From a virus (taxonomy: Duplodnaviria > Caudoviricetes): a stretch of DNA of 61,200 bases. Each line of letters opens with the position of its first letter. Within the stretch, counting starts at the first letter, position 1. The DNA lies in IMG/VR virus record IMGVR_UViG_3300023184_009672, positions 1-61,200 of that record. One strand, given 5' to 3'. A program made the translations under genes and the position numbers. This document shows, one piece after another, positions 1 through 61,200 of this stretch. Under the pieces are notes generated by a model that was not told where the DNA came from, searched no databases, and saw only the letters and a list, made by a program, of their open reading frames with translations.

Positions 1-618
1 ATGAAACCGCTAGAAATAATCAATACAAATTTAACGATAATTAATGGTTCTATTGGTGGTAAGAATGGTAACACAGCATCTCTTATAAAGAAGATCAAAA
101 GAAAAATATTTAAAATAGATCCAAATATAAAAATAAAAATACTTCATCTTCATTCTAATTTTGATTGGCCAAAAGTTAGAAATGTCATAAAAGATAGTAA
201 TGCTTTAATTTTTTGTACTGGAACTTATTGGGATAGCTGGGGAAGTCCAATGCAACAACTTTTTGAAAAAATGACAGAGATAGAAGGCAAACAGCATCTC
301 CTTGGTAAGCCAGCAGGAGTTATTGTGACAATGCATTCTGTAGGAGGAAAAGAGGTTGCCTCAAGGATGCAAGGAGTTCTGTGCTCAATGGGTTGTGTGT
401 TGCCACCATTTTCAGCTTTTGCTTATAGTTATTCGGATCATATCGCTCATCAGTCTAGATTTTTAGGAAAGAAATTGCTAGATGATGTTTGGCATATTGA
501 AGATCTGTCCGCATTTTTATTTAATATAATAACTTATTCAAAAGGCGAAAAGAATTGGAAGGTTTGGGATTATTTAGACACAAACGCTTATAATCCCACT
601 TCCGTTTGGTTAAAATAA
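1..618 (+). CDS. Flavodoxin-fold NAD(P)H-dependent FMN reductase family protein
   Basis: INGS..GNT FMN loop, D-x-x-x-LIFCTGTYWDSWGSPMQQLFEK and LLGKPAGVIVT match the FMN_red/WrbA pattern. Confidence 0.8.
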   Translation: MKPLEIINTNLTIINGSIGGKNGNTASLIKKIKRKIFKIDPNIKIKILHLHSNFDWPKVRNVIKDSNALIFCTGTYWDSWGSPMQQLFEKMTEIEGKQHLLGKPAGVIVTMHSVGGKEVASRMQGVLCSMGCVLPPFSAFAYSYSDHIAHQSRFLGKKLLDDVWHIEDLSAFLFNIITYSKGEKNWKVWDYLDTNAYNPTSVWLK

Positions 619-636
619 TTTTGGCTAAAATCATTT

Positions 637-723
637 GGAACGATGGCTGAGTGGTCTAAAGCAGAAGTTTACTAAACTTCCGATGGTTAACTCCATCCGT
701 GGGTTCAAATCCTACTCGTTCCG
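637..723 (+). tRNA. tRNA-Ser(ACT)
   Basis: Acceptor GGAACGA/TCGTTCC, discriminator G, anticodon stem GAAGT/ACTTC with loop TT-ACT-AA, long variable arm GATGG/CCATC, GGTTCAAATCC T-arm; CCA not encoded. Confidence 0.9.
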
Positions 724-732
724 AGAATATCA

Positions 733-1237
733 TATTTGCTAACAGAAAAATGCCAAATATATAAGAAAATTTTTTTGATAAACGCATATGTCATATATAT
801 AATACATAATATGAAAAACATCAAAAACACAATATTAAGTCTCCTTCTAATCTCCGCTTCTTTTGCTTTCGCCGACTCTGGCGTATCTGATCAATCCACA
901 CCAGTAGCAGATGGCTTTTTAGCCGCAGGAGATGTTGCTCTTGTTCGTCCAGTTTCAACCGCAGTAACCATTGGAGCTTTTGGTATTTTTGTTGTTATTG
1001 CTCCATTTACCGAAATGGCAGGATGCACAGAGGAAACATACGAAGGTTTAGTTGAAAGCGTTGGAAAGTTTTCTTTTGATCGTGATCTTGGCGATTTCAA
1101 AAAGTAATATTTACTAACGATATTCTTGCAAATATATCTCTATTTGCGAATCAAATTATGCCAAATAATAAACCCTATTTGCTAACAGAAAAATGCCAAA
1201 TAAAAGGTCGTATTTATGAACGAAAAAATGCCAAATA
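733..1237. repeat. Five copies of a 27-bp TATTT(G)-N15-CAAATA motif
   Basis: Copies start at 733, 1108, 1141, 1176, 1211; 733 and 1176 are identical (tatttgctaacagaaaaatgccaaata). Confidence 0.8.
811..1107 (+). CDS. Secreted/membrane hypothetical protein
   Basis: Signal-peptide-like N-terminus from ATG 811 (MKNIKNTILSLLLISASFAFA) plus hydrophobic segment. Confidence 0.65.
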   Translation: MKNIKNTILSLLLISASFAFADSGVSDQSTPVADGFLAAGDVALVRPVSTAVTIGAFGIFVVIAPFTEMAGCTEETYEGLVESVGKFSFDRDLGDFKK

Positions 1238-1392
1238 AGGGAGCTGGAAAAGGAAGCAAACCAAGAAATTGTTTCTCTGATAGTTTTAAAAATAACTACG
1301 ATAGCATAGATTGGAAAATTAAAAAAGATAAAGTGCTGATTAAAAAGGAATTAAAAAACAAAGATGGTTCAGTTAGATATATTTACGAATAA
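1216..1392 (+). CDS. Small phage protein with GKGSKPR...NYDSIDW motif
   Basis: 58-aa ORF translated by hand; motif recurrent in small phage proteins. Confidence 0.6.
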   Translation: MNEKMPNKGAGKGSKPRNCFSDSFKNNYDSIDWKIKKDKVLIKKELKNKDGSVRYIYE

Positions 1393-1438
1393 TATATAGA
1401 CCCTTGACAGAGTTAGCAAAGAGTAGTATTCTTATAGT

Positions 1439-2338
1439 ATGAGAAAAGGAGTATGTTGTATCGTTTCAAGTTTAGCTGAACAAGATGAGCCTATCAAGTT
1501 CAATACTATGACTTATTCTAGATTCTCTACTATGGATAGAAAAGAAGCTCTTTCTACTCTATCTTCTAGAATATTAAATAATATGACTACCACATATCAA
1601 TACATAAAGTATTGTGCTGACCATAATCATACTTACAGAATCTCCTCTGATTTATTTCCTCTTATTACTTATGATAAAGCTAATGTATCATTACAAGATT
1701 TACCAGATTATAATAAAATATTAGTATCATTTGATAGTATCAAGAACCTTATTCAATCTAAAAATGTTAGAGTATCTTGTCATCCTAGCGAATTTAATGT
1801 TCTTGCTAGTGATAATGAAAATGCAATCACCAAAACAATCAAAGAATTAAATCATTATGGTTGGTTTATGACTCAGATTGGTTGTCCTCTTAATTACGAT
1901 TCTCCTATGAATATGCACATACATAATTCCAAGGGGAATTTAAATGATATAGTTAAAAAGTTTATGAGTAATTTCAATAAGCTAACTGATGATGTAAGGT
2001 CTAGATTGGTTATAGAAAATGATGATAAAGATACTTGCTGGTCAGTTAAGAAGCTAATGAGGCATTTCCACTCGATTTCTAATATTCCTATTACCTTTGA
2101 TTATCTTCATCATAAATGTCATCCAGATAGCTTAACAGAAGAAGAAGCATTTCATCTCTCACGAATTACTTGGGGCAATCATACTCCACTATTTCATTAC
2201 TCTGAGAGTATAGATGGTCATAAGAATCCACGAAAACACGCAGACTACGCAAAGTTCTTGCCAAATACTTATGGTTATGATAATATAGATGTTGAATTTG
2301 AATTAAAAATGAAAGAAAAATCATTTGCAAATTTATGA
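1439..2338 (+). CDS. uvsE: UV DNA damage endonuclease (UVDE/UvsE)
   Basis: YRISSDLFP, RVSCHP, IENDDK, FDYLHH, HYSES, HADY motifs; promoter TTGACA(1404)-17-TATTCT 6 nt before ATG. Confidence 0.92.
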   Translation: MRKGVCCIVSSLAEQDEPIKFNTMTYSRFSTMDRKEALSTLSSRILNNMTTTYQYIKYCADHNHTYRISSDLFPLITYDKANVSLQDLPDYNKILVSFDSIKNLIQSKNVRVSCHPSEFNVLASDNENAITKTIKELNHYGWFMTQIGCPLNYDSPMNMHIHNSKGNLNDIVKKFMSNFNKLTDDVRSRLVIENDDKDTCWSVKKLMRHFHSISNIPITFDYLHHKCHPDSLTEEEAFHLSRITWGNHTPLFHYSESIDGHKNPRKHADYAKFLPNTYGYDNIDVEFELKMKEKSFANL

Positions 2339-2667
2339 AAATTTCTAAAAAAATCATTAATAAAATCAATAAAAGAATAACAACAGATTTAAAGAAAGAC
2401 CCATTTTTTGCCTTCTGCGAGAAAGAAAATCTTAATAAATACCAAGAAGAATTTGAAAAAAGAGTGTGCAAAGAGATAGAATATATAAAACAATCCAGAA
2501 TAGGAAAAATAATAAATATTAACAATGTTAAATTAAATTCTTATATGGATGAAGTCAACCCGAATATCAAAGATAACTGGACTAGAAAATTCATAGCTAC
2601 TAAAAAAATATTAAAGGATAAAAAAAATGTTAATAAATTTAACCAAACAAGAAGTTACTTTCGCTAA
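2335..2667 (+). CDS. Hypothetical protein
   Basis: ATGA overlap with uvsE stop. Confidence 0.55.
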   Translation: MKISKKIINKINKRITTDLKKDPFFAFCEKENLNKYQEEFEKRVCKEIEYIKQSRIGKIININNVKLNSYMDEVNPNIKDNWTRKFIATKKILKDKKNVNKFNQTRSYFR

Positions 2668-3130
2668 AAAATTAGCCAAAAAAAGACACGATGCCAAACA
2701 CATTTCTATTAGAAATAGAGGTGTATTGATGGAAAATAACTTAGCTAACGGAGGCTCACAATATGATTTTCATACAATAGGATTAATAGGAGAATTAGCT
2801 TATTCAAAATTTAGTGGAGAAAGTATTGATGAGAATATTTATTCTAAAAATCCAGACCCTAAAGGCCAAGATTTTGAAAATTTAGAAATTAAAACTATAA
2901 CATATTTTGGTAGCGGAGAACCAGAATTAAAAATAACTCAAAAAGAATACGCAACAAAAACTCCTAAATTATATGTTTTAGCCAGAACGAACAAAAATAA
3001 ACTTGACGCAGTAGAGCTTTTAGGAAGAATATCAAGAGAAAATTTTGATAAATTAAAAGTAGCTAAAAAGTATGGTAGGTTTCATCCCTCTAATTGGATA
3101 GTACCATTGAGTTTAATGGAAAAATTATGA
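2627..3130 (+). CDS. Putative PD-(D/E)xK nuclease-fold protein
   Basis: GLIGELA...D...EIKT spacing. Confidence 0.45.
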   Translation: MLINLTKQEVTFAKKLAKKRHDAKHISIRNRGVLMENNLANGGSQYDFHTIGLIGELAYSKFSGESIDENIYSKNPDPKGQDFENLEIKTITYFGSGEPELKITQKEYATKTPKLYVLARTNKNKLDAVELLGRISRENFDKLKVAKKYGRFHPSNWIVPLSLMEKL

Positions 3131-3253
3131 CACATAAAGCATATGAATTATTTGTGGTTATTTTAGGCGTGATAGCTAATATCGTTCTTATTATAAATGC
3201 ACTTCATCATTGGTAATACTTGACAAATTTTAAATAAAGAGTAGTATAAGTAT

Positions 3254-3898
3254 ATGGGAATGTTTAATTATATCAAAGTAGAACAAGAGCTTCCTCTTAA
3301 TGAGGAACTAAAAGCTCTTAATAATGATTGGCGAAAAGAGCCATTTCAAACAAAAGAACTAGGCGAAAATTTGATGGATACTTACATTATAAGAGACAAT
3401 AATCTTTATAAGGTTGAATCTCACGGACATTGGGAAGATAATCCAGATTATGTAGAAGGCAAAGGATATAGAGAATTTTTTAATAAAAACAAATGGGTAA
3501 AAGACCGAGAAGAAGAGGTGTTTTGCTCTAGTACCACCGCTTCGTTTGAGTTTGGAACTTACATTTTAGGTAAAACAGAGAATGATAATGATATTTTCCC
3601 AGATTGGAAAGCTGTGGTAGTAAAGGGTGCGGTTACGGAATTGACTTTAGTAGAAGATTATTTCAAACAATCAAGCAAAGATAGAATAGAGTTAGATAAA
3701 AAATTTCAAAAGCAGATCGAAACACACCAAAGCAAAATGAAGTGTCCAGTTTATAGTTTTTACTTTAATTATTATGTTAAGCCTATTGAGTCTTTGGGTA
3801 GGAAAATCTCTTATAATTTAAATAAACCTATTAAGGTTTTGAATTGGTTACAATGGAAAGGGATTTCCAAAGCTGTAAATCTATTAACACCAAGATGA
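3254..3898 (+). CDS. Conserved phage hypothetical protein (MGMF..I / FQTK family)
   Basis: 214-aa ORF with own leaderless promoter TTGACA(3220). Confidence 0.7.
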   Translation: MGMFNYIKVEQELPLNEELKALNNDWRKEPFQTKELGENLMDTYIIRDNNLYKVESHGHWEDNPDYVEGKGYREFFNKNKWVKDREEEVFCSSTTASFEFGTYILGKTENDNDIFPDWKAVVVKGAVTELTLVEDYFKQSSKDRIELDKKFQKQIETHQSKMKCPVYSFYFNYYVKPIESLGRKISYNLNKPIKVLNWLQWKGISKAVNLLTPR

Positions 3899-4080
3899 AA
3901 TACAATATACCAGTTCAAAAACATAAAGACGGATATCTTTATATAGAGTTTCCAAAAAAACTAATGAAAAAGATGGGCTGGGAAACTGGTGATACGATAG
4001 ATTGGCACGATAACAAAGATGGAACTTTTTCTTTGCTTAAAGTTGTAAGTCCTTCTAAATCAAAAAAAAACAAAGTTTGA
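3895..4080 (+). CDS. AbrB/MazE-like swapped-hairpin DNA-binding protein
   Basis: DGYLYIEFPKKLMKKMGWETGDTIDW pattern. Confidence 0.7.
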   Translation: MKYNIPVQKHKDGYLYIEFPKKLMKKMGWETGDTIDWHDNKDGTFSLLKVVSPSKSKKNKV

Positions 4081-4111
4081 CCATTTGGTTAGTCCAGTAT
4101 ATACTGAGACT

Positions 4112-5224
4112 ATGAAGTTAGATACAATTTATAAAAAGACAAAGACTGGCAAAGTTCAAGAATGGACTATTGAAGTCAAAGGTAGTCAATATCGCACAAT
4201 CTCTGGTCAAACCGATGGAGAAAAGATCACGAATAATTGGAGCGATTGCGAAATCAAAAATGCTGGCAAAGCAAACGCCACAACTCCAGAAGAACAATGT
4301 TTAAAAGAAGCAGAAGCTAAACGCAAGAAGAAGTTGGAATCGGGCTACTTTGAATCTATCAAGGATATTAATAAGGTTCAATACTTCGAGCCAATGCTCG
4401 CACAAAAGTACGAAGATCACGAAATCAACTATCCAGTTTATAGTCAACCCAAACTTGATGGTATTCGTTGCATCGTAACCAAAGAAGGAATGTTCACCAG
4501 AAACGGCAAGAAGGTTATTTCTGCTCCTCATATTCGTGAGCATCTAGATTTATTCTTTAAAGATTATCCTAATGCTATTCTTGATGGTGAATTATATTGT
4601 GATAAGTTTGCTAATGATTTTAATAAGATTTGTAGTTTGGTTAAAAGAACAAAACCAGACGATAAAGAATTAGAAGAGAGTGCAGATAGTATTCAGTATT
4701 GGGTTTATGATGCTCCTAGAATTGGTTTATTAAATGAGAAAGATTTATTCTATGAGAGATATGAACTTGTTTCTAATGCTCTTACTAAAAGAAAATACAA
4801 TAGTATTGTTGTTGTGACTACTTTAAAAATAAGCAAAGAAGAAGAACTAACTCAAGCCTATGAAATGTATATGGAACAAGGCTACGAAGGTCAAATGGTA
4901 AGACTCAATAGACCTTATGAAAATAAGCGTAGCAAGTTTCTTCTCAAGCGAAAAGAGTTTATGGATGCTGAATTTATTATCAAAGGAATCCAAGAAGGCG
5001 AAGGTAATCGTAAGGGAACTGCTGGATATATGGAGTTTGTGAACGCTCAAGGAAAATACTTTAAGAGCAATATCAAAGGTGATTTTGGTTATCTTAAAGA
5101 AGTCTATAAAGAAAGAAATACTTTAGTAGGCAAAACAGCAACAATTAAGTTTTTTAATTATACCCCAGATCAAGTGCCAAGATTTCCTTATGTTATAAAT
5201 ATTGATAGAGAGAAGTACGAGTAA
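4112..5224 (+). CDS. lig: ATP-dependent DNA ligase
   Basis: QPKLDGIR adenylation motif, LDGELY, YEGQMVR, LLKRK, PRFP; promoter TTGACC(4077)-17-TATACT 6 nt before ATG 4112. Confidence 0.93.
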   Translation: MKLDTIYKKTKTGKVQEWTIEVKGSQYRTISGQTDGEKITNNWSDCEIKNAGKANATTPEEQCLKEAEAKRKKKLESGYFESIKDINKVQYFEPMLAQKYEDHEINYPVYSQPKLDGIRCIVTKEGMFTRNGKKVISAPHIREHLDLFFKDYPNAILDGELYCDKFANDFNKICSLVKRTKPDDKELEESADSIQYWVYDAPRIGLLNEKDLFYERYELVSNALTKRKYNSIVVVTTLKISKEEELTQAYEMYMEQGYEGQMVRLNRPYENKRSKFLLKRKEFMDAEFIIKGIQEGEGNRKGTAGYMEFVNAQGKYFKSNIKGDFGYLKEVYKERNTLVGKTATIKFFNYTPDQVPRFPYVINIDREKYE

Positions 5225-5226
5225 AA

Positions 5227-5616
5227 ATGAAATACACACCAGAAAATATTCAATCTCTTGCTGATTGCCAAGTATTTGTATTTGGCTCAAATCTATTTGG
5301 TATTCACGCTGGAGGCACAGCTAAACTAGCATTAGATAAATTTGGTGCAAAATGGGGTCAAGGAGTTGGACTTCAAGGAAAGAGTTATGCTATTCCCACT
5401 AAAGATGTTAACTTCAATGCTTTGCCATTAAGATATATTAAATTTTATGTGAATGAACTTCTAGATGTAGCAAAGACTTATCCTCTAAGAGATTTCTTAG
5501 TAACCAAGATTGGTTGCGGTTTAGCTGGATATACTATTAAAGATATTGCTCCTATGTTTATTTCTTATCCTTCAAATGTTGTTGTGCCTCAAGAGTTTGC
5601 AGAATTTAACGCTTGA
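5227..5616 (+). CDS. Macro-domain-like protein (A1S_2505-type family)
   Basis: VFVFGSNLxGxH, GLQGKSYAIPT, FLVTKIGCGLAG. Confidence 0.75.
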   Translation: MKYTPENIQSLADCQVFVFGSNLFGIHAGGTAKLALDKFGAKWGQGVGLQGKSYAIPTKDVNFNALPLRYIKFYVNELLDVAKTYPLRDFLVTKIGCGLAGYTIKDIAPMFISYPSNVVVPQEFAEFNA

Positions 5617-5677
5617 CAAAGAAAATATTTTATAAAATCTGTTTGACTCTAAATTAAAATTCATTTATATTAAGAAT

Positions 5678-7876
5678 ATGAAATTACTAGAAAAACCAAT
5701 CAATGTAGTCGAGTCAGAAAAGTTTGAGTCCGTAAGTTTCGGAATCAAACAAAGTGGCTTGCCTTATATCTTTAACATCCTTCGTAACCAGTTGTACTCC
5801 AACAAGCCTCTCGCAGTTTTGCGTGAAGTTTCTTGTAATGCACAAGACGCTAATATCGAAGCAAAAAGCAAGCGTCCTTTTGAAGTTAAACTTCCCACAA
5901 AGCTAGACCCTACTTTAACTATCAGAGATTTTGGTAATGGTCTTTCTTCTGATGACATTAAGAATCTTTATTGTTTCTATGGTGAATCCACAAAACGAGA
6001 AAGTAATTCTGCTATTGGATATTATGGCATTGGAAAGTTCGCACCATTCAGTTATGGTGACAACTTCGTTCTAGTTTCTTACCACAAAGGATTCAAGACA
6101 ACCTATAATGCTTTTATTGATGAAACAAAAATCGGTAAGATCGTAAAGCTCAAAGAAGAAAAATCTTCTGAGCCTTCTGGCGTATTAATTTCTGTTCCAA
6201 TCAAAGAAGAAGATACAGAAACATTCTTGTCTACTGCTCAAGAATTGTTTAAATACTTTAAGAACAAACCGCTTATCAAAGGTGCAAGAAAAGAAGATTT
6301 ATCAGAAGTCTATGATCGCACACCAGTATTCAAGGGTAATGGTTGGGCATATTATAAAAATTCTGATTATAGCAAAGAGTCTATCGCTATTATGGGAGTT
6401 GGTTATCCTATTGAGACTAGCGATGTGCAATTTAAAGAAGATTGTGATGAGCAAAATATTTGTGGACAAGGATTTGAAGTTGAGTTTGATCTTGGTGAAC
6501 TAGATATTACTGCAAGCAGAGAGAATCTAGAATATACAGAAAAGACTAAGAAAGCTATTAGAGATAAGTTTCGCAAGATTAAGAAAGAGATGGCAGAGTC
6601 TATCTCCCAACAATTTAAAGATTCTACTAGCATCTATGACGCTAAATCTCTTTACAATGAAGTGTTTGGTACTTATGGTAGCTTAGGGTACATTGTTCGT
6701 AATTCTTTAAGCAACAAAGTGACTTGGGATGGTAAAACTATTAATGATAATGTGATTAGTTTTAATGATAAGATTGCGAAGATGATCGAGAATGGTAAAT
6801 TAGTTTCTAAGTTTTACCAAAAATCTCGCAGAAGCACAAAGCTAAATTCTGAAAGTGAAGATAAAAGGATTCTTTGCGAAAAGACTCACAAGATTTTAGT
6901 TAATGATACTGGTTCACCTATGGGAGTAACTCATCGTCTTGCTACTCTTTGGAATGAATTAGGAGATAAAATTGATGGTTCATATGTATTTACATTCGCA
7001 GATAAAGCCACAAAAGATTCTTTTGACAAAGAGCTTGGACTGATTGAATCAAATTATTTAAATCTTTCTGCTTACGAGAAGATTACTATTCAGAAAATTA
7101 ACTCTGGTACTAGCGTTGTAACCAGTAAGAACCCAAAACATTCTTCTCAAATTTTTAAGTTTAATTCTAAAAATGCTAATAATTACGGAACAAAATCTTC
7201 TAATTGGGAAACTATGACTATGGATTTTGCTAATGATACTGCTATCTATGTAGAGATTAGTAACTTCCAAGCTCAAGGCAAAACTCACGAATTTAGAAAT
7301 GGAACTCTGAAAGAGATTCTTGAGAAGTACGAAGGACTTACTGGCGAGAAACTCCCAGATATTTATGGAATCAAATCTAAAACTTTTGAATCCAAGAAAA
7401 AGATTATTACTAAAAATAAAAATCTAACAAGCCTTTGGAAACATCTCGAAGATGGAATCCGCAAGGAGTATTCTAAACTATCACAGCAAATTACGGACAA
7501 GACCCATTGGAATAAGCACACTAAAGAAGATAATAACTTTGCTGATGTTGTTCAAGAGACGCACAAGAAAAGTTTGCACGAACTTATTGAAAATCAAAAT
7601 TCAGAGTTTGCCCAATATTTAAGTGCGATTATGTTCTATGCAAAATCGAACTTCAAGAAGGTTGGCGAAGCTCTTGACTTTTTAAAATTGGCTGAAATCG
7701 AAATTAAATTCGATCAAGTCAATCCAAGTTATGATTTGGATGCTCTTTTGAAGAGTGTCCGAAACAAATATGAAGTGCTAGATGTATTTGTCCCTCATAC
7801 TTATGGGTGGCATTATAATAGCAAACCAGAAATGACAAAGATTTTAAATTACATAAATCTTGTTGACAAAAACTAA
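5678..7876 (+). CDS. rIIA: rIIA-like protein (N-terminal GHKL/Hsp90-type ATPase fold)
   Basis: LYSN...LREVSCNAQDA, IRDFGNGLS, STK, IGYYGIG; followed by rIIB. Confidence 0.88.
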   Translation: MKLLEKPINVVESEKFESVSFGIKQSGLPYIFNILRNQLYSNKPLAVLREVSCNAQDANIEAKSKRPFEVKLPTKLDPTLTIRDFGNGLSSDDIKNLYCFYGESTKRESNSAIGYYGIGKFAPFSYGDNFVLVSYHKGFKTTYNAFIDETKIGKIVKLKEEKSSEPSGVLISVPIKEEDTETFLSTAQELFKYFKNKPLIKGARKEDLSEVYDRTPVFKGNGWAYYKNSDYSKESIAIMGVGYPIETSDVQFKEDCDEQNICGQGFEVEFDLGELDITASRENLEYTEKTKKAIRDKFRKIKKEMAESISQQFKDSTSIYDAKSLYNEVFGTYGSLGYIVRNSLSNKVTWDGKTINDNVISFNDKIAKMIENGKLVSKFYQKSRRSTKLNSESEDKRILCEKTHKILVNDTGSPMGVTHRLATLWNELGDKIDGSYVFTFADKATKDSFDKELGLIESNYLNLSAYEKITIQKINSGTSVVTSKNPKHSSQIFKFNSKNANNYGTKSSNWETMTMDFANDTAIYVEISNFQAQGKTHEFRNGTLKEILEKYEGLTGEKLPDIYGIKSKTFESKKKIITKNKNLTSLWKHLEDGIRKEYSKLSQQITDKTHWNKHTKEDNNFADVVQETHKKSLHELIENQNSEFAQYLSAIMFYAKSNFKKVGEALDFLKLAEIEIKFDQVNPSYDLDALLKSVRNKYEVLDVFVPHTYGWHYNSKPEMTKILNYINLVDKN

Positions 7877-7898
7877 AAAGGAGTATAAATTAGAAGAA

Positions 7899-8804
7899 AT
7901 GAAAATACCATACATATTAACAGATCGGAGTCTTACCATCGTTCTTAACGATGAGCCTAAGACTATCACTAGCGAGAACCCAGTTTGGAACGAAGCTATC
8001 AAAGCTATTCGTGAAGGACGATTCGATGAGATCGGTGATCTCTTAGATAAGTCTAAAACGATTAAGCGTTTCTCTCAAGGCAACATTGAAGTTCTTGATG
8101 GAATCGTAACCTACAAAGGCGAAGAGATTCATAACATAGTTGTAGATAGAATCTTAAACTTTATTAAGAATGATCTTCCTTTTGAGCCTTTGATTAACTT
8201 CCTTGAGAAACTGATGCAAAATCCTTCTCGCAGAGCAGTTAACGAACTTTATAAGTTCTTAGAGCATAAGAAAATGCCTCTCACACCAGACGGAGATTTC
8301 CTTGCGTATAAAAGCGTTAAGTCAGATTTTACCGATTGGTATAGTGGCAAACATAATTTTGCTATCGGTCAAGTTCGTGAAATGACCAGAAACCAAGTTT
8401 GCGATAATGCAGATGTTGGTTGTTCTGCTGGTTATCACGCTGGCTCAGAGGAATATGCAAAGAGCTTCAATGGTGGTGGTAATCTTGTGATAGTTAAGAT
8501 TAACCCTGCTGATGTAGTTTCTGTTCCAAACGATTGTGAATGTCAGAAACTTCGTGCATCTAAGTTGGAAGTTGTTGCTCTATATCGCAAAGCTCTTGAC
8601 AAAGAACTTTATGATTTAGCTTATGGTAACTTCTTGCATCCTTATTCACCAGAAGGTATCGCTCAATACAATGCGATGATGGAGAATTATGATGATGTTG
8701 ACCCAGACGAAGAAGATGATGATGATGAAGATGATGATTACGCAAACAATGGCACAATGCATACTAAGCGTGACCCTTCTACTGGAAGATTCATTAAGGC
8801 TTAA
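7899..8804 (+). CDS. rIIB: rIIB-like protein
   Basis: FLEKLMQNPS, TPDGDFLAYK, CSAGYH, VKINPADVVSVP; acidic tail; promoter TTGACA(7863). Confidence 0.9.
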   Translation: MKIPYILTDRSLTIVLNDEPKTITSENPVWNEAIKAIREGRFDEIGDLLDKSKTIKRFSQGNIEVLDGIVTYKGEEIHNIVVDRILNFIKNDLPFEPLINFLEKLMQNPSRRAVNELYKFLEHKKMPLTPDGDFLAYKSVKSDFTDWYSGKHNFAIGQVREMTRNQVCDNADVGCSAGYHAGSEEYAKSFNGGGNLVIVKINPADVVSVPNDCECQKLRASKLEVVALYRKALDKELYDLAYGNFLHPYSPEGIAQYNAMMENYDDVDPDEEDDDDEDDDYANNGTMHTKRDPSTGRFIKA

Positions 8805-9044
8805 TATGAAGTTAGGTTTGCACATTGATTGGTGCATAGGGAGATGGTTCGGTAGGGAGAATAATATTGAAATTAATTTCTACCTACCGACCATCTTTCT
8901 TGGTTATAGAAAAGATGATGATGATAAATGGTTTGGATTTAAATTGAATTTGAAGAGTGATATTTCATTTAACTCATATGAATATGGAAAGATTTTTAGC
9001 TTGATCTTTCTTGGATTCGGAGTTAAACTAAGTAAATTCTCTAT

Positions 9045-9230
9045 ATGAACGAAGAAAACAATTTTAATTCTGATGCTGGAAATCAATTACGAGAAACTCT
9101 TTTTAAAGATATCGTAAGATATGCCAAGGAAAGTGATATGACAGCATTTCAAGCTATTGGAGTTTTAGAATCATTAAAATATGATTTATTAAATGCTATG
9201 AGAGAAGCTAATACTGAGGATGAACAATGA
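9045..9230 (+). CDS. Hypothetical protein
   Basis: Coupled small ORF. Confidence 0.55.
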   Translation: MNEENNFNSDAGNQLRETLFKDIVRYAKESDMTAFQAIGVLESLKYDLLNAMREANTEDEQ

Positions 9231-9433
9231 AATCTACCAGAGGACGCAAGAAAGGTTCGTTTTGTTTTTCTATGATTCCTCTTGCGGAATTAAATAAAGT
9301 TTTAAAACAAGATGCAATAGTTATCGTATCAAAGAAATTTGCAGACAATTTAAGTATTAGAGGGATTGAAAAAGAAGTTACCACTAAAACCTACGATAGT
9401 ATTCATACTGCTATTGATTTTCAAGTAAGTTAA
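9227..9433 (+). CDS. Hypothetical protein
   Basis: Coupled small ORF with RGRKKG motif. Confidence 0.55.
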   Translation: MKSTRGRKKGSFCFSMIPLAELNKVLKQDAIVIVSKKFADNLSIRGIEKEVTTKTYDSIHTAIDFQVS

Positions 9434-9476
9434 AGAAACTTCTTGCTCTAAAAAAAATCCCTTGTATAAAGGAACT

Positions 9477-10409
9477 ATGGGACAAGAAAATTATTCACAG
9501 ATAGTTGGACAAGAAAAAACAAAGAGCAAGCTCAACTTCTTATTAGAAGGATTCAATCAGACTAAGGTTATGCCTCATTTACTTTTTGTTGCTCCAAGAG
9601 GATGCGGAAAGACTCTTATTGCTCAAGAGACTAGCAAGATAATGAAGCGAGAAAGAAATGTAATTGTTAATTGTTCTACAATAAAGAATGTTAAAAGTTT
9701 CTTTAATCAAATTATGCTTCCTTATGTTTATGATAAAGATACCACAATTATATTCGATGAAGCTAGTGAATTGCCAAGAGATGTTACTATGGCACTTCTT
9801 ACCATCTTGAATCCTAATCAAAATAACTCTAATGATTTTACTTTTGAAGATGGCACTTATACTTTTAGATTCAATCAAAACTCTTTTATCTTTTGCACAA
9901 CAGAGGCTCAAAAGATTTTTCACGCACTTGCTGATAGGTTATATAGAATTGATATGGAAGATTATTCCTATGTTCAATTAGGCAAGATCATTCAAAATAA
10001 TTTAAAATCAAAAAGCCAATTTATAGAAGAAGTTATTATTAGCGAGGTTGCTAGTGTTTGCCGTGGAAACGCTAGGCAAGCTCAGTCTATGGCAAATCAA
10101 ATATCCTCTTATTTGAGCAGTAAAAAATGCAATAAACTCACTAGCGGAGGTTGGAGCGAGATTAAGGGCAAGTTGTCTATCTATCCTCTTGGCCTATCAG
10201 AAATCGAACTTAATGTAATTAAAATTCTAAAAGAACACGGAGAGTTAAGACTAACTAATCTTTCTGCTAAAACCAATCTTACCAGAGATATGTTACAAAA
10301 GAATGTTGAGCTTTATCTTATGAGAAATAGTTTAATTGAAATTCGTCCTACTGGTCGAGCTTTAACTAAAAGAGGTTTCGATTATCATAAGGAGCATTTA
10401 ACTAAATGA
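9477..10409 (+). CDS. ruvB: RuvB-like AAA+ ATPase
   Basis: IVGQ, PHLLF.APRGCGKT Walker A, IIFDE Walker B, C-terminal winged helix ending EIRPTGRALT. Confidence 0.8.
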   Translation: MGQENYSQIVGQEKTKSKLNFLLEGFNQTKVMPHLLFVAPRGCGKTLIAQETSKIMKRERNVIVNCSTIKNVKSFFNQIMLPYVYDKDTTIIFDEASELPRDVTMALLTILNPNQNNSNDFTFEDGTYTFRFNQNSFIFCTTEAQKIFHALADRLYRIDMEDYSYVQLGKIIQNNLKSKSQFIEEVIISEVASVCRGNARQAQSMANQISSYLSSKKCNKLTSGGWSEIKGKLSIYPLGLSEIELNVIKILKEHGELRLTNLSAKTNLTRDMLQKNVELYLMRNSLIEIRPTGRALTKRGFDYHKEHLTK

Positions 10410-11734
10410 AAACTTCAAAAGTAAGAACTAAAAAATACGCAACTCCTTTAGAGGTCATAAGCTATGATAGTTATTCAAAAATGTTTTATTGTCTTGTGCC
10501 TCATTTGGATATGATATTAACAATTCATCCTTCTGCACTTGACTTAAATGAAAAAGAGTTAGATACTCTACAAACCGAGAAAGGGCAAAATGAAAAAGAA
10601 AATAATTGATAAAATTGATTTAGTAATTGAAGATATTATAAATATCCAAGAGCTAATTGATTTTGATACGAGTGATTCTAGCGAATACGATTTAGACTCA
10701 GTAGTTAATCTGTTAGCTGAAATTCGTGGCAGAGTTAATAATGAAGAAGAAGAAACAGAAAAAATTGATTTAAAAGATTTATGAAATTACACCCTAAAAT
10801 TCAAACGATCTGCGAAGAATATGCTGAATCATATGAATGGGTTGAAAGCGATGCAAGTTTATTTATTAATACAGATGTTCAATTTGCAGAAATTATAATG
10901 GAGCGATTAGAAAAGTGTCCACTAGAGTTCGTTAATATGCAACATAAACAAATTAAAGATAAAGTCAATATCTGGTTTAGATTAAAAGAAGATCAAGAAA
11001 AATCTTATGATTTTGAAGATGACGAAGATGACGAAAAGGATGATTTTGCATACTGATATGAACTTTTTTGTAAGTGGACATAATTGGTTTGCTAAAGTAT
11101 CTTTAGATAAAGATGTTAAAAAGTCTGATAGATATACAGAAGCTACCACAAGAGCAATCGAATCTCTTTTAGATCAAGAAGAAAAAGAAGGAGTAGATTT
11201 AAAAGTTTTAAACTATGATGATTATGGGTTGGGCGTAATTACCTTGACATATGATGAAAAGCATAGTAAAAAAGAGGGAGAACATCGAGTAATGCTTACA
11301 AGTAATATTCTAGCCAACGCTGGGCGTTGGGATGATTATAAAATTGTAAAGGATTACGAAGAACAATGTAAGGAGCAAGGATTATGAAACATAAAGTATT
11401 TTGGGAAAAGAATAGCAGAATCAAAGGTATTGTTCCAAAAGAACAGATCATTGAAAGAACGCAAACTCACAAGTTTCCTTGTGGAGCAGTAACTATTCGT
11501 ATGTCTAATGTTAATGACTCAAACCCAACAGCAGTAGCATACTTTCACGGAAAAGAAGCTAAAGGAACTTCTTGGAATGGAAGCAATTATACTTACGCCG
11601 AAAATAAACTTATGGTTAGTTTAAGGAAAGAAGGCAACGGATATAATTTTAATGGTTCTATTATTGACTTTTTTTCCTTGCAAGACCTTAAAGAAGTGTT
11701 AGACTTAGTAAGAGAGACATTAAACAAATTATGA
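10406..11734 (+). CDS. Run of five small hypothetical ORFs (10406, 10590, 10781, 11007, 11384)
   Basis: Overlapping start/stop codons, no recognisable domain. Confidence 0.55.
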
Positions 11735-12423
11735 GCGAAAGAAAAACATTTGAAGAATTGATGCGATCTTTTAGATTTCACAAAAATCCTATCATAAATT
11801 GGTTTCTAACCGAGGTCAATTATTACTCTCATACTTATCTTAATGTTAAGTGGGGATTAAAGAATAAGTTTCAAAGATTAATTCGTGGATATTCTGATAG
11901 TGATTGTTGGAATCTTCCTCAAGCTATTGCAAGGTTCATACTTCCAAGAATCAAGCATCTTAGAAAAAACTATAATAGTTTAGCTAATAGAAATCATTTA
12001 ATTACTATTGATGGCAAGGTTATACAATATAAAGTAGATCAAAAGAATTTAGAACTTAAAGAAGATTCTACTGGATATGTAGAAGGATACATAGACAAAG
12101 AAATTAATAAACCGATATCTTTGGATTCAGTAGAATATGAATATGTATTAGATGAAATTATATTTGCACTACAAATGGTAATAGATGAGGATAGCACAGA
12201 TATTGGTAATTTAGATAGACTCTATGAAGTTTATCCAGAGGGATTCGACCCTATCGAAGATAGACAAATGTTTCTGACTCCTCAAGGAGACGGAACAAGT
12301 TTGGTTGAGTTTGAAAACAAGGATAATATTCAACCAGATTACTCAAAATTAAATAAAGCCTATGAGCGTCAGAGGAACGGACTGATTCTTCTTGGGCTTT
12401 ACTTTAAGGACTTATGGGATTAA
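11731..12423 (+). CDS. Conserved phage hypothetical protein
   Basis: GYSDSDCWNL...ILPR...GLYFKDLWD pattern seen in many phage proteins. Confidence 0.7.
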   Translation: MSERKTFEELMRSFRFHKNPIINWFLTEVNYYSHTYLNVKWGLKNKFQRLIRGYSDSDCWNLPQAIARFILPRIKHLRKNYNSLANRNHLITIDGKVIQYKVDQKNLELKEDSTGYVEGYIDKEINKPISLDSVEYEYVLDEIIFALQMVIDEDSTDIGNLDRLYEVYPEGFDPIEDRQMFLTPQGDGTSLVEFENKDNIQPDYSKLNKAYERQRNGLILLGLYFKDLWD

Positions 12424-12944
12424 ATTATGACAATTCAAGAACAAATATTAGTAGATGTTAACAAAAACTTAACTGGAATAAATCAATCTTTATACCAGTT
12501 AGCAAGCGATATAAATAAATTAATTAAAAAAATATATGAAGAAGATGAACCAACTAAAAAATACAAAAAGAAGTATTAAATCTACTCTTGGCGTACCTAT
12601 GCCACCAGTATTCGGATTTAACCTATTCCATAGATTATATGTTGGAATGTGGAAAGCTATTTACTATAAGAGTTATCTACCAAAGTTCGGTGGCATTAAT
12701 CATTATAGCTATTCTAAATTAGGATTTCATATTAAAGGATATTTATTTGAGATAATTTGGACAAAATGAATAAAACTCAAGTTAGCCAAACTCAATATAA
12801 GTTTATCTTTTATAAGTTTAGTTTCTTTATTACAAACTCTTTGGTCTTTCGACCTATACCAAGGTTTTATAATTTGAGCAATATTTATTTTAATGAAATG
12901 ATTATTGTTTGGTTAGGTTTAACTTTTATATTTTGTTGGGAAAA

Positions 12945-13295
12945 ATGAAACAGAAACTTCAAGATAAAATATTCAAAGACTTTCCAAAACTTTTTGCACA
13001 AAAAGATATGGATATGAAAGAAACTTGTATGTGTTGGGGAATAGAAACTCCAAACGAATGGTATAATATTATATATACAGCTTGTGACTTAATTCAAACT
13101 ATGACAGATAATAATAAACATCTTTCAAAGAAATATCCTCAAGTGGAATTTACTCAAGTAAAAGAAAAATTCGGAGCATTATGTATGTATTACCGACCTA
13201 ATACTGATTATGTAGATGGCATAGTAGATATGGCAGACGCTATGGTGCAAAAGCTGGATAAAAGCAAGAAAATAAATAGAATTTTTAAAATATGA
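12945..13295 (+). CDS. Conserved phage hypothetical protein (QVKEKFG motif)
   Basis: CMCWGIE..W and QVKEKFGALCMY. Confidence 0.7.
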   Translation: MKQKLQDKIFKDFPKLFAQKDMDMKETCMCWGIETPNEWYNIIYTACDLIQTMTDNNKHLSKKYPQVEFTQVKEKFGALCMYYRPNTDYVDGIVDMADAMVQKLDKSKKINRIFKI

Positions 13296-14435
13296 AACCA
13301 AGATATGATTTTGATAAAGGAAAAATGATTTCATATGATGGTGAAATTATTCAGTTTGCAGGTTCAAACAAGATAGACAAGTATTCAGATCAAATCGAAG
13401 AAATAATGAGTTTATTCAATTTAAAAAAGGGAGAATACCTAGTCACAGACGAAAGCAAAATCTCAGACTTTGGCAAAGATACAATCAATATACTTAGGTT
13501 AGCTAAGTTTAAAAAGAAATATAAATTTTCAGTTATGAATAAAGATTTTCTTTACAAAATCGCAGAACGAATGTATAGTTATAGACCATTCTAGGAGATA
13601 TAAAATATGAAATATGTAATATCGTCACAAGACAAAGAGGCTATGATTGATTTTGATAAACTGAAAGAAGGCGAAGTGTTTTCTTTCTTTGACCCAGAAT
13701 CAGTTCAGCGAGGCAATCACGCAATCTATATGAAGATTAGAGTACCTAATTTTACTGGTGCAAACATTATTGATTTAGAAGATGGCAAAGCGTATAGCTT
13801 CTCTGAGAAGAAAAGAAATACAATCAATGACCCAGACGAAAAGCAAGGCAATAAAGTTTATAAACTTAACGCAAAGATCAATATAATTATCATATGAACA
13901 AAATTAAATATACATACTATGTAGAGCAAGACAAGGACAAAGATGGAAATTATGTTCAATCTTTTTCAATCTATAAAGTTCCAGTAGTTAAAACTATTAG
14001 ACTTAAAACATTTAAAAAATTAAGTGATGCAAATAACTTTTTAGATACTTATGAAGGTGATTAGATATTTAAAAGAATTAGAAGATGAGTTTGGTGAGCC
14101 TCTTAACAAGTGGGCGGTTTATGAAGAACAAATTACTGCTAATGGTAATTGGGCATTTAAAGATGCTAAAATATTAAAGACTTTTACAACTCCGCATCAC
14201 GCAAGAAATTGGATGGAAAATGACAGCAAAAGAGATTATTAATCATCTTAAAGATTTACCACCAGAAACTCTTATATGTGTGAGAGGATACGAAGGCGGT
14301 TTAGAAGATGTTAAGCTGTTAAGACAAACAAAAATACTTCAAGACAGAAATAACGAATGGTACTATGGTAGTCACGAAGAAGTATTAGATGCTGATAGCA
14401 AACACTTTGACAAGATTGTGTGGGTTATTCAATAA
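13292..14435 (+). CDS. Run of small hypothetical ORFs (13292, 13607, 14051, 14220)
   Basis: Tightly packed co-oriented ORFs. Confidence 0.55.
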
Positions 14436-14475
14436 TTTTCTTTGACTTTAATTAAAATTCAATTATATTTGAGAG

Positions 14476-15156
14476 ATGGATACAACTAAACCAGATCAGT
14501 TTTTCGCAACCTTCAATGACCTTCATAGTCACAAGGTAGAAGCCTACAAGCAGTATTGGGAAGGTGTTAAGCCTACCACTCAAGACGATATCTTTCGCCG
14601 TTGGCTATTTGCCTTCTGCTCTGTTCATACCACTTGGGAAGGTAATATCAGAGGCTATATGGCTATTCGTGATTTCGTTTATTGGAGATACAATCGTAAA
14701 GAATTGTTAAAGCGTCTTACTCGTTCTGGCGTTGGTTGTCAGAATGAAAGGACAGATTACATTTGGGATTTCGCAAAAGATTTCTGGCAGAATCCAAAAG
14801 ACTTCGCTTGCTACAATAAAAAACATTATGTAAAGGTTCGTGATAGTCTTGTGGAGCGTATTCGTGGCTTGAGCTACGCAAAGGTAAGTTTCGCACTAGA
14901 GATGATTACTCCTATTTTAACCAGAGTTTTATGCGGTGATGTTCACCATCTTCGCTTTTATGGTATGGAGAATTTAAAGTATAGCAAATCAAAAATCGGC
15001 GTTGCAAAGTACAAAGCTATGGAAAAGCATTGGGTTGATAACTGCGACAAATTAAATGTTCCATCTTATATTATGAGATGTATTATGTGGGACGATATTC
15101 AAAAGCAAGCCGATAGTGATTATTGGGGCTATGTTTTAAAACCATTTGCAAAATGA
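14476..15156 (+). CDS. HhH DNA glycosylase, Ogg2/8-oxoguanine glycosylase-like
   Basis: RDSLVERIRGLSYAKVSFAL helix-hairpin-helix followed by DVHHLR, similar to REFLV.NIKGIG.KEAS...DRHILR; leaderless promoter TTGACT(14442). Confidence 0.65.
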   Translation: MDTTKPDQFFATFNDLHSHKVEAYKQYWEGVKPTTQDDIFRRWLFAFCSVHTTWEGNIRGYMAIRDFVYWRYNRKELLKRLTRSGVGCQNERTDYIWDFAKDFWQNPKDFACYNKKHYVKVRDSLVERIRGLSYAKVSFALEMITPILTRVLCGDVHHLRFYGMENLKYSKSKIGVAKYKAMEKHWVDNCDKLNVPSYIMRCIMWDDIQKQADSDYWGYVLKPFAK

Positions 15157-17625
15157 AAGCAACATCTTTTTTTACTGATGCTGAAATAGAGTTAGCTTTA
15201 ACTTTAGCCAGCGAACTTCTTGAAGATAAAAAAGCTATGGATGAGCTTTCTATATCTTGGGATGGTGGTGATAAATTATTGGAACTCAAAGATAAGATTG
15301 ATGTATATTACTCTGATTTAAATAAATGAAATTAAAAGATTTAATAGATCGCAAAATTCTTTTTATAAATTTTCCTATAAATAGATACTCACTTCAAGAA
15401 GGTAAGGTATCAGAGATTTCTCCAGCTGAAAAATGCATCAAGATCAATAATGATTGGCATTTGATAAATAACATTCGTATCATAGAATTGTTCAGCAAAG
15501 AAGAAAGACCATCATTAGGTTTTAATTGACTTTAAAATAAAATGAACTATAATAAAGAAATGGATAAAGCAATTAAAATTTTAGAAGAGCTTGTTATTCA
15601 AGCTGACGAAGATTGTCCTCAAGATTGTAGGACAATGCACTTCGTTAATGCCCTTGAGCAAGCTAGTGAATTTATAATGGAGCATAAGAATACAAAATGA
15701 AACTAGGACGAATTTGCGTGGATTTAAATTATATTGTGGATATGGACAATGACGATATGGTAGCACACGCTACGGAAGCTCTTTATGAAGATTTAATGCA
15801 AGGAATTAAATATGGTGATCTAGCGAATTGGATTCGTATTAGTGAAGATAAGGACGCAAAAGAAGATATGATTCCAGAATTTCTATTGGAGGAAAAAAAT
15901 GACTAAGATAAAAATTGGAAAATTTAAGAAAAAGAGCGTGTATGATGCTGATATAGAAATGGATGCAGATACTCAAAACTATCTTGCTTCCATTGGGCGA
16001 GAAGTTATAACAGAAGAACAATACATCAATATCGGATTTAATCACGCTTTAATTCGTGGCCTTGAGATAGCTGAATCACAAGATAAGTGTAATAAGTTAG
16101 ATGGGAAAAGTAAAGTCAAAAATCGAAAAAGGACTCGATAAAGAACAAAAAACATTTGCTCTAATGGCAAAAAAAATCATTGACGCTATCAAAGACGAAA
16201 AAGAACTCAGAGCATTTGCAAAAACTTCACTAGAAATACTTTACAAGGACAACCCAAACTTATTCTCAGATCACGCAAAATTAAAGTTGAAGAAAAAATA
16301 AATTCAGTATAATATAAGAGTATGGAAGAAGAAGTCAAAGCGGTTCGCACAATGAAAGAGTTTGTAACTTGGTATAAGCAAAAAGAGAGTCTTAACGCTG
16401 AACAAAGTCTACAAGGCGATTTAGAACTTCATAAATTTTACATTAAATTTAAATACATTATTGAGCAAGATGAAGAAGAGAATATAAGGATGGGAAAACT
16501 TTTAGGATAATATGGAAAATCAAAAGACATTAGTGGCTAAAGTAAATAAAGAGTTGCACGATTTAGAAGATGATGTGTCATCATTGGTAAAATGGCACGA
16601 TGAACACCATAAGAGTATTTCTGGTATAAATTGGAAAGAACTTGAAAAGGTAGAATCTCTAGTAAAAAAGATTAAAAAATATATCAACAAGAAATGAAAA
16701 ATTTAATTTATTTTGGCCTTGGACTTATTCTAACATTGATTTATTATATTTTCATACCAATCTTTGCTATTGGCAAATTAATTTTAAAACTTTTTAAAAA
16801 ATGAAGAGAAGGCAAATTTTAGAAGATTTAGAGCAAAGAGTCAAGGAGATGCTCGCAGGGGATAAGCTCTCTGGCGAAAATAAAGGTGCTACTCCATTAG
16901 ATTATATTCGTTGGGCTATTGAAGAGATTGAATTAAATTCACCTAAAGAATAGTTCTTGCTTTAAAAGTAGAACTCTGGTATAAATAATCAAGATGAAAT
17001 TAAAAGCACAACAACATTCTAAAAAAATCGTATCGTTTATTAACGAGCAATATCCAGACCATAAAGATGATATCTTACTTGCTGATGGATTTGATAAGGC
17101 TTTTCTAGGCATTGGGCAAGCATTTAATGGTAATCCAGTTGCAATTTATTGTACTGACAAATGTATTAGAATCCTAATGCAACAATTTTCTGAATCAGAT
17201 GACCCAAAAACAGAGGCTATTGAATATTTTGATTATAATGTAATAGGTTCTTATGTGGGAGAATTTACTCCGATCTTTATGAATAGGTTAGCTTAATGAA
17301 ATTGCCAAAATTTGACTTTTTAAATCTTGCTACAACATATATTCTATTTGGTTTAATCTATGGAGTGATTGTAGCTGTTGTTTGGAATTATCTTTTTGAA
17401 CCTATTTCAAATATCCATTTATCTATTCTTCAAGGATTTGGGATTCATTTGATCACCAGAATATTATTTGGTAATACTAACACAAATTATGTTAGTAACT
17501 TTTATACTCCAAAAACTCCAGACCTAGATAAGATTGATAGTTATTTAAAAGAAATGCAAGCAGATTTAGATAATGAAGCAGACGAAGTTGAAAGACAATA
17601 CGAAGATTTAGATAAAAAAGACTAA
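15153..17625 (+). CDS. Run of about 12 small hypothetical ORFs, including 16994-17296 (ADGFDKAFLG family) and membrane protein 17296-17625
   Basis: Coupled ORFs and several internal promoters. Confidence 0.55.
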
Positions 17626-17773
17626 TAATATTATAATAATCTTGTGATAGATTATTTAATTGGTATTTTCCTTGGTATAAGCATAAATTTGATTATAGGT
17701 TATATGTGTTATTTGTTTCATAAAGATTTAAAAAATCTTGCTTAAATTATATATTTAAAATATATTGATTGGA

Positions 17774-18187
17774 ATGAATTTTAATAAAATAATCGAAGTG
17801 ACTTACGCTTTGATTAATAAACATAATGCAGATTTAAGATGCAGACACTTTTCTTTTATAGTTGATCGTAATAGAATAGTTAGCATAGGTATGAATAATT
17901 CTAAGACCCATCCTATGAATTTGAAATACAATTATATTAATAAAGTTAATGAAAAGATTAGTGAAATTGTTGGTACTCATTCAGAATTAAATGCTGTGAT
18001 AAGATTTGGTGAAGAAGATTGTAGCAACTTAACACTTATTAACACTAGAATCAATAGAAATAATGCATTAGATAACTCTGCACCTTGTAATGGATGTATG
18101 GATATGATAACTCAATTAAATTTCAAAAATGTTTATTATAGTAATATAAAAGGACAATTTGATAAATTGCATTTGACAAATAATTAA
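17774..18187 (+). CDS. Zinc-dependent cytidine/dCMP deaminase-fold protein
   Basis: THSELNA (HxE) and APCNGC (PCxxC). Confidence 0.8.
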   Translation: MNFNKIIEVTYALINKHNADLRCRHFSFIVDRNRIVSIGMNNSKTHPMNLKYNYINKVNEKISEIVGTHSELNAVIRFGEEDCSNLTLINTRINRNNALDNSAPCNGCMDMITQLNFKNVYYSNIKGQFDKLHLTNN

Positions 18188-18208
18188 ATGTCCTATATTA
18201 TACAATAT

Positions 18209-18385
18209 ATGGCAAATAGACCCAAAACATACTTCGTTAAGATGACAGACAACACTAATGGTACAATTACTATTAGTGAAGCTAAGGTTCTTGATAAAGT
18301 TAACCAACATACTCGTCATTGGCGATCCTTTGATAAGCGTAAGTTAACCAGCAAGCTCCGTAGTTCTGATCTCGTAACGAGTTAA
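18209..18385 (+). CDS. Small basic hypothetical protein
   Basis: Leaderless promoter TTGACA(18174); hairpin at 18403-18430 downstream. Confidence 0.6.
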   Translation: MANRPKTYFVKMTDNTNGTITISEAKVLDKVNQHTRHWRSFDKRKLTSKLRSSDLVTS

Positions 18386-18550
18386 AGTATAATACGATTA
18401 CATTCTTAGGGATTAATACTCTCTAGGGGTGTAATCTATTTTACTATGAAGTCTATTAATCATAAGGAAAATTCAGTCGCTAGAAGAAGTTAATCTAGCT
18501 TGACATTTTAATCAATTTAAATTAATCTTAAACAAGAAAGAGGACAAGTT

Positions 18551-19024
18551 ATGAAAATACTATGCCGTTTATCCGTGTTGTTGTGTGGTGCTTGGTTACT
18601 ATTCAACAATGAAATTATATCACCATCAAAGAAAGCTATTATACCTAGTAATATTAAAAATCAAATGGTAGATTCTTTTATTAAAAATGCAGTTCCAAAA
18701 AAAGAAATCAAGGTTCGTTTAACTGCTTATTGGGCAAAGGGTAGCGATACTGATTCTGATACAGCAAAGCGTAGAAGTTCTACTGGTGCTACTCTCAAAC
18801 CCAACAAAAGCGTTGCAGTTGACCCAAGAATTATTCCCTTCTTTTCAAAACTTTATATTCCTAATCTTGGGTTTAGGGTTGCTCACGATACTGGCACAGA
18901 TGTTATCAATAAGAAAGCTAGTCACGGCAAATATCCTATTGTTGATATATTCTTTATGACCGAAAAAGAAGCTATGAGATTTGTTAATAACAATCCTAAG
19001 ATAGTTAAAATCGCCGTTTATTAA
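18551..19024 (+). CDS. 3D-domain (MltA-like) peptidoglycan-modifying protein
   Basis: LTAY, VAVDPRIIP, AHDTG, VDIF three-Asp motif; N-terminal hydrophobic anchor. Confidence 0.85.
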   Translation: MKILCRLSVLLCGAWLLFNNEIISPSKKAIIPSNIKNQMVDSFIKNAVPKKEIKVRLTAYWAKGSDTDSDTAKRRSSTGATLKPNKSVAVDPRIIPFFSKLYIPNLGFRVAHDTGTDVINKKASHGKYPIVDIFFMTEKEAMRFVNNNPKIVKIAVY

Positions 19025-19025
19025 A

Positions 19026-22000
19026 ATGATTATTGATGATAGCATTAGTTTTTTTGGGGTTTATTTTCATAATTGTATTTTAAACTTAGGATTGTCTAAA
19101 TCTTTTGCTGATCTTTATTCCTCTAATAAATATAAAAGTGTTGTATTGTGCCAAAAAGATAATAAAAATGGATATTTATTAACTCAAAGTATTTTAACAG
19201 AAAATCAAAAAGACTTACCTAATATGAGAAGCTATTATTTTGCTGATAAGAAAGCATTAAAAGAAGGTTATAAAAATATCTCTGACAGAATAGATTCCAG
19301 CGATAAAATTTTTTATCTTTTAAGAAGTAATTTTAATTCTGATTTTAATGATTCAGAAGCTATTGTGGCAAAATGGAAGGAAGAAATATCAGATGAAATC
19401 AAATAAAATTAAATTATTATCAGAGCATTTGACAACATTAAATTATTGGAGAGATCAATTATTAGCTCTTGAAAGAACACATTATAATAGAGATTACGAA
19501 AAAGAACGAACTTGCCGTAATATGATTAACAAATATTTAGATGATGTTTTAGACTACAATAAAAATATTAAGAAAAACACTAAAAACTAGGTGTAATAAG
19601 AAATAAGCATATATTATGGAAATTATAATCTTATCAGTTTGTTTTATTTTAGGTGGAGTTTTCGGAGTTCGTCTATGAACTGGCTAACAAACCTATTTTG
19701 GGATATCAGATTCAAGATAGAAGATGCTATCTATGATTGGAAAAATAAAGCTGATTTAACTGAATGGGATAGAGAAAATTCAATGGACTTTGATAACGAA
19801 GAAGTAGAAGTAAAGCCAAAGAAAAAAAAGAAAAGTGTTAAAAAAACTAAAAAAAGCCTTTAAGTGGTTGTTTAATATGAAATTGGGTTGTGGTTGTTCT
19901 AGTTGCGGTTGTAAAAAATAATTCTTGATTTACTTCGCAAGTCGTTGTATAATACAAAAATGGATGGACTTATTTGTTTTGGATTTATTTTTTTTATTTT
20001 CCTTGTCTTTTTTAAAAAATTATACTAATATAGTCTTATGGCATTAACAAATAAAGAAATCAAAGCGATCAAACACTTCGCATATAGTATTAAAAATTCT
20101 GGTATGAACCCTTGGGGTAATCAAAGGCGGGGCAAAGCCGTCAGAGAGCTTCATATGGGTAAGAGTAAAAAAAGCGTTTTCAATAAAGAGGATGTTCTTG
20201 GAACTCCAAAGATAGAAAAGATTCAAAAAAATAATCGTAGATAATATTTGACTATATTCTAAATTTAGATTAATATAACAATATGCAAGAAACACAAACA
20301 TACACTTGGTCGGTAAAGGCAACAAGCGGTCAGCTAGTATTAGCCCCGAAGGTATATCCTACTCTTCGTGGTGCGAAAATCGCCAGCAAGCGTTTCGCAA
20401 ATAAGACTGGTGGATCGGTTGTTTCAGTTTCAGCCAAGTAATCAAATAGTAGGATATATGGTTCAATCCCAGTATCCTATTATAAATTAAAATTATGTGG
20501 ACTCCAATAGAAATCTTCGCTTTAACTTTCCTTTTGAATCATTCGCCAATGGCATCCGAAAGACTTTCAGTAAAAGAAGTAATGCAAAATCGTGAAGCTC
20601 TATCTCTTATAGAAAGTGTTGGTTTAAGAAATGACTTTTAATCCTATTAAAATTATCGTAACCTTTCTTGTTTTTTTAGCTTGGGTATTCTTAGCTTTTC
20701 TTCTGATGGGTTGTTCAACAACTTCTCAAGTAGGCAAAGATCAAGGATGGTTTCCTTCTGGTATGGCAGAGGATTCTCAAGATTATCCTACTAAATACAA
20801 TATGATGGATAGTCAAGATGGTAGCAAGAATCCTAACGCTCAAGTAAGAATTTTTGGTGCAACATATTAATTCTTGACTTAATTTAAAATAAAGGATATA
20901 AATAACAAATGAAATTTACATTAAAAGCAGAAGGTATTGGCTACAATGAGGCCACTAAATCAACTAATACAATGGAGTTTGAAGGAGAATGTTTAGGTGA
21001 TATCACAAGAGATATAGCTACATTCTTGAGAGGTGCAGGATTTTTCTTAGATAGTCTTGAAGTTATCAATGAAGATTCTTGCGAGGATACTTTAATTGAG
21101 GAAGAAAATGAAGAACAAAACGAAGAAATCTAAAAATATCTTAGGTGTTCGTAAGGCTAAAAAGAATGAGAAGATTGATAATCTTCCAAAAATCTCTATC
21201 TTAAAAACACTACAAGTTAAAGTAACTCAAATGGAACTTGATGTGGATGATGGACTATTTGAGAAGTTTGCTAAAATTGGTTTGGCTATGGTTAAGTATG
21301 ATAAGAAAGCATTATTTAACTACGCTATGAACAAAGCTCTCGATAATCGTATTGACTCAATATAAATTCAAGGTATATTGAATATATGAGCAAAACTAAA
21401 ACGAAGAAAACTAATATAGTAAGAATTGAAATCAACAGAGGTATGGCAGAAGTTGTGTCTAAACCAGCAGGGGTAGTTGTTGAGATTGCTGACTTTGACA
21501 ATGAAGATCATATTGAAACATACGGAGTTAGGCAAGTTATCAAATGAAAAAGAAATTCAAGAACGCATTAAAGTTTTTTAAAAGCCTTAACCAAGACGAG
21601 CAAGAAGTTGTTTCTCGTAATTATGTTGAGATGAGTAAGATGGATTTGATTGAACTTGTATTCCAGAATAGACCTTACTATGATGATCTTGATAAGATCG
21701 TTAGCTCTTACAGAAAAGATTTAGTTCTTCTTGAGAAAGAACAGAATAAAAGCAAAAAGGAATATCAGAAAAAATTAGCTGAACATAAGAGTGGCAAGAG
21801 GCACAAGGTTACAATCTATACTATCACAGATGACATTAGCAACAAACACGGCTCAACTTGCGAGCATATTCTCGAATCGTATGCTGATGAAGCAGAAAGC
21901 GATTGTTACGGATGCGTTACAAGAGAAGAAGATGAAAATTTTATGACAGATAAGGAATTAGATGTTTGGGCTAAGGACAATGGAGCAGAAAAAGAATTAG

Positions 22001-22541
22001 CCGAGTGGAGAGAAGAAAAGGGTTTAGAAGAGTTTGATATGGATAGCAAAGAAGTTGTGATTAGAAAAGTTAGAAAGTGTTCATAAGATGAAGAAAAAGA
22101 ACTTTAAAAATGTCAAAGACTTCCTCAAGACTTGTTCCGAGGATGAACAAGAGTATATCTATGGTTTGTTTAACAATGCTCCAGCAGAAGATTTAATTGA
22201 GTTGCTTTTTGAACATCTGCCAGCAAAGAATACTATAAAAGAAATTAAAGGATATAGAGAAGAGATGAAAGAAGAAATGGAATGGGACGATGCAGAGGCT
22301 AAGAAATTAAATAAGAGAAAGTGCGATTGTGATTTTGTTGGATGCCAAGGATGCTAATATGATTCTATTAAAAGAAATTTTAAGTAGGATTTTATATCAT
22401 ATTGGAGATATTATTAGTTTAACTACTATGAGATTTGGAGATGGATATGGTTGGAGAATCTATAATAAGATTATGCTTTGGAGTGTTGACTTAGACAAGA
22501 ATGGCAAGATTTGGAAATATGTCAAACCTAAAAAGAAATGA
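19026..22541 (+). CDS. Run of small hypothetical ORFs, including putative lipoprotein 20631-20870
   Basis: LLMGC lipobox in 20631 ORF; others without recognisable domain. Confidence 0.5.
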
Positions 22542-22873
22542 CATTTAATAACTATCAAGCCAATGCTGGCAGAACTGCTTTTTATCCAAGAGATTTTAAG
22601 AATGAAGGATTATACTATACTACTTTAGGACTCGTTGGTGAAGCTGGCGAGATTGCTAACAAAGTTAAGAAGATAATGAGAGATAGCGATGGAAAACTTA
22701 CCAAAATAAACAAAGCAGATATATTTGATGAACTTGGTGATGTTCTTTGGTATTGTGCCAGTTTAGCAGATGAACTTGGGGTAAATCTTGAAGATGTTGC
22801 AAAATGTAATTTAAATAAACTTGCGGATAGATTAAATAGATGTACAATAAAAGGAAGCGGAGATAAAAGATGA
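22538..22873 (+). CDS. mazG: MazG-like nucleotide pyrophosphohydrolase
   Basis: LGLVGEAGEIANKVKK...DELGDVLWY...N..KL..R....GSGDKR. Confidence 0.9.
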   Translation: MTFNNYQANAGRTAFYPRDFKNEGLYYTTLGLVGEAGEIANKVKKIMRDSDGKLTKINKADIFDELGDVLWYCASLADELGVNLEDVAKCNLNKLADRLNRCTIKGSGDKR

Positions 22874-23017
22874 TAATTTCTAATAAAGAACTAACTTGCG
22901 TTGATTGTGGCGAAGTTGTCACACCAGAGCAAATGAAGCAAGATAAGATTCGTATGCACAGATATAAAGATGACTTTTATTGTGAAGTATGCTATGAAGA
23001 TGTAACGGAGCAAATCT

Positions 23018-25490
23018 ATGACTCACTTAATTAACGCTAACCCATTAAACTATGATGCGGTTTATCCCCAAAGCGTTGACCTTGGCGTTAATGAAGAGGC
23101 TAAGATGGAAGTAATGGAAAAGAACATAGGCAAAGAGGTTTTCTTTCAAATAGAGGATGGTTCTCAATACTATGCTACCATTTCAAGCGTTTCTAATTCT
23201 GAACACTATTGCGTTTTAATCAATACTAAAAAGCTATATAATGGTTTAGATTTCGTTTGGGAGTGGTATGTAAGGGAAGATAGGGTTAATTTTGTTGAAG
23301 ATATTTCTACTCATATATGGGATGCAGAGGGTGGAAAAAACCTTTGGCAAAACTCAGAGGTATAATTTATATGTGTACTCTATTAGGATTAGGTTTTATA
23401 GGATTGTTGATCCACTTTTTAACTAAAGTCAAGGAAGATTAAAATGAATGTTGTGCTTATATTTGTGGCTATTTTTAGTATTTTCTTTGTTATTTCAACA
23501 TATATAGAGTATAAGTAATTATGTTCCTTGTGGTAGATGAAAATAGTGAAATGCTGATTGATTTATTGAGTTCATTAGCTGGAGTATCATTATTAGTAGG
23601 AATTTTCGCTGTAAATGCTTATATATTATATACTTTAAATAGAATCAAGACCTATATTAAAAAGAGGGGCGAAAAGTAACTTTATGTCCTTGTTAGGTAT
23701 AGCTTTTGATGTAAAAGGGTGGATATTTAGACCATTTTACCTATTATTGGGATTATTGTACTTCTTACTGCTACTGAGTTTATTAGGCTCATTATATATT
23801 GTATCATTATCAAGAACTACTCTAGAGAATGTAATAAAAGACATAGAGAAGGAAAGAAATAAGTATAAAAGAAAGAAATAAATAGGTTATCTCTGAAATT
23901 TATATATACAAATAATTAATTTATAATATCATACTTATGTATAAGCTACAACACGAAGATATAGCACTATTACTAAAAAGTTACAATAATCCAATTATAT
24001 TAAAAGATGATTGGGTACTGGTAGGCCAACAAGAATACAATAAATATAAAAATAAAATAACTTTAAATTCTGCTGATTATATACTAAATAAGCAATCAAT
24101 AGTAGGAGAGAATGAATCAATAATAACTAATTCACAAGTAATAATTAACGCTGAAACTAGAAATAAGTATGTTTTAATTAAATATAATAGTAATTTTGTT
24201 GCAATTAATATAGCTGATACAGAATATAGTATGACTATTAACCATATGAAACTTATATGTGCTAGAAATATAACTAATTTAGAAGAATATAAAGAGTTGC
24301 CATCTTTTGAATACTTATTATATATATTGGGTTGGAAGATAACTAATAAGGCACTAAATAAGATAAAGAAACAAGATGATTACTTTTAAACTATTAGAAT
24401 CTTTTTTAACCTATTTGTGATTTTATATTGACAAAATAAAGTATTTAGTTTATTCTAAGATACTTGGAAGCCGTGACCCAAGGAAGCAAATAGGTTTGTG
24501 GTTAGCCTATCTCATAAAAAACCACATATACTAATACCAAATAAATAAATAATAAATAATGATAACAGACAATCAAATAAAAGCAATGAGCGAAAATGAA
24601 TTATCTTATCTTTACTATGCTTTAAATACTGAATGGAACTCTCTAAATATGGGCTATGACTTTGACTGGTATATACTAAAAGCATTTAAAAATAATACGA
24701 TACAAAAGATTTTAAATAAACATAGTGCGAACTTGACAGATGAAAATAAAGGTATTACAATAGAGATACTAAAGAAATTAGAAGCAAATATATGAATCAT
24801 ATAACAGCATTAGCAATTACTATCACAGCTTTCAGTTCGGGGCTATATGTTATTTATAAATTTATTAGAGCTAAATATGTATCATATGATACTAAACCCA
24901 TTCACTATTGGCTAGACAAACCAACTAAAATAAAGAAAAGATATAAAACTTTTAAAAAGCATAAGCTAAATAAGCGAAATAAACTAACCAAAATAACTAA
25001 AATAAGTGTTCTAAATAATAGAAGTAAAAGCCAACTATCTTATGCTAAATATGGTAAGTTAAATAGACATAGTATAAAATATTAATTGACTTCTTATAAA
25101 TAAAGGTTATACTAGATATATGAGTGAATATACTGATAAGAATTTCTCCTTAGAAGATTGGAGATTGATTCAAGATTCTATATTAGAAAATATATCATAT
25201 CTTAAGTCAGCTCAAAAGTGGGGCTATGAACAAGAGGTTGAGCGTCTAGAGGTTATGTTAAAAAGAGTTCGTCCTCATACATTAACAGAAAAGGTTTAAA
25301 TAATATGTTTTTAATTGTAACTGAAAATTTAATTGGAACTCGCGAAATAAGGATGATTGGATTAGGAATTGTTATTGGCATTATGTATTATAGTGTTAAT
25401 TATGTTTGTTCTATGTTGTATGATAATGGATGTGATATCTTTGGTAAGTTTAATAAAAAGAAAAAGAATAGTAAAAAGAAGTTGCGTTAA
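23018..25490 (+). CDS. Cluster of small, often hydrophobic, very AT-rich hypothetical ORFs
   Basis: ORFs 23018, 23684, 23937, 24559, 24792, 25305 plus shorter TM-like ORFs at 23.4-23.7 kb. Confidence 0.45.
24463..24526 (+). ncRNA. Candidate structured leader: hairpin plus H-type pseudoknot
   Basis: CTTGG/CCAAG hairpin; ATAGGT/GCCTAT stem whose loop TGTGGTT pairs with AACCACA; starts at predicted TSS of TTGACA(24428)-17-TATTCT. Confidence 0.45.
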
Positions 25491-25515
25491 TTAGAATATC
25501 GGTTATGCTCTTTAT

Positions 25516-26034
25516 ATGAGCAAAACATCTAAATCAAAAAAAATCAAGATGCCAAAGATGGATGACATCATGGCACAAATTAAAGCAGACCAACTAAAGA
25601 AAAAAGATAAAGTAAAGTATCATTCTAATCTGTTATTCGATACTCTAGCACAAACAAAAGTCTCTTCTATTGAAGTATCTTTTGAAGGTTGCGGAGACTC
25701 TGGACAAATCGAAGCAGTAGATTATACAGACGCTAATAGCAAGCGCATAGACGAAGCATATCTTAATAAGATTATTGTTAAGGGTTCAGAGAAAACATCC
25801 TATCACCAATGGGACGAAAAGAAAAAAATGCTGGTCAAGACAGAGCCAAGAGAAGGAAATATTAGAGAGATCGTTGAAGAGATATGCTATGATAAGTTAG
25901 GTGCAAGCCACGGCGGTTGGGAAATCAACGAAGGTAGCTACGGAACATTCCTCTTTGATGTTGCGGCTCGCAAGGTGAGTCTGGAATACAATCAGAGGAT
26001 AGAGGAGGTTCGGACTAGTGAGGAGAGTTTCTAA
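25516..26034 (+). CDS. DUF6878-like protein
   Basis: VSFEGCGDSGQIE...GWEINEGSYG; leaderless promoter. Confidence 0.65.
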   Translation: MSKTSKSKKIKMPKMDDIMAQIKADQLKKKDKVKYHSNLLFDTLAQTKVSSIEVSFEGCGDSGQIEAVDYTDANSKRIDEAYLNKIIVKGSEKTSYHQWDEKKKMLVKTEPREGNIREIVEEICYDKLGASHGGWEINEGSYGTFLFDVAARKVSLEYNQRIEEVRTSEESF

Positions 26035-26384
26035 TGGCTAATCCATATCACCATTCATTATCGTCAGCAAAGAAGTGGGGTGGTTCAGCAGAAGATTACC
26101 AGAAGATTCACGATTGGTTTGATGAGAGTAAGATGATGATGGCAGACTTTCGCCATCGTGCCTTACGACATCACGCCGAAGGTATCTTTATGTGTGAGAG
26201 GATATTTGGTAACACCATCACACTATCTAATGGTAAAAAGATTCCTACTAGATGGGTTGGCGAACAGCACATAGCAGAGGACTTGGGATTCATTCCATCT
26301 ATGCAAGATTGGCTTAAACATATTATGCCAGAACCTTGGATGGGCAAGACCAAGAAACTTGACATTGAGAAACAATTAGCGTAA
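26034..26384 (+). CDS. DUF6915-like His-rich protein
   Basis: MANPYHHSLSSAKKWGG...IHDWFDESK...RHRALRHH...EQHIAEDLG. Confidence 0.7.
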   Translation: MANPYHHSLSSAKKWGGSAEDYQKIHDWFDESKMMMADFRHRALRHHAEGIFMCERIFGNTITLSNGKKIPTRWVGEQHIAEDLGFIPSMQDWLKHIMPEPWMGKTKKLDIEKQLA

Positions 26385-26780
26385 GGTAACACTATGAAAA
26401 AAATCCTTATCTTAATATTAAGTTTATTTATTATAACCCCAGTGTATGCTCATAAAAAAACATATACTAATAAACAAAACAAGTTCTTTCATGGTGGTGG
26501 CTTAAAAAAGAAGAAGCATAAAAATTAGTTTGGTCATCGGTTGTTGCTTCCGTTAATAGCAAATCGTTTGGAAGTACCGAATAACTTCCACTATTTTTAT
26601 TTTTTTGTTCTACAATCTGTTGTATTTGATGTATAATAGAGCATATGAGCAAGAAACAAATGGAGAAAGAACTAAACTATGGTGATTGTAATAATCTTTT
26701 CTGTTTTTGTAGTAGTATTCTTAAAGAAGTTATGGGAATAAAAGTTGACAAGAAAGAGAATTCAAAGTAATATAGTAATA

Positions 26781-26965
26781 GTAGAAGGCACACTCTTATT
26801 GCTAGAGAGTGCAAAGAAAGTTCGGTAGGGTTGATCTCCTAAAGAACTTTAGTTCCTTCTACGAAACTTTCGCACCTCGATCAAGGGTTGGCTGTAGTAG
26901 ATATTGCGAAATAATTCTACTACCATAAACCTCTTGAGCGTTTGTTGGTATCGCTGAAACCAATA
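26781..26965 (+). ncRNA. Candidate structured non-coding RNA
   Basis: Nested stems GTAGAAGG/CCTTCTAC, CACTCT/AGAGTG, AAAGTTC/GAACTTT, GTAGTAG/CTACTAC, TTGGT/ACCAA right after promoter TTGACA(26745)-17-TAATAT; no ORF. Confidence 0.55.
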
Positions 26966-27007
26966 TTCTTTTCTTTACTTATTTTTAATTTAGGTTATAT
27001 TTAATAA

Positions 27008-28208
27008 ATGAACAGCACATATAAATACATCTCAGATTATGTAAGTAAACCCACACAGTTTTGTTATTTATTAGATTATGTTACTAATGAAAATTCTTAT
27101 TTGTTTGATGTCGATGGAAATAACAAAGATGTAAAGAAGAAGGTGTGGATTGCTAAACAAATCTATCCACATGTCAGTCCTCCTCAAACTACTTATTTCA
27201 GAACACTCAAAGAAGCAAAAGCCGCATTAAAGAGATGGGATGCGAAGTGGGAAAGAGTTTGACTAAATAATAATCTAAGTTATATTTAACTTATGACTAA
27301 AACATTCAAGATAGGTGAGTATGCAGTAGGAGGAACGATCAGAGTATCTATTCCTAAAACATTAACTACTATTAAGATAGATGTTATTGATAGTAATTTC
27401 AAGACTAAGAAGTTACTTAATCAGTATATTTATTATAGCTTTGATAGAAATAGAATAGACCGAGACTTATTTCAAATAACAAGTAGCTATTGGACTGATA
27501 AGATATTAGAGTATATATCTAAAACTATGAAGCAATCAGGTGAGTGGATAGGAAACTATCACAATCCTCGTCTCTTCTTAGATAGAGCAATTTAGTTTGA
27601 CAATAAATAAAAAAGGAGTATATTAAAAGTATGAACCCAACAGAACCAATCACAAAAAAATTCACAATCAAGATGCAACGCAACCAAATCGCCGAGGTGG
27701 ACATCGAGGTGGAGGCCACATCAGAGGAAGAAGCCTCGGATAAAGCCTTGGAACTCGCAGAGAATTGCTCCGATGGTAATGGCTTTATGCTCGACTGGGA
27801 TGAGGTTGATTACAACTTTGAAGTTGTAGAGATCGAACCCGAAGAGGAAGATGAAGATGAAGCAAGCTGAAGCTATTTGCAAAGAAATCCATGATAGGAT
27901 TGTAGAATATAAAGGTCTGCAAGTGGAACACAACAATGATCAAAAAGCTATGGATGAATTAGAGAGTGCAATTATTGAACTTCAATCTGTATTAGAGTGG
28001 GCAAATGAATAGCTTTGAACTTTGGAAGAATGAGGATATGGGAATGCCAGAAGCAGTAATAAATACAGACTCATATACCGACGCATTAGAGAAGGTATTA
28101 CATAACTTAGGTTATTATATTATAGCTCAAAAGAAACCTGTGATATCATTTGATGAATTATTATTTGTTAGAAGTGAAATAGCTGCTCGCCTTGGGCGGG
28201 GTAGATAA
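27008..28208 (+). CDS. Small hypothetical ORFs (27008, 27293, 27631, 28005), mostly with own promoter
   Basis: TTGAC promoters at 27259 and 27597; 27631 ORF has acidic IEVEATSEEEA motif. Confidence 0.6.
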
Positions 28209-28213
28209 AGACC

Positions 28214-28291
28214 ACGAAACTCTTCCATATTCAGCCAGACTTACATATGGATACGAAACTCTTCCATATATCCTCCAGCCTTACATATGGA
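28214..28291. repeat. Tandem duplication of a 38-39 bp unit with internal TCCATAT/ATATGGA inverted repeat
   Basis: acgaaactcttccatat...ttacatatgga at 28214 and 28253. Confidence 0.8.
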
Positions 28292-28861
28292 CTGTTTAGA
28301 TATCCCAATCGGGAAATATTAGCTTAAATAATCTAATTATAGTTAAATAAATACTGATCGGGAATGAACTGTCAAGGATCTCTTGATAGTTGTGCGGCGA
28401 ATAAATATGCTATTCACCGCATTTGTCCATGAAATAAGGTCTAATCCCATATAATTCGATGGTATTAAAAGACTCCACAAAACATTGCGCTTTATGATAT
28501 GATATGATCTGTCATAATATGCCAGTTGAGTACTTAAGGATTTCTTAATAGCTAAATAAGAAAAGATTAAATAACAAATAGTACCAGAATAAATACCCAT
28601 ATATGCCAGATTAAACCTTTAATAAGAAAAGCCGTTATTAAAGTTTAGTTATCATTTTCGTGAGGTCACGAATATGATCGGTTGACTTATGCTTGACTAA
28701 CCCCTCATGATTCTGGAAACGGATTCCAAAAACGGCAGGGGTCAAACATGTATATAAAACCAGTAAATAGTAACATGAACTATAAGACATGTATACAAAA
28801 CAAAGAAATTGAGACATGAGTTATATATTGACATAATTTTAATTTATTGTATTATCAGATT

Positions 28862-29314
28862 ATGAAGTTAATTAATAGAACATTCCTATGCTCTGAGAAA
28901 CTAAAAGAAATTATTAAATGGTGCATGCCAGAAGGAGTATTCCTTAAAGATATCCGAAAGATAGATTTTGGCAATACTAAAAGGGGTTGGCATGGCAGAG
29001 CATGGGGAAGTATGAGAGTGCATGTGGGAGTTCCAGAATATAAAAAGTATGTTAGAGTATACAAGAGTGGTGGATTCAGAGGCTATTTAAGTATACATAC
29101 ATATAGCTGGGAAGAATCATTAATTGAATTAATATCACATGAATTAAGACACCTATATCAATTTAAAAAAGGTAAGTTTTATCATGGTATTAAAAAGATA
29201 AGAAAATATAATATTGGCACTAAAGCTAAATTATGTGAAGTAGATGCTAGTTTATATGCTAAGAGGAAAGTAAGAGAGTATAGAAAGAGTAAGTTGAATT
29301 ATATTATTAATTGA
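28862..29314 (+). CDS. HExxH zinc metallopeptidase-like protein
   Basis: ELISHELRHLYQ...EVDA; leaderless promoter TTGACA(28828). Confidence 0.65.
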   Translation: MKLINRTFLCSEKLKEIIKWCMPEGVFLKDIRKIDFGNTKRGWHGRAWGSMRVHVGVPEYKKYVRVYKSGGFRGYLSIHTYSWEESLIELISHELRHLYQFKKGKFYHGIKKIRKYNIGTKAKLCEVDASLYAKRKVREYRKSKLNYIIN

Positions 29315-29319
29315 TGGTT

Positions 29320-29394
29320 GTAAATTATTGAGTATTAAGGAGTTACATACGCGGCCTCCCTCGCGCCGCAAGTCGTTGATGGTCAAGGTGTTAT
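29320..29394 (+). repeat. 75-bp element A, copy 1
   Basis: 27+21+27 bp; core CCTCCCTCGC. Confidence 0.85.
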
Positions 29395-29499
29395 AGATGA
29401 GAATATATTTTTACGATTTCCTATAAAGCATTAGCAGGTAGTATCTTATGATAGTAAAAAAGTTCTTGTCACAGATTAAAAGTGTGGTATGATTACTAT

Positions 29500-30354
29500 A
29501 TGGCAAGAACAACTAAACCAAGCTCAAGTGAATATGATTTTGATATTCATCAAGAGCCACTCCTCACAACAGACGGCAAGAGGACAGGATACTTCGGAAT
29601 GGTGCGCCGTGACACCGCCGAACCCATAACACTCGGAGTTTGCACCGAGCAGTATGGTGTGGTGAAGAATGCAGACATGATCAGCATGGTGGAAGAATCG
29701 CTCACTAATCAAGGGCTTGGCGAGTATACTCGCAAGGCTATTGTGGTGCGTGATGGTGCTCGCTTTTATGCGAGCTATGACTTCCCTGAGTTCAAGACTG
29801 AGCTCAAGCCAGTTGGTAAGCGAGCAAAGGGTGATATCCTTGGTCTGCGCCTCACAGCTAACAACAGCTATGATCGCAGTTGCAGGGTATCGTTCTCGCT
29901 TGGGTTCATTCGTTTGGTTTGCACAAACGGAATGACCTCACTATCGAAGGAGTTCGGATTCACTAAGCGTCACACGCTTGCGGTGAATCTTGACTTCGTT
30001 GGTGACGCATTGAAGAATGCTCTCGCCAATGTCGATAAGAGCGCAAATGTGTTCAATCGTCTTGCTGAAAAGGCGATCACTGATGAGCAGGGTTTGACCT
30101 TGCTCACCAAGCTCGAAGAGAAGGATTACATCTCTGGCAAGGTGCGTGAAGGCATCGAAGCAGTTTGGCGTAATCCGTCCTACGAGTTGGACACTGATCG
30201 CAACTTGTACAACCTCTACAATGCCACTACGCAGTTCCTAACTCGTAATGTCGCTGAAGAGCGTTATGAGTATAGCGAGAGGGTTAGCCGTGACTTGCTG
30301 AAGGTATTCAGCGGAGCCACTCGTGACGAAGACTTGCTCAAGCTAGTCTCCTAA
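29500..30354 (+). CDS. DUF932 family protein
   Basis: Y.VVKN, NSYD, GFIRLVCTNGM, KRHT, LYNLYNATTQ; GC-richer than flanks; leaderless promoter. Confidence 0.85.
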   Translation: MARTTKPSSSEYDFDIHQEPLLTTDGKRTGYFGMVRRDTAEPITLGVCTEQYGVVKNADMISMVEESLTNQGLGEYTRKAIVVRDGARFYASYDFPEFKTELKPVGKRAKGDILGLRLTANNSYDRSCRVSFSLGFIRLVCTNGMTSLSKEFGFTKRHTLAVNLDFVGDALKNALANVDKSANVFNRLAEKAITDEQGLTLLTKLEEKDYISGKVREGIEAVWRNPSYELDTDRNLYNLYNATTQFLTRNVAEERYEYSERVSRDLLKVFSGATRDEDLLKLVS

Positions 30355-30373
30355 ACTAAAACGAAACTTTAAC

Positions 30374-30407
30374 AGAGTGCGAGGGTTAATCCCCTCGCAT
30401 TCTTTTT
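30374..30407 (+). terminator. Intrinsic terminator
   Basis: AGAGTGCGAGGG/CCCTCGCATTCT stem plus T tract. Confidence 0.85.
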
Positions 30408-30425
30408 GTCTAAATCTAATGAATT

Positions 30426-30500
30426 ATAAGTCCTTAACTATCAACGAGTTGCGTCGGCAGGGAGGTTGCGTTTGCAAGTCCTTGATATACAATGAGATAT
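30426..30500 (-). repeat. 75-bp element A, copy 2
   Basis: Core GCAGGGAGG on +; perfect WATCAANNNNTTR at 30439. Confidence 0.9.
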
Positions 30501-30539
30501 ATCGCTTGACTTTTTATTCTATTATGTTATAGTTATGAG

Positions 30540-30881
30540 ATGAAAGCAAAACATAAAGTATATTATAATCTACATAAAAAATGTTTGTCTATTATGCTTC
30601 GTGGAAAAGTATTAGAGCATAGCACAGAATTCTTTTTGAAAGATGTAGAATTTAGAGTGAGTCAAGCAGGGCGTTCCAGGGTTTTAAAAGAGCAAAGAAA
30701 GAATGTTCACGCTTTTGTATGTGGTACTCCAGATGATGGTTGGCCAGTAGATCAAGTAGAAAGAAAAGTTACCTATAATCCTTATAAGTATAATAGCTTT
30801 GTTTATGCTGATAACCTTGAGCCAGTATACAAAGCAAAGTGGGTTGGAGTAATTAATCGTGATATATTTGTCTTGAATTAA
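30540..30881 (+). CDS. Conserved phage hypothetical protein
   Basis: VYYNLHK...FRVSQAGR.RVLKE.RKNVHAFV...YNPYK. Confidence 0.75.
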   Translation: MKAKHKVYYNLHKKCLSIMLRGKVLEHSTEFFLKDVEFRVSQAGRSRVLKEQRKNVHAFVCGTPDDGWPVDQVERKVTYNPYKYNSFVYADNLEPVYKAKWVGVINRDIFVLN

Positions 30882-31051
30882 AAAGAAAGTATAGTATAAT
30901 CTTTAAATGGAAAAGATAACTAAAATCAAAAAACTCGCTGAAGGTGGCTATGCTATTTATAGCGTAGACCCCAAAACTAAAAGTGAAATGCAAGTTGGTT
31001 ATATTGGAGACAAACTCGACATCAAGGGTTGGCTTCCAGAAGGAGTAAAAA

Positions 31052-31703
31052 TTGAAAATTCTTGAAGATAATTTTAACAGCAAAGGATTTAATCTTTCCT
31101 TGCTCAAGCGAGAAGGAGATGTTGCAATCTATAAAAAGACATTAGAAGATTCTGAGTCAGGCGAAAGCAACTTTGAAGTAATCGCAATTAAGCGTCACAA
31201 TGGTTATGAGATTGCAGGAATCAAAATGCCTCCAGCAGAGATGTATCCTTCCAACACTCAATGGGGAGATTGGGCTTATACTTGTACTAGCAGAGAAGAT
31301 GCAGACAAGCGTTTCATTCAACTCACAGACAAACTAACAAACTACACCGCAACTTCTGTTCTAGCTAGTGGCGAGAAGCGTAAGCGTGGTCGTCCTCGGA
31401 AGAGCAATATTCTTCCAGCACCTCCAGCAGAAATTCACTTGACAGAAAATCAAATGGAGGTAGTATAAGGTTATGACATACAAATGTTCAGTAAGCGGTG
31501 AAGCAATTTCACCAGAGAGAGTCGAGGCTCTGAAAGTCCTTGGCGTTCCAGAAAGTAAATGGACAAACATCAAACATAGTCAAGTAAAGAAACTTAGGGG
31601 AGTATATGCTGGTGACGATGGCAGTAATGATATTGTTATCTGTGACGCAGTAGATGGTGGCTCATTATTTGACAATTCAGTTGTAGTCGAGGAGGTAGAA
31701 TGA
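31052..31703 (+). CDS. Two hypothetical ORFs (31052 with AT-hook-like KRGRPRK; 31473 with degenerate DksA-type finger motif)
   Basis: KRKRGRPRK; C..SGEAISPERVEAL. Confidence 0.55.
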
Positions 31704-31893
31704 AAGATAAATTTTATTCAGTTTATAGAGTAGATCATCGTGGAGACACAAATCCTTATGTTCGTGTGAGTGAATTCACTTACAAGAATGAAAATGATAG
31801 CTCAAAGGAAATTGCTTATTGGCAAGAAATCCTAAAGCGTTTCCCAGATGGTACAAAAGTTATCGTTAAGTAACTTCGGAGGCTGACACTAAT

Positions 31894-31984
31894 GCTAGAG
31901 TCGTCTAACTGGTTAAGACCCACGACTTATATTCGTGAAGCTCTAGATTTGAGCGCAATGTAGGTTCGAATCCTACCTCTAGTA
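31894..31984 (+). tRNA. tRNA with TAT anticodon (Ile) and long variable arm
   Basis: GCTAGAG/CTCTAGT acceptor, CACGA-CTTATAT-TCGTG anticodon arm, GCTC/GAGC variable arm, GTAGGTTCGAATCCTAC. Confidence 0.8.
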
Positions 31985-32008
31985 AGTTACTGATAGTCAA
32001 CGAGATTC
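31982..32008. repeat. Half copy of element A (single 27-bp quasi-palindrome)
   Basis: gtaagttactgatagtcaacgagatt overlapping the tRNA 3' end and preceding TTGACA(32014). Confidence 0.7.
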
Positions 32009-32047
32009 TTTTATTGACAAAAACTCAAGTTGTGGTATTCTTACATT

Positions 32048-32254
32048 ATGACAAAACAAAAAGCACCATTCTATGTGATGAATGTGTTCGGCCAAGACCG
32101 AGCCGTTATCCTAAACTCAGCAATCCGTATGTGTACGCCCAAGGAAACCTGCTCACTCAAAGACTTGGAGAATTATTCCAAGGCTTTTGCAGTAGAGTTT
32201 TTCCAAGTGCCGAAACCTTCTAGCTTTCCTTCTAAAGTGGGGCAAGTAGTTTAA
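32048..32254 (+). CDS. Hypothetical protein
   Basis: Leaderless promoter TTGACA(32014)-16-TATTCT. Confidence 0.55.
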   Translation: MTKQKAPFYVMNVFGQDRAVILNSAIRMCTPKETCSLKDLENYSKAFAVEFFQVPKPSSFPSKVGQVV

Positions 32255-32311
32255 AGGTGAAACAGAGAACTCATAATTCTCCTAGTGCTGGTTCGAGTCC
32301 AGCCTTGCCCA
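32240..32311 (+). tRNA. tRNA-CAT (elongator Met or Ile2)
   Basis: GGGCAAG/CTTGCCC acceptor, GAGAA-CTCATAA-TTCTC; lacks the initiator GGG/CCC anticodon stem. Confidence 0.85.
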
Positions 32312-32428
32312 CTCTGCTTACTTCTCCGTGTGCTGAATGGATGCTTAACTCTTATAGCAAACACGCAGAATTAACAGAACAAGACATCAAAGACTACTTT
32401 ACCAACAAAGAAAGGCTTGCACTAAAAA

Positions 32429-32500
32429 GGGTCGTTAACTCAATGGTAGAGTAGTTCCCTTTTAAGGAATTTGTTATAGGTTCAAGTCCTATACGACCCA
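32429..32500 (+). tRNA. tRNA-Lys(TTT)
   Basis: GGGTCGT/ACGACCC; GTTCC-CTTTTAA-GGAAT. Confidence 0.9.
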
Positions 32501-32543
32501 AAACAACTCTTGACAAACAACAAAGAAAGTATAATATAAAACT

Positions 32544-32930
32544 ATGACATTAATCAAACAAAATCTTGGAGCACAATGGGTTATTGGTATCAAAGGCAAA
32601 CCAGATAAAATTAAACAATATCACAACCGCATATATAATTGGGGTGGAACAAATGGTAATCTTAAATGGATGAGTAATAACTTTGCTTATTTTTGGATTA
32701 CAATGGAGAAACTAGAACGAGTTATGTTTAAGTATATGTCCAGCGGAATGACAAACAAACTTGGTAAAAGGTTTAGAGGTTCAAAGAGTGGATTCAAGAA
32801 TGTTATTCTTAACAGAGTTAAAAATACTATTAACAACATTAAAGTAGAAAACTTTTTAAGAACAGCACAAGAGCAAGACTTCTATTCTCTTGGCACAATC
32901 TCTGCTGAAAAATTAGATACGGATAGTTAA
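32544..32930 (+). CDS. Hypothetical protein, paralog of 41734-42153
   Basis: HNRIYNWGGTNG and FLRT...GTISAEK shared. Confidence 0.7.
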   Translation: MTLIKQNLGAQWVIGIKGKPDKIKQYHNRIYNWGGTNGNLKWMSNNFAYFWITMEKLERVMFKYMSSGMTNKLGKRFRGSKSGFKNVILNRVKNTINNIKVENFLRTAQEQDFYSLGTISAEKLDTDS

Positions 32931-32936
32931 TCTATT

Positions 32937-33009
32937 CGCCTAGTAGCCCAATGGCAGAGGCAAACGACTTAAAATCGTTCAAGTGTCAGTTCGAGTCTGA
33001 CTTAGGCGA
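32937..33009 (+). tRNA. tRNA-Leu(TAA), short variable loop
   Basis: CGCCTAG/TTAGGCG; AACGA-CTTAAAA-TCGTT; 5-nt variable loop. Confidence 0.85.
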
Positions 33010-33018
33010 AGTTTTATT

Positions 33019-33092
33019 GTTCCTATAACTCAATTGGATAGAGTAACAGATTTCTAATCTGTAAGTTGCAGGTTCGATCCCTGCTAGGAGCA
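33019..33092 (+). tRNA. tRNA-Arg(TCT)
   Basis: GTTCCTA/TAGGAGC; ACAGA-TTTCTAA-TCTGT. Confidence 0.9.
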
Positions 33093-33294
33093 AGTTTTAC
33101 GAATTATTTTCTCTAAATAATAATTAAGATGTAAGCCAGTATGTGAATAAGTTTTTTGTTAAATACTTTCCAGAATTTTTAATTTTAAGTATCATATTAG
33201 TAATTAGCTCAAGCGCAATAGAATCATTAATCAAAATAGTGATTGCACACATTAAATAATTTAGATAAACGCCAGTTATACATTATCATATATA

Positions 33295-33699
33295 ATGCAA
33301 GAACCAACTTCTGTAGAAGAACTAATAAAAAAGCATAGAGAAATTCCCGCTTATTCTGAAATAGATAATAAAATTTATATACAAGATTTTCATGGACTCA
33401 ATACCTTAAATAAGAAATATAACTTATTAAGCCACAATTATGAATTGCATAATTATTTTAGATCTTATGAATTGATAATGGAAAGCAGAAGTAATCCTGA
33501 AAAGATGAATGAACTATTAGGGTCTATAGATATGAGTTCTATGGAAAGTGTTTTGAAATTTCAAGAAAGCCTAACCTCTTATGATAAATACATTAGTTTA
33601 ATTAAAGTACATATCAAGAAAGAAAATTTACCAGAAGAGTTTAAAAATAAAAGTATTATACTTGTGCATGCTGGTAAAATGCATCATATTTGTAATTAA
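33295..33699 (+). CDS. Hypothetical protein
   Basis: 134-aa ORF. Confidence 0.55.
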   Translation: MQEPTSVEELIKKHREIPAYSEIDNKIYIQDFHGLNTLNKKYNLLSHNYELHNYFRSYELIMESRSNPEKMNELLGSIDMSSMESVLKFQESLTSYDKYISLIKVHIKKENLPEEFKNKSIILVHAGKMHHICN

Positions 33700-33970
33700 G
33701 TAAGATACATTACACATATAAAAAAATTTTACTCAAATATCTAATAGGATTACATAAATACTTGAATTATAATATAATATATTGTAATATATAGTAGATA
33801 TGAAACACGAAAACAGAATAAGCAAAATATTAGAAAAGAAAATTTTAAAGGACGAAGATCCTAAACTTATATCTGAAATAGAAAGATACTTAGCTGGTTT
33901 AGAAATACATTATAGCAAATGGGCAAAAGCTCATCCTAATTGGAAAGAATCAGAAGAATAAACAACCCTC

Positions 33971-34045
33971 GTAAGTCCTTACCTATCAAGGATTTACAAA
34001 AGCAACCTCCCTCGCGCTGTAAGTCGTTGACCATCAACGAGATTT
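33971..34045 (+). repeat. 75-bp element A, copy 3
   Basis: gtaagtccttacctatcaaggatttac-aaaagcaacctccctcgcgct-gtaagtcgttgaccatcaacgagattt. Confidence 0.9.
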
Positions 34046-34093
34046 AACTAAAGATTTTTCTTGTGGAAAAACAAAGGTATGGTATATTTAAGT

Positions 34094-34360
34094 ATGAACA
34101 AAATCAAAATCGCAATCATATACGCAACCTCATATCTGAAACACTTCGTCCTTTTCCTCTTGGGGCAAAGGTATTTAATCGAATACAAACCTTATGGCGG
34201 TGAAGAAGCCTTCACTTACATTATCAGCAAGCCTAGCTCTTTTAAGGTGAGCAAAGCTGGCAACAAGCTCTTCACGAGTTTCTGCTTCTCTGGTCGTATG
34301 GATTCTGGCGTGAAGCAATTCCGCTATGATCGTATCGCTGGTGGTCTCTCGCCAGTCTAA
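34094..34360 (+). CDS. Hypothetical protein (weak WYL-like end, QFRYDRI)
   Basis: Leaderless promoter directly after element A. Confidence 0.6.
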   Translation: MNKIKIAIIYATSYLKHFVLFLLGQRYLIEYKPYGGEEAFTYIISKPSSFKVSKAGNKLFTSFCFSGRMDSGVKQFRYDRIAGGLSPV

Positions 34361-34410
34361 CAACAGAGAGATTAGGGGGTTATTATTAGCCTCCTAGTTT
34401 AACATATAGA

Positions 34411-34440
34411 AAGGGCGAGGAGAAATCCTCGCCTTTTTTA
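34411..34440 (+). terminator. Intrinsic terminator
   Basis: GGCGAGGA-GAAA-TCCTCGCC plus TTTTT. Confidence 0.9.
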
Positions 34441-34490
34441 TTTGACTTATAGTTTAGTTATGGTACTATACAGATAGTTCTTTTCTATTA

Positions 34491-34645
34491 TTCGATGGAT
34501 CGGCGTGGTAGCTGTGAGTTTGCAATAACAACTCAGTAGAAACTGGAGACACGCAACAGAAACAACTTTAGGAGACTATCATCCAAAGATTTCTGTCTGA
34601 GCCGAAAGGCGTAGACGAGTTGGGGTAGCGTCCAACACCATCGAG
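34491..34645 (+). ncRNA. Expanded tRNA-like non-coding RNA
   Basis: TCGATGG/CCATCGA closing stem, GCGTG/CACGC, ACAGAAA/TTTCTGT, GCC-GAAA-GGC, GTTGG/CCAAC arms; promoter TTGACT(34442). Confidence 0.6.
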
Positions 34646-34651
34646 TATAGT

Positions 34652-34849
34652 TTATATTTTATTGCGCCACTTGTCTCTGTGGAAACAAACCCAACTTAAT
34701 AAAGCTTTTTCAAAACCAATATCATGTCCTGCTTTTTCACTTTCAATCCATTTGTGCTTTAAGATTTCTTCTCTTTCGCTCAAGAAGTTTTTATATAATA
34801 ATGAATGACTTAATATACGATCCATATCTTGTTTAATATTATCACTCAT
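34652..34849 (-). CDS. Small DUF4032-related protein
   Basis: EREEILKHKWIESEKAGHDIGFEKAL..W; GTGTAA motif upstream on - strand. Confidence 0.75.
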   Translation of the reverse strand: MSDNIKQDMDRILSHSLLYKNFLSEREEILKHKWIESEKAGHDIGFEKALLSWVCFHRDKWRNKI

Positions 34850-34892
34850 ATAATAAACTGCAAACTATATTACACAAAGTTTTTTATAGTAT

Positions 34893-34967
34893 GTAAGTTA
34901 TTCATCATTAACGAGTTACGCAAGCAACCTCCCTGCAGTTGCAAGTCCTTGATGGTCAATGAGATTT
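34893..34967 (+). repeat. 75-bp element A, copy 4
   Basis: 27+21+27; core CCTCCCTGC. Confidence 0.9.
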
Positions 34968-35016
34968 AAATTGAATATTATTTTGACATAAAGTAAATTT
35001 CTGATATATTTAAGCT

Positions 35017-35847
35017 ATGAAAGTAAACGAAATTATCACAGAAAAGTTTATCGAAGCCCTCAACAAAGGCGTATGCCCTTGGCAGAAACCTTGGAAAGTA
35101 TTTGAGATTTGTAATGGCGTTTCAAAGAAGAATTATAGAGGCATCAATCAATTTTTGCTTCGGATGGTTTCCTCTGACGATTTCTTTTTTACATTTAATC
35201 AAATCAAGGAACTAGGTGGCAGGATTAAAACTGGCGCTAAGGCTCACATGGTAGTCTATTACAAACTATTAAAGACAGAAGCTAAGAATGAATTGACCAG
35301 AACTTTCCCGATGATGAGATATTATAAAGTTTTCGGGTTGAGCGATGTCGAGGGAATCAAATGGAAGCAACCAGAGACTCCTAAGTTAGAATTTTCGCCA
35401 ATAGAAGAAGCAGAGAAGTTGATTAACAAGTGTGTGATTCAGATTAAGTATGGTGGTAGTCGTGCCTGTTACTATCCACAAGATCACAAGATTGATTTGC
35501 CTCTCAAAGAAAACTTCAACAGCGTTGAGGAGTACTACTCCACAGCATTTCACGAGATTGGTCACGCTATGCATAAAAGCACAAGTGACGATATCAAAAA
35601 TGGTTTCGGTTCTCAGAATTATAGCAAAGAAGAATTGACCGCAGAGATTTTTGCTAGCCTCTGTCTTAACTTCTGCGGAATTGATTCTGAAAAATGTTTC
35701 AACAATTCTGCCAGCTATCTCTCCAACTGGCTGGGAGTATTAAAGAAAGACATGAACTTTATTATCTCAGCTTCTAGCAAAGCACAAAAAAGATTTGATG
35801 CTTTCCTCGATAAAAAAGATAACGAAGAATTACATATGAATTATTAA
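35017..35847 (+). CDS. ardC: ArdC-like antirestriction/ssDNA-binding protein (DUF1738 + zincin domain)
   Basis: PWQKPW, YRGIN, TFNQ...GGRI..G, YYSTAFHEIGH, FGS..YSKEELTAE, SASYLSNW. Confidence 0.9.
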   Translation: MKVNEIITEKFIEALNKGVCPWQKPWKVFEICNGVSKKNYRGINQFLLRMVSSDDFFFTFNQIKELGGRIKTGAKAHMVVYYKLLKTEAKNELTRTFPMMRYYKVFGLSDVEGIKWKQPETPKLEFSPIEEAEKLINKCVIQIKYGGSRACYYPQDHKIDLPLKENFNSVEEYYSTAFHEIGHAMHKSTSDDIKNGFGSQNYSKEELTAEIFASLCLNFCGIDSEKCFNNSASYLSNWLGVLKKDMNFIISASSKAQKRFDAFLDKKDNEELHMNY

Positions 35848-35852
35848 GAGTT

Positions 35853-35927
35853 GCAAGTGCTTAAGTATTAAAGACTTACGCAAGCTGGGTCCCTGTGGTT
35901 GCAAGTCGTTGACTATCAGCGAGATTT
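35853..35927 (+). repeat. 75-bp element A, copy 5
   Basis: 27+21+27; core TCCCTG. Confidence 0.85.
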
Positions 35928-35975
35928 AAATGGTAAAAAAACTTGTATCAAACTTAATTTATGTTAAACTTTCTT

Positions 35976-36611
35976 ATGTTCAAAAACAAAAAACAAGCAG
36001 AAGAGATTGTCGGAACACTCTCAAAACCTTCGAAGATGCCAGGATTTGCGTATTCAACACCAGCAAAGCGTTGTCAGATTGGTATGAAAATGCGTGGAGT
36101 TGTTGGCAGTATGTGTGCGTTTTGCTATGCGTTGAAAGGGCGTTATGTTTTCCCTAATGTTGTGAAAGCTATGGAACGGCGTTTTGCTTCACTTACTCAC
36201 GATCTTTGGGTGGAAGCTATGACATATCTTATCGGAAAGGTTAAGAATCCTTATTTTCGCTGGCACGATTCAGGAGACATCCAAGGCGTTTGGCATCTTC
36301 AAAAGATTGTGCAAGTCGCTAAAAACTTACCTAATGTTAATTTTTGGCTACCCACGAGAGAATACTCCTATGTTTCATCTTATATATCAGAGGGTGGAGA
36401 AGTGCCTAGCAATCTTACCATTCGCCTCTCTGCTCTGATGATGGATGGAGTTGCACCCGTTGGAATTGCTCAACGCCTTAACTTATGCGTAAGTGGTGCG
36501 AGCAAGTTAGGTAATTTTAATTGTCCTAGCTCTAAGCAAGGGAACAAGTGTGGAGATTGTCGCAAGTGTTGGGATAAAAATGAGTTTGCAATTAACTACA
36601 AAAAGCATTAA
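35976..36611 (+). CDS. Gp88-like Cys-rich phage protein
   Basis: SKMPG, C...C..CYA, FRWHDSGD, FWLPTRE, NLTIRLS, CP...CGDCRKCW. Confidence 0.75.
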   Translation: MFKNKKQAEEIVGTLSKPSKMPGFAYSTPAKRCQIGMKMRGVVGSMCAFCYALKGRYVFPNVVKAMERRFASLTHDLWVEAMTYLIGKVKNPYFRWHDSGDIQGVWHLQKIVQVAKNLPNVNFWLPTREYSYVSSYISEGGEVPSNLTIRLSALMMDGVAPVGIAQRLNLCVSGASKLGNFNCPSSKQGNKCGDCRKCWDKNEFAINYKKH

Positions 36612-36851
36612 GATGTACCAATGGACATTATTCTTCCGATTGTTTTATTCTTAATTATTATTATATTTATTAAAGGATTACAAAAATGAAAATTGAAAAC
36701 ATATTAAAAGAAAACTTAGAATCTTTTTATCCTTGGAGCGATAACGACACTCCTCCACTCGATACCAATAAGAAAACTTTTGTAGAAAAAGAAAAAGAAA
36801 CTTTAGAAGATTTCGAGGGTTGGCGAGCTTGTATGTAAAAAACTTGTTGTT

Positions 36852-36926
36852 GTAAGTCGTTGACCATTAACGATTTACAGCCGCAGGGAGGTTGGATCTG
36901 TAAGTCGTTGATACTCAGCAACTTAG
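36852..36926 (-). repeat. 75-bp element A, copy 6 (at the convergence point of transcription)
   Basis: Core GCAGGGAGG on +. Confidence 0.9.
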
Positions 36927-37021
36927 CGACGCTCTATCATTGACCTAATCAAAGCATAAATTAATTGCACAAAAACCAAACCAAGATAAGCGTATAGGCA
37001 CATTAAAAATGTTTGCATATT

Positions 37022-37306
37022 TTATTCTCCACAAATTGCTGAATCGCCAAAGTAACCATAGTCTTCATCTGTGCCCCAGCCAGCAGAAGCCATAGCTGAA
37101 TCGTGGTCGCCATCCATCGACTCATCAGGCCTATCATCAGGTTCAGAAGAACCAATGATAAGAGGATCACTTTGCTCAGAGTCAGAACGATGCACGATAT
37201 TGTTGGCCATATTCTCCTCACGAATACCTTTCAAGATATCACGCACATCTAGCACACCCAGACCATTCTGGCTCATCCATTCCTTGAGAGAAGCTTTGTA
37301 GTCCAT
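37022..37306 (-). CDS. Acidic hypothetical protein (SAGWGTDEDYG motif)
   Basis: ATG 37306 directly after the upstream ORF stop. Confidence 0.65.
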   Translation of the reverse strand: MDYKASLKEWMSQNGLGVLDVRDILKGIREENMANNIVHRSDSEQSDPLIIGSSEPDDRPDESMDGDHDSAMASAGWGTDEDYGYFGDSAICGE

Positions 37307-37307
37307 A

Positions 37308-37472
37308 TTAGACAACCTCCACAAGAGTTTCGGAATTAGAATAAGTTCCATTCAACGCATCCAGCATAGCGTTGATTTCAGTATTGGAGTTGAGGTAGTC
37401 GAAGAACGCATTTGCGTCAGCATAAACTTCCTCGCAGGTTTCCGTCGCTAGGGATGTAATTTCGTTTCTCAT
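37308..37472 (-). CDS. 54-aa acidic hypothetical protein
   Basis: Hand-translated MRNEITSLATETCEEVY...; leaderless promoter TTGTTC..TGATATATT. Confidence 0.6.
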   Translation of the reverse strand: MRNEITSLATETCEEVYADANAFFDYLNSNTEINAMLDALNGTYSNSETLVEVV

Positions 37473-37580
37473 ACTTAGAATATATCACAGATTAGATTTA
37501 GAACAAGGTTTATTTTCATAAAAAGCAGATAGAAGAATCTCTAATAGTAAATAGGAAATAGTCTAATAACAAATAGCCCC

Positions 37581-37698
37581 GATCTTTCTGCTTCATTCAG
37601 TTTTTGCTCTAAAATCAGTTCGTGTAAGTCGTTGATGGTCAAGCACTTGCGCGCCCACCCTCCCTGCGCTTGTAAGTCGTTGATACTCAGGCTCTTAC
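37581..37698. repeat. 36-bp repeat B (37581-37616) plus element A copy 7 (37624-37698)
   Basis: gatctttctgcttcattcagtttttgctctaaaatc followed by 27+21+27 element. Confidence 0.9.
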
Positions 37699-37978
37699 AA
37701 GAGGTCTCTGAGATTCAAACAACTCGCAGAAAGATAGTAGAAAAATCTTTCACGCAAAAAGTTTTTCCTCTCACCATTTTTCACGGCAAGTCTATAAGTT
37801 TTTTTGTTTAATTTAAAAAGTATATTTTTCATTTAACTCTCGCCCATATCGCGCATATGGTCAGAATCAAGTTCTGCTTGAGTTTCTAAAGCTCGCTCCA
37901 TAGCTTGATCATCCAACATTTTTTTTGCCCATATGTTTAATGTTTTTTGGTCATCGAATATATCATACATCATTTTAT

Positions 37979-38257
37979 TTAGTCTCCTTTGTAGTCTGAA
38001 GTTGCGTTGAAGTCTCCGATGAAACTCATCGTGCCGTTTTTGCGTTCTTCACATTCTTTAAGAAGAGCAGGAGTCATTTCGACTTCGGTCACTTCATCGT
38101 AAAAAGCTATTACGCTTCCAACTCCAGAGATTCTGGAAAGGCATTTTTTGTTAGAGGTTGAATTGAGCATTTCGCAGATTGCGATATGGTTTTTGATTTG
38201 GTAGTATTTTCCTACTACGAGGGATTCGATTGTGTTTTTCATTTCTTTATCTTTCAT
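37979..38257 (-). CDS. Hypothetical protein
   Basis: Leaderless promoter TTGCAA..TGATAAACT. Confidence 0.6.
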   Translation of the reverse strand: MKDKEMKNTIESLVVGKYYQIKNHIAICEMLNSTSNKKCLSRISGVGSVIAFYDEVTEVEMTPALLKECEERKNGTMSFIGDFNATSDYKGD

Positions 38258-38313
38258 ACTATTTAGTTTATCACAGATTGAGTTTTTTGCAAGGTATTTC
38301 TTTGAGTTAAATC

Positions 38314-38544
38314 TCATTGAGCATCAACGGGATACAAACCCTTACGCATATAAATGGTTGTCCATTTACCTTTATCCTCGCCTTCGAGGATTTCAGCAGT
38401 TGCAGTTTTTGTTTTCCAACCAATAGTGGAAGGGAAAAGTTTCACGAGTAATTTCTCGTGGCCATATCTGTATATGTTTTTATTTTCGTATAGTTCAGGA
38501 TTTATTTGTATATTCATTTTATTTATTCTTTCTTTCGTTTTCAT
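38314..38544 (-). CDS. Hypothetical protein, paralog of 39289-39561
   Basis: LVK...TATAEILEGEDKGK. Confidence 0.6.
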   Translation of the reverse strand: MKTKERINKMNIQINPELYENKNIYRYGHEKLLVKLFPSTIGWKTKTATAEILEGEDKGKWTTIYMRKGLYPVDAQ

Positions 38545-38608
38545 TTCTTATCTTGTTATAAGTATAGTTTAGCATATTCCAGAGAAAACGCAACAAAAAT
38601 CTTCATTT

Positions 38609-38843
38609 AAATTTCATTGATGGACAACGAGTTACAGCCGCAGGGAGGTTGGTGCCGTAAGTCGTTGACTTATAACAATTTAGAGTTTATGCGTTCATTC
38701 AGTTTTTGTCTCAAGATCAGTTCTGATCTTTCGCTTTCAGTCATGTTTTGTCATAAGATCGAACATCTATAAGTCTTTGACTATTAAGAACTTACACAAG
38801 AGCCCTCCCTGCGCTTGTAAGTTGTTGATGGGTAAGCACTTAT
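38609..38843. repeat. 235-bp composite A-B-B-A (A copies 8 and 9 inverted; B at 38683 and 38725)
   Basis: Same geometry as 41096-41330. Confidence 0.92.
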
Positions 38844-38945
38844 AATTGGTCAAAAAAGACAAAAAAAATCTGTGAAGTTTTTTTCACAGATTCTTGCACC
38901 GAATCTTTATGCAAAAGGTTTTAGCTTTCGCGGTTTTTCTACATT

Positions 38946-39152
38946 TTATTTAGCCTTTGGACCCCAACGCTTTTTAGCAAGTGCTAACTGTTTATCAAGT
39001 TTCGCTAAGGCTTTAGCCTTAACATAGTCTGGATTTTGAAGTTTCCAATCAGCCCAACTCTTTTTGAGTCTAGACCACTTTTGGTTATTATTTTCCCAAC
39101 GCTGTAATTCCCATTCTTGGGAAGTTTGTTTTTTATTCATTTCATTATTCAT
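38946..39152 (-). CDS. Hypothetical protein
   Basis: 68-aa ORF; hairpin AATCTGTGAA/TTCACAGATT downstream. Confidence 0.55.
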   Translation of the reverse strand: MNNEMNKKQTSQEWELQRWENNNQKWSRLKKSWADWKLQNPDYVKAKALAKLDKQLALAKKRWGPKAK

Positions 39153-39288
39153 TTTATTTACTTTCTGGATACAAGGTCAACCGCAATGCGATTAATTCAA
39201 TTAGAATCCGTTTTTCGTTTTGAAGGTTAAGAATCAAGATTTCATTTTTGATTCGTTTAATTTCTTTTTTTAGTTGATGTTGATTCAT

Positions 39289-39561
39289 TTATTTATTTTC
39301 CTTTACTAGTTTAGCATTGTTAAGGTTGATAGTTCCAACCTTATCTTTATCTATACCTTCAAGGAAGGTTACAACCGCAGTATTTGCAGAAGTTTTATAA
39401 GAAACTTTTACTAAAGTTCCTTCGTAAAGGTATATTTCACCAAAGTATGTTGGTGTATTGTTAGAGTTAGTTATGATGGATTCAGTACTATCCATATTTT
39501 TTCGCATATTTTCACGCATTTGTCTGCGGTGAAAATTCCAATTTATCATTCTATGAGTCAT
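39289..39561 (-). CDS. Hypothetical protein, paralog of 38314-38544
   Basis: LVK...TAVVTFLEGIDKDK. Confidence 0.6.
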   Translation of the reverse strand: MTHRMINWNFHRRQMRENMRKNMDSTESIITNSNNTPTYFGEIYLYEGTLVKVSYKTSANTAVVTFLEGIDKDKVGTINLNNAKLVKENK

Positions 39562-39610
39562 TTTATTTATTTTCTTTCTTTGTTATTTCTTATCTTGTTA
39601 TAGTTATAGT

Positions 39611-39823
39611 TTAGCATATTTCAGCCGAATTGCAAGCGATTTCTTCAATTTGTTTTTCGTTGACCATCATACAGTTATGATGAGCGAGTGAAACTTTTTG
39701 TTGATATTTCTCAAAAATTTGGTCAATTCTTTTTGCAGTTTCTTCATTTGCTTTTTTCATATCAGCGGAGACTTTTTCAAGGTTTGCGATTAGGATTTCA
39801 TACTTGGTTAATTTCTTATTCAT
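39611..39823 (-). CDS. Coiled-coil hypothetical protein, paralog of 42205-42378
   Basis: KLTKYEILIANLEK; leaderless promoter after element A. Confidence 0.65.
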   Translation of the reverse strand: MNKKLTKYEILIANLEKVSADMKKANEETAKRIDQIFEKYQQKVSLAHHNCMMVNEKQIEEIACNSAEIC

Positions 39824-39872
39824 AGATACAGTTTAGCATATTTCAGAAGAAATGCAACATATTTCTTCATTT

Positions 39873-39982
39873 AAATCTCGTTCACCATCAACGAGTTACA
39901 GCTGCAGGGAGGTCGCTTTTGTAAGTCGTTAATGATTAAGGATTTAGGTTTTTTGCTTTTATTCAGTTTGTGCCGTAAGATC
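39873..39982. repeat. Element A copy 10 (39873-39947) plus repeat B (39947-39982)
   Basis: B abuts the 3' end of tRNA-Thr. Confidence 0.9.
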
Positions 39983-40054
39983 AGCCAGAAATCGGATTCG
40001 AACCGATGACCTACGGTTTACAAAACCGTTGCACTACCGCTGTGCTATTCTGGC
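39983..40054 (-). tRNA. tRNA-Thr(TGT)
   Basis: Reverse complement GCCAGAA/TTCTGGC; ACGGT-TTTGTAA-ACCGT; GGTTCGAATCC. Confidence 0.92.
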
Positions 40055-40065
40055 AAAATTATATT

Positions 40066-40305
40066 TTAATTATTGGTGTGATAATCGTAACCACCAGCCT
40101 TGTAAAGCCACCAAACGAAAGTATTTTCTTCGTAAGGATTGTTGAACTTTTCCCATCCTTCATCATTGAATCCATCATTGTAAGCTTTGAATTCAGAAAG
40201 ATCCCATTTCTTTGATTCTCCAAATTGCATCCATTCTTTTTGGTTCATTATTTTATTTATTTCATTTTCCAAGGTTTCAACATCTGAATTGATTTCTAAT
40301 TTCAT
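40066..40305 (-). CDS. Hypothetical protein
   Basis: Leaderless promoter TTGCGA..TGATAGAAT. Confidence 0.65.
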   Translation of the reverse strand: MKLEINSDVETLENEINKIMNQKEWMQFGESKKWDLSEFKAYNDGFNDEGWEKFNNPYEENTFVWWLYKAGGYDYHTNN

Positions 40306-40354
40306 GTTTTTATTCTATCATATTTTTAACTTATCGCAAGATATTTCTTCATTT

Positions 40355-40429
40355 AAATCTCGTTCACCATCAACGAGTTACAGCCGCAGGGAGGTCGCTT
40401 TTGTAAGTCGTTGTGTTAGAACAACTTAC
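40355..40429 (-). repeat. 75-bp element A, copy 11
   Basis: 40341-40412 nearly identical to 39859-39930. Confidence 0.92.
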
Positions 40430-40441
40430 ATCAGCTTATTT

Positions 40442-40819
40442 TTAGAACGCTGTAAAAGTCATTTGCGTAGATTCATCTAAAGTATTTTGAGAAGGCTTAA
40501 AGAAGATAACTTGGTTATTTATTTTATCTATTGAAACTCCTTTTGGCAAAGATGAGAAGTTTCCTTCGTCATCCGTTCCGATGACCAAAGCTTTTCCAGC
40601 AAAAGGTTGAGAGTGAAGCCCAAACTTAAAGTAAGCTTGAGATTCTTTGTCTTTCAACAAACCTTCGTCATCTAAAACCATATCAATTCCATCTTGTAGA
40701 TTTGTTATGGTAATTATATTACAACCTAGCAAAGAATAGATTGTTTGAAGTTTAGTATCTACTAAAGTGACATTTAGTATAGTTTCGGTGAATGGGTCAA
40801 TGAGGATTGCTTTGATCAT
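40442..40819 (-). CDS. DUF3846-like protein
   Basis: IKAILIDP...LDDEGLLK...FAGKALVIGTDDEG. Confidence 0.7.
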   Translation of the reverse strand: MIKAILIDPFTETILNVTLVDTKLQTIYSLLGCNIITITNLQDGIDMVLDDEGLLKDKESQAYFKFGLHSQPFAGKALVIGTDDEGNFSSLPKGVSIDKINNQVIFFKPSQNTLDESTQMTFTAF

Positions 40820-40836
40820 ATTTTTATTTTCTTTCT

Positions 40837-41046
40837 TTATTTGTAGGTTACGAAGTTTTGATTTTCTTTTCTCAGTTCGATTGTTGGAGGCATATCTGCC
40901 ATAGGTGCACCATTTACAACACCATTCAGAATCTCAAGAGTTTGGTGAGTTTGTTTTCCCATTGTATAGATGAGAAAAAACCCATAGGCAAAAAGCCCAA
41001 GGATAAAGATTCCGTGCATTGTTTTTTCAGTTATTGTTTTATTCAT
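40837..41046 (-). CDS. Small membrane protein
   Basis: Single TM segment; leaderless promoter after element A. Confidence 0.6.
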   Translation of the reverse strand: MNKTITEKTMHGIFILGLFAYGFFLIYTMGKQTHQTLEILNGVVNGAPMADMPPTIELRKENQNFVTYK

Positions 41047-41095
41047 AGATTTATTCTATCACATTTTAGGATTATCACAAGATATTTTTACATTT

Positions 41096-41330
41096 AAATT
41101 TCATTGACCATCAACAAGTTGCAGCTGCAGGGAGGAGGCTTATATAAGTAGTTGATATATAGAGACTTAGATTATATGCGTTCATTCATGTTTTGTCCTA
41201 AGATCGTTTTCGATCTTTTGCCTTTCATCAGTTTTGTCGCTAAGATCGAGCATGCCTAAGTCGTTAGCTATTAGGCACTTACGGAAGCGCCCTCCCTGCA
41301 TGCGTAAGTCCTTGATAGGCAGGCACTTAC
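41096..41330. repeat. 235-bp composite A-B-B-A (A copies 12 and 13 inverted; B at 41170 and 41212)
   Basis: Same geometry as 38609-38843. Confidence 0.92.
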
Positions 41331-41351
41331 ATGCAGTAGGCTAGCTTATCG

Positions 41352-41729
41352 CTACAGCTTGTAGAACTTATGGTGCTGTATGACTGCTACCAGCTTAGTG
41401 TCCTTAGCCCACTTAGGCGAGACGCTCACAGCGTGGTAGTGATTAGCACCCTTGACGATGTCGGGCATCTGCTTGTGCAGTACAAGGTCAGCAAGATACA
41501 GAGCATCCTTGCCTTGTCTAGTAGCTAGTAGCTTACGCTTGGATGACTCACTCACCTTACCATTCCAGAAGCTGAACTGCTTAGGTGATAGGCACACCTG
41601 CATAGGTGTCTGCTTGCGCTGTATGGTGCGTGTCTGTATGACACTAGCAACACCAGCCATACCCTCGAAGCCCTCGCCTCTCGCCTCGCCTAGTAAGGTC
41701 AACGCTATGATGAGTAGTTCAGCGGTCAT
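41352..41729 (-). CDS. SleB/Hydrolase_2 cell wall hydrolase
   Basis: GEARGE...VASVI..R, QFSFWN, GANHYH, PKWA, HKFY. Confidence 0.88.
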   Translation of the reverse strand: MTAELLIIALTLLGEARGEGFEGMAGVASVIQTRTIQRKQTPMQVCLSPKQFSFWNGKVSESSKRKLLATRQGKDALYLADLVLHKQMPDIVKGANHYHAVSVSPKWAKDTKLVAVIQHHKFYKL

Positions 41730-41733
41730 ACTA

Positions 41734-42153
41734 TTACTCTCTCCCACTACTTACTGCACCGCAGTAATCAGAAGGTTTCTCTGCTGTGATCGTGCCGAAT
41801 CCGTAGGTATCGTTAGAGACAGAGGTACGAAGGAATCGCCCATCAATGATGTTGTCGAATTGACCTTGTGCCTTGATCTTCGCAAGGCTCATCAATCCAC
41901 CCTTCATTCCCTTTGCGTTTATCTTGTTGCATAGGGAGTGTAGAGCAATCTTGACGAGAGCGTGTAAGACTGCATCGGGTTGAGCGTAGAAGTAAAACGC
42001 TTTGCCGTTGCCCATATCGTGCAACTGCCCATTAGTCGCACCCCAGTTGTATAGGGCATTGTGGAATGAGGTAATGCGACCCTTGCCACCTTCCAAGAGG
42101 AAAGCAGTCGTTTCGCCGAATGATTGTTTGGTGATGTTTAGTTGGTTTTTCAT
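41734..42153 (-). CDS. Hypothetical protein, paralog of 32544-32930
   Basis: HNALYNWGATNG; GC-rich; leaderless promoter TTGACG..TAATAT. Confidence 0.7.
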   Translation of the reverse strand: MKNQLNITKQSFGETTAFLLEGGKGRITSFHNALYNWGATNGQLHDMGNGKAFYFYAQPDAVLHALVKIALHSLCNKINAKGMKGGLMSLAKIKAQGQFDNIIDGRFLRTSVSNDTYGFGTITAEKPSDYCGAVSSGRE

Positions 42154-42204
42154 AGTGTGTATATTATCCTTTTCGATTGGTTTCGTCAATGGTTATTTTC
42201 TGAG

Positions 42205-42378
42205 TTACTCGCAAGCGTGGCTGAGATCGCTAGGCTCATAGATTTTCAGCATCTCCTCACGCTTCGAAGAATACGCTTCAGAGACTTTTAGGAAAGACTC
42301 ACAAGCCTTAGCGTGATTCGCAGAGGCTTTTTCGAGGTTAGCGAGGAGGGTTTCGAACTTACTTAATTTATTTTTCAT
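42205..42378 (-). CDS. 57-aa hypothetical protein
   Basis: Hand-translated MKNKLSKFETLLANLEKASANHAK...; leaderless promoter. Confidence 0.65.
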   Translation of the reverse strand: MKNKLSKFETLLANLEKASANHAKACESFLKVSEAYSSKREEMLKIYEPSDLSHACE

Positions 42379-42427
42379 ACAAGTAGTCTATCATATTAGA
42401 GAAAAAAAACAACATATTTCTTCATTT

Positions 42428-42634
42428 AAATTTCACTGACCATCAACGAGTTACGACGCAAGGGAGGGCTCTCTCCTAAGTCTTTGATAGTCAAGCGTGT
42501 GATCTTTTGCTTTCATTCAGGTTTTGTCGCAAGATCGATTACGATCTTTAGCCTTCCTTCATGTTTTGTCCTAAGATCGACACAGAATAGCTTATTGATT
42601 ATCAATGACTTGCGTAACAACCCCCCTATTTTTG
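42428..42634. repeat. Truncated composite: A copy 14, B at 42501 and 42543, half A at 42587
   Basis: Same spacing as the other composites; last palindrome missing. Confidence 0.88.
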
Positions 42635-42850
42635 AAAAAAACTGACTGAAGCTAATGCTAAATGGTGCGAGGGGGTATCAACATCATTCTCCCCATAACA
42701 ATAAAAGTATTATTATATATAGGTTATACTCTACCTTTATTTTAAAATCATTTTAAAACAACTATAAGCTAGAATCTTTTCAAATTAAAAAAATCCACGG
42801 GGCTATTTATTTATATAACCCTTTTTATATATATTAAAAAACATACTATA

Positions 42851-42856
42851 GTGTAA
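42851..42856 (+). promoter_or_regulatory. GTGTAA putative late promoter motif (also 16087, 18429, 19591, 44678, 45693, 46446, 52401, 55865; 34870 on - strand)
   Basis: Recurs 8-20 nt upstream of ATGs, mainly of late-region genes. Confidence 0.6.
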
Positions 42857-43085
42857 TAACAATTACTATGAAAATGAATTTAAAAGCAATAACACTAACA
42901 GTTATACTAGGTAGTTTACTCTACTTATTATCTCACTATAAAAACAATAAAACAGAAATTATAACTAACCAAAAGGATCAAACAAAAATCATTGATAAAA
43001 AGCCCTCAGAATTAGCCGCGCCCAAGGTTTATATTTCTACTTTGCCCCAAAATGGATTAGAGGTAGGAGGGAATTGGAAAAGTAG

Positions 43086-43424
43086 ATGATAAAACATATA
43101 AAAGATATAGTTCAAGGCAAAGCTAAAATTGGAGATGGTAGATCTTCTCAATGGCCCACTATAAGAAAAAAACATTTAAAAAATCAACCAAAATGCGCAG
43201 TTTGTGGTGGTGATAAAACTTTAGAAGTTCATCATATAAAACCATTTAATGAACATCCAGAATTAGAATTAGATTTAAATAATCTTATAACTCTATGTGA
43301 AAGCAAAAATAATGGTGTTACTTGTCATCTTTTATTTGGTCATTTAGGTAACTATAAAACTATTAATCCAAATGTATTAGAAGATGTAGCTATTTGGTTT
43401 AAAAAAATAACAGAAAGATCATAA
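43086..43424 (+). CDS. HNH endonuclease
   Basis: CAVCG...EVHHIKP...NLITLC...CH...GH. Confidence 0.88.
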   Translation: MIKHIKDIVQGKAKIGDGRSSQWPTIRKKHLKNQPKCAVCGGDKTLEVHHIKPFNEHPELELDLNNLITLCESKNNGVTCHLLFGHLGNYKTINPNVLEDVAIWFKKITERS

Positions 43425-43425
43425 T

Positions 43426-43899
43426 ATGATTATCCCCGCCCAAAACCTTTTAGTTCCATTCTCAAATCAACCAAGACTACCTAAAAATTTCGTTATATCA
43501 GACTTAAACTACTTATGCCCAACAATAGAAACAGTAACAAATATAATATATCCAGCTTATGTTTGGTGGCTTAGATCTTTAAAGTTAACCAAATGGACTC
43601 ATAAATGGGATTGTGACAATTTTGCTGACGCTTTTAAGCTCTACTCATGTGGATATCATTATCAAAATTTGCAAGACGAAGCAGAGGGCATAGGTATTGG
43701 AGTTATTAACTATATGGCTAATAGCAAAGCAGAAGATGGCTTAAAAGGTGGCCATGCTATCAATATTATTTATGCTCAAAACAATAAAAACGATGATAAT
43801 ATAAGCGATTTTGATGTATATTTCCTTGAGCCTCAAAATGGCAAGCTATACTCTCTAACACCAGAAGAATTTAATAGCATTTGGACAGTTTATATATAA
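43426..43899 (+). CDS. Papain/transglutaminase-like Cys protease fold protein
   Basis: WDCDNFA...GHAIN...FLEPQ triad pattern. Confidence 0.6.
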   Translation: MIIPAQNLLVPFSNQPRLPKNFVISDLNYLCPTIETVTNIIYPAYVWWLRSLKLTKWTHKWDCDNFADAFKLYSCGYHYQNLQDEAEGIGIGVINYMANSKAEDGLKGGHAINIIYAQNNKNDDNISDFDVYFLEPQNGKLYSLTPEEFNSIWTVYI

Positions 43900-43940
43900 A
43901 ATATCTTGACTTTAAGTTAAATAAGTCATATAGTACTTAT

Positions 43941-44267
43941 ATGAAACAAAAAATTCTAATAATCCTATCAAGTTTGTTTATTTTAACTAATATTACCCAT
44001 GCCCAAATGAAGTGCTCTATTTGGTCAGAAGATTTTGGTAATGAACAAAATGCAAGAATAAGATCCCTTAAAGAAGAGGAAAGATATTACAAGATTCAAT
44101 ATGATATCTTAAATAAACCATCCGTCTCTCATAGAGATGTTGTTCTCTTAAGACAAGCTACCCATCAACTTGGTTTGACAAAAATAGGTGAGCTTCAAAT
44201 CACAAGAAATAAATGCTTCACTAGGACAGAAAGACAACCAATGGTCTTTACAAGAATATGTCAATAA
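43941..44267 (+). CDS. Secreted hypothetical protein
   Basis: Signal peptide; promoter TTGACT..TAGTAC. Confidence 0.55.
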   Translation: MKQKILIILSSLFILTNITHAQMKCSIWSEDFGNEQNARIRSLKEEERYYKIQYDILNKPSVSHRDVVLLRQATHQLGLTKIGELQITRNKCFTRTERQPMVFTRICQ

Positions 44268-44662
44268 GATTTTTAACTTTATTTCTTTTATTATTTTTAA
44301 ATTTTAAAAGCTATAGCCAAAGCCTGCCTTCTTGTAGAATATTAAATCTCCCAGAGTCTTGTTTTATAAATAGCGTCATAGCTTATGAAAAAGTAAATAA
44401 AGAATTAAAAGATTACAATATTTGGTCTAATATTCTTGCTGTTGCTTTTCTTGAAAAAAGGGGCAATTCAGTTTTTCAGGGTGCTCATGCAGTTTGCGTA
44501 ATAGAATGGCAGAATAGACTTTATGTTTATGACGTAAATAAAGGTACCCTGCCAATGGATAGTGGAGTATATAAAATAAACTATAAAAGTGACGCCAAGG
44601 CTCTAGCAACAATACTTTTTCCAGATAAACGTATTATAGATTGTGATTTTTTAAAAGATTAG
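44258..44662 (+). CDS. Secreted protein, possible Cys-His-Asp fold
   Basis: SCF...HAVCV...VYD. Confidence 0.45.
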   Translation: MSIRFLTLFLLLFLNFKSYSQSLPSCRILNLPESCFINSVIAYEKVNKELKDYNIWSNILAVAFLEKRGNSVFQGAHAVCVIEWQNRLYVYDVNKGTLPMDSGVYKINYKSDAKALATILFPDKRIIDCDFLKD

Positions 44663-44691
44663 GCTTGTAATATATAGGTGTAAATATATAC

Positions 44692-45651
44692 ATGTTTAAA
44701 TGTATATTAGGCCTTTCGGCTTTTTTATTAGCAGGTTGTGCCGCATTTTTTTCTGTCAAAGGGATAGCTCTACTCTTTGCTGCAAGTTTTTGGAGCGTTG
44801 CAGTTATGGCTGGATCTCTAGAAGTAGCAAAATTAGTATCTGCGTCTTATCTTTACAGACATTGGAAAGATACAATAGCTATTTTAAGAAATTATATGTT
44901 GTGTTCCACAGTTTTATTAATGATTATAACAAGTCTAGGAATTTTTGGTTTTCTTTCTGATGCTTTTCAACGCAACTTTTCTCAATATAGTTTAAATTTA
45001 AATAAGATCCAATCCCTAAAGTCTCAAGAAGGTTTTATTTCGTCTCAAACAGATTTCAATAGAAGTAAACTTAAAGATCTAATAGATTTACAAAAAACTT
45101 ATCAAACATCTTTCGATTCAGTCGTAAAGCAAGAGGTAAGTACGACTAAAACTACGCAAGGAGGATTTTTTAGCTCAGATAAAACAGAAAAAGTTATAGA
45201 TTCTAAACTATTAGACAGTAAAAATAAAATAATAGAAGGCTCTCAAAAAAATATAAATTCTCTTTTCGCTCAAATACAAACTGTCACAATTAACCTTGAA
45301 AATTTAGAGAAACAATCAACTAAAATATCTCAAGACATTATGGTTCTTGAAAGCGATAATTCAAAAGGCGAAATTGGTACATTTAAATTTGTCGCCGAAG
45401 CTTTTAACTTAAAAATAGAAAATGCAGTTAGGATTTTTATCATTTTAATTATTATAGTCTTTGATCCATTAGCAGTAGCTTTAGTTATTGCTTACAATAG
45501 TCTTTCTTCCGACAAAAAACAAACAGTAATACAAATAGAAAAAATTATAGAAAAACCAATAGAAAAAATAAAAGAAGTATTTCACGAATATAAACGCGGC
45601 ACTAAAAGATCTCACAACCCAGACCTCGCAGATCCAAATTTAATAGATTAA
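44692..45651 (+). CDS. Membrane protein with coiled coil (conserved in large phages)
   Basis: N-terminal TMs, LEVAKLV, ITSLGIFGFLS, IVFDPLAV. Confidence 0.7.
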   Translation: MFKCILGLSAFLLAGCAAFFSVKGIALLFAASFWSVAVMAGSLEVAKLVSASYLYRHWKDTIAILRNYMLCSTVLLMIITSLGIFGFLSDAFQRNFSQYSLNLNKIQSLKSQEGFISSQTDFNRSKLKDLIDLQKTYQTSFDSVVKQEVSTTKTTQGGFFSSDKTEKVIDSKLLDSKNKIIEGSQKNINSLFAQIQTVTINLENLEKQSTKISQDIMVLESDNSKGEIGTFKFVAEAFNLKIENAVRIFIILIIIVFDPLAVALVIAYNSLSSDKKQTVIQIEKIIEKPIEKIKEVFHEYKRGTKRSHNPDLADPNLID

Positions 45652-45715
45652 ACTTTTAATATATAAATATTTTACATTAAAGATAAAATATAGTGTAAAT
45701 TATTGGTAATAACTC

Positions 45716-46441
45716 ATGTCTAAAAAACATCGAAAAGAACAAAAAGAGGATAAGTCACCAGTAGTTCCTCAAAGAGATAAGATTCAACAACCCTTGAATA
45801 TTAGGGATCTCAATTGGACAGAAAATCAAAAAAAGTTCATTCAAACCCTACAAGATAAATCCACTAAGATGGTTTTTTGTAAAGGCCCAGCAGGAACAGC
45901 TAAAAGTTTGTTAAGCGTTTATTGTGCTCTTCATGCTATTAATAATAAGAAGGTAGGAGAGATATTTTATATTCGTAATCCTGTGGAAAGTAGCACTCAT
46001 AATCTAGGATTTCTTAAAGGCGATCTTCATGAAAAATTAGATCCATATTTACAGCCTTTAATGGACAAACTTCATGAGCTTTTACCAAAAGGTCAAGCAG
46101 AATTGCTATTAAAACAAGAAAGAGTCAAAGGATTACCATTAGGATTTTTAAGAGGACTTAGCATCAATGCTAGTTATATTATCTGCGACGAAGCCCAGAA
46201 CTTAAGTATTCATGATCTTTTATTAGTTAGTACTAGAATGGGCAAGTTCAGTAAGTTAATATTTATTGGAGATATTCGTCAATCAGATATCAAGAATAGT
46301 GGTTTTGAAAGAATATATCAGCTCTTTGATGACGAAAAAAGCGCAAGCAAAGGTATTGTAACTTTTAAATTCGGCACAAGCGATATTATGAGAAATGATA
46401 TATTAGCTTATATTATTGAAAAGTTTGAAGAATTGAAATAA
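45716..46441 (+). CDS. phoH: PhoH-like ATPase
   Basis: GPAGTAKS, LGFLKG, FLRG, DEAQN, TRMG, GDIRQSD. Confidence 0.93.
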   Translation: MSKKHRKEQKEDKSPVVPQRDKIQQPLNIRDLNWTENQKKFIQTLQDKSTKMVFCKGPAGTAKSLLSVYCALHAINNKKVGEIFYIRNPVESSTHNLGFLKGDLHEKLDPYLQPLMDKLHELLPKGQAELLLKQERVKGLPLGFLRGLSINASYIICDEAQNLSIHDLLLVSTRMGKFSKLIFIGDIRQSDIKNSGFERIYQLFDDEKSASKGIVTFKFGTSDIMRNDILAYIIEKFEELK

Positions 46442-46460
46442 TTTTGTGTAATATTACCAT

Positions 46461-47357
46461 ATGGAAGAGAATATAAAAGAAAATAGTTTCAATAAAAACG
46501 TAATTGAAGTTTATACTCAAGAGCCAGGATTTACTGGATATAAAGGTTTAGATTGGAATAGACTAGACGATATTGAAGATCTAGTAAATAAAAATGGTAA
46601 TTGGATTTCTAATGATGTTGTTGGTACTAGCAGTAATCTTGTTATGTGGGCTAATTCTGATAGAAAAGAACTTTTTGTTCAAAATTTAGGAATAACTCCA
46701 CTTTATGTTAAATATAGCGATGATGTAGCTGCTAGTGCTACTAATTTTAATTTTATTTTAACTAGTGGATCAGCATTATCAGCTGGAGACGGCGGAAGTT
46801 TAAGTGATTTAAATTATACTGGCGAAGTTTACGTTTATTCAACTGATGCTAATTTTATTGCTTGGGAAAGAGGCACAAGTGCTCCAACTGGATTCTGGAA
46901 AGATTGTAGAAATGAAACTTGGTATACAAATTATGATAGTTTTAACTGGGTAACTAGCGGCTCATTAGATGGAGGATCTCATGGATCATATGATGGCAAT
47001 GAAACTATAGGCGTAAATGTTCCAGCATCTGGAAATGCCCAAGCTATTGAATATAAAACTTGTTTTAAAAATGTAGTTGGATATCATATATGGCCTATGC
47101 TATCTTGGGACACTCAGCCAATTTATGTAGCAACAGCAGGTCAAGAAAATGATTGTTATGCTAGAATATCTTGGAACGATGTTATTATTTTTGAAATGGT
47201 TAATAATAATGTAACAGTTCCTGTAAATGGAAGCATATACTCGGAAAATTTGAATAATGATAGAAGATTTTTAAATGGACAATATGGCGAATTTAGAATT
47301 AAATTTGAAACAAAAAATAGTTCTTTAGAATCACAATTGTATTTCCAGAACGATTAA
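46461..47357 (+). CDS. Probable virion structural protein
   Basis: Beta-rich; RKELFVQN...LYV domain shared with 55885 ORF. Confidence 0.5.
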   Translation: MEENIKENSFNKNVIEVYTQEPGFTGYKGLDWNRLDDIEDLVNKNGNWISNDVVGTSSNLVMWANSDRKELFVQNLGITPLYVKYSDDVAASATNFNFILTSGSALSAGDGGSLSDLNYTGEVYVYSTDANFIAWERGTSAPTGFWKDCRNETWYTNYDSFNWVTSGSLDGGSHGSYDGNETIGVNVPASGNAQAIEYKTCFKNVVGYHIWPMLSWDTQPIYVATAGQENDCYARISWNDVIIFEMVNNNVTVPVNGSIYSENLNNDRRFLNGQYGEFRIKFETKNSSLESQLYFQND

Positions 47358-47406
47358 AATTTAAATAAAAACTAGATATTTTGAATAAAAATGCATAATA
47401 TATATT

Positions 47407-47823
47407 ATGCTAAAAACATACTGTTCAGAATGTGGCGGACCAACAGAATATTCCCTTAATAAGCCTAAATTTTGCAGTAATTGTGGCAATTCTTTCGACA
47501 AAAAAATAGCATTACAAGTTTTAAAGCCGAAGAGAACAATATCTAGAGTACAAGAACCGACAGAAGATATAGAGGATATTGACGGAGGTGAAGATATCAA
47601 TTATGTGCCTGATATTAAAAAAATAGATTATGAATTATCTTTACCTCTGAAAAATAAAGAAACAATTGGCAATTTAGCAGGAACTTCCACAGATTCATCT
47701 GACCAAAATTGGCCGAAAATAAAAACTCCTAAAGTCAGCAAAAAAGAGTTTTTAGATAATTTTGCAAAAGAGGCTGGATCCATTAGAGGAAAACTCAATA
47801 GGAAACATGGCCCTAAAAATTAA
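47407..47823 (+). CDS. Zinc-ribbon protein
   Basis: YCSECG...KPKFCSNCG. Confidence 0.75.
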   Translation: MLKTYCSECGGPTEYSLNKPKFCSNCGNSFDKKIALQVLKPKRTISRVQEPTEDIEDIDGGEDINYVPDIKKIDYELSLPLKNKETIGNLAGTSTDSSDQNWPKIKTPKVSKKEFLDNFAKEAGSIRGKLNRKHGPKN

Positions 47824-48487
47824 ATTTGAAGCTTGTATAGACCAAATCAATACAGAGATTATAAAAAGAAAGCACAAGTGGAATCTTACCGCTATAGCTT
47901 GGATGGATTTTAATGATGTGTCACAAATTTTAAGGTTTCATATTTACAAAAAATGGCATTTATATAATCAAGAAAAACCCCTAGCCCCATGGGTTAACAC
48001 AATAATCAGTAATCAAATTAAAAATTTAATAAGAAATAATTATAGTAATTTTACTAGACCTTGTTTAAAGTGTTCTGCGGCTGATATGGATCATGGTTGC
48101 GCTATTTATGGGACGCAATGTAATACTTGTCCTTTATACGCAAATTGGGAAAAAAATAAGAAAAGTGCACATGACACAAAATTGACAGTAAGCATGGAAA
48201 ACCATTCTCAAGAAATAAATAGTATTCCTAATGAAAATTTAAACATGGAACAAAGCGCAAAAAATATTCATAATAAAATGTCAAAAGTTTTAAAGCCTAT
48301 AGAATGGAAAATATATAGACATCTTTATATAGAAGGCAAAAATGAAGAGCAAACAGCTAAATTAATGGGTTATAGAACTAGCGAAAAAAATAGAATAGCA
48401 GGATATAAGCAAATTAAAAATATAAAAAAATCTATTATAATTAAAGTCAAAAAACATCTATATAATGGGGAGATAGACATAGTATGA
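47807..48487 (+). CDS. Phage RNA polymerase sigma factor-like protein with Cys-rich insert
   Basis: Region-2-like DFNDVSQ...W..TIISNQIKNLIR and region-4-like LKPIEWKIY...EEQTAKLMG. Confidence 0.7.
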   Translation: MALKIKFEACIDQINTEIIKRKHKWNLTAIAWMDFNDVSQILRFHIYKKWHLYNQEKPLAPWVNTIISNQIKNLIRNNYSNFTRPCLKCSAADMDHGCAIYGTQCNTCPLYANWEKNKKSAHDTKLTVSMENHSQEINSIPNENLNMEQSAKNIHNKMSKVLKPIEWKIYRHLYIEGKNEEQTAKLMGYRTSEKNRIAGYKQIKNIKKSIIIKVKKHLYNGEIDIV

Positions 48488-49578
48488 GCGAAGACTTTTT
48501 TATCCTGTCTGAAGAGCAAAAATTAAAACTATTAAATGAATGGAATAACCGTCCAGATAATCCTCCTTCATTGGCTGAACTAGTTAAAATAGCTTTTGAT
48601 AGAGAAGATTTAGACGGAAGAAGCAAAGAAGGAAAATCTGTCAAACAATTTTTAGCTTCAAGACAGATTAAACCTAGAAAAAGCCATGAATACGAAGCCA
48701 AAGGTCTTATAGAATTAAATAATGAACAAAAAGAATATATAAGTAATAATTGTCATGTTATGACTGGATTAGAAATTGCCAAAATTTTATTTAAAGATGA
48801 AACTCTAACAAATCTTTGCCAAGAAAGCAGAAGCGTTTTAGACTACATGAAAAGTATACCTACAAACATAAAATATAATAATAGCGAAAATGAAGAAGCT
48901 TCTACTGGAGATTATAAACCGCCTCGTAGTGAAGAAAGAATGATAGCAAAAATTAATAAATATGTTTTAGATGGAATAGACAAAAGCAAGATCACTCATG
49001 GTCAAAAAAGAGAAGTCATTGCCATAATAAGCTATATGAATACTCATAGATTTATACATCAAATTAATCTTTATGATAATGAAAGTGATCGCGAACTTTT
49101 TGAGAGTAGTTTTGTAAGATATACTTATAATAAAAGTGATTTGACTCAAGAAGAGGTAGACCAATATATCGTACTCTGCACAGAGGTACTTATTTCTTCT
49201 AGTATACAACAAACTATTAGCGTATTACAAAATCAAATAGATTTATCACTACAAGATGACGGTAAAATCCCTATGGCATTAGTTGAAGCAAGTAATACGG
49301 CTAGAAAAGAGTACAATGATTGTGTAAACAGGCAGCAAAAACTAAATAATGATTTGAAAGTCAAAAGAAGCGAAAAATTAAGTAAACAAGTTAAGGATAC
49401 GGCTTCTATTATAAATCTTGTGCAGATGTGGAAAGAAGAAGAGAGTAGGGTTAAATTAATTAAAATGGCAGACCTTAAGAAAAAAAGTTTAGAGAAAGAA
49501 ATAGACAGACTCTCTTCTATGGACGAGATAAAATGCAAAATTTTAGGAATATCAAGAGACGAAATATTAAATGGTTAA
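48484..49578 (+). CDS. Hypothetical protein in packaging operon
   Basis: 364 aa, helical/coiled-coil; two genes upstream of terminase. Confidence 0.6.
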   Translation: MSEDFFILSEEQKLKLLNEWNNRPDNPPSLAELVKIAFDREDLDGRSKEGKSVKQFLASRQIKPRKSHEYEAKGLIELNNEQKEYISNNCHVMTGLEIAKILFKDETLTNLCQESRSVLDYMKSIPTNIKYNNSENEEASTGDYKPPRSEERMIAKINKYVLDGIDKSKITHGQKREVIAIISYMNTHRFIHQINLYDNESDRELFESSFVRYTYNKSDLTQEEVDQYIVLCTEVLISSSIQQTISVLQNQIDLSLQDDGKIPMALVEASNTARKEYNDCVNRQQKLNNDLKVKRSEKLSKQVKDTASIINLVQMWKEEESRVKLIKMADLKKKSLEKEIDRLSSMDEIKCKILGISRDEILNG

Positions 49579-49581
49579 TTT

Positions 49582-50517
49582 ATGTCAATTATTTGCAAAG
49601 TAGATGGAAAAGAATTTAAAGATGAAAAAAGTCTTCATCTTGCGCTCAGGGGTTATGGGTTAAATAAAGAAAAATATTATCATGAATATTATCCTAAAAA
49701 AGATTTATTGACTGGTGAAACAATAAATTTTAAAACCAAAGAGCAGTATTTAAATAGTGATTTTAATGATAAAAATAATATGAAAAAATGGCTTAAAAAC
49801 CAGTCCATAGAAAAAGCTCAAAAATATTGTAAGTCATTATTAGTCAAGCGTAAAGAAGAAAAGAAAATTATATACTCACCAAACCAAGTAGAGTTAAGGA
49901 CTATTATGAGCCCCTCAGTTATATTCTATAATAAGATTTTTGATGATTATTATGATGTCTGCTCTGAAGTAGGTTTAGAAAATAAGTTCATACATCCTAA
50001 AAATATAGCTCACCAATTTCAAAATAAATTGACAATAAGAGACACAATATATGTTGATACCAGAGAACAAAGTTGGCTTAAATTCAATATACCTTTTGAG
50101 ATTCAGACCCTACCATATGGAGATTATACTTGCTCAAATGATAATTGTAATTGTTATATTGAACGTAAAAGCTTAAGTGATTTCATTAGCACTTTAAGTA
50201 GCGGCAATTTAAATAGGTTTAAAAATGAAATAGAAAAAGCTAAAATTAATAATGCGTATATTGTTGTGGTGATAGAAGAAAAACTACAAAATGCTTTGAG
50301 CTTTCAATATTTACCTCATATTAGTAAAAAAATTAAAGCTACCCCAGAATTTATATTTCATAACGTTAGATCATTAATACAAGATTATAGTAATTTACAA
50401 TTTTTATTCGTAGACGGTAGAGAAGAAATGAAAAGAGTTATAGAATCTATATTGGCTTCAAACTGTTTTTACAAAAAGGTAGATCTTCAATTAGCTTATG
50501 ATCTAAAATTACTATGA
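49582..50517 (+). CDS. ERCC4/XPF-family nuclease domain protein
   Basis: VDTREQ, GDY, IERKSLSDF, RFKNEIEK. Confidence 0.85.
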   Translation: MSIICKVDGKEFKDEKSLHLALRGYGLNKEKYYHEYYPKKDLLTGETINFKTKEQYLNSDFNDKNNMKKWLKNQSIEKAQKYCKSLLVKRKEEKKIIYSPNQVELRTIMSPSVIFYNKIFDDYYDVCSEVGLENKFIHPKNIAHQFQNKLTIRDTIYVDTREQSWLKFNIPFEIQTLPYGDYTCSNDNCNCYIERKSLSDFISTLSSGNLNRFKNEIEKAKINNAYIVVVIEEKLQNALSFQYLPHISKKIKATPEFIFHNVRSLIQDYSNLQFLFVDGREEMKRVIESILASNCFYKKVDLQLAYDLKLL

Positions 50518-52358
50518 TATATTGTCCAGATAAATATATAAAAAAAATAAAAGACGTTAATGCCGAACTTATGGAAATGAAAGGTTTTCTTAACGATAAA
50601 GAAGCAAAAATATCATTGGCAAAATTTTTAAGAGCAAATATTGGGTTTACTACAGAATTGATAAGTGGTGTTAAGTTGGCTCCATATCAAGAATTACATC
50701 TTAAAGCTTTTTTTAATCGTAATTTTAATATGTCTGTTTTTGGTCGTGGTTGTGGCAAGACTTTTACAGCTGCGGTTTTTTGTTTTCTTCAATGTGTATT
50801 TGAACCTAATACAAAAATTTTAATTGCTGGCCCTACGTTTAGAACTGCACGATTTATATTTAATAATTTAGAAAAAATAGTTAGTAGTCCAGGAGCAGAA
50901 TTATTAGCCCAATGCTTTGGCGCAAAATCTAAAAGAAATGATCAATTTGAATGGGAAATAAATGGAGGAAGTATTGTAGCAATTCCTTTAAACGGGGAAA
51001 AAATAAGAGGCTTTCGCGCAAATGTATTAGTTTTAGATGAATTTCTTTTACTTCCAGAAGAAATTATTAAAAACGTTCTTATGCCATTCTTAGTCGCACC
51101 ACAAAATATTAAAGAGCGCATGCAAATTAGAGAATTGGAAGATAAATTAATTGAAGAAGGATCCATGAAAGAGGAAGATAGAATGGTTTTTGCAAACGAC
51201 AGTAAAATGTTAGCTTTTTCTTCTGCGAGCTATACTTTTGAAAATTTATACAAAGTATATACTGAATGGTCTGAAAAAATAATAAATGATGAAAAAGGAG
51301 AAGCATCTTATTTTGTCAGTCAAATAAGTTACGATGCTTTACCAGAGGAAATGATTGACAAGACAATTATAGAAGAAGCCCAATCTGGAGGGGCAAGTCA
51401 TAGTAGTTTTTTGAGAGAATATTGCGCTAGATTTACTGATGGAAGTGATAGTTATTTTAATGCGAAAAAAATGGAAGAATGTACATTAAAGTATAATGAA
51501 AAACCTCATACTCTATTAAAAGGCGAGCCTGGAAAAAAGTATATTCTTGGCATTGATCCAAATATGAGTGATAGTCCTAATGCCGATTATTTTGCTATGG
51601 CAATCTTAGAAATAGACGAAGAAAAAAAACATGGTATATTAGTACATACTTATGCAGGACTTGGTAATTTGAAAAATCATGTGGCTTATCTTTCTTACAT
51701 TATGGATAATTTTAATATAGTTTTAATCATATTAGATAATGCTGGAGCAGATGTATTCACAGCTTCTTGCAATGAATCAGAATTATTCAAAAAACAAAAA
51801 TTAGAAATTAAAACTTTTGATCTTGATTCTGATTTAGAAGGATTAGATTACGAAATGATGATTAAAAATGCTAGAAAAAAATATAATTTAGAAGATAAAA
51901 GAATAGCTTTTAATCAAGTCTTTACAAGTACATTTATTCGTAAAGCTAACGAACATTTACAAGCATGTATTGATTATAAAAAAATATGGTTTGCTAGCAA
52001 AACAGCATCAAATGAAGAATTTTTTAACAACGCAGTTAATCGTGGAGCACCAATAGAATTAATAAAGAGCGAAAACAAGAAAGACTGGACAATATTAGAT
52101 TTTATAGAAGATCAAGACGATTTCATAAATCAAACGAAAAAACAATGTACTCTTGTGGAACATTCTTCTACTAGCAGAGGAAATCAAACTTTTGATTTAC
52201 CTCAACATTTAAAAAGAAGCACTTCTGCGAATAAAGCCAGAAAAGACAATTATTCAGCTTTAATGCTAGCTAATTGGGGGCTTAAGTGTTATTTAGATAT
52301 GATGAATATTCCTCAAGTAGAAGAGCAGTGCACTTTTTCCCCTATAATGATCAAATAA
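50514..52358 (+). CDS. terL: Terminase large subunit
   Basis: PYQ, GRGCGKT Walker A, VLDE Walker B, REY.ARF, LGIDP nuclease motif, KDNYSAL. Confidence 0.9.
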   Translation: MIYCPDKYIKKIKDVNAELMEMKGFLNDKEAKISLAKFLRANIGFTTELISGVKLAPYQELHLKAFFNRNFNMSVFGRGCGKTFTAAVFCFLQCVFEPNTKILIAGPTFRTARFIFNNLEKIVSSPGAELLAQCFGAKSKRNDQFEWEINGGSIVAIPLNGEKIRGFRANVLVLDEFLLLPEEIIKNVLMPFLVAPQNIKERMQIRELEDKLIEEGSMKEEDRMVFANDSKMLAFSSASYTFENLYKVYTEWSEKIINDEKGEASYFVSQISYDALPEEMIDKTIIEEAQSGGASHSSFLREYCARFTDGSDSYFNAKKMEECTLKYNEKPHTLLKGEPGKKYILGIDPNMSDSPNADYFAMAILEIDEEKKHGILVHTYAGLGNLKNHVAYLSYIMDNFNIVLIILDNAGADVFTASCNESELFKKQKLEIKTFDLDSDLEGLDYEMMIKNARKKYNLEDKRIAFNQVFTSTFIRKANEHLQACIDYKKIWFASKTASNEEFFNNAVNRGAPIELIKSENKKDWTILDFIEDQDDFINQTKKQCTLVEHSSTSRGNQTFDLPQHLKRSTSANKARKDNYSALMLANWGLKCYLDMMNIPQVEEQCTFSPIMIK

Positions 52359-52420
52359 ATTGGTTATTTTCCTTTATTTTAGTATTATACTTAATATAAG
52401 GTGTAATATTTTATATAAAA

Positions 52421-54322
52421 ATGGCTAAAAATTTAAAAAAATACCAAAAACAAGCTAAAAATAACCACAGCGAACCTATTATGGTTTCTTCAGCTTCTGT
52501 GTCAGAGGTAAGAGCTTCTACAGAAGGGTCTCCCACCAGAAGAAATCTTTCTTCTAACATCCAAAGAACAGACAAATACAAGAATATTGATGAAGGTTTG
52601 ATACCTTTTAGGTACTCTACTGGCATAAAGAATGCATCTAATATGAATATTAGAGATGCAGTTATTCTTTGCCAAAAAGCATATTATAATTTCTCTATTT
52701 TTAGAAACACAATAGATTTAATGACTGAATTTTCAAATAGTCATATTTATTTTACTGGAGGAAGTCAAAAGTCAAAAGATTTTTTTGAAGCGTTATTTAA
52801 AAAAATAAATTTAGCAGATTTTCAAGATCAATTTTTCAGAGAGTACTATAGAAGTGGAAATGTTTTTATATATAGATTTGATACTAAAGTAAAAGACGCT
52901 GATATAAATAAAATCACACAAACTTTTGGTTTAAAAACTTCAAAAGCTTCTGTGAGTCTCCCTTCCAGATATATCATATTAAATCCATCAGATATACAAA
53001 TGGCAGGAAGTATTAATTTTTCGCTAGGAAGATATTATAAAATTATTAGTGATTACGAGTTAGAAAGATTAAAAGCTCCAAAAACAGACGAGGATATTGA
53101 AGTTCTTAAAAGCCTACCACGAGAAACGCAAGATTTAATTAAAAATAAAACAGTTGGGATTTTAACTTTGCCTTTAGATCGAGAAAGACTCTGTGCAGTT
53201 TTCTACAAGAAACAAGACTACGAACCATTTGCTGTGCCTATGGGATTTCCAGTGCTAGATGATATTAATTGGAAAGCTGAAATGAAAAAAATGGATATGT
53301 CTATTACAAGAACAATGCAACAAGCTATTCTTTTGGTAACAATGGGCACAGAACCAGAAAAAGGCGGAGTTAATCAAAAAAACTTAGAAGCGATGCAAAA
53401 ACTTTTTGAAAATCAAAGCGTAGGAAGAGTACTTATTGCAGATTATACGACCAAAGCACAATTTGTTATCCCTGATATTGGAAATCTTATTGGGCCACAA
53501 AAATATGAAGTTGTAGATCGAGATATTCAAATTGGTTTAAATAATATTTTAATTGGAAATGAAAAATTTGCTAACACAAGCATTAAAGTACAAGTTTTCA
53601 TAGAAAGACTAAAACAAGCTAGAGAATCTTTTATTAATGAATTCTTAGTCCCAGAAATTAGAAGAATTAGTAAGGATCTTGGTTTTAAAAACTATCCAAA
53701 TCCTCATTTTGAAGATATTGATTTGAAAGACGATTCCCAATATACAAAAGTATACAACAGATTAATGGAATTAGGCATTTTAACTCCAGAAGAAGGTATT
53801 AGAGCGATAGAAACTGGAAGGTTGCCGACTCAAGAAGAGTCTGAAGTAGCTCAACAAAAATATAAAGAATTAAAAGATAAAGGCTATTATCAACCATTGA
53901 TTGGTGGAATGAAACAAGCAGAAGCTGGTAGACCAGATGGATCTAAAGCTCCACAAACCACGAAAAATGTTAAACCAATTGGACAAGGAGAGCAATCAAA
54001 AGCCGAAGAGAAGTATAGCTTTAATAAAGTCAAAGAAAATTTAATTCTTGCTCAAAAATTAGAAGAAGAAGTTTTAGCTTTTCTAAGAAAAAAACACAAT
54101 TTAAGAAAATTAAGCTCTAAACAAAAAGAAATAGGCGAACAAATTACTAAAATTATTATAGCCAACGAAATACCAGAAAATTGGAATTCAAAAATTCAAG
54201 ATTATATAAATTCTCCAATTGACAAAAACCACGAAATAGTTTCAAGTATTAATTCTGTATCTTATGAGCATCAAATAGATTCTTATTTAGCAAGTATTTT
54301 ATTTCATAGTAAGGTAAACTAA
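52421..54322 (+). CDS. Portal protein
   Basis: Directly after terL, 633 aa, RNTIDLMTEF...REYYRSGNVF, GRP near C-terminus. Confidence 0.75.
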   Translation: MAKNLKKYQKQAKNNHSEPIMVSSASVSEVRASTEGSPTRRNLSSNIQRTDKYKNIDEGLIPFRYSTGIKNASNMNIRDAVILCQKAYYNFSIFRNTIDLMTEFSNSHIYFTGGSQKSKDFFEALFKKINLADFQDQFFREYYRSGNVFIYRFDTKVKDADINKITQTFGLKTSKASVSLPSRYIILNPSDIQMAGSINFSLGRYYKIISDYELERLKAPKTDEDIEVLKSLPRETQDLIKNKTVGILTLPLDRERLCAVFYKKQDYEPFAVPMGFPVLDDINWKAEMKKMDMSITRTMQQAILLVTMGTEPEKGGVNQKNLEAMQKLFENQSVGRVLIADYTTKAQFVIPDIGNLIGPQKYEVVDRDIQIGLNNILIGNEKFANTSIKVQVFIERLKQARESFINEFLVPEIRRISKDLGFKNYPNPHFEDIDLKDDSQYTKVYNRLMELGILTPEEGIRAIETGRLPTQEESEVAQQKYKELKDKGYYQPLIGGMKQAEAGRPDGSKAPQTTKNVKPIGQGEQSKAEEKYSFNKVKENLILAQKLEEEVLAFLRKKHNLRKLSSKQKEIGEQITKIIIANEIPENWNSKIQDYINSPIDKNHEIVSSINSVSYEHQIDSYLASILFHSKVN

Positions 54323-54323
54323 T

Positions 54324-55538
54324 ATGCCAAGCTACATTAGAGTTAAGCAGCTAAATCAAGACGAATTAACACAATTTTTTACTGGAGCAATAAGTCAACA
54401 AGAAAGCTTGCTAAATACTATAGTTTTGTCTCAAGCTATGGGACTTACTGGGGACCAAGAAATTAGTGGAGTTAAAACTTTTTCTAATGATTTGGTAGTT
54501 GGAAACATTTATTCAACTGGAATTGCGTCGTTTGATATTGATGAAGATAGTAGTTTAGATATTTCTGGTAATTCGATTACATTTGATTCAATGGAAATTA
54601 CTGGCACACTTCAGTTTCATCCGACAAGTGGAATTAGAATTTATCATAATAATAAATCAAATCCTGCACCAATTTCAATAACAACAGGCAATAAAGTTTT
54701 TATCAACGGAAATAGCACTTTTGGAGTTTACAATGCTTATATAGGAGATTCGTACAACGTTATGAATCCCAATAATTTAAGAAATTCTTTTAGCGCACCT
54801 GGTTCCTATAACCTTTTGCCTAGTGGTTTACAAAATGATAATATATTAAATCTTTTTCTTGGGACGATAGGTGCAGATGCTGCTCTTTTTGACAAACATG
54901 CTACAAAAGTCCATTCTTATGTTATGGTTGATGAAAGGAAGATATTAGGCGAAACTTTTACTTCAAAAAATTATATACCAATAACTGGTGGAATTTACAA
55001 TGGAAAAGCTCTTAAAAAAATAAAATATGGAACAACAATAGGAAATGGATACACAAGAATTATTTTAAAAGGTTCTGGATTTTGGAGTGATATAAGTCAT
55101 TTTCCTCATGGTGATGGACACTACTCTCCAGCTATTATCAAGCCAAAAAGTCATCATTTAGAAACATTTTATGATATAACTGTTCCTAGTGGAGGAGGAA
55201 AACTAAGACCTTTAAAATTTGAATTGCCATCAAACAAATCAATTCAAGGTCAAGTTTTAAATCTAGCTTTTCATTTTGAAGCAGACAATAATCCTCAAGT
55301 TGTTAGTGGATTTTATGTTGGGTATAATGGGGGGAATCTGTCGATGCCTATATATACTGGAGAAATTTTCACTTTAACTGGGGCTAATTATTCATTTTCT
55401 CAAAAAGAAAGAATTGTTTGCATCAAACAAGGCAATCGCAAAGAATCTCTATCTAATAACCCTTATGATTCTACCAATCCAAGTTATATTTATAACGCAG
55501 GAGAGACTTCGCAAATTCTTTATTATGAAAGATGGTAA
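54324..55538 (+). CDS. Virion/tail-associated protein
   Basis: TGDQEISGVKTF fibre motif. Confidence 0.6.
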   Translation: MPSYIRVKQLNQDELTQFFTGAISQQESLLNTIVLSQAMGLTGDQEISGVKTFSNDLVVGNIYSTGIASFDIDEDSSLDISGNSITFDSMEITGTLQFHPTSGIRIYHNNKSNPAPISITTGNKVFINGNSTFGVYNAYIGDSYNVMNPNNLRNSFSAPGSYNLLPSGLQNDNILNLFLGTIGADAALFDKHATKVHSYVMVDERKILGETFTSKNYIPITGGIYNGKALKKIKYGTTIGNGYTRIILKGSGFWSDISHFPHGDGHYSPAIIKPKSHHLETFYDITVPSGGGKLRPLKFELPSNKSIQGQVLNLAFHFEADNNPQVVSGFYVGYNGGNLSMPIYTGEIFTLTGANYSFSQKERIVCIKQGNRKESLSNNPYDSTNPSYIYNAGETSQILYYERW

Positions 55539-55542
55539 AAAT

Positions 55543-55648
55543 AAGTGCTATAACGAGACTCTGCATCACATGCAGGGGCATGAGGACATGTGGCACACAC
55601 ATATTCATGAGGCCTTCTTATCACATGAGGGGTCTCGTTATCGCATTT
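55543..55648 (+). ncRNA. Candidate four-way-junction structured element with CAC loops
   Basis: ATAACGAGAC/GTCTCGTTAT stem enclosing three hairpins. Confidence 0.55.
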
Positions 55649-55661
55649 AAGGAGAACAAAA

Positions 55662-55859
55662 ATGAAAAATGAAAGAATAGAAGCAGATTATATAAAAGCT
55701 AAAAATTTAATATCAGAAATTGTAAGTTTGCCAGTAGTATATAATACTGGAGATCAGATAGTAAGTGGAGTTAAAGATTTTGCATCTCGTCCAACCATAA
55801 GTGGATCAGAAATCGCTCTTAATGGAGACGCAATTGCATACGCAATTGCTTTAGGATAA
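55662..55859 (+). CDS. Small protein with fibre motif
   Basis: VYNTGDQIVSGVKDF; AAGGAG RBS. Confidence 0.65.
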   Translation: MKNERIEADYIKAKNLISEIVSLPVVYNTGDQIVSGVKDFASRPTISGSEIALNGDAIAYAIALG

Positions 55860-55884
55860 AAATGGTGTAATTTAATACAAAATT

Positions 55885-56418
55885 ATGAAACAACCAGTAA
55901 ATAGCTACACATTCAATCCAACCTTAAAAACTCTTACTTTTAATAACTTAAATGTAAATTTAGATCAAATTCTTTTAATTGTAAATGTTAAATCAGGCAC
56001 AATTTATTATAATTTTGCTTCAGGACCAAGAATAAAAAGCCTTGCGTATAATGCTCCTTCAACAGTTTTAGTTTTAGCCGACTCAATAAGTACTACTACT
56101 GCTTCTTCTTCTGACCCAATGATCATATATTATGATGATCATGCAGATGGTGGAAGCATTGGTTCTTCTACAACTACTATATTTAATAATACATTTTCTG
56201 ATACTTTAGCTGATACAAATGCAAGTAGAAAACTTCTAACAATTTATAATGATGGTCCTGGAAATTTATATGTTCTCTATGGAGATGGTGCAGAAATCAA
56301 TAATTTCAGTATAAAACTTAGAATAGGAGATTATTTTGAAATAGAGAAGTATAAAGGACTAGTCACAGCTGTATTTGAAAATGTTGGTGGCGAAGCTTAT
56401 GTAACGGAGATTTCATAA
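55885..56418 (+). CDS. Virion structural protein
   Basis: YTFNP...ILLIVNV...IYYNFA; GTGTAA upstream. Confidence 0.6.
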   Translation: MKQPVNSYTFNPTLKTLTFNNLNVNLDQILLIVNVKSGTIYYNFASGPRIKSLAYNAPSTVLVLADSISTTTASSSDPMIIYYDDHADGGSIGSSTTTIFNNTFSDTLADTNASRKLLTIYNDGPGNLYVLYGDGAEINNFSIKLRIGDYFEIEKYKGLVTAVFENVGGEAYVTEIS

Positions 56419-57536
56419 TGGGCTTGTTTCGTTCTGATTTTATATTTACTGGAGATTTAAACGTTTCACTTAGAAACAATAAAACATTTGGAAGATATTC
56501 AAATGGAGACACTATTCCAGCAAGTGGAAAAACTACTCCAGAAGTTTTAAAATTAGCTTTGAGCGAGCCTATTCCCCCAACAGTTTCTTTAACATCTAAT
56601 TCTATTGTAGCATTTAATCAAACTTCTATCAATAATATATTATCAGCTTCAAATACGATAAATAGTTTAAATGCATCTGTCAAGTCTGGTTATATAGAAT
56701 ACAGAAGAGGTTCAAATGTAGATTGGAGCAAAATATTTCAAAATACAAATACAACTTTTGGTGAATCTCATACTTTTACTGATAGCCCTTTCAATGCAAA
56801 TCCATTTAATTATAGATATATAGTAGAAGATACAGCTGGAGGAATTGGTACTGGAATATTAACAATAACCCCAACTGCTTATGCTAGTCCTACACTTTCA
56901 AATGTTTCTATTGGTTCAGACACAGAGTTAGGAAATATCTCTACAACTTTAGGTTGTACAATAAACAGAAATTCTTCTAATGTAAATTTAACTAGTTATC
57001 AATTGCAATATCAGTCTGTTATAAATGGAGTCACTTCTGCTTGGACAAACATTGGTACATCTACTTCAATTTCTGGTCCATCCTCTGTTGTTAGTAGAGC
57101 TCATAATGATACAAGCTTAATAAATGCTTCAAGTATATCTTATAGAATTCAAATTGTGGACGCATATTCTCAAACTACAATAATAAATTTAGGCACAAGA
57201 TCATTATCTTATAAAAATTATTTTGGATATAGCGCTAATACAACTTTAACTTTGGCTCAAATTCAAGCTTTAACAAATTCTACTCTATCTAATTCAAAAA
57301 CTAGAACAATTTCTTCTGTGACGGCCCCTGATGGAAATTATACATATTATTGTTATCCAGCTTCAGAAGGAAATCTAACTTCTGTTCTATTAGATGGAGC
57401 TTCTCCAGTTCTAACATCTTTCACAAAGCTAACAAATGTTGCAGGTACCAACACTAATGGAGCGAGTGTAACTTACATAGTATATAAGTCAAATTCTACA
57501 AAAGCATTTACTAATATGACTTTGGCATTTAATTAA
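56418..57536 (+). CDS. Ser/Thr-rich Ig/FN3-like virion protein
   Basis: Beta-rich; C-terminal YTYYCYP...Y.VYKS domain. Confidence 0.6.
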   Translation: MGLFRSDFIFTGDLNVSLRNNKTFGRYSNGDTIPASGKTTPEVLKLALSEPIPPTVSLTSNSIVAFNQTSINNILSASNTINSLNASVKSGYIEYRRGSNVDWSKIFQNTNTTFGESHTFTDSPFNANPFNYRYIVEDTAGGIGTGILTITPTAYASPTLSNVSIGSDTELGNISTTLGCTINRNSSNVNLTSYQLQYQSVINGVTSAWTNIGTSTSISGPSSVVSRAHNDTSLINASSISYRIQIVDAYSQTTIINLGTRSLSYKNYFGYSANTTLTLAQIQALTNSTLSNSKTRTISSVTAPDGNYTYYCYPASEGNLTSVLLDGASPVLTSFTKLTNVAGTNTNGASVTYIVYKSNSTKAFTNMTLAFN

Positions 57537-57538
57537 TT

Positions 57539-58744
57539 ATGGCAATTTATAGACCAGATATTTACGAACACAACAATCCTAATAATGCGATTGCAGATGC
57601 AAGCTTTGTAAAAGGAGGATCAAGATCTGTTTCTACATTATCCGATTTATACGCCTTAGTTTCAACAAAATCTGATCAACTCAAAGAAAACGTAACAAGA
57701 GTTTATGTATCTACTGAAGATAAATTTTATTTATTAAAAAGTCTTGCAACTGCTTCTAGTTCTAACGGGTGGAAATTAGAAAATTATGTTTCTACAACTG
57801 GAGCTCAAACAGTAAGTGGAGCAAAAACTTTTACTAATTTGATTACAACAAATCAATTCAAAATGTATGATATAGATGCTTTTGATGTGTCTGGAGTTAA
57901 TATTAATATTAATGATGGTCAAGTAAATTTTAAAAATCGTCCTTATGTTAATGGAAGTGGGGTGCGCTTACTTGGAGAAGGAACAGATGGAACGGTCAAT
58001 AACGCAGGAACAACTGCTTTTGATGGAAATAGAAGTATTAAAAGATCAACTTTTCCTTACAATTTAAATGTTGGTGGAACAAATGTTGTAGACTTTTTAG
58101 AAAATGCATTTTTTCCTCCTGTGCCAGCTGAAATTTCTTTAAATAGTTATACTCTTAAAGATTCTAATTATGGTTATACAGTCCAAATTGTTGGAAATAT
58201 AATACAAAATAATGAAACATTTACACTAGGAGCATTAACAGCAAAAAAAGCTGGCACAAATGAAGAAGTATTATTTATATCTAGTCCAAATTATGGTGAT
58301 TTCAATTATACATCAACAACGACTATAAGCTCTGATACTACTATAGATGTTAGTGCGATTTTTAATAATGGGGTCACAACAAAAACTATTTCTATTAGCA
58401 AAGATATAAATTTTGAATATCCATTTTATTATGCTACAGGAGATAGCAATTCATCTTTCAATAATATTCTTTATGTAGACGCAAATCCAGCTTCAAGTTT
58501 AAGACCTGGAGTAATTAAAAAATTAGAAGAAAAATCAGATAAAACAATAACTTTTACTCCAACTGGTAATTTTATGTATGCTTTATTTCCTAGTAGTTGG
58601 GGAAACGCAACAAGTATTAAAGACCAAAATGGATTAGAAAATATAGGAGGATGGACAAGAGCGCAATCATATCCATACGATGTATGGAAATCTAATAATA
58701 CTTCAAGTGTATCTAATTTTAGTTTAACCTTTAAATTTATATGA
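57539..58744 (+). CDS. Virion/tail fibre-associated protein
   Basis: TGAQTVSGAKTF; C-terminal FMYALFP..WG..SIKDQNG. Confidence 0.6.
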   Translation: MAIYRPDIYEHNNPNNAIADASFVKGGSRSVSTLSDLYALVSTKSDQLKENVTRVYVSTEDKFYLLKSLATASSSNGWKLENYVSTTGAQTVSGAKTFTNLITTNQFKMYDIDAFDVSGVNININDGQVNFKNRPYVNGSGVRLLGEGTDGTVNNAGTTAFDGNRSIKRSTFPYNLNVGGTNVVDFLENAFFPPVPAEISLNSYTLKDSNYGYTVQIVGNIIQNNETFTLGALTAKKAGTNEEVLFISSPNYGDFNYTSTTTISSDTTIDVSAIFNNGVTTKTISISKDINFEYPFYYATGDSNSSFNNILYVDANPASSLRPGVIKKLEEKSDKTITFTPTGNFMYALFPSSWGNATSIKDQNGLENIGGWTRAQSYPYDVWKSNNTSSVSNFSLTFKFI

Positions 58745-61200
58745 ACACAGGAATACAATTAACATTAAATTTTGATCTAAAAGCTCCGCTTCCATTAGAT
58801 CAAAGATTATCAGTAAATACAACATCAGAATTAAATTCTATTCCTAATCCATATTCTGGGATGCCCGTTTATTCTGCAGATACTCAAACAATATATTATT
58901 TAAAAAATATTATAAATGATCAAAAAACTTGGTCTCCTTTTCCATCAGCAGATCAGTTTGTTGGAATTACTGGGGATCAAAGCATTTCTGGAATTAAAAA
59001 TTTTGATACTTATCCGATGGTAAATGTACTAGGACAGATGAAAAGAGTAATAACTCAAGGAGATCAATCTTTGGGTGCACTTAGCGGTATTCCAAATTTT
59101 CCACAAAACGCAGTATATAATGATAATATATTAATGAATTGTAATCCTAGCGGATATTTAACTGGAGATGGATATAGTGGAAATTATGATGGAGGATATT
59201 TTTTTGGAAGGACGAAGATAACTCAAAATACAAACAGAATTGTAGAAACTGGGATTGGTAGTAATTTTATTCCAGTAACAGGAACATCAGTAGTAAATGG
59301 TACCCCATTTTCAGGAGGATGGAGATGGTTATCATGCAGCAGCGATGCAAAATATATAACAGCTTCTATGGAATATAGCAATCTTTATTCTTCAAATGAT
59401 TTTGGAAAAACTTGGTATGCAACAGCTAAAAATGTTGAAAATAGAAGCTGGAGAGGAATATCTCTGAGCGCTGATGGTAAATATCAAACCGCTGTCGCCA
59501 CCCCTCAACAAGGTTTAACTGGGATAGCTGTTGTTTCAAAAGATTATGGTACTTCATGGTCTGTTAAAGTATTAGGAAATTCAGATGCAACAACTGATTT
59601 CACTGCAGTCGCTGTTAGCTCTGATGGTAAATATCAGACTATCATTTATAATAATGGTACCTTTGCCCCAGTCTATATTTATAGGTCTAGTGATTATGGA
59701 AACAATTTTAGTCAAGTTGGTCCAATCGCCAATTCTGCAGTTAATACAATGCAAAATTTGAGATTTTTAGCAATGAGTAGCGATGGAAGATATCAAACTA
59801 TTGTTGGGCCTAAATATATTTTAACTTCTTCTGATTATGGTTTGACTTGGAGAGAAGCTCTTAGATCTCCAAATGATTCTTCCACAGGCAATACGCCATT
59901 CTTTTCGGTTACAATGAGTACAGATGGAAGATTCCAGGTAGTCGTAACTTCTGGTAATAATAGTAATGATGGAGAAGTTTACATTTCTAATGATTATGGA
60001 TATACTTGGAAACTTACAAAAAGTTTTGGTAGATTTATGCCATTTACTTCAGTTTCTAATAGTGACCATGGTAGATTATTAGTAATGAGCGCAAAAAATG
60101 GGTTTATCTATGTTTCAAATGATTATGGAAATAATTGGAAATTAAAAACTACAAAACAAAATTATACCACTAATCTAACTCAAGCGATTGACGGAACTTC
60201 CTTAACTATTAATGTAGCTTCAGTAGTAGGTATTGTGGCAAGAACAACAAATACCATGCCTTCTAGTGGAGCAAGCTTTTTATTAATCGATAACGAAATA
60301 GTTCATATAACTTTTGTGAATGGCAATACTCTTACTGTTTCTAGAGGATGGGGAGGAACGACTGCAACCGACCATCCTAATGGAGCACAAGTTATACTTT
60401 CAAATCATTGGCATAGATTAGTGATGAGTAATGATGGGAAATATATAATAGCAGCAGATAATAATTATGGAGATCCATCTAATGGAAATACAAAAGGTGG
60501 ATATCTTTATATTTCTACGGCAGACGAAAAAATTGATGGAAATTTTTATGCAGATAATTTAGTTTATAATGTTGGAGATCAAATTATCAGTGGAACTAAA
60601 AACTTTATAAGCCGTCCACAGTTTAATGGGTCGAATCTTGCAACAACTGCTGAAGCAGCGGCAGGAGGAGGAGCAGCTATTACTGATTACGTTAAACTTA
60701 CGACAGATCAAACTATCGCTGGAACTAAAACGTTTTCTAGCACTATAGCTGGGTCAATTAATGGTAACGCTGCTACGGTGACTAACGGAGTTTATACTGC
60801 TGGAACTCAAACTATCGCTGGAACGAAAACATTTTCTGATGGAGTCATTTCAAGCGTAGGTGTTACTGGTACGAATTTAGTTTACAATACTGGAACTCAA
60901 ACTATCGCTGGAACGAAAACATTTTCTACCACTATAGCTGGGTCAATTAATGGTAACGCTGCTACGGTGACTAACGGAGTTTATACTGCTGGAGATCAAA
61001 CTATCGCTGGGACGAAAACATTTTCTACCACTATAGCTGGGTCAATTAATGGTAACGCTGCTACTGTGACTAACGGAGTTTATACTGCTGGAGATCAAAC
61101 TATCGCTGGGACGAAAACATTTTCTACCACTATAGCTGGGTCAATTAATGGTAACGCTGCTACTGTGACTAACGGAGTTTATACTGCTGGAGATCAAACT
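58741..61200 (+). CDS. Large tail fibre/receptor-binding protein with Asp-box beta-propeller (runs off window end)
   Basis: Open from ATG 58741 (MNTGIQLTLNFDLKAPLPLDQR); repeated S.DYG.TW and SSDGKYQT blades; QTIAGTKTF repeats. Confidence 0.8.
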   Translation, partial: MNTGIQLTLNFDLKAPLPLDQRLSVNTTSELNSIPNPYSGMPVYSADTQTIYYLKNIINDQKTWSPFPSADQFVGITGDQSISGIKNFDTYPMVNVLGQMKRVITQGDQSLGALSGIPNFPQNAVYNDNILMNCNPSGYLTGDGYSGNYDGGYFFGRTKITQNTNRIVETGIGSNFIPVTGTSVVNGTPFSGGWRWLSCSSDAKYITASMEYSNLYSSNDFGKTWYATAKNVENRSWRGISLSADGKYQTAVATPQQGLTGIAVVSKDYGTSWSVKVLGNSDATTDFTAVAVSSDGKYQTIIYNNGTFAPVYIYRSSDYGNNFSQVGPIANSAVNTMQNLRFLAMSSDGRYQTIVGPKYILTSSDYGLTWREALRSPNDSSTGNTPFFSVTMSTDGRFQVVVTSGNNSNDGEVYISNDYGYTWKLTKSFGRFMPFTSVSNSDHGRLLVMSAKNGFIYVSNDYGNNWKLKTTKQNYTTNLTQAIDGTSLTINVASVVGIVARTTNTMPSSGASFLLIDNEIVHITFVNGNTLTVSRGWGGTTATDHPNGAQVILSNHWHRLVMSNDGKYIIAADNNYGDPSNGNTKGGYLYISTADEKIDGNFYADNLVYNVGDQIISGTKNFISRPQFNGSNLATTAEAAAGGGAAITDYVKLTTDQTIAGTKTFSSTIAGSINGNAATVTNGVYTAGTQTIAGTKTFSDGVISSVGVTGTNLVYNTGTQTIAGTKTFSTTIAGSINGNAATVTNGVYTAGDQTIAGTKTFSTTIAGSINGNAATVTNGVYTAGDQTIAGTKTFSTTIAGSINGNAATVTNGVYTAGDQT
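60709..61200 (+). repeat. 99-bp (33-aa) coding tandem repeat
   Basis: CAAACTATCGCTGG at 60709, 60808, 60898, 60997, 61096 and partial at 61195. Confidence 0.92.

Follow-up and report, generated by a model that had tools for sequence, protein, structure and literature searches.

In T4-type phages, the hyperplastic early region carries promoter-early stem-loops (PeSLs), a repeated composite motif of ~100 bp that, as outlined in the published accounts, contains a sigma-70-type promoter preceded by an AT-rich tract and ends in a Shine-Dalgarno sequence (PMC2839356, PMC4122927). According to the same accounts, PeSLs flank small accessory genes or ORFans, and the indels and replacements that distinguish relatives are joined within the motif (PMC2839356, PMC4122927). 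The preliminary description likened the array analysed here to PeSLs; the comparison is apt, the array sharing the repeated composite motif, the promoter with its AT-rich tract, the small genes flanked and the joints of indels and replacements within the motif, and from what these accounts set out PeSLs are the closest known system. IHF sites are found upstream of phage early promoters (Mu Pe, lambda pL) and in repeats such as RIP/BIME-1 of E. coli. The res/six sites of the Sin and beta serine recombinases, which serve both resolution and inversion, consist of two palindromic subsites of recombinase-dimer size and an architectural spacer, together ~75–90 bp.

The window, a stretch of 61,200 bases, comes from an uncultured lake phage of ~170 kb with a GC content of 31%. 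Unlike the phages that bear PeSLs, it is not T4-type, its terminase being only ~24–26% identical to siphovirus terminases and its polymerase being DnaE-type. Between 29.3 and 42.6 kb, small early genes of anti-defence type are set apart by a 75-bp module. The rigid 27+21+27 architecture originally described, in which each palindrome is 12+3+12 bp, holds gap-free in every one of the 14 full copies, and the two halves at 31982 and 42587 are present as a solo palindrome and a partial module, respectively. A profile built from the 14 copies recovers exactly those 14 places in the whole record, further matches being reverse-strand echoes of the same copies, as palindromes predict; confinement to a 13-kb region is thereby upheld. 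Intergenic placement holds relative to ORFs with family matches or conserved relatives, and several ORFs of 44–97 aa that overlap copies are judged probably spurious. CCTCCCT or AGGGAGG occurs 13 times in the window, each time inside the core of a copy; the proposed CCTCCCT core is thus found in 13 of the 14 copies but not in that at 35853. The features of the array are:

29320..29394, + strand: module copy 1, stand-alone, CCTCCCT core on the + strand, 64.6 bits; next promoter 71 nt downstream (29466-29493)
30374..30403, + strand: canonical intrinsic terminator separating the DUF932 gene from copy 2; TTTT follows a 12-bp stem
30426..30500, - strand: module copy 2, core inverted; the arm beside the + strand promoter retains the promoter-type GAGATAT ending; TTGACT at 30506 (gap 5 nt), leaderless ORF from 30540
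31982..32008, no strand: solo palindrome with promoter-type ending GAGATTC, immediately after a tRNA and 5 nt before TTGACA at 32014
33971..34045, + strand: module copy 3, promoter-fused; -35 34061-34066, -10 34083-34088, ATG 34094
34893..34967, + strand: module copy 4, with divergent promoters on both sides
34983-34988 and 35005-35010, + strand: copy 4 promoter of an ArdC-like gene, ATG 35017
34877-34872 and 34855-34850, - strand: copy 4 promoter of gene 34849-34652
35853..35927, + strand: module copy 5, promoter-fused, with the variant core GGGTCCCT; -35 35943-35948, -10 35965-35970, followed by a GP88-family gene, ATG 35976
36852..36926, - strand: module copy 6, stand-alone, between convergent cassettes
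37624..37698, + strand: module copy 7, stand-alone, between an M motif and a conserved hairpin (37730-37752 region) that terminates the minus-strand gene upstream of the copy
38609..38683, - strand: module copy 8, promoter-fused; -35 38593-38588, -10 38571-38566, ATG 38544
38684..38768, - strand: two M motifs in tandem (GATCTTAGGACAAAACnTGAATGAAnGC type) between the inverted pair of copies 8 and 9, the second ending in a -10-like hexamer that abuts the module
38769..38843, + strand: module copy 9, stand-alone; forms an inverted pair with copy 8
38895-38864, - strand: intrinsic terminator preceding copy 9 on that strand
39873..39947, - strand: module copy 10, promoter-fused; 39857-39852, 39835-39830, ATG 39823
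39983-40054: tRNA-Thr, just upstream of copy 10
40355..40429, - strand: module copy 11, promoter-fused; 40339-40334, 40317-40312, ATG 40305
41096..41170, - strand: module copy 12, promoter-fused; 41080-41075, 41058-41053, ATG 41046
41171..41255, - strand: M motifs between the inverted pair of copies 12 and 13, including AGGACA-17-TATAAT (41199-41171) pointing into copy 12
41256..41330, + strand: module copy 13, stand-alone; forms an inverted pair with copy 12
42428..42502, - strand: module copy 14, promoter-fused; 42412-42407, 42390-42385, ATG 42378
42503..42586, - strand: two M motifs separating copy 14 from the partial module
42587..42627, + strand: partial module, first palindrome and degenerate or partial core, second palindrome absent; score 14.6 at ~42590-42627

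A scan of related phages at a threshold of at least 35 bits yielded 153 copies: the 14 of the window, and 139 more spread over 33 of 34 matched viral contigs. Among these, 119 are distinct, with 118 aligning gap-free and 10 columns invariant across the 119, and the centres of adjacent palindromes are separated by 48 bp in 68 of 74 cases. In the relative G001 (100% complete, 171.9 kb) every copy lies within 124.7–136.4 kb. The palindrome is found without the rest of the module in at least 153 further viral stretches, where core length is lineage-specific, and palindrome arrays with other core lengths are kept at the same genomic position in phage fragments with only 24–51% protein identity. Across those lineages the palindrome is near letter-for-letter constant, whereas the core varies freely in sequence and length. 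The earlier idea of a specific core two helical turns wide does not hold, since only TCCCTGC is conserved in this family and sister cores differ in both respects, GC richness being common to nearly all of them. The distances between palindromes across lineages (41–42, 48, 50–51, 53, 58 and 60 bp) have no one shared helical phase, which argues against a single cooperative two-site complex. No published counterpart of the module family was found in a literature search.

In about half of the copies a sigma-70-type promoter is fused to the module, and most such promoters drive leaderless genes. TTGnnn-16-TAnnnT is present on the second-palindrome side in 55 of 117 copies, beginning at the 16th base past the module in 53 of the 55, and the promoter occupies this side in 54 of 115 copies compared with 6 of 115 for the other. 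Of 42 strong promoters, 33 stand 15 nt from the module and 7 stand 5 nt from it; the orthologous ArdC site alternates between the two gaps, and the -10 element lies 5–6 nt from the ATG in 36 of 55. In the window, module and downstream promoter share orientation, as had been noticed, in the eight copies with a promoter 15 nt past the second palindrome and in that at 29320, where the distance is 71 nt; 30426 is the exception. RNA-library contigs from three runs begin at 34109-34119, 15–25 nt past the predicted start at 34094, which is a weak hint only. Of the control of early promoters originally suggested, the physical coupling is confirmed; the regulatory effect itself, and its direction, we infer. 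The gaps seen most often in three more remote lineages are 30, 20 and 28–29 nt, and there is therefore no universal helical register. Descent from a single 130-bp repeat, rather than selection, could account for the fixed gap. Promoter, AT-rich tract and start codon move together with the repeat.

All matches to the strict IHF consensus WATCAANNNNTTR that were reported initially are present. The window contains 15, nine inside full copies and one inside a half, and this whole-window count is not above chance (10.5 ± 3.2 in shuffles). Conservation is asymmetric: the two core-side half-sites are best kept and match the consensus with at most one mismatch in 91 and 103 of 118 copies. The module thus resembles the IHF sites of early promoters in carrying these letters in its inner half-sites upstream of promoters, and RIP/BIME-1 in being a repeated extragenic element that joins palindromes with a bending-protein-like site. 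The layout of RIP is the opposite, with the IHF site between two REP palindromes. In the module, by contrast, the sites are doubled into palindromes, and the four 'N' positions, ignored by IHF, are conserved as strongly as the consensus letters. This speaks against IHF as the binder, as do the lack of an HU/IHF gene in the related phages searched and the distribution of the intact palindrome, which is essentially missing from the Pseudomonadota sample (1 of 251 genomes) and occurs in several Verrucomicrobiota (5 of 401 and 4 of 151 in two samples). It was found in none of 301 Bacteroidota, and a reversed-pattern control gave 0 in every bacterial sample. A host factor is therefore favoured over classical IHF, and it is moderately probable that the binding factor is host-encoded rather than phage-encoded.

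Single palindromes precede promoter-like motifs in a few Verrucomicrobiota chromosomes. In genome G112, 10 intergenic copies are scattered, and 9 of them, adjoining housekeeping and polysaccharide genes, are followed within 7–15 nt by ACAGCATT-N4-AATGCTG and a -10-like hexamer. GC around the bacterial sites is 45–60% as against 31% in the phage, and the bacteria that bear the palindrome are candidate hosts only. As with putative mobile promoters, a promoter-bearing repeat stands before unrelated genes, and the G112 sites share with them the order of palindrome, second inverted repeat and -10; the phage unit differs in being doubled, with a GC core, and arrayed in one region.

A comparison of cassette content and order between relatives showed that maps of 30 regions differ at modules. 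Copies are at syntenic positions in relatives, and the differences seen in relatives and lake metagenomes are cassette indels and in-place core inversions, with joints in or at modules. The window has an extra 1.4 kb between copies relative to G001; this stretch includes copy 11, and a DNA contig of run X3 lacks it too. Between the GP88-family gene and the gene that follows it, the copy occurs in either orientation across relatives, and cores are inverted in place at 30426 and, in relatives, at the copy 6 site (36852). Contigs from an independent DNA run, and RNA-library contigs, join 38303 to 38952 via a solo palindrome, 39913 to 41301 and 38620 to 38807; one joint goes back (42401 -> 38604) and could be a circle or a rearranged relative. 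The joints were placed from Logan contigs at 90% likeness, some with short sides (22–37 letters), and some could be assembly chimeras or relatives. Deletion joints fall inside cores. The cassette shuffling first proposed holds in that content differs between relatives with joints at modules, but active machinery for it is not supported. General recombination genes are present in the phages, no dedicated recombinase was found in the genomes and ORFs searched, and the joints are therefore more simply read as homologous exchange between repeats. As judged from these sequence comparisons, the modules mark points of gene swap, loss or gain among related phages.

On balance, we slightly favour the reading that the 75-bp unit is a double-stranded nucleoprotein boundary module, both promoter-setting and a recombination substrate. 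The two 27-bp palindromes, with the GC-rich spacer between them, would dock a sequence-specific DNA-binding or bending protein, probably dimeric and of the kind that may bind this palindrome ahead of promoters in some Verrucomicrobiota; classical IHF is the less favoured candidate. The promoter-side palindrome, centred at roughly -64 (15-nt gap) or -54 (5-nt gap) relative to the fused promoter, would determine how active an immediate-early, mostly leaderless gene is, or when it is expressed, and stand-alone copies would follow the terminator of the preceding cassette and delimit units. The phage's own homologous recombination at the modules, which would be preferred substrates because each is a conserved 75–130-bp repeat in both orientations, could delete, insert, move and flip cassettes and cores.

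It is conceivable, though unlikely, that the unit is instead a plain PeSL-type repeat, an inherited promoter-upstream segment with no binding partner of its own that is homogenised by gene conversion and only supplies homology. This would fit the indel joints at repeats, the movement of promoter, AT-rich tract and start codon with the repeat, the lineage-dependent gap, and the finding of neither a recombinase nor a binding-protein gene in the phages. Homology for recombination requires, however, neither a palindrome near-constant at 24–51% protein identity while the core changes freely, nor position-specific conservation (10 invariant columns in 119 distinct copies), nor the same 27-mer singly upstream of promoter-like motifs in bacterial chromosomes. 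The module further departs from PeSLs, as these are outlined, in not being a stem-loop terminator, since it shows no hairpin selection and true terminators are separate; in consisting of two palindromes and a GC-rich core, the palindrome also occurring in bacterial chromosomes; and in serving mostly leaderless genes, whereas PeSLs end in a Shine-Dalgarno sequence.

Two dimer-sized palindromes of 12+3+12 bp with a spacer, rigid geometry, both orientations and lengths of half-site and whole that we take to resemble hix and res subsites could also indicate a site-specific recombination site, res/six-like of serine resolvases or attC-like, at which a dedicated enzyme would excise, invert or insert cassettes. 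The in-place core inversions, the deletion joints inside cores and the joint that goes back are consistent with this. It is nevertheless quite improbable: Resolvase (PF00239) and Phage_integrase (PF00589) gave 0 matches in six-frame searches of G000-G003, including the 100%-complete genome, 150 ORFs searched, out of 159 with 90 aa or more, likewise gave no match, and the joints have no one fixed position. A promoter stands at a fixed distance from half of the copies, an arrangement superfluous for a pure recombination site, and there are many copies per genome, unlike res/six.

Still less credible is a structured nucleic acid, whether RNA hairpins (terminator, attenuator or processing), a small RNA presenting CCUCCC, or ssDNA hairpins. 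Each arm pair can be folded on paper, a promoter-like site of the M motif points into some copies, and RNA-library contigs cover copies 36852 and 37624. Arm pairing, however, is 76.2% against 75.2% when shuffled. Only 1 of 500 shuffles paired as well as the native arms, and 5 of 500 equalled their covariation score; a very small structural signal is therefore possible, although related sequences yield such an excess without any structure. RNAalifold predicted no consensus structure for the copies, none of the 30 strongest mutual-information pairs is arm-to-arm (all are neighbours or near neighbours), and native arms fold no better than between-copy arm swaps (z = -1.15 and -0.71), with mean stem energies of only -4.3 and -4.7 kcal/mol and no U-tract. 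A long P1-right:P2-left hairpin with a core hairpin is 75.0% paired against 76.3% shuffled, and no compensatory covariation was detected in the three pairings tested. This lack of hairpin selection supports the view that the arms behave as double-stranded protein-recognition sites, as initially suggested. Some cores can form a 5–8-bp GC hairpin (MFE <= -5 kcal/mol in 44 of 118), but cores in this family fold no better than shuffles (-3.95 vs -3.23). A true GC hairpin, closed by a UUCG-type loop, forms the core of the 58-bp lineage (-13.7 vs -7.3 kcal/mol shuffled), and in the sister 58/60-bp lineages the stem of the core hairpin lengthens on both sides together; an RNA or terminator role, lost here, may therefore persist in some members. 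Any such function would have to be strand-independent, because cores flip. Canonical terminators adjoin copies and are separate from them, that at 30374..30403 beside copy 2 showing that the module itself is not the terminator, and Rfam matches in the array are tRNAs only. RNA-library contigs also run through the solo palindrome, and if they represent RNA, stand-alone copies do not block transcription strongly.

A short non-coding terminal-inverted-repeat element of the transposase-mobilised type, suggested by the many copies in both orientations and by single palindromes scattered in a few bacterial genomes, is the most implausible reading, given syntenic copies in relatives, restriction to one region of a complete 172-kb genome, fusion to promoters at a fixed base distance, no transposase found among the phage ORFs searched and no target duplications seen by eye in the copy flanks. 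Full modules found in bacterial assemblies number only two, both on MAG contigs of 1.0–1.3 kb that may be mis-binned phage.

The 75-bp module is a real, strongly constrained and lineage-wide cis-element. All 14 full copies named in the preliminary description are ungapped and each is split 27 + 21 + 27 bp, and its claim that they are confined to one region holds for the entire 61,200-base record: a profile built from the 14 copies matches only those sites, at 29.3–42.6 kb; its other matches in the window are those copies again, read on the reverse strand. All 13 occurrences of the core heptamer CCTCCCT/AGGGAGG in the window fall within a module core, and copy 35853 carries GGGTCCCT in place of CCTCCCT. 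The two half copies were also recovered, 31982 as a solo palindrome directly after a tRNA gene and 42587 as a first palindrome whose core is degenerate. When viral contigs were scanned with an exact pattern, 34 of them yielded 59 loci; the profile scan of relatives (threshold at least 35 bits) gave 153 copies, of which 14 are the window's own and 139 come from 33 further contigs; 119 of the 153 are distinct, and 118 of these align without gaps. The centre-to-centre distance of adjacent palindromes is 48 bp in 68 of 74 cases, 49 bp in three and 111–112 bp in three, the last class being the inner distance of inverted module pairs. Within the collinear relative G001 the copies are restricted to 124.7–136.4 kb of 171.9 kb. 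Ten columns are invariant among the 119 distinct copies; the best-kept parts are the two half-sites facing the core, chiefly GTAAGTCGTTGAT to its right, and conservation of the core is limited to (CC/GG)TCCCT(G/T)(C/G).

The palindromy points to half-site-wise recognition of duplex DNA and not to a selected fold, because the pairing tests were negative and separate canonical intrinsic terminators stand beside copies, for example at 30374–30403 (+ strand) and 38895–38864 (− strand). Pairing in the arm hairpins reaches 76.2% of cells versus 75.2% with shuffled partners (1 of 500 shuffles equals the observed value), an effect of one percentage point of the kind that, as the tool itself warns, related sequences give without structure. 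RNAalifold predicted no structure on the module alignment, the 30 strongest mutual-information pairs join neighbouring or nearby, subfamily-marking columns with no arm-to-arm partner among them, and native arm pairs have no folding advantage over arms swapped among copies (z = −1.15 and −0.71). The arm hairpins are weak, with mean MFE of −4.3 and −4.7 kcal/mol, and a long hairpin of the two inner arms, together with a core hairpin, pairs in 75.0% versus 76.3% when shuffled. Overall, the module is most likely a protein-docking boundary and upstream element that also acts as a recombination joint of early-gene cassettes.

Coupling to promoters is seen when copies are oriented by their core and the pattern TTGnnn-16-TAnnnT is searched for. 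In the first of two classes the second palindrome has an outer arm of the form GA(G/A)ATTT, followed by an AT-rich stretch and then the promoter; the pattern is present in 55 of 117 copies, and in 53 of these 55 the TTG begins on the 16th base past the module. Copies of the second class have a palindrome ending in the CTTAC type, and 55 of 57 are without a TTGnnn-16-TAnnnT promoter, leaving roughly half of all copies promoterless. The promoter lies beyond the second palindrome in 54 of 115 copies and beyond the first in 6 of 115. Eight copies in the window have the promoter at the fixed offset, to which copy 30426 is added with a 5-nt gap, a distance also found at the solo palindrome 31982. 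Of 42 strong promoters, 33 stand 15 nt and 7 stand 5 nt from the module; at the ArdC site the window has the 15-nt gap and five relatives have the 5-nt one. Three distant lineages have 30, 20 and 28–29 nt as their commonest palindrome–promoter gaps. The register of module and promoter is family-specific; with gaps that vary by lineage, the idea of one helical register common to all was dropped.

An ATG follows the −10 element by 5–6 nt in 36 of the 55 promoter-bearing copies, so that most module-driven genes should be leaderless. Likely leaderless cassette starts in the window are at 29500, 30540, 34094, 35017, 35976, 39823, 40305, 41046 and 42378; in other parts of the window, genes are preceded by ordinary Shine-Dalgarno sequences, e.g. 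around 36680 and 55655. In three RNA libraries, contigs run into adaptor sequence at 34109–34119, 15–25 nt after the predicted start at 34094, which is a weak hint. Coverage gaps of the RNA libraries over some module copies were set aside as evidence because contigs cannot show absence.

Read in the direction of transcription, a typical junction consists of a gene, a terminator hairpin, a stand-alone module, one or two copies of M (a second repeat family of the GATCTTAGGACAAAACnTGAATGAAnGC type that adjoins modules), a promoter-fused module, an AT-rich tract, the promoter and the start codon. M always adjoins the first-palindrome side of a module; tandem copies are common, with a short GATC hairpin separating them, and some M copies hold a promoter-like AGGACA-17-TATAAT directed into the module.

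Junction units and M repeats in the window
38558–38842: 285-bp junction unit following the plan
41045–41329: 285-bp junction unit following the plan
42320–42626: truncated junction unit of the same plan
37592–37608: M repeat (GATCTT..GACAAAACnTGAATGAA..GC..GATC)
38694–38752: M repeat, same form
41181–41197: M repeat, same form
42512–42570: M repeat, same form
42634–42650: M repeat, same form

The suggestion that cassettes are shuffled at these elements agrees with the comparison of relatives, in which cassette content differs and the joints are at modules, as observed in G001, in maps of 30 regions and in contigs. Relative to G001, the window carries an extra 1.4 kb between copies 39873 and 41256. 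Crude gene-cluster maps of the 30 regions reveal a common backbone with cassettes present, absent or relocated between modules; gene cluster 25, for instance, lies between two modules by the ArdC gene in three contigs and in another place in the window. Relatives show both core orientations for the copy that separates the GP88-family gene from the gene after it, with the two palindromes homologous and in place, and copy 30426 has an inverted core with arms that retain their promoter-side identity. Further joints came from another lake DNA run and from RNA-library contigs matched at 90% likeness, and are variants in relatives rather than events within a single genome.

Joints, in window coordinates
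38303 to 38952: a 37-nt solo palindrome replaces 648 bp; three runs
39913 to 41301: joint
38620 to 38807: joint
34041 to 37623: weaker joint
42401 to 38604: weaker backward joint, depth 13.4 with a 31-letter side; contigs only; a candidate circular excision product (mini-circle) as in PeSL cassettes, but may equally be a relative's gene order
37624: loose contig ends exactly at or within this copy

By function, position and evolutionary behaviour the module is closest to the promoter-early stem-loop (PeSL) cassettes of T4-type phages, in which a composite motif of promoter and stem-loop brings about modular shuffling within hyperplastic regions (PMC2839356; PMC4122927). With these cassettes it shares a sigma-70-like early promoter within the repeated motif (here in about half of the copies), an array set among the small accessory genes of a hyperplastic region, and insertion, deletion or replacement joints between relatives that fall in the motif. 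It differs in that the module does not behave as a stem-loop terminator, judged from fold predictions (weak arms, no covariation), and in that the phage is not a T4-type myovirus despite its rIIA/rIIB and ligase genes. The module is a new variant of a PeSL-kind system; in the literature outside subscription journals no described equivalent was found and only the PeSL papers were relevant.

The preliminary description had read the half-sites as IHF sites, and the match in letters stands for those facing the core: with at most one mismatch, the consensus WATCAANNNNTTR is found in 91 of 118 copies in the right arm of the first palindrome and in 103 of 118 in the left arm of the second, compared with 53 of 118 and 9 of 118 for the outer half-sites. 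However, the four letters given as N in the consensus (positions 53–56) carry 1.3–1.95 bits, as much as the consensus letters themselves. IHF specificity lies in the consensus and an upstream A/T tract, and the spacer letters are free. The module is therefore like an IHF-dependent promoter architecture in its letters but unlike it in information profile. A PF00216 (HU/IHF) gene is absent from the four viral records searched (G000–G003). In geometry the module resembles the res/six sites of site-specific recombination, but the enzyme gene is absent from the phage records searched, although a host enzyme is conceivable: a Pfam scan of G001 (150 of 159 ORFs of at least 90 aa) found no integrase, resolvase or transposase, and a six-frame search for PF00239 and PF00589 gave none in the four records, with control genomes positive. 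G001 does encode general recombination proteins (RecA-like, endonuclease VII, PD-(D/E)XK, ERCC4 and RuvB-like). As regards a MITE or REP element, the flanks of the 14 copies show no target duplications by eye, and the positions are syntenic in relatives and lie in one region.

The palindrome alone reaches further than the module, with at least 153 additional viral stretches. Among the matches listed, 80 loci were compared for partner distance, which is 50 bp at 32, 48 bp at 10, 58 bp at 9, 51 bp at 8, 41–42 bp at 5, 34–35 bp at 3, 60 bp at 2 and 52 and 53 bp at one each; 19 loci among the matches listed have no partner palindrome within 60 bp. Spacing is nearly uniform inside one contig and different between genomes. 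The cores, again among the matches listed, are nearly all GC-rich (0.52–1.0 for those of at least 14 nt, mostly at least 0.65), and a core hairpin clearly beyond shuffles is found only in the 58/60-bp lineage (GACCCC-TTCG-GGGGTC, −13.7 versus −7.3 kcal/mol). Loci L127, L158, L164, L176, L194, L199, L135 and L155 of that lineage have a GC-hairpin core with a TTCG/GAAG loop, and in the 60-bp members the core stem is longer on both sides together. A universal core hairpin was dismissed, as the core of the window's own family folds no better than shuffles (−3.95 versus −3.23 kcal/mol). Four superfamily contigs come from remote members of this phage group (24–51% protein identity), and their array has kept its position, between the clamp-loader side and PhoH-sigma-terminase. 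As it is kept in the array at this level of identity, the palindrome has outlasted most protein sequence, and the spacer has not.

In a full-module scan of 185,579 species genomes, 28 pattern matches were obtained, of which the real modules are only on two MAG contigs of 1.0–1.3 kb; the others are chance partial matches, and the full module was rejected as a bacterial repeat. Single palindromes, searched with up to three mismatches and with a reversed-pattern control that gave 0 throughout, are present in 5 of 401 sampled Verrucomicrobiota (seed MAG included), in 4 of 151 genomes of the order of G112 (10, 5, 2 and 1 sites), in 0 of 301 sampled Bacteroidota and in 1 of 251 sampled Pseudomonadota (one site, three mismatches). 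The Verrucomicrobiota genome G112 has 10 intergenic sites (L105–L114) on eight contigs, in surrounding DNA of 45–60% G+C, near genes for ArgRS, an LpxD-like protein, a glycosyltransferase, a pyruvyl-transferase, an acyltransferase and others. Nine of these ten sites are followed within 7–15 nt by ACAGCATT-N4-AATGCTG and then a −10-like TAtACT, which starts 25–26 nt past the palindrome at five sites and 32–34 nt at four, the phage distances being 27 and 37 nt. The second motif, CAGCATT-N4-AATGCTG, is absent from the phage, and the repeated promoter-region unit of G112, which stands before polysaccharide and other genes, looks like a regulon or mobile promoter in its own right. These particular palindrome-bearing genomes need not be hosts, given G+C of 31% for the phage versus 45–60% around the sites.

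A binder encoded by the phage and shared with these bacteria was also considered, the array having two conserved genes, DUF932 and gp82-like. DUF932 (PF06067) is not found in G112 or in four other palindrome-bearing bacteria (G466, G410, G430 and G056), and the gp82-like family (PF25735) is not found in the same five genomes, the control genomes for it being negative as well; a PDB sequence search and the protein atlas gave nothing further on the gp82-like protein. Searched by tblastn with every ORF of the phage, the bacterial loci returned only a pilin-type N-terminus. The simplest reading of these site distributions is that a cellular protein recognises this palindrome where it lies close to promoters, and that the site is put to use by the phage lineage.

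It is possible, if on balance doubtful, that the palindrome is the putative operator of an undescribed bacterial promoter-upstream factor, co-opted in doubled form by an entire lineage of large freshwater phages as a standard early-gene unit. The factor would then be present in some Verrucomicrobiota, and presumably in the host of the phage, and the doubled palindrome would be clamped by its GC-rich spacer. Terminator, boundary module, promoter and leaderless gene would make up a plug-and-play unit, with each anti-defence cassette individually switched, insulated and swappable among phages via ordinary recombination. If a host factor does dock, the module would offer a handle on how an uncultured phage lineage switches on its immediate-early anti-defence genes and on how accessory-gene islands remain modular; the palindrome could be used as bait for the factor, and the bacterial single sites may aid host prediction. 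One motif would join phage and bacterial promoters, and the PeSL idea of mobile regulatory cassettes would reach beyond T4-type phages, with protein sites replacing the stem-loop. In annotating this lineage, the module can reliably be used to mark cassette boundaries and the starts of leaderless genes.

The record represents ∼36% of a roughly 170 kb phage and has a G+C content of 29–40%; the runs containing the stretch are labelled as lake or freshwater metagenomes. The window encodes rIIA/rIIB, an ATP-dependent ligase, a clamp-loader-like ATPase, PhoH, a sigma factor, the large terminase and seven tRNAs. At the DNA level, near and distant searches against a cultured-phage collection brought up only tRNA similarity and no close relative; the best terminase matches, to siphovirus terminases, are ∼24–26% identical, and the polymerase is DnaE-type. 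G001, of 171,916 bp and with a completeness rating of 100%, matches most of the window at 70–88% DNA identity. The source class of the record is 'provirus', and this label looks doubtful, the window having no host flank and no integrase and being collinear with a lytic-looking 172-kb phage.

Genes of the array include DUF932, gp82-like, ArdC, GP88, DUF3846, a cell-wall hydrolase and many ORFans. Genes of the plasmid/ICE leading-region and anti-restriction type are DUF932 (29482–30354), ArdC (N-terminal domain and metallopeptidase, 35017–35847) and DUF3846, and genes of these types have a G+C content above the rest of the phage. Inside the array, at 31893–33093, are five tRNA genes (Ile-tat, Met, Lys, Leu and Arg), and tRNA-Thr (39983–40054) forms its own unit between two modules on the opposite strand; an Rfam scan matched only tRNAs. 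A candidate small-RNA region at 34442–34650 is preceded by an intrinsic terminator (34413–34439) and holds a promoter, TTGACT-16-TACTAT (34442–34469), followed by ∼170 nt without an ORF. Its predicted fold is −54.3 kcal/mol (z = −3.69) with no Rfam family at threshold, and the depth of RNA-library contigs over it rises to ∼1,900–2,070 in one run, with adaptor-joined ends at 34640–34645. At 60879–61200 a 99-bp tandem repeat (3.3 copies, 96% matches) runs off the end of the record and, its period being a multiple of three, is probably within a structural gene.

Follow-up and report, generated by a model that had tools for sequence, protein, structure and literature searches.

Arrays of operators or repeats combined with IHF bends are known from the O1-IHF-O2 operator/enhancer of phage Mu and from the R-sites of lambda cosB with I1, and the iteron origins of pSC101 and R6K are further examples of a repeat array with an IHF bend. 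In T4 middle promoters, of which there are tens across the T4 genome, an activator box replaces the -35 element. T4-type phages also carry promoter-early stem-loops (PeSLs) (Arbiol et al. 2010, PMC2839356; Comeau et al. 2014, PMC4122927). In phage phiTE, 36-nt pseudo-ToxI repeats expand from 1.5 to 4.5-5.5 copies (Blower et al. 2012, PMC3475682). Here we describe a 36-bp repeat family, hereafter named B, that occurs among small early genes in an uncultured phage from a lake and in related phages, and compare it with these systems.

The stretch of viral DNA analysed, hereafter the window, is 61,200 bp long and contains eight B copies of 36 bp each, all matching the plus strand as first oriented (Table 1). 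These co-oriented copies had been proposed in an earlier note, and a weight matrix built from them confirmed their positions: over both strands of the window the B copies scored 42.2-52.3, the next-best site (34731) scored 21.9 and the remainder at most 11.5. A broader B-family matrix reached at most 16.5 over 100 first-order Markov random windows. The consensus typed in that note found no site at up to three mismatches because it had only 35 letters instead of 36. The 42-bp period claimed for the pairs was correct for all three (B2/B3, B5/B6 and B7/B8). The description of the repeats as GATC-bounded, with GATCTT and AAGATC ends, holds for the AAGATC end, found in seven of the eight copies (AAAATC in one), but not for the start, which is GATC in only five copies and GAGT, GGTT or GATT in the others. 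Within a pair, GATC words start at 0, 32, 42 and 74 bp, all near whole helical turns; the word is not enriched in the window as a whole (153 occurrences against about 181 expected). The clusters occupy five intergenic regions. What had been called the minus-strand half is really a minus-strand gene island of about 5.5 kb (about 36.9-42.4 kb) inside a window otherwise made of plus-strand genes. The copies do occur only next to element A, as had been claimed: each cluster has an A'-type site 13-14 nt away on its low-coordinate side and/or an A-type site 7-8 nt away on its high-coordinate side. B is most naturally read as its reverse complement (B*), which runs in the same sense as the flanking genes and has the consensus GATCTT-nnn-ACAAAACCTGA-nn-GAA-n-GC-AAAA(G/A)ATC. 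Read in this sense, B2 ends in TAAACT, resembling local -10 boxes. In B6 an internal shift of 1 nt is compensated, leaving the length at 36.

Table 1. Coordinates of the B copies and associated features in the window.
Feature	Coordinates	Strand	Remarks
B1	37581..37616	-	solo; in gene sense 7 nt after element A, followed by a block of short CTATTT-type repeats and a promoter (conserved 54-aa gene)
Element A beside B1	37624..37706	-	two direct hairpin units (GTAAGT-N9-ATCAACGACTTAC type) with a G-rich core between them
Gene of conserved 45-aa basic protein	37695..37832	-	stop inside first unit of adjoining element A
Predicted sigma-70-type promoter of next cassette	38566..38593	-	TTGCGT, 16 nt, TG-n-TAAACT; sequence reading
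Element A' and AT-rich tract next to B2	38602..38682	-	upstream of promoter 38593-38566
B2	38683..38718	-	promoter-proximal, pair 1; A' site 14 nt away
B3	38725..38760	-	distal, pair 1; 42 bp from B2 start; element A at 8 nt
Element A beside B3	38769..38851	-	
Intrinsic-terminator-like hairpin and T run	38864..38895	-	between gene 39152-38946 and element A
Element A' and AT-rich tract next to B4	39866..39946	-	
B4	39947..39982	-	solo; abuts tRNA-Thr 3' end; A' site at 14 nt
tRNA-Thr	39983-40054	-	
Element A' and AT-rich tract next to B5	41089..41169	-	
B5	41170..41205	-	proximal, pair 2
B6	41212..41247	-	distal, pair 2
Element A beside B6	41256..41338	-	starts 14 nt after cell-wall hydrolase gene stop
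Element A' and AT-rich tract next to B7	42421..42500	-	
B7	42501..42536	-	proximal, pair 3; head of minus-strand island, divergent control region
B8	42543..42578	-	distal, pair 3

B is conserved in related phages, contrary to the lack of conservation that the earlier note had named as a refutation, with 82 copies in 36 of the 65 sources compared (the window and 64 viral loci). Clusters comprise 19 solo copies, 23 pairs and one triple, and in 24 distinct multi-copy clusters each of the 25 spacings between neighbours is exactly 42 bp; the 6-nt linker between paired copies is free in sequence and never varies in length. The A-side distance is 7 nt in 14 clusters, 8 nt in eight and 6 nt in one, and the A'-side distance is 14 nt in 24 clusters and 13 nt in one; at the threshold used, no A-side site was found in the other 20 clusters and no A'-side site in the other 18. 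Eleven columns of the unit are invariant and about six nearly free among 62 distinct copies and, as judged from the sequences, this position-specific conservation is the mark of selection at particular positions and not of uniform drift. Of 64 distinct copies, 62 have TGA at positions 18-20, and eight have an A-run whose start is delayed by 1-2 nt; these eight lack a base further downstream, which keeps the length at 36 bp. The gene-sense GATCTT (the 3' GATC end as first oriented) is kept in 61 of the 64 and the GATC at the opposite end in only 39. The terminal hexamers of B are inverted repeats lying about three helical turns apart, centre to centre. By crude ORF calls, 68 of 75 copies have B* pointing to a downstream ORF that runs in the same direction.

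The family is confined to one phage lineage. A search of 185,579 species genomes gave a single true copy, on a 1-kb phage-like contig, and no member was found in cultured phages. A 172-kb relative whose genome is 100% complete has one copy, and neither the motif nor its halves recur elsewhere in that genome; at orthologous junctions in the relatives G001, G004 and G008, B is absent. Because it is dispensable at each site and present only once in the complete relative, any role of B is accessory. In the closest relative (L031/L214; 93% identity in TerL), an array placed like the pair B7/B8, about 8 kb from TerL, has the same linker and comprises at least three copies (L031) where the window has two.

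The double hairpin that follows a gene (A) and the stem-loop with a sigma-70-type promoter (A') form a PeSL-like cassette boundary, and B* is an optional unit at fixed distances between the two. The A' element next to B2 has 12-bp inverted arms and a loop of ~21 nt that is C-rich in gene sense. A strict IHF word has 15 matches in the window (10.5 +/- 3.2 expected), i.e., no window-wide enrichment, and nine of the 15 fall inside A/A' elements. Cassette order varies between close relatives. Cassettes are gained, lost and reordered through breakpoints in the A/A' elements, with B carried as cargo, and between orthologous genes the B-bearing block is either wholly there or wholly missing, with direct hairpin-unit repeats at its flanks. 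A natural variant, whose joint was seen in two runs, lacks 38304-38951, i.e., a gene together with A'-B-B-A. At the intrinsic-terminator-like hairpin, upstream transcripts probably stop before B3/B2. As a weak hint of this, contigs from two RNA libraries end at 38898/38899.

Our best, though tentative, reading is that B could be a sequence-specific double-stranded DNA docking site for a putative, probably phage-encoded factor. B sites would be occupied alone or as two exactly 42 bp apart, and since this distance is about four helical turns, paired sites would lie on the same face of the helix. They would be clamped between hairpin/IHF-like units, with A upstream after the previous gene and A' downstream before the early promoter. 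The resulting rigid nucleoprotein module, about 125-205 bp upstream of the predicted transcription start of the sigma-70-type promoter, could tune, insulate or shut off transcription of the early cassette. We infer protein binding from the position-specific conservation, the rigid 36-bp/42-bp geometry and the fixed flank distances, which favour the binding sites proposed in the earlier note; no binding protein was found. The same note had suggested looking for a recombinase or a Dam methylase, and four phage records, one of them complete, yielded no tyrosine or serine recombinase, no D12-class Dam or N6/N4 methylase and no HU/IHF gene. The conserved 45-aa protein, past whose gene stop B* starts at 79-80 nt in 14 of 25 distinct contexts, is predicted to form only a two-helix hairpin (pLDDT 71.6), and no family or PDB match was found for it. 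That one B module lies behind an intrinsic terminator argues for action on DNA and not in read-through RNA. Further points speak against a docking site: a constant sense orientation is needed by a promoter or an RNA element but not by an operator, and the exact 42-bp spacing could partly reflect inheritance of the pair as one unit.

B* might instead be an accessory promoter, which we consider unlikely. The A stem-loop and B* would then make up another PeSL-like unit next to, and in line with, A' and its canonical promoter, and host RNA polymerase would transcribe from it, perhaps helped by a phage factor or by either of two phage sigma-like proteins; these phages do encode sigma-70 region-2 proteins (window copy at 47762-48487). 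A -10-like (A/T)AA(G/A)AT, in which the second base is A and the sixth T, is found at a fixed place in 60 of 64 distinct copies, and a -35-like nnGACA or TTGACC lies 17-18 nt upstream of it. At least nine of 12 positions match in 10 of the 64, against about 1% of shuffled copies and none of the 64 on the strand first reported; B5*, with AGGACA-17 nt-TATAAT, is among the four joint-best (10/12) sigma-70-like matches of a region scan. B* also directly follows gene ends, a tRNA or a terminator, and the co-directional downstream ORFs fit as well. However, the TTG of the -35 element is not conserved, -12 is A in about 79% of copies, and the invariant 'spacer' block and upstream GATCTT are foreign to sigma-70. 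Two promoters 42 bp apart could not be occupied together, the invariant linker length would be left unexplained, and the absence of the motif and its halves elsewhere in the complete relative argues that B is not a promoter class. A role as RNA appears distinctly improbable. In that case early read-through transcripts would yield B* as a non-coding, expandable decoy that mimics a host defence RNA as pseudo-ToxI mimics a type III antitoxin, or B* would mimic a solitary CRISPR repeat. The 36-nt unit with its 42-nt tandem period, the copy number differing between like-placed arrays (two in the window, at least three in L031), the patchy, accessory presence, the sense orientation and the early-island location beside an anti-restriction-type gene all suit such an element; B4 begins at a tRNA 3' end, a possible processed 5' end, and the repeat expansion in phiTE offers a precedent (PMC3475682). 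The sequences show neither base-pair covariation, the top mutual-information pairs all being neighbouring columns, nor a stable shared fold: on folding three pairs on both strands, two gave z-scores of -0.9 to -1.3 and the third -2.6/-3.4. An Rfam search with B gave no match. Of the host loci with the B core at CRISPR-like or 33-47-nt tandem spacing that were listed by exact-seed scans of a genome collection that may not include the host, 0 of 120, 0 of 9 and 0 of 72 resembled B. B also lacks its own promoter, a terminator precedes one of the pairs, and the fixed distances to DNA sites on both sides favour a DNA-level role.

It is very doubtful that B is functionless hitch-hiking or selfish repeat DNA or serves as a crossover site. 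On this view B would be part of a mini-cassette without genes, made of a G-rich core, a hairpin unit and B*B* between direct hairpin units, which spreads or is lost through homologous recombination between A-type repeats. The presence or absence of the whole block between orthologous genes, its flanking direct repeats, the differing cassette order and the variant without 38304-38951 are in line with this, but the breakpoints fall in A/A' and none in B. With B as cargo and no tyrosine or serine recombinase in the four records, the directional crossover sites of the earlier note are not supported. Moreover, position-specific conservation, compensated length and a fixed linker together show purifying selection on the B unit itself. 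It is very improbable that B represents iterons of at least one replication origin, which a phage initiator would bind and whose architecture would include the flanking IHF-like sites and AT-rich tracts. The repeats are direct, co-oriented and in helical phase, IHF-like sites and an AT-rich tract adjoin them, and one cluster lies in the divergent control region at the island head. Clusters of one to three copies, dispersed over five intergenic regions of the window, missing at orthologous junctions in three relatives and reduced to a single copy in the complete genome nevertheless make the earlier 'iteron-like' proposal a weak one, and the GC-skew analysis it called for revealed no feature beyond gene orientation. 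No initiator gene came to light either, in a search that was not systematic. A Dam/SeqA-type methylation-sensitive switch, in which hemimethylated, phased GATCs would be sequestered after replication and early promoters turned off, is extremely unlikely. The near-whole-turn spacing of paired GATCs and the well-kept 3' GATC speak for it, but the other GATC is poorly kept, the conserved asymmetric core would go unexplained, the four phage records yielded neither a D12 Dam nor an N6/N4 methylase, and GATC is neither enriched nor avoided genome-wide.

Taking B as a docking site, its architecture recalls the Mu operator, lambda cosB and the pSC101 and R6K origins, where short protein sites in helical phase lie beside sites for DNA-bending proteins and a single compact complex controls a nearby promoter or reaction. 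B differs in being longer (36 bp), asymmetric, dispersed and optional, with one to three copies per cluster, and no cognate protein was found for it; its likeness to those systems is expected to be one of architecture and not of sequence. With T4 middle promoters B shares a conserved box around -30, a -10-like element at a fixed distance and a tandem arrangement with early promoters, but it occurs only one to eight times and in a single island. The phiTE repeats are likewise non-coding tandem repeats of the 36-nt class; they too lie between genes of a large lytic phage and vary in copy number among close relatives. They are directly tandem and copy a known host antitoxin, whereas B units are split by a free 6-nt linker and had no counterpart among the host loci listed; B also lacks an RNA-fold signal and is locked to flanking DNA sites. 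The PeSLs, as described in the cited accounts, share their setting with the present cassettes. Both are intergenic modules beside small ORFan genes, both contain a strong sigma-70-like promoter together with an AT-rich tract and a stem-loop that is partly G/C-rich, and in both, relatives gain, lose and reorder cassettes at the modules with no dedicated recombinase (here, none in four records). The phage studied here is not T4-type by its terminase, whose best cultured match is about 24% identical and to siphovirus-type terminases, and its stem-loops carry IHF-like words. B itself has no counterpart in PeSLs as described there; it is an optional addition, a 36-bp unit repeating every 42 bp, between two stem-loop elements. 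B is an undescribed, optional add-on to promoter/stem-loop gene cassettes that are of a known kind.

All eight 36-bp direct repeats that the earlier note described, here called B, were recovered on the plus strand, between positions 37581 and 42578, and they include three pairs whose starts lie 42 bp apart, as it had stated. It was also right that every B cluster in the window touches an A-type element. The GATC words taken as boundaries are uneven, with AAGATC closing 7 of the 8 copies but GATC opening only 5. The copies do lie among minus-strand genes, but these form an island of about 5.5 kb, the sole such stretch in the window, and not half of it. The 35-letter consensus typed in the note gave 0 matches in the window at up to 3 mismatches. 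A matrix built from the eight copies scored them at 42-52 and the next window site at 21.9; the maximum of the family matrix did not exceed 16.5 in 100 random windows. The window itself (61.2 kb, 32.6% G+C) comes from a large phage, in a record that CheckV rates as 36% complete, and encodes rIIA, an ATP-dependent ligase, a large terminase, PhoH, a sigma-like protein and seven tRNAs.

Open reading frames around B mostly run against the strand on which the repeat had been read. By crude calls that include some spurious frames, the ORFs on both sides are opposite to it for 53 of 80 copies. Where an ORF was called on the low-coordinate side (75 copies), it is opposite in 68. B is therefore most naturally read as its reverse complement, hereafter B*. 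In this gene sense, a full module comprises the stop codon of the previous gene, A, 7 ± 1 nt, a distal B*, 6 nt, a proximal B*, 14 nt, the stem-loop A', an AT-rich tract, a promoter and the next gene, which is often leaderless. In element A, a G-rich core is flanked by two direct hairpin units of the GTAAGT-N9-ATCAACGACTTAC type. A' combines one hairpin unit with a C-rich core and a half unit in inverted orientation, and has 12-bp inverted arms and a loop of about 21 nt holding CCTCCCTGCG-type cores. The promoter has a TTGCGA-type -35 box, 16 nt and a TG-n-TAGATT/TAAACT -10 box; two such sigma-70-like promoters were detected in the region scan, and relatives have the same layout. The window contains 15 strict IHF words (chance expectation 10.5 ± 3.2), and 9 of these fall within A/A', so that an IHF-like reading of these units stays a lead.

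Variants of this layout place B* directly after a tRNA (B4 in the window and the orthologous place in locus L028), 23 nt before a TTGACG-17-TACATT promoter (loci L020 and L042), or ahead of short CTATTT-type repeats (B1 and many relatives). In the window, CTATTT(C/G)-type direct repeats, ATAGGAAATAG on the plus strand, occupy 37520-37580 between B1 and the promoter of a 54-aa gene; they are kept in many relatives and form a further candidate array of protein sites. Another interchangeable intergenic unit is a small AT-rich hairpin of the ACAACATTTTAATGTTAT type, found beside B* or replacing it in loci L019, L042, L052, L003 and L047. The divergent control region at the head of the island (42620-42860) combines very AT-rich DNA with a G4/C5-clamped hairpin, GGGGAGAATGAT...CCCCC; it is conserved in the complete relative G001 and inverted relative to B in locus L015. 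Minus-strand gene starts at 39823, 41046, 42378 and 37472 lie 6 nt after the -10 box, so the mRNAs of those island genes would be leaderless. Other island genes have long A-rich leaders without a Shine-Dalgarno word.

A degenerate pattern retrieved 64 viral contigs, giving 65 sources together with the window. True copies of B, 82 in total, were found in 36 of these sources. They form 43 distinct clusters (19 solo, 23 pairs and 1 triple), and none of the sources has copies on both strands. Neighbouring copies are spaced by exactly 42 bp in 25 of 25 cases, with a linker that is always 6 nt long and free in sequence. Alignment of 62 distinct copies gave 11 invariant columns and about six nearly random ones. 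Among 64 distinct copies in gene sense, GATCTT opens 61, the other end is AAGATC in 39 and AAAATC in 18, and TGA occupies positions 18-20 in 62. The A-run comes one or two bases late in 8 of the 64, with a base lost downstream, so that the length is still 36. Judged from these alignments, B is under purifying selection on sequence, length and phase, as indicated by the invariant columns, the kept register, the compensated length and the fixed spacing.

The phages carrying B are uncultured lake-water phages of about 130-172 kb. No B was found in cultured phages, in which the 6.5-kb region matched tRNAs only and a B pair gave one chance match (E = 0.8). Across 185,579 prokaryote species, with one genome each, the sole true match was a 1-kb contig carrying the phage module. 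A single IUPAC pattern recovers 64 of 64 known copies, with no false match in 233 kb, and finds nine true sites and nothing else in the window and G001. A metagenome scan for triple 42-bp-phased cores, a pattern that was too loose, gave no B among the 118 matches listed.

The number of B copies varies between relatives. The IUPAC pattern counts 8 in the window record, 2 each in G002 and G003, 3 each in G005 and G010, and 1 in G012; G001 (171.9 kb, 100% complete) has 1 copy, and 14 further records selected by their terminase, of which three were examined and most do not reach the island, have none. G001 is syntenic with the window over 34.0-43.9 kb, yet it lacks the B2/B3, B5/B6 and B7/B8 blocks; the stretch from the hydrolase gene to the promoter after it, filled by A, B*, B* and A' in the window, contains one A'-type element in G001. 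Relatives G004 and G008 likewise lack B5/B6 and B7/B8. The extra block (G-rich core, hairpin unit and B*B*) is bounded by direct hairpin units, as would result from unequal homologous exchange. The closest relative by terminase (93%; loci L214 and L031 of one contig) has at least 3 copies with the window's linker about 8 kb from its terminase gene, the sole array of three or more in the viral collection, against 2 copies in the like-placed array of the window.

Natural variants were also seen in lake metatranscriptomes. In two runs a variant lacks about 38304-38951 (a gene and A'-B-B-A); this 648-bp deletion (38303-38952) is replaced by 37 nt of A'-like sequence. Another deletion, at 37831-37977, removes one small gene (146-147 bp). 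Cassette order is different in locus L008. Rearrangement breakpoints fall in A/A' units, with B inside the blocks gained or lost. Because blocks are present or absent as units and because of these variants and reordered cassettes, genome comparison indicates that B is cargo of the cassette system, not its crossover point. The suggestion that the repeats are directional crossover sites thus finds no support, breakpoints lying in A/A' and recombinases being absent from the four records searched, one of them 100% complete (0 of 4 for tyrosine, PF00589, and serine, PF00239, recombinases, against 14/14 and 12/14 control genomes).

Coordinates of selected features of the window
Feature	Position	Strand	Remarks
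Gene of a 45-aa basic protein	37695-37832	minus	stop codon inside the first hairpin unit of element A
Sigma-70-like early promoter, TTGCGT-16 nt-TG-n-TAAACT	38593-38566	minus	preceded by an AT-rich tract; not B itself
Anti-restriction-type protein (PHROG 7245, metalloprotease part)	35017-35847	plus	just upstream of the island
Sigma-70 region-2-only protein	47762-48487	plus	G001 pair at 142.1 kb and 79.2 kb

We evaluated the genes next to B. B* lies 79-80 nt after the stop codon of the 45-aa gene in 14 of 25 distinct contexts; in 12 of 20, a conserved 54-aa gene lies downstream of it. Of 18 aligned relatives, 15 have the 45-aa protein at 82-93% identity and three at 49-73%, and synonymous changes occur in the DNA. 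It gave no Pfam match at E ≤ 1 and only ankyrin-repeat-like noise (E = 2.2) in a PDB profile search, and its AlphaFold model is a two-helix hairpin (pLDDT 71.6). These analyses support neither a ribbon-helix-helix assignment nor this neighbour as a candidate binder of B. PHROG and Pfam scans of the island genes recognised only a cell-wall hydrolase and DUF3846. The hydrolase (PF07486) and a 151-aa ORF lie in the segment 41350-42200, which is by eye G+C-richer than its surroundings, has orthologues in G001, G004 and G008, and looks like recently acquired cargo. Paralogous proteins of 52-70 aa, with a K-rich start followed by EILLxNLxKA, are encoded at 42205-42378 and 39611-39823, as well as at 135.0 and 136.1 kb in G001, and are repeatedly the first gene after A' and the promoter. 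The anti-restriction-type gene beside the island fits an early anti-defence region. Sigma-70 region-2 proteins number two in each of G001-G003 and one in the window record; near-complete genomes have two region-2-only proteins, one of them just upstream of packaging and structural genes.

We tentatively favour the reading of B as a docking site on duplex DNA for a factor that is probably phage-encoded; binding, binder and effect are all what we infer. One or two sites would occupy a single helix face, held in place by bendable hairpin/IHF-like units on both sides; the whole, some 125-205 bp before the start predicted for the early promoter, could serve as an accessory control or insulating module. 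A second possibility is that B* is itself an accessory promoter. Read with the genes, a -10-like hexamer whose key A2/T6 bases keep a fixed place is present in 60 of 64 copies, preceded at 17-18 nt by a -35-like GACA, and at least 9 of 12 matches to the sigma-70 hexamers were found in 10 of 64 copies, against about 1% of shuffles and 0 of 64 copies on the opposite strand. We nevertheless consider this unlikely: the -35 box lacks a conserved TTG, invariance extends to the 'spacer' and to the upstream GATCTT, nothing about a promoter would account for the 42-bp period or the linker length, and the motif, its halves and its core do not recur in the complete relative G001. With halves and core absent elsewhere in that genome, B as a general promoter class was rejected. 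Iterons, as the earlier note had suspected, would form one essential cluster of three or more repeats beside an initiator gene and an unwinding tract, whereas the solo, paired and single triple clusters of B are small, dispersed and optional at orthologous junctions, and the complete relative has only one copy; the skew profiles it had proposed track gene orientation only, and there is little likelihood left for an origin of this kind. Marginally more credible, and still very unlikely, is a hitch-hiking or selfish repeat, which would fit the gain and loss of the blocks; the selection on sequence, length and phase speaks against it. We give the smallest chance to a Dam/SeqA switch. Of the two GATC words, one is conserved in 61 and the other in 39 of the 64 distinct copies, and neither D12 Dam (PF02086) nor N6/N4 methylase (PF01555) was found in the four records, one of them complete, with positive controls; the same held for HU/IHF (PF00216).

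A further reading is an RNA product of B, and a decoy RNA is quite unlikely in our view. It is suggested by the 36/42-nt tandem format, the change in copy number, the sense orientation and the tRNA junction, which together recall the pseudo-ToxI of phage phiTE (PMC3475682); the trait of tandem 34-45-nt repeats varying in number among close relatives is present in B, with its period of 42. In a specific form, to which we assign a slightly lower chance, B*B* would be a gene-less, promoterless mini-cassette whose RNA is an expandable decoy of host defence. This RNA would be copied from early read-through or tRNA-linked transcripts and would titrate a defence protein of the host, for example a Cas protein, a type III toxin or a component of some other system that is RNA-guided or RNA-neutralised. 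The mini-cassette would be shuffled among phages by the hairpin-mediated recombination that moves protein-coding cassettes. Against an RNA, A and B have no Rfam match at E ≤ 1 within 29,000-44,000, where only tRNAs and chance matches on them were found. Mutual information over 64 copies peaks between neighbouring columns only. When the three pairs were folded on each strand, two gave z-scores between -0.9 and -1.3 and the third gave -2.6/-3.4; the only recurrent fold is a small hairpin of two facing GATC ends. One B pair lies behind a good intrinsic terminator, at which contigs from two RNA libraries end, a weak hint.

Host repeat arrays of the kinds that a decoy might mimic were also scanned. 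In exact-seed scans, type III antitoxin-like arrays (7 + 72 loci) showed no likeness to B beyond the seed; the best agreed at 37 of 58 consensus positions, 22 of them forced by the seed, the exception being a phage-like 1-kb contig. Similar scans of CRISPR-like arrays, seeded with the B core, gave none above matrix score 8 among the 120 listed with a 60-84-bp period, and none of 9 loci above score 5 with a 50-80-bp period. Logan metatranscriptome contigs from four runs were compared with the window. The bins 38609-38809 (B2/B3), 42428-42628 (B7/B8) and 42629-42800 are without cover in the four runs, which is not counted as evidence because the sample strains differ from the window, one lacking 38304-38951, and because transcript starts and ends cannot be read from contigs. 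A and B1 are spanned by one contig that ends at 37578, a single observation that was likewise not counted. A coding repeat was also considered: 42 bp make 14 codons and one plus-strand frame is open through B7-B8. It was rejected on variable columns that are not 3-periodic, 1-nt shifts and a frame running against the genes. The probability that all these readings leave falls to something else.

The early regions of large uncultured phages are built of small cassettes bounded by promoter and stem-loop modules, and B is an example of an additional, optional element at such boundaries, under strong selection and in rigid phase. An operator array would imply an early regulator in this abundant lineage of freshwater phages and would supply a defined 36-bp bait for it. 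An accessory promoter or an RNA decoy would be mobile cargo of a new type, regulatory or anti-defence, and a decoy mini-cassette would mean that cassette arrays also carry non-coding anti-defence cargo. Under every reading, B is a clean lineage-specific marker for tracing cassette exchange among these phages.

No description of such an element was found in the article texts searched. The unit of A' and promoter matches the PeSLs (promoter-early stem-loops) described for T4-type phages (PMC2839356, PMC4122927). The shared traits are an early promoter that is strong and sigma-70-like and has an AT-rich tract upstream, an adjacent stem-loop with a G/C-rich part (A'), and indels and shuffling of ORFan cassettes at the elements. 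PeSLs are carried by T4-type myoviruses, whereas the large terminase here has no T4-type match; its best cultured matches are siphovirus-type terminases with 24-26% identity. Genes for rIIA and a DNA ligase are present. We file B within a known kind of element, the PeSL-like regulatory cassettes.
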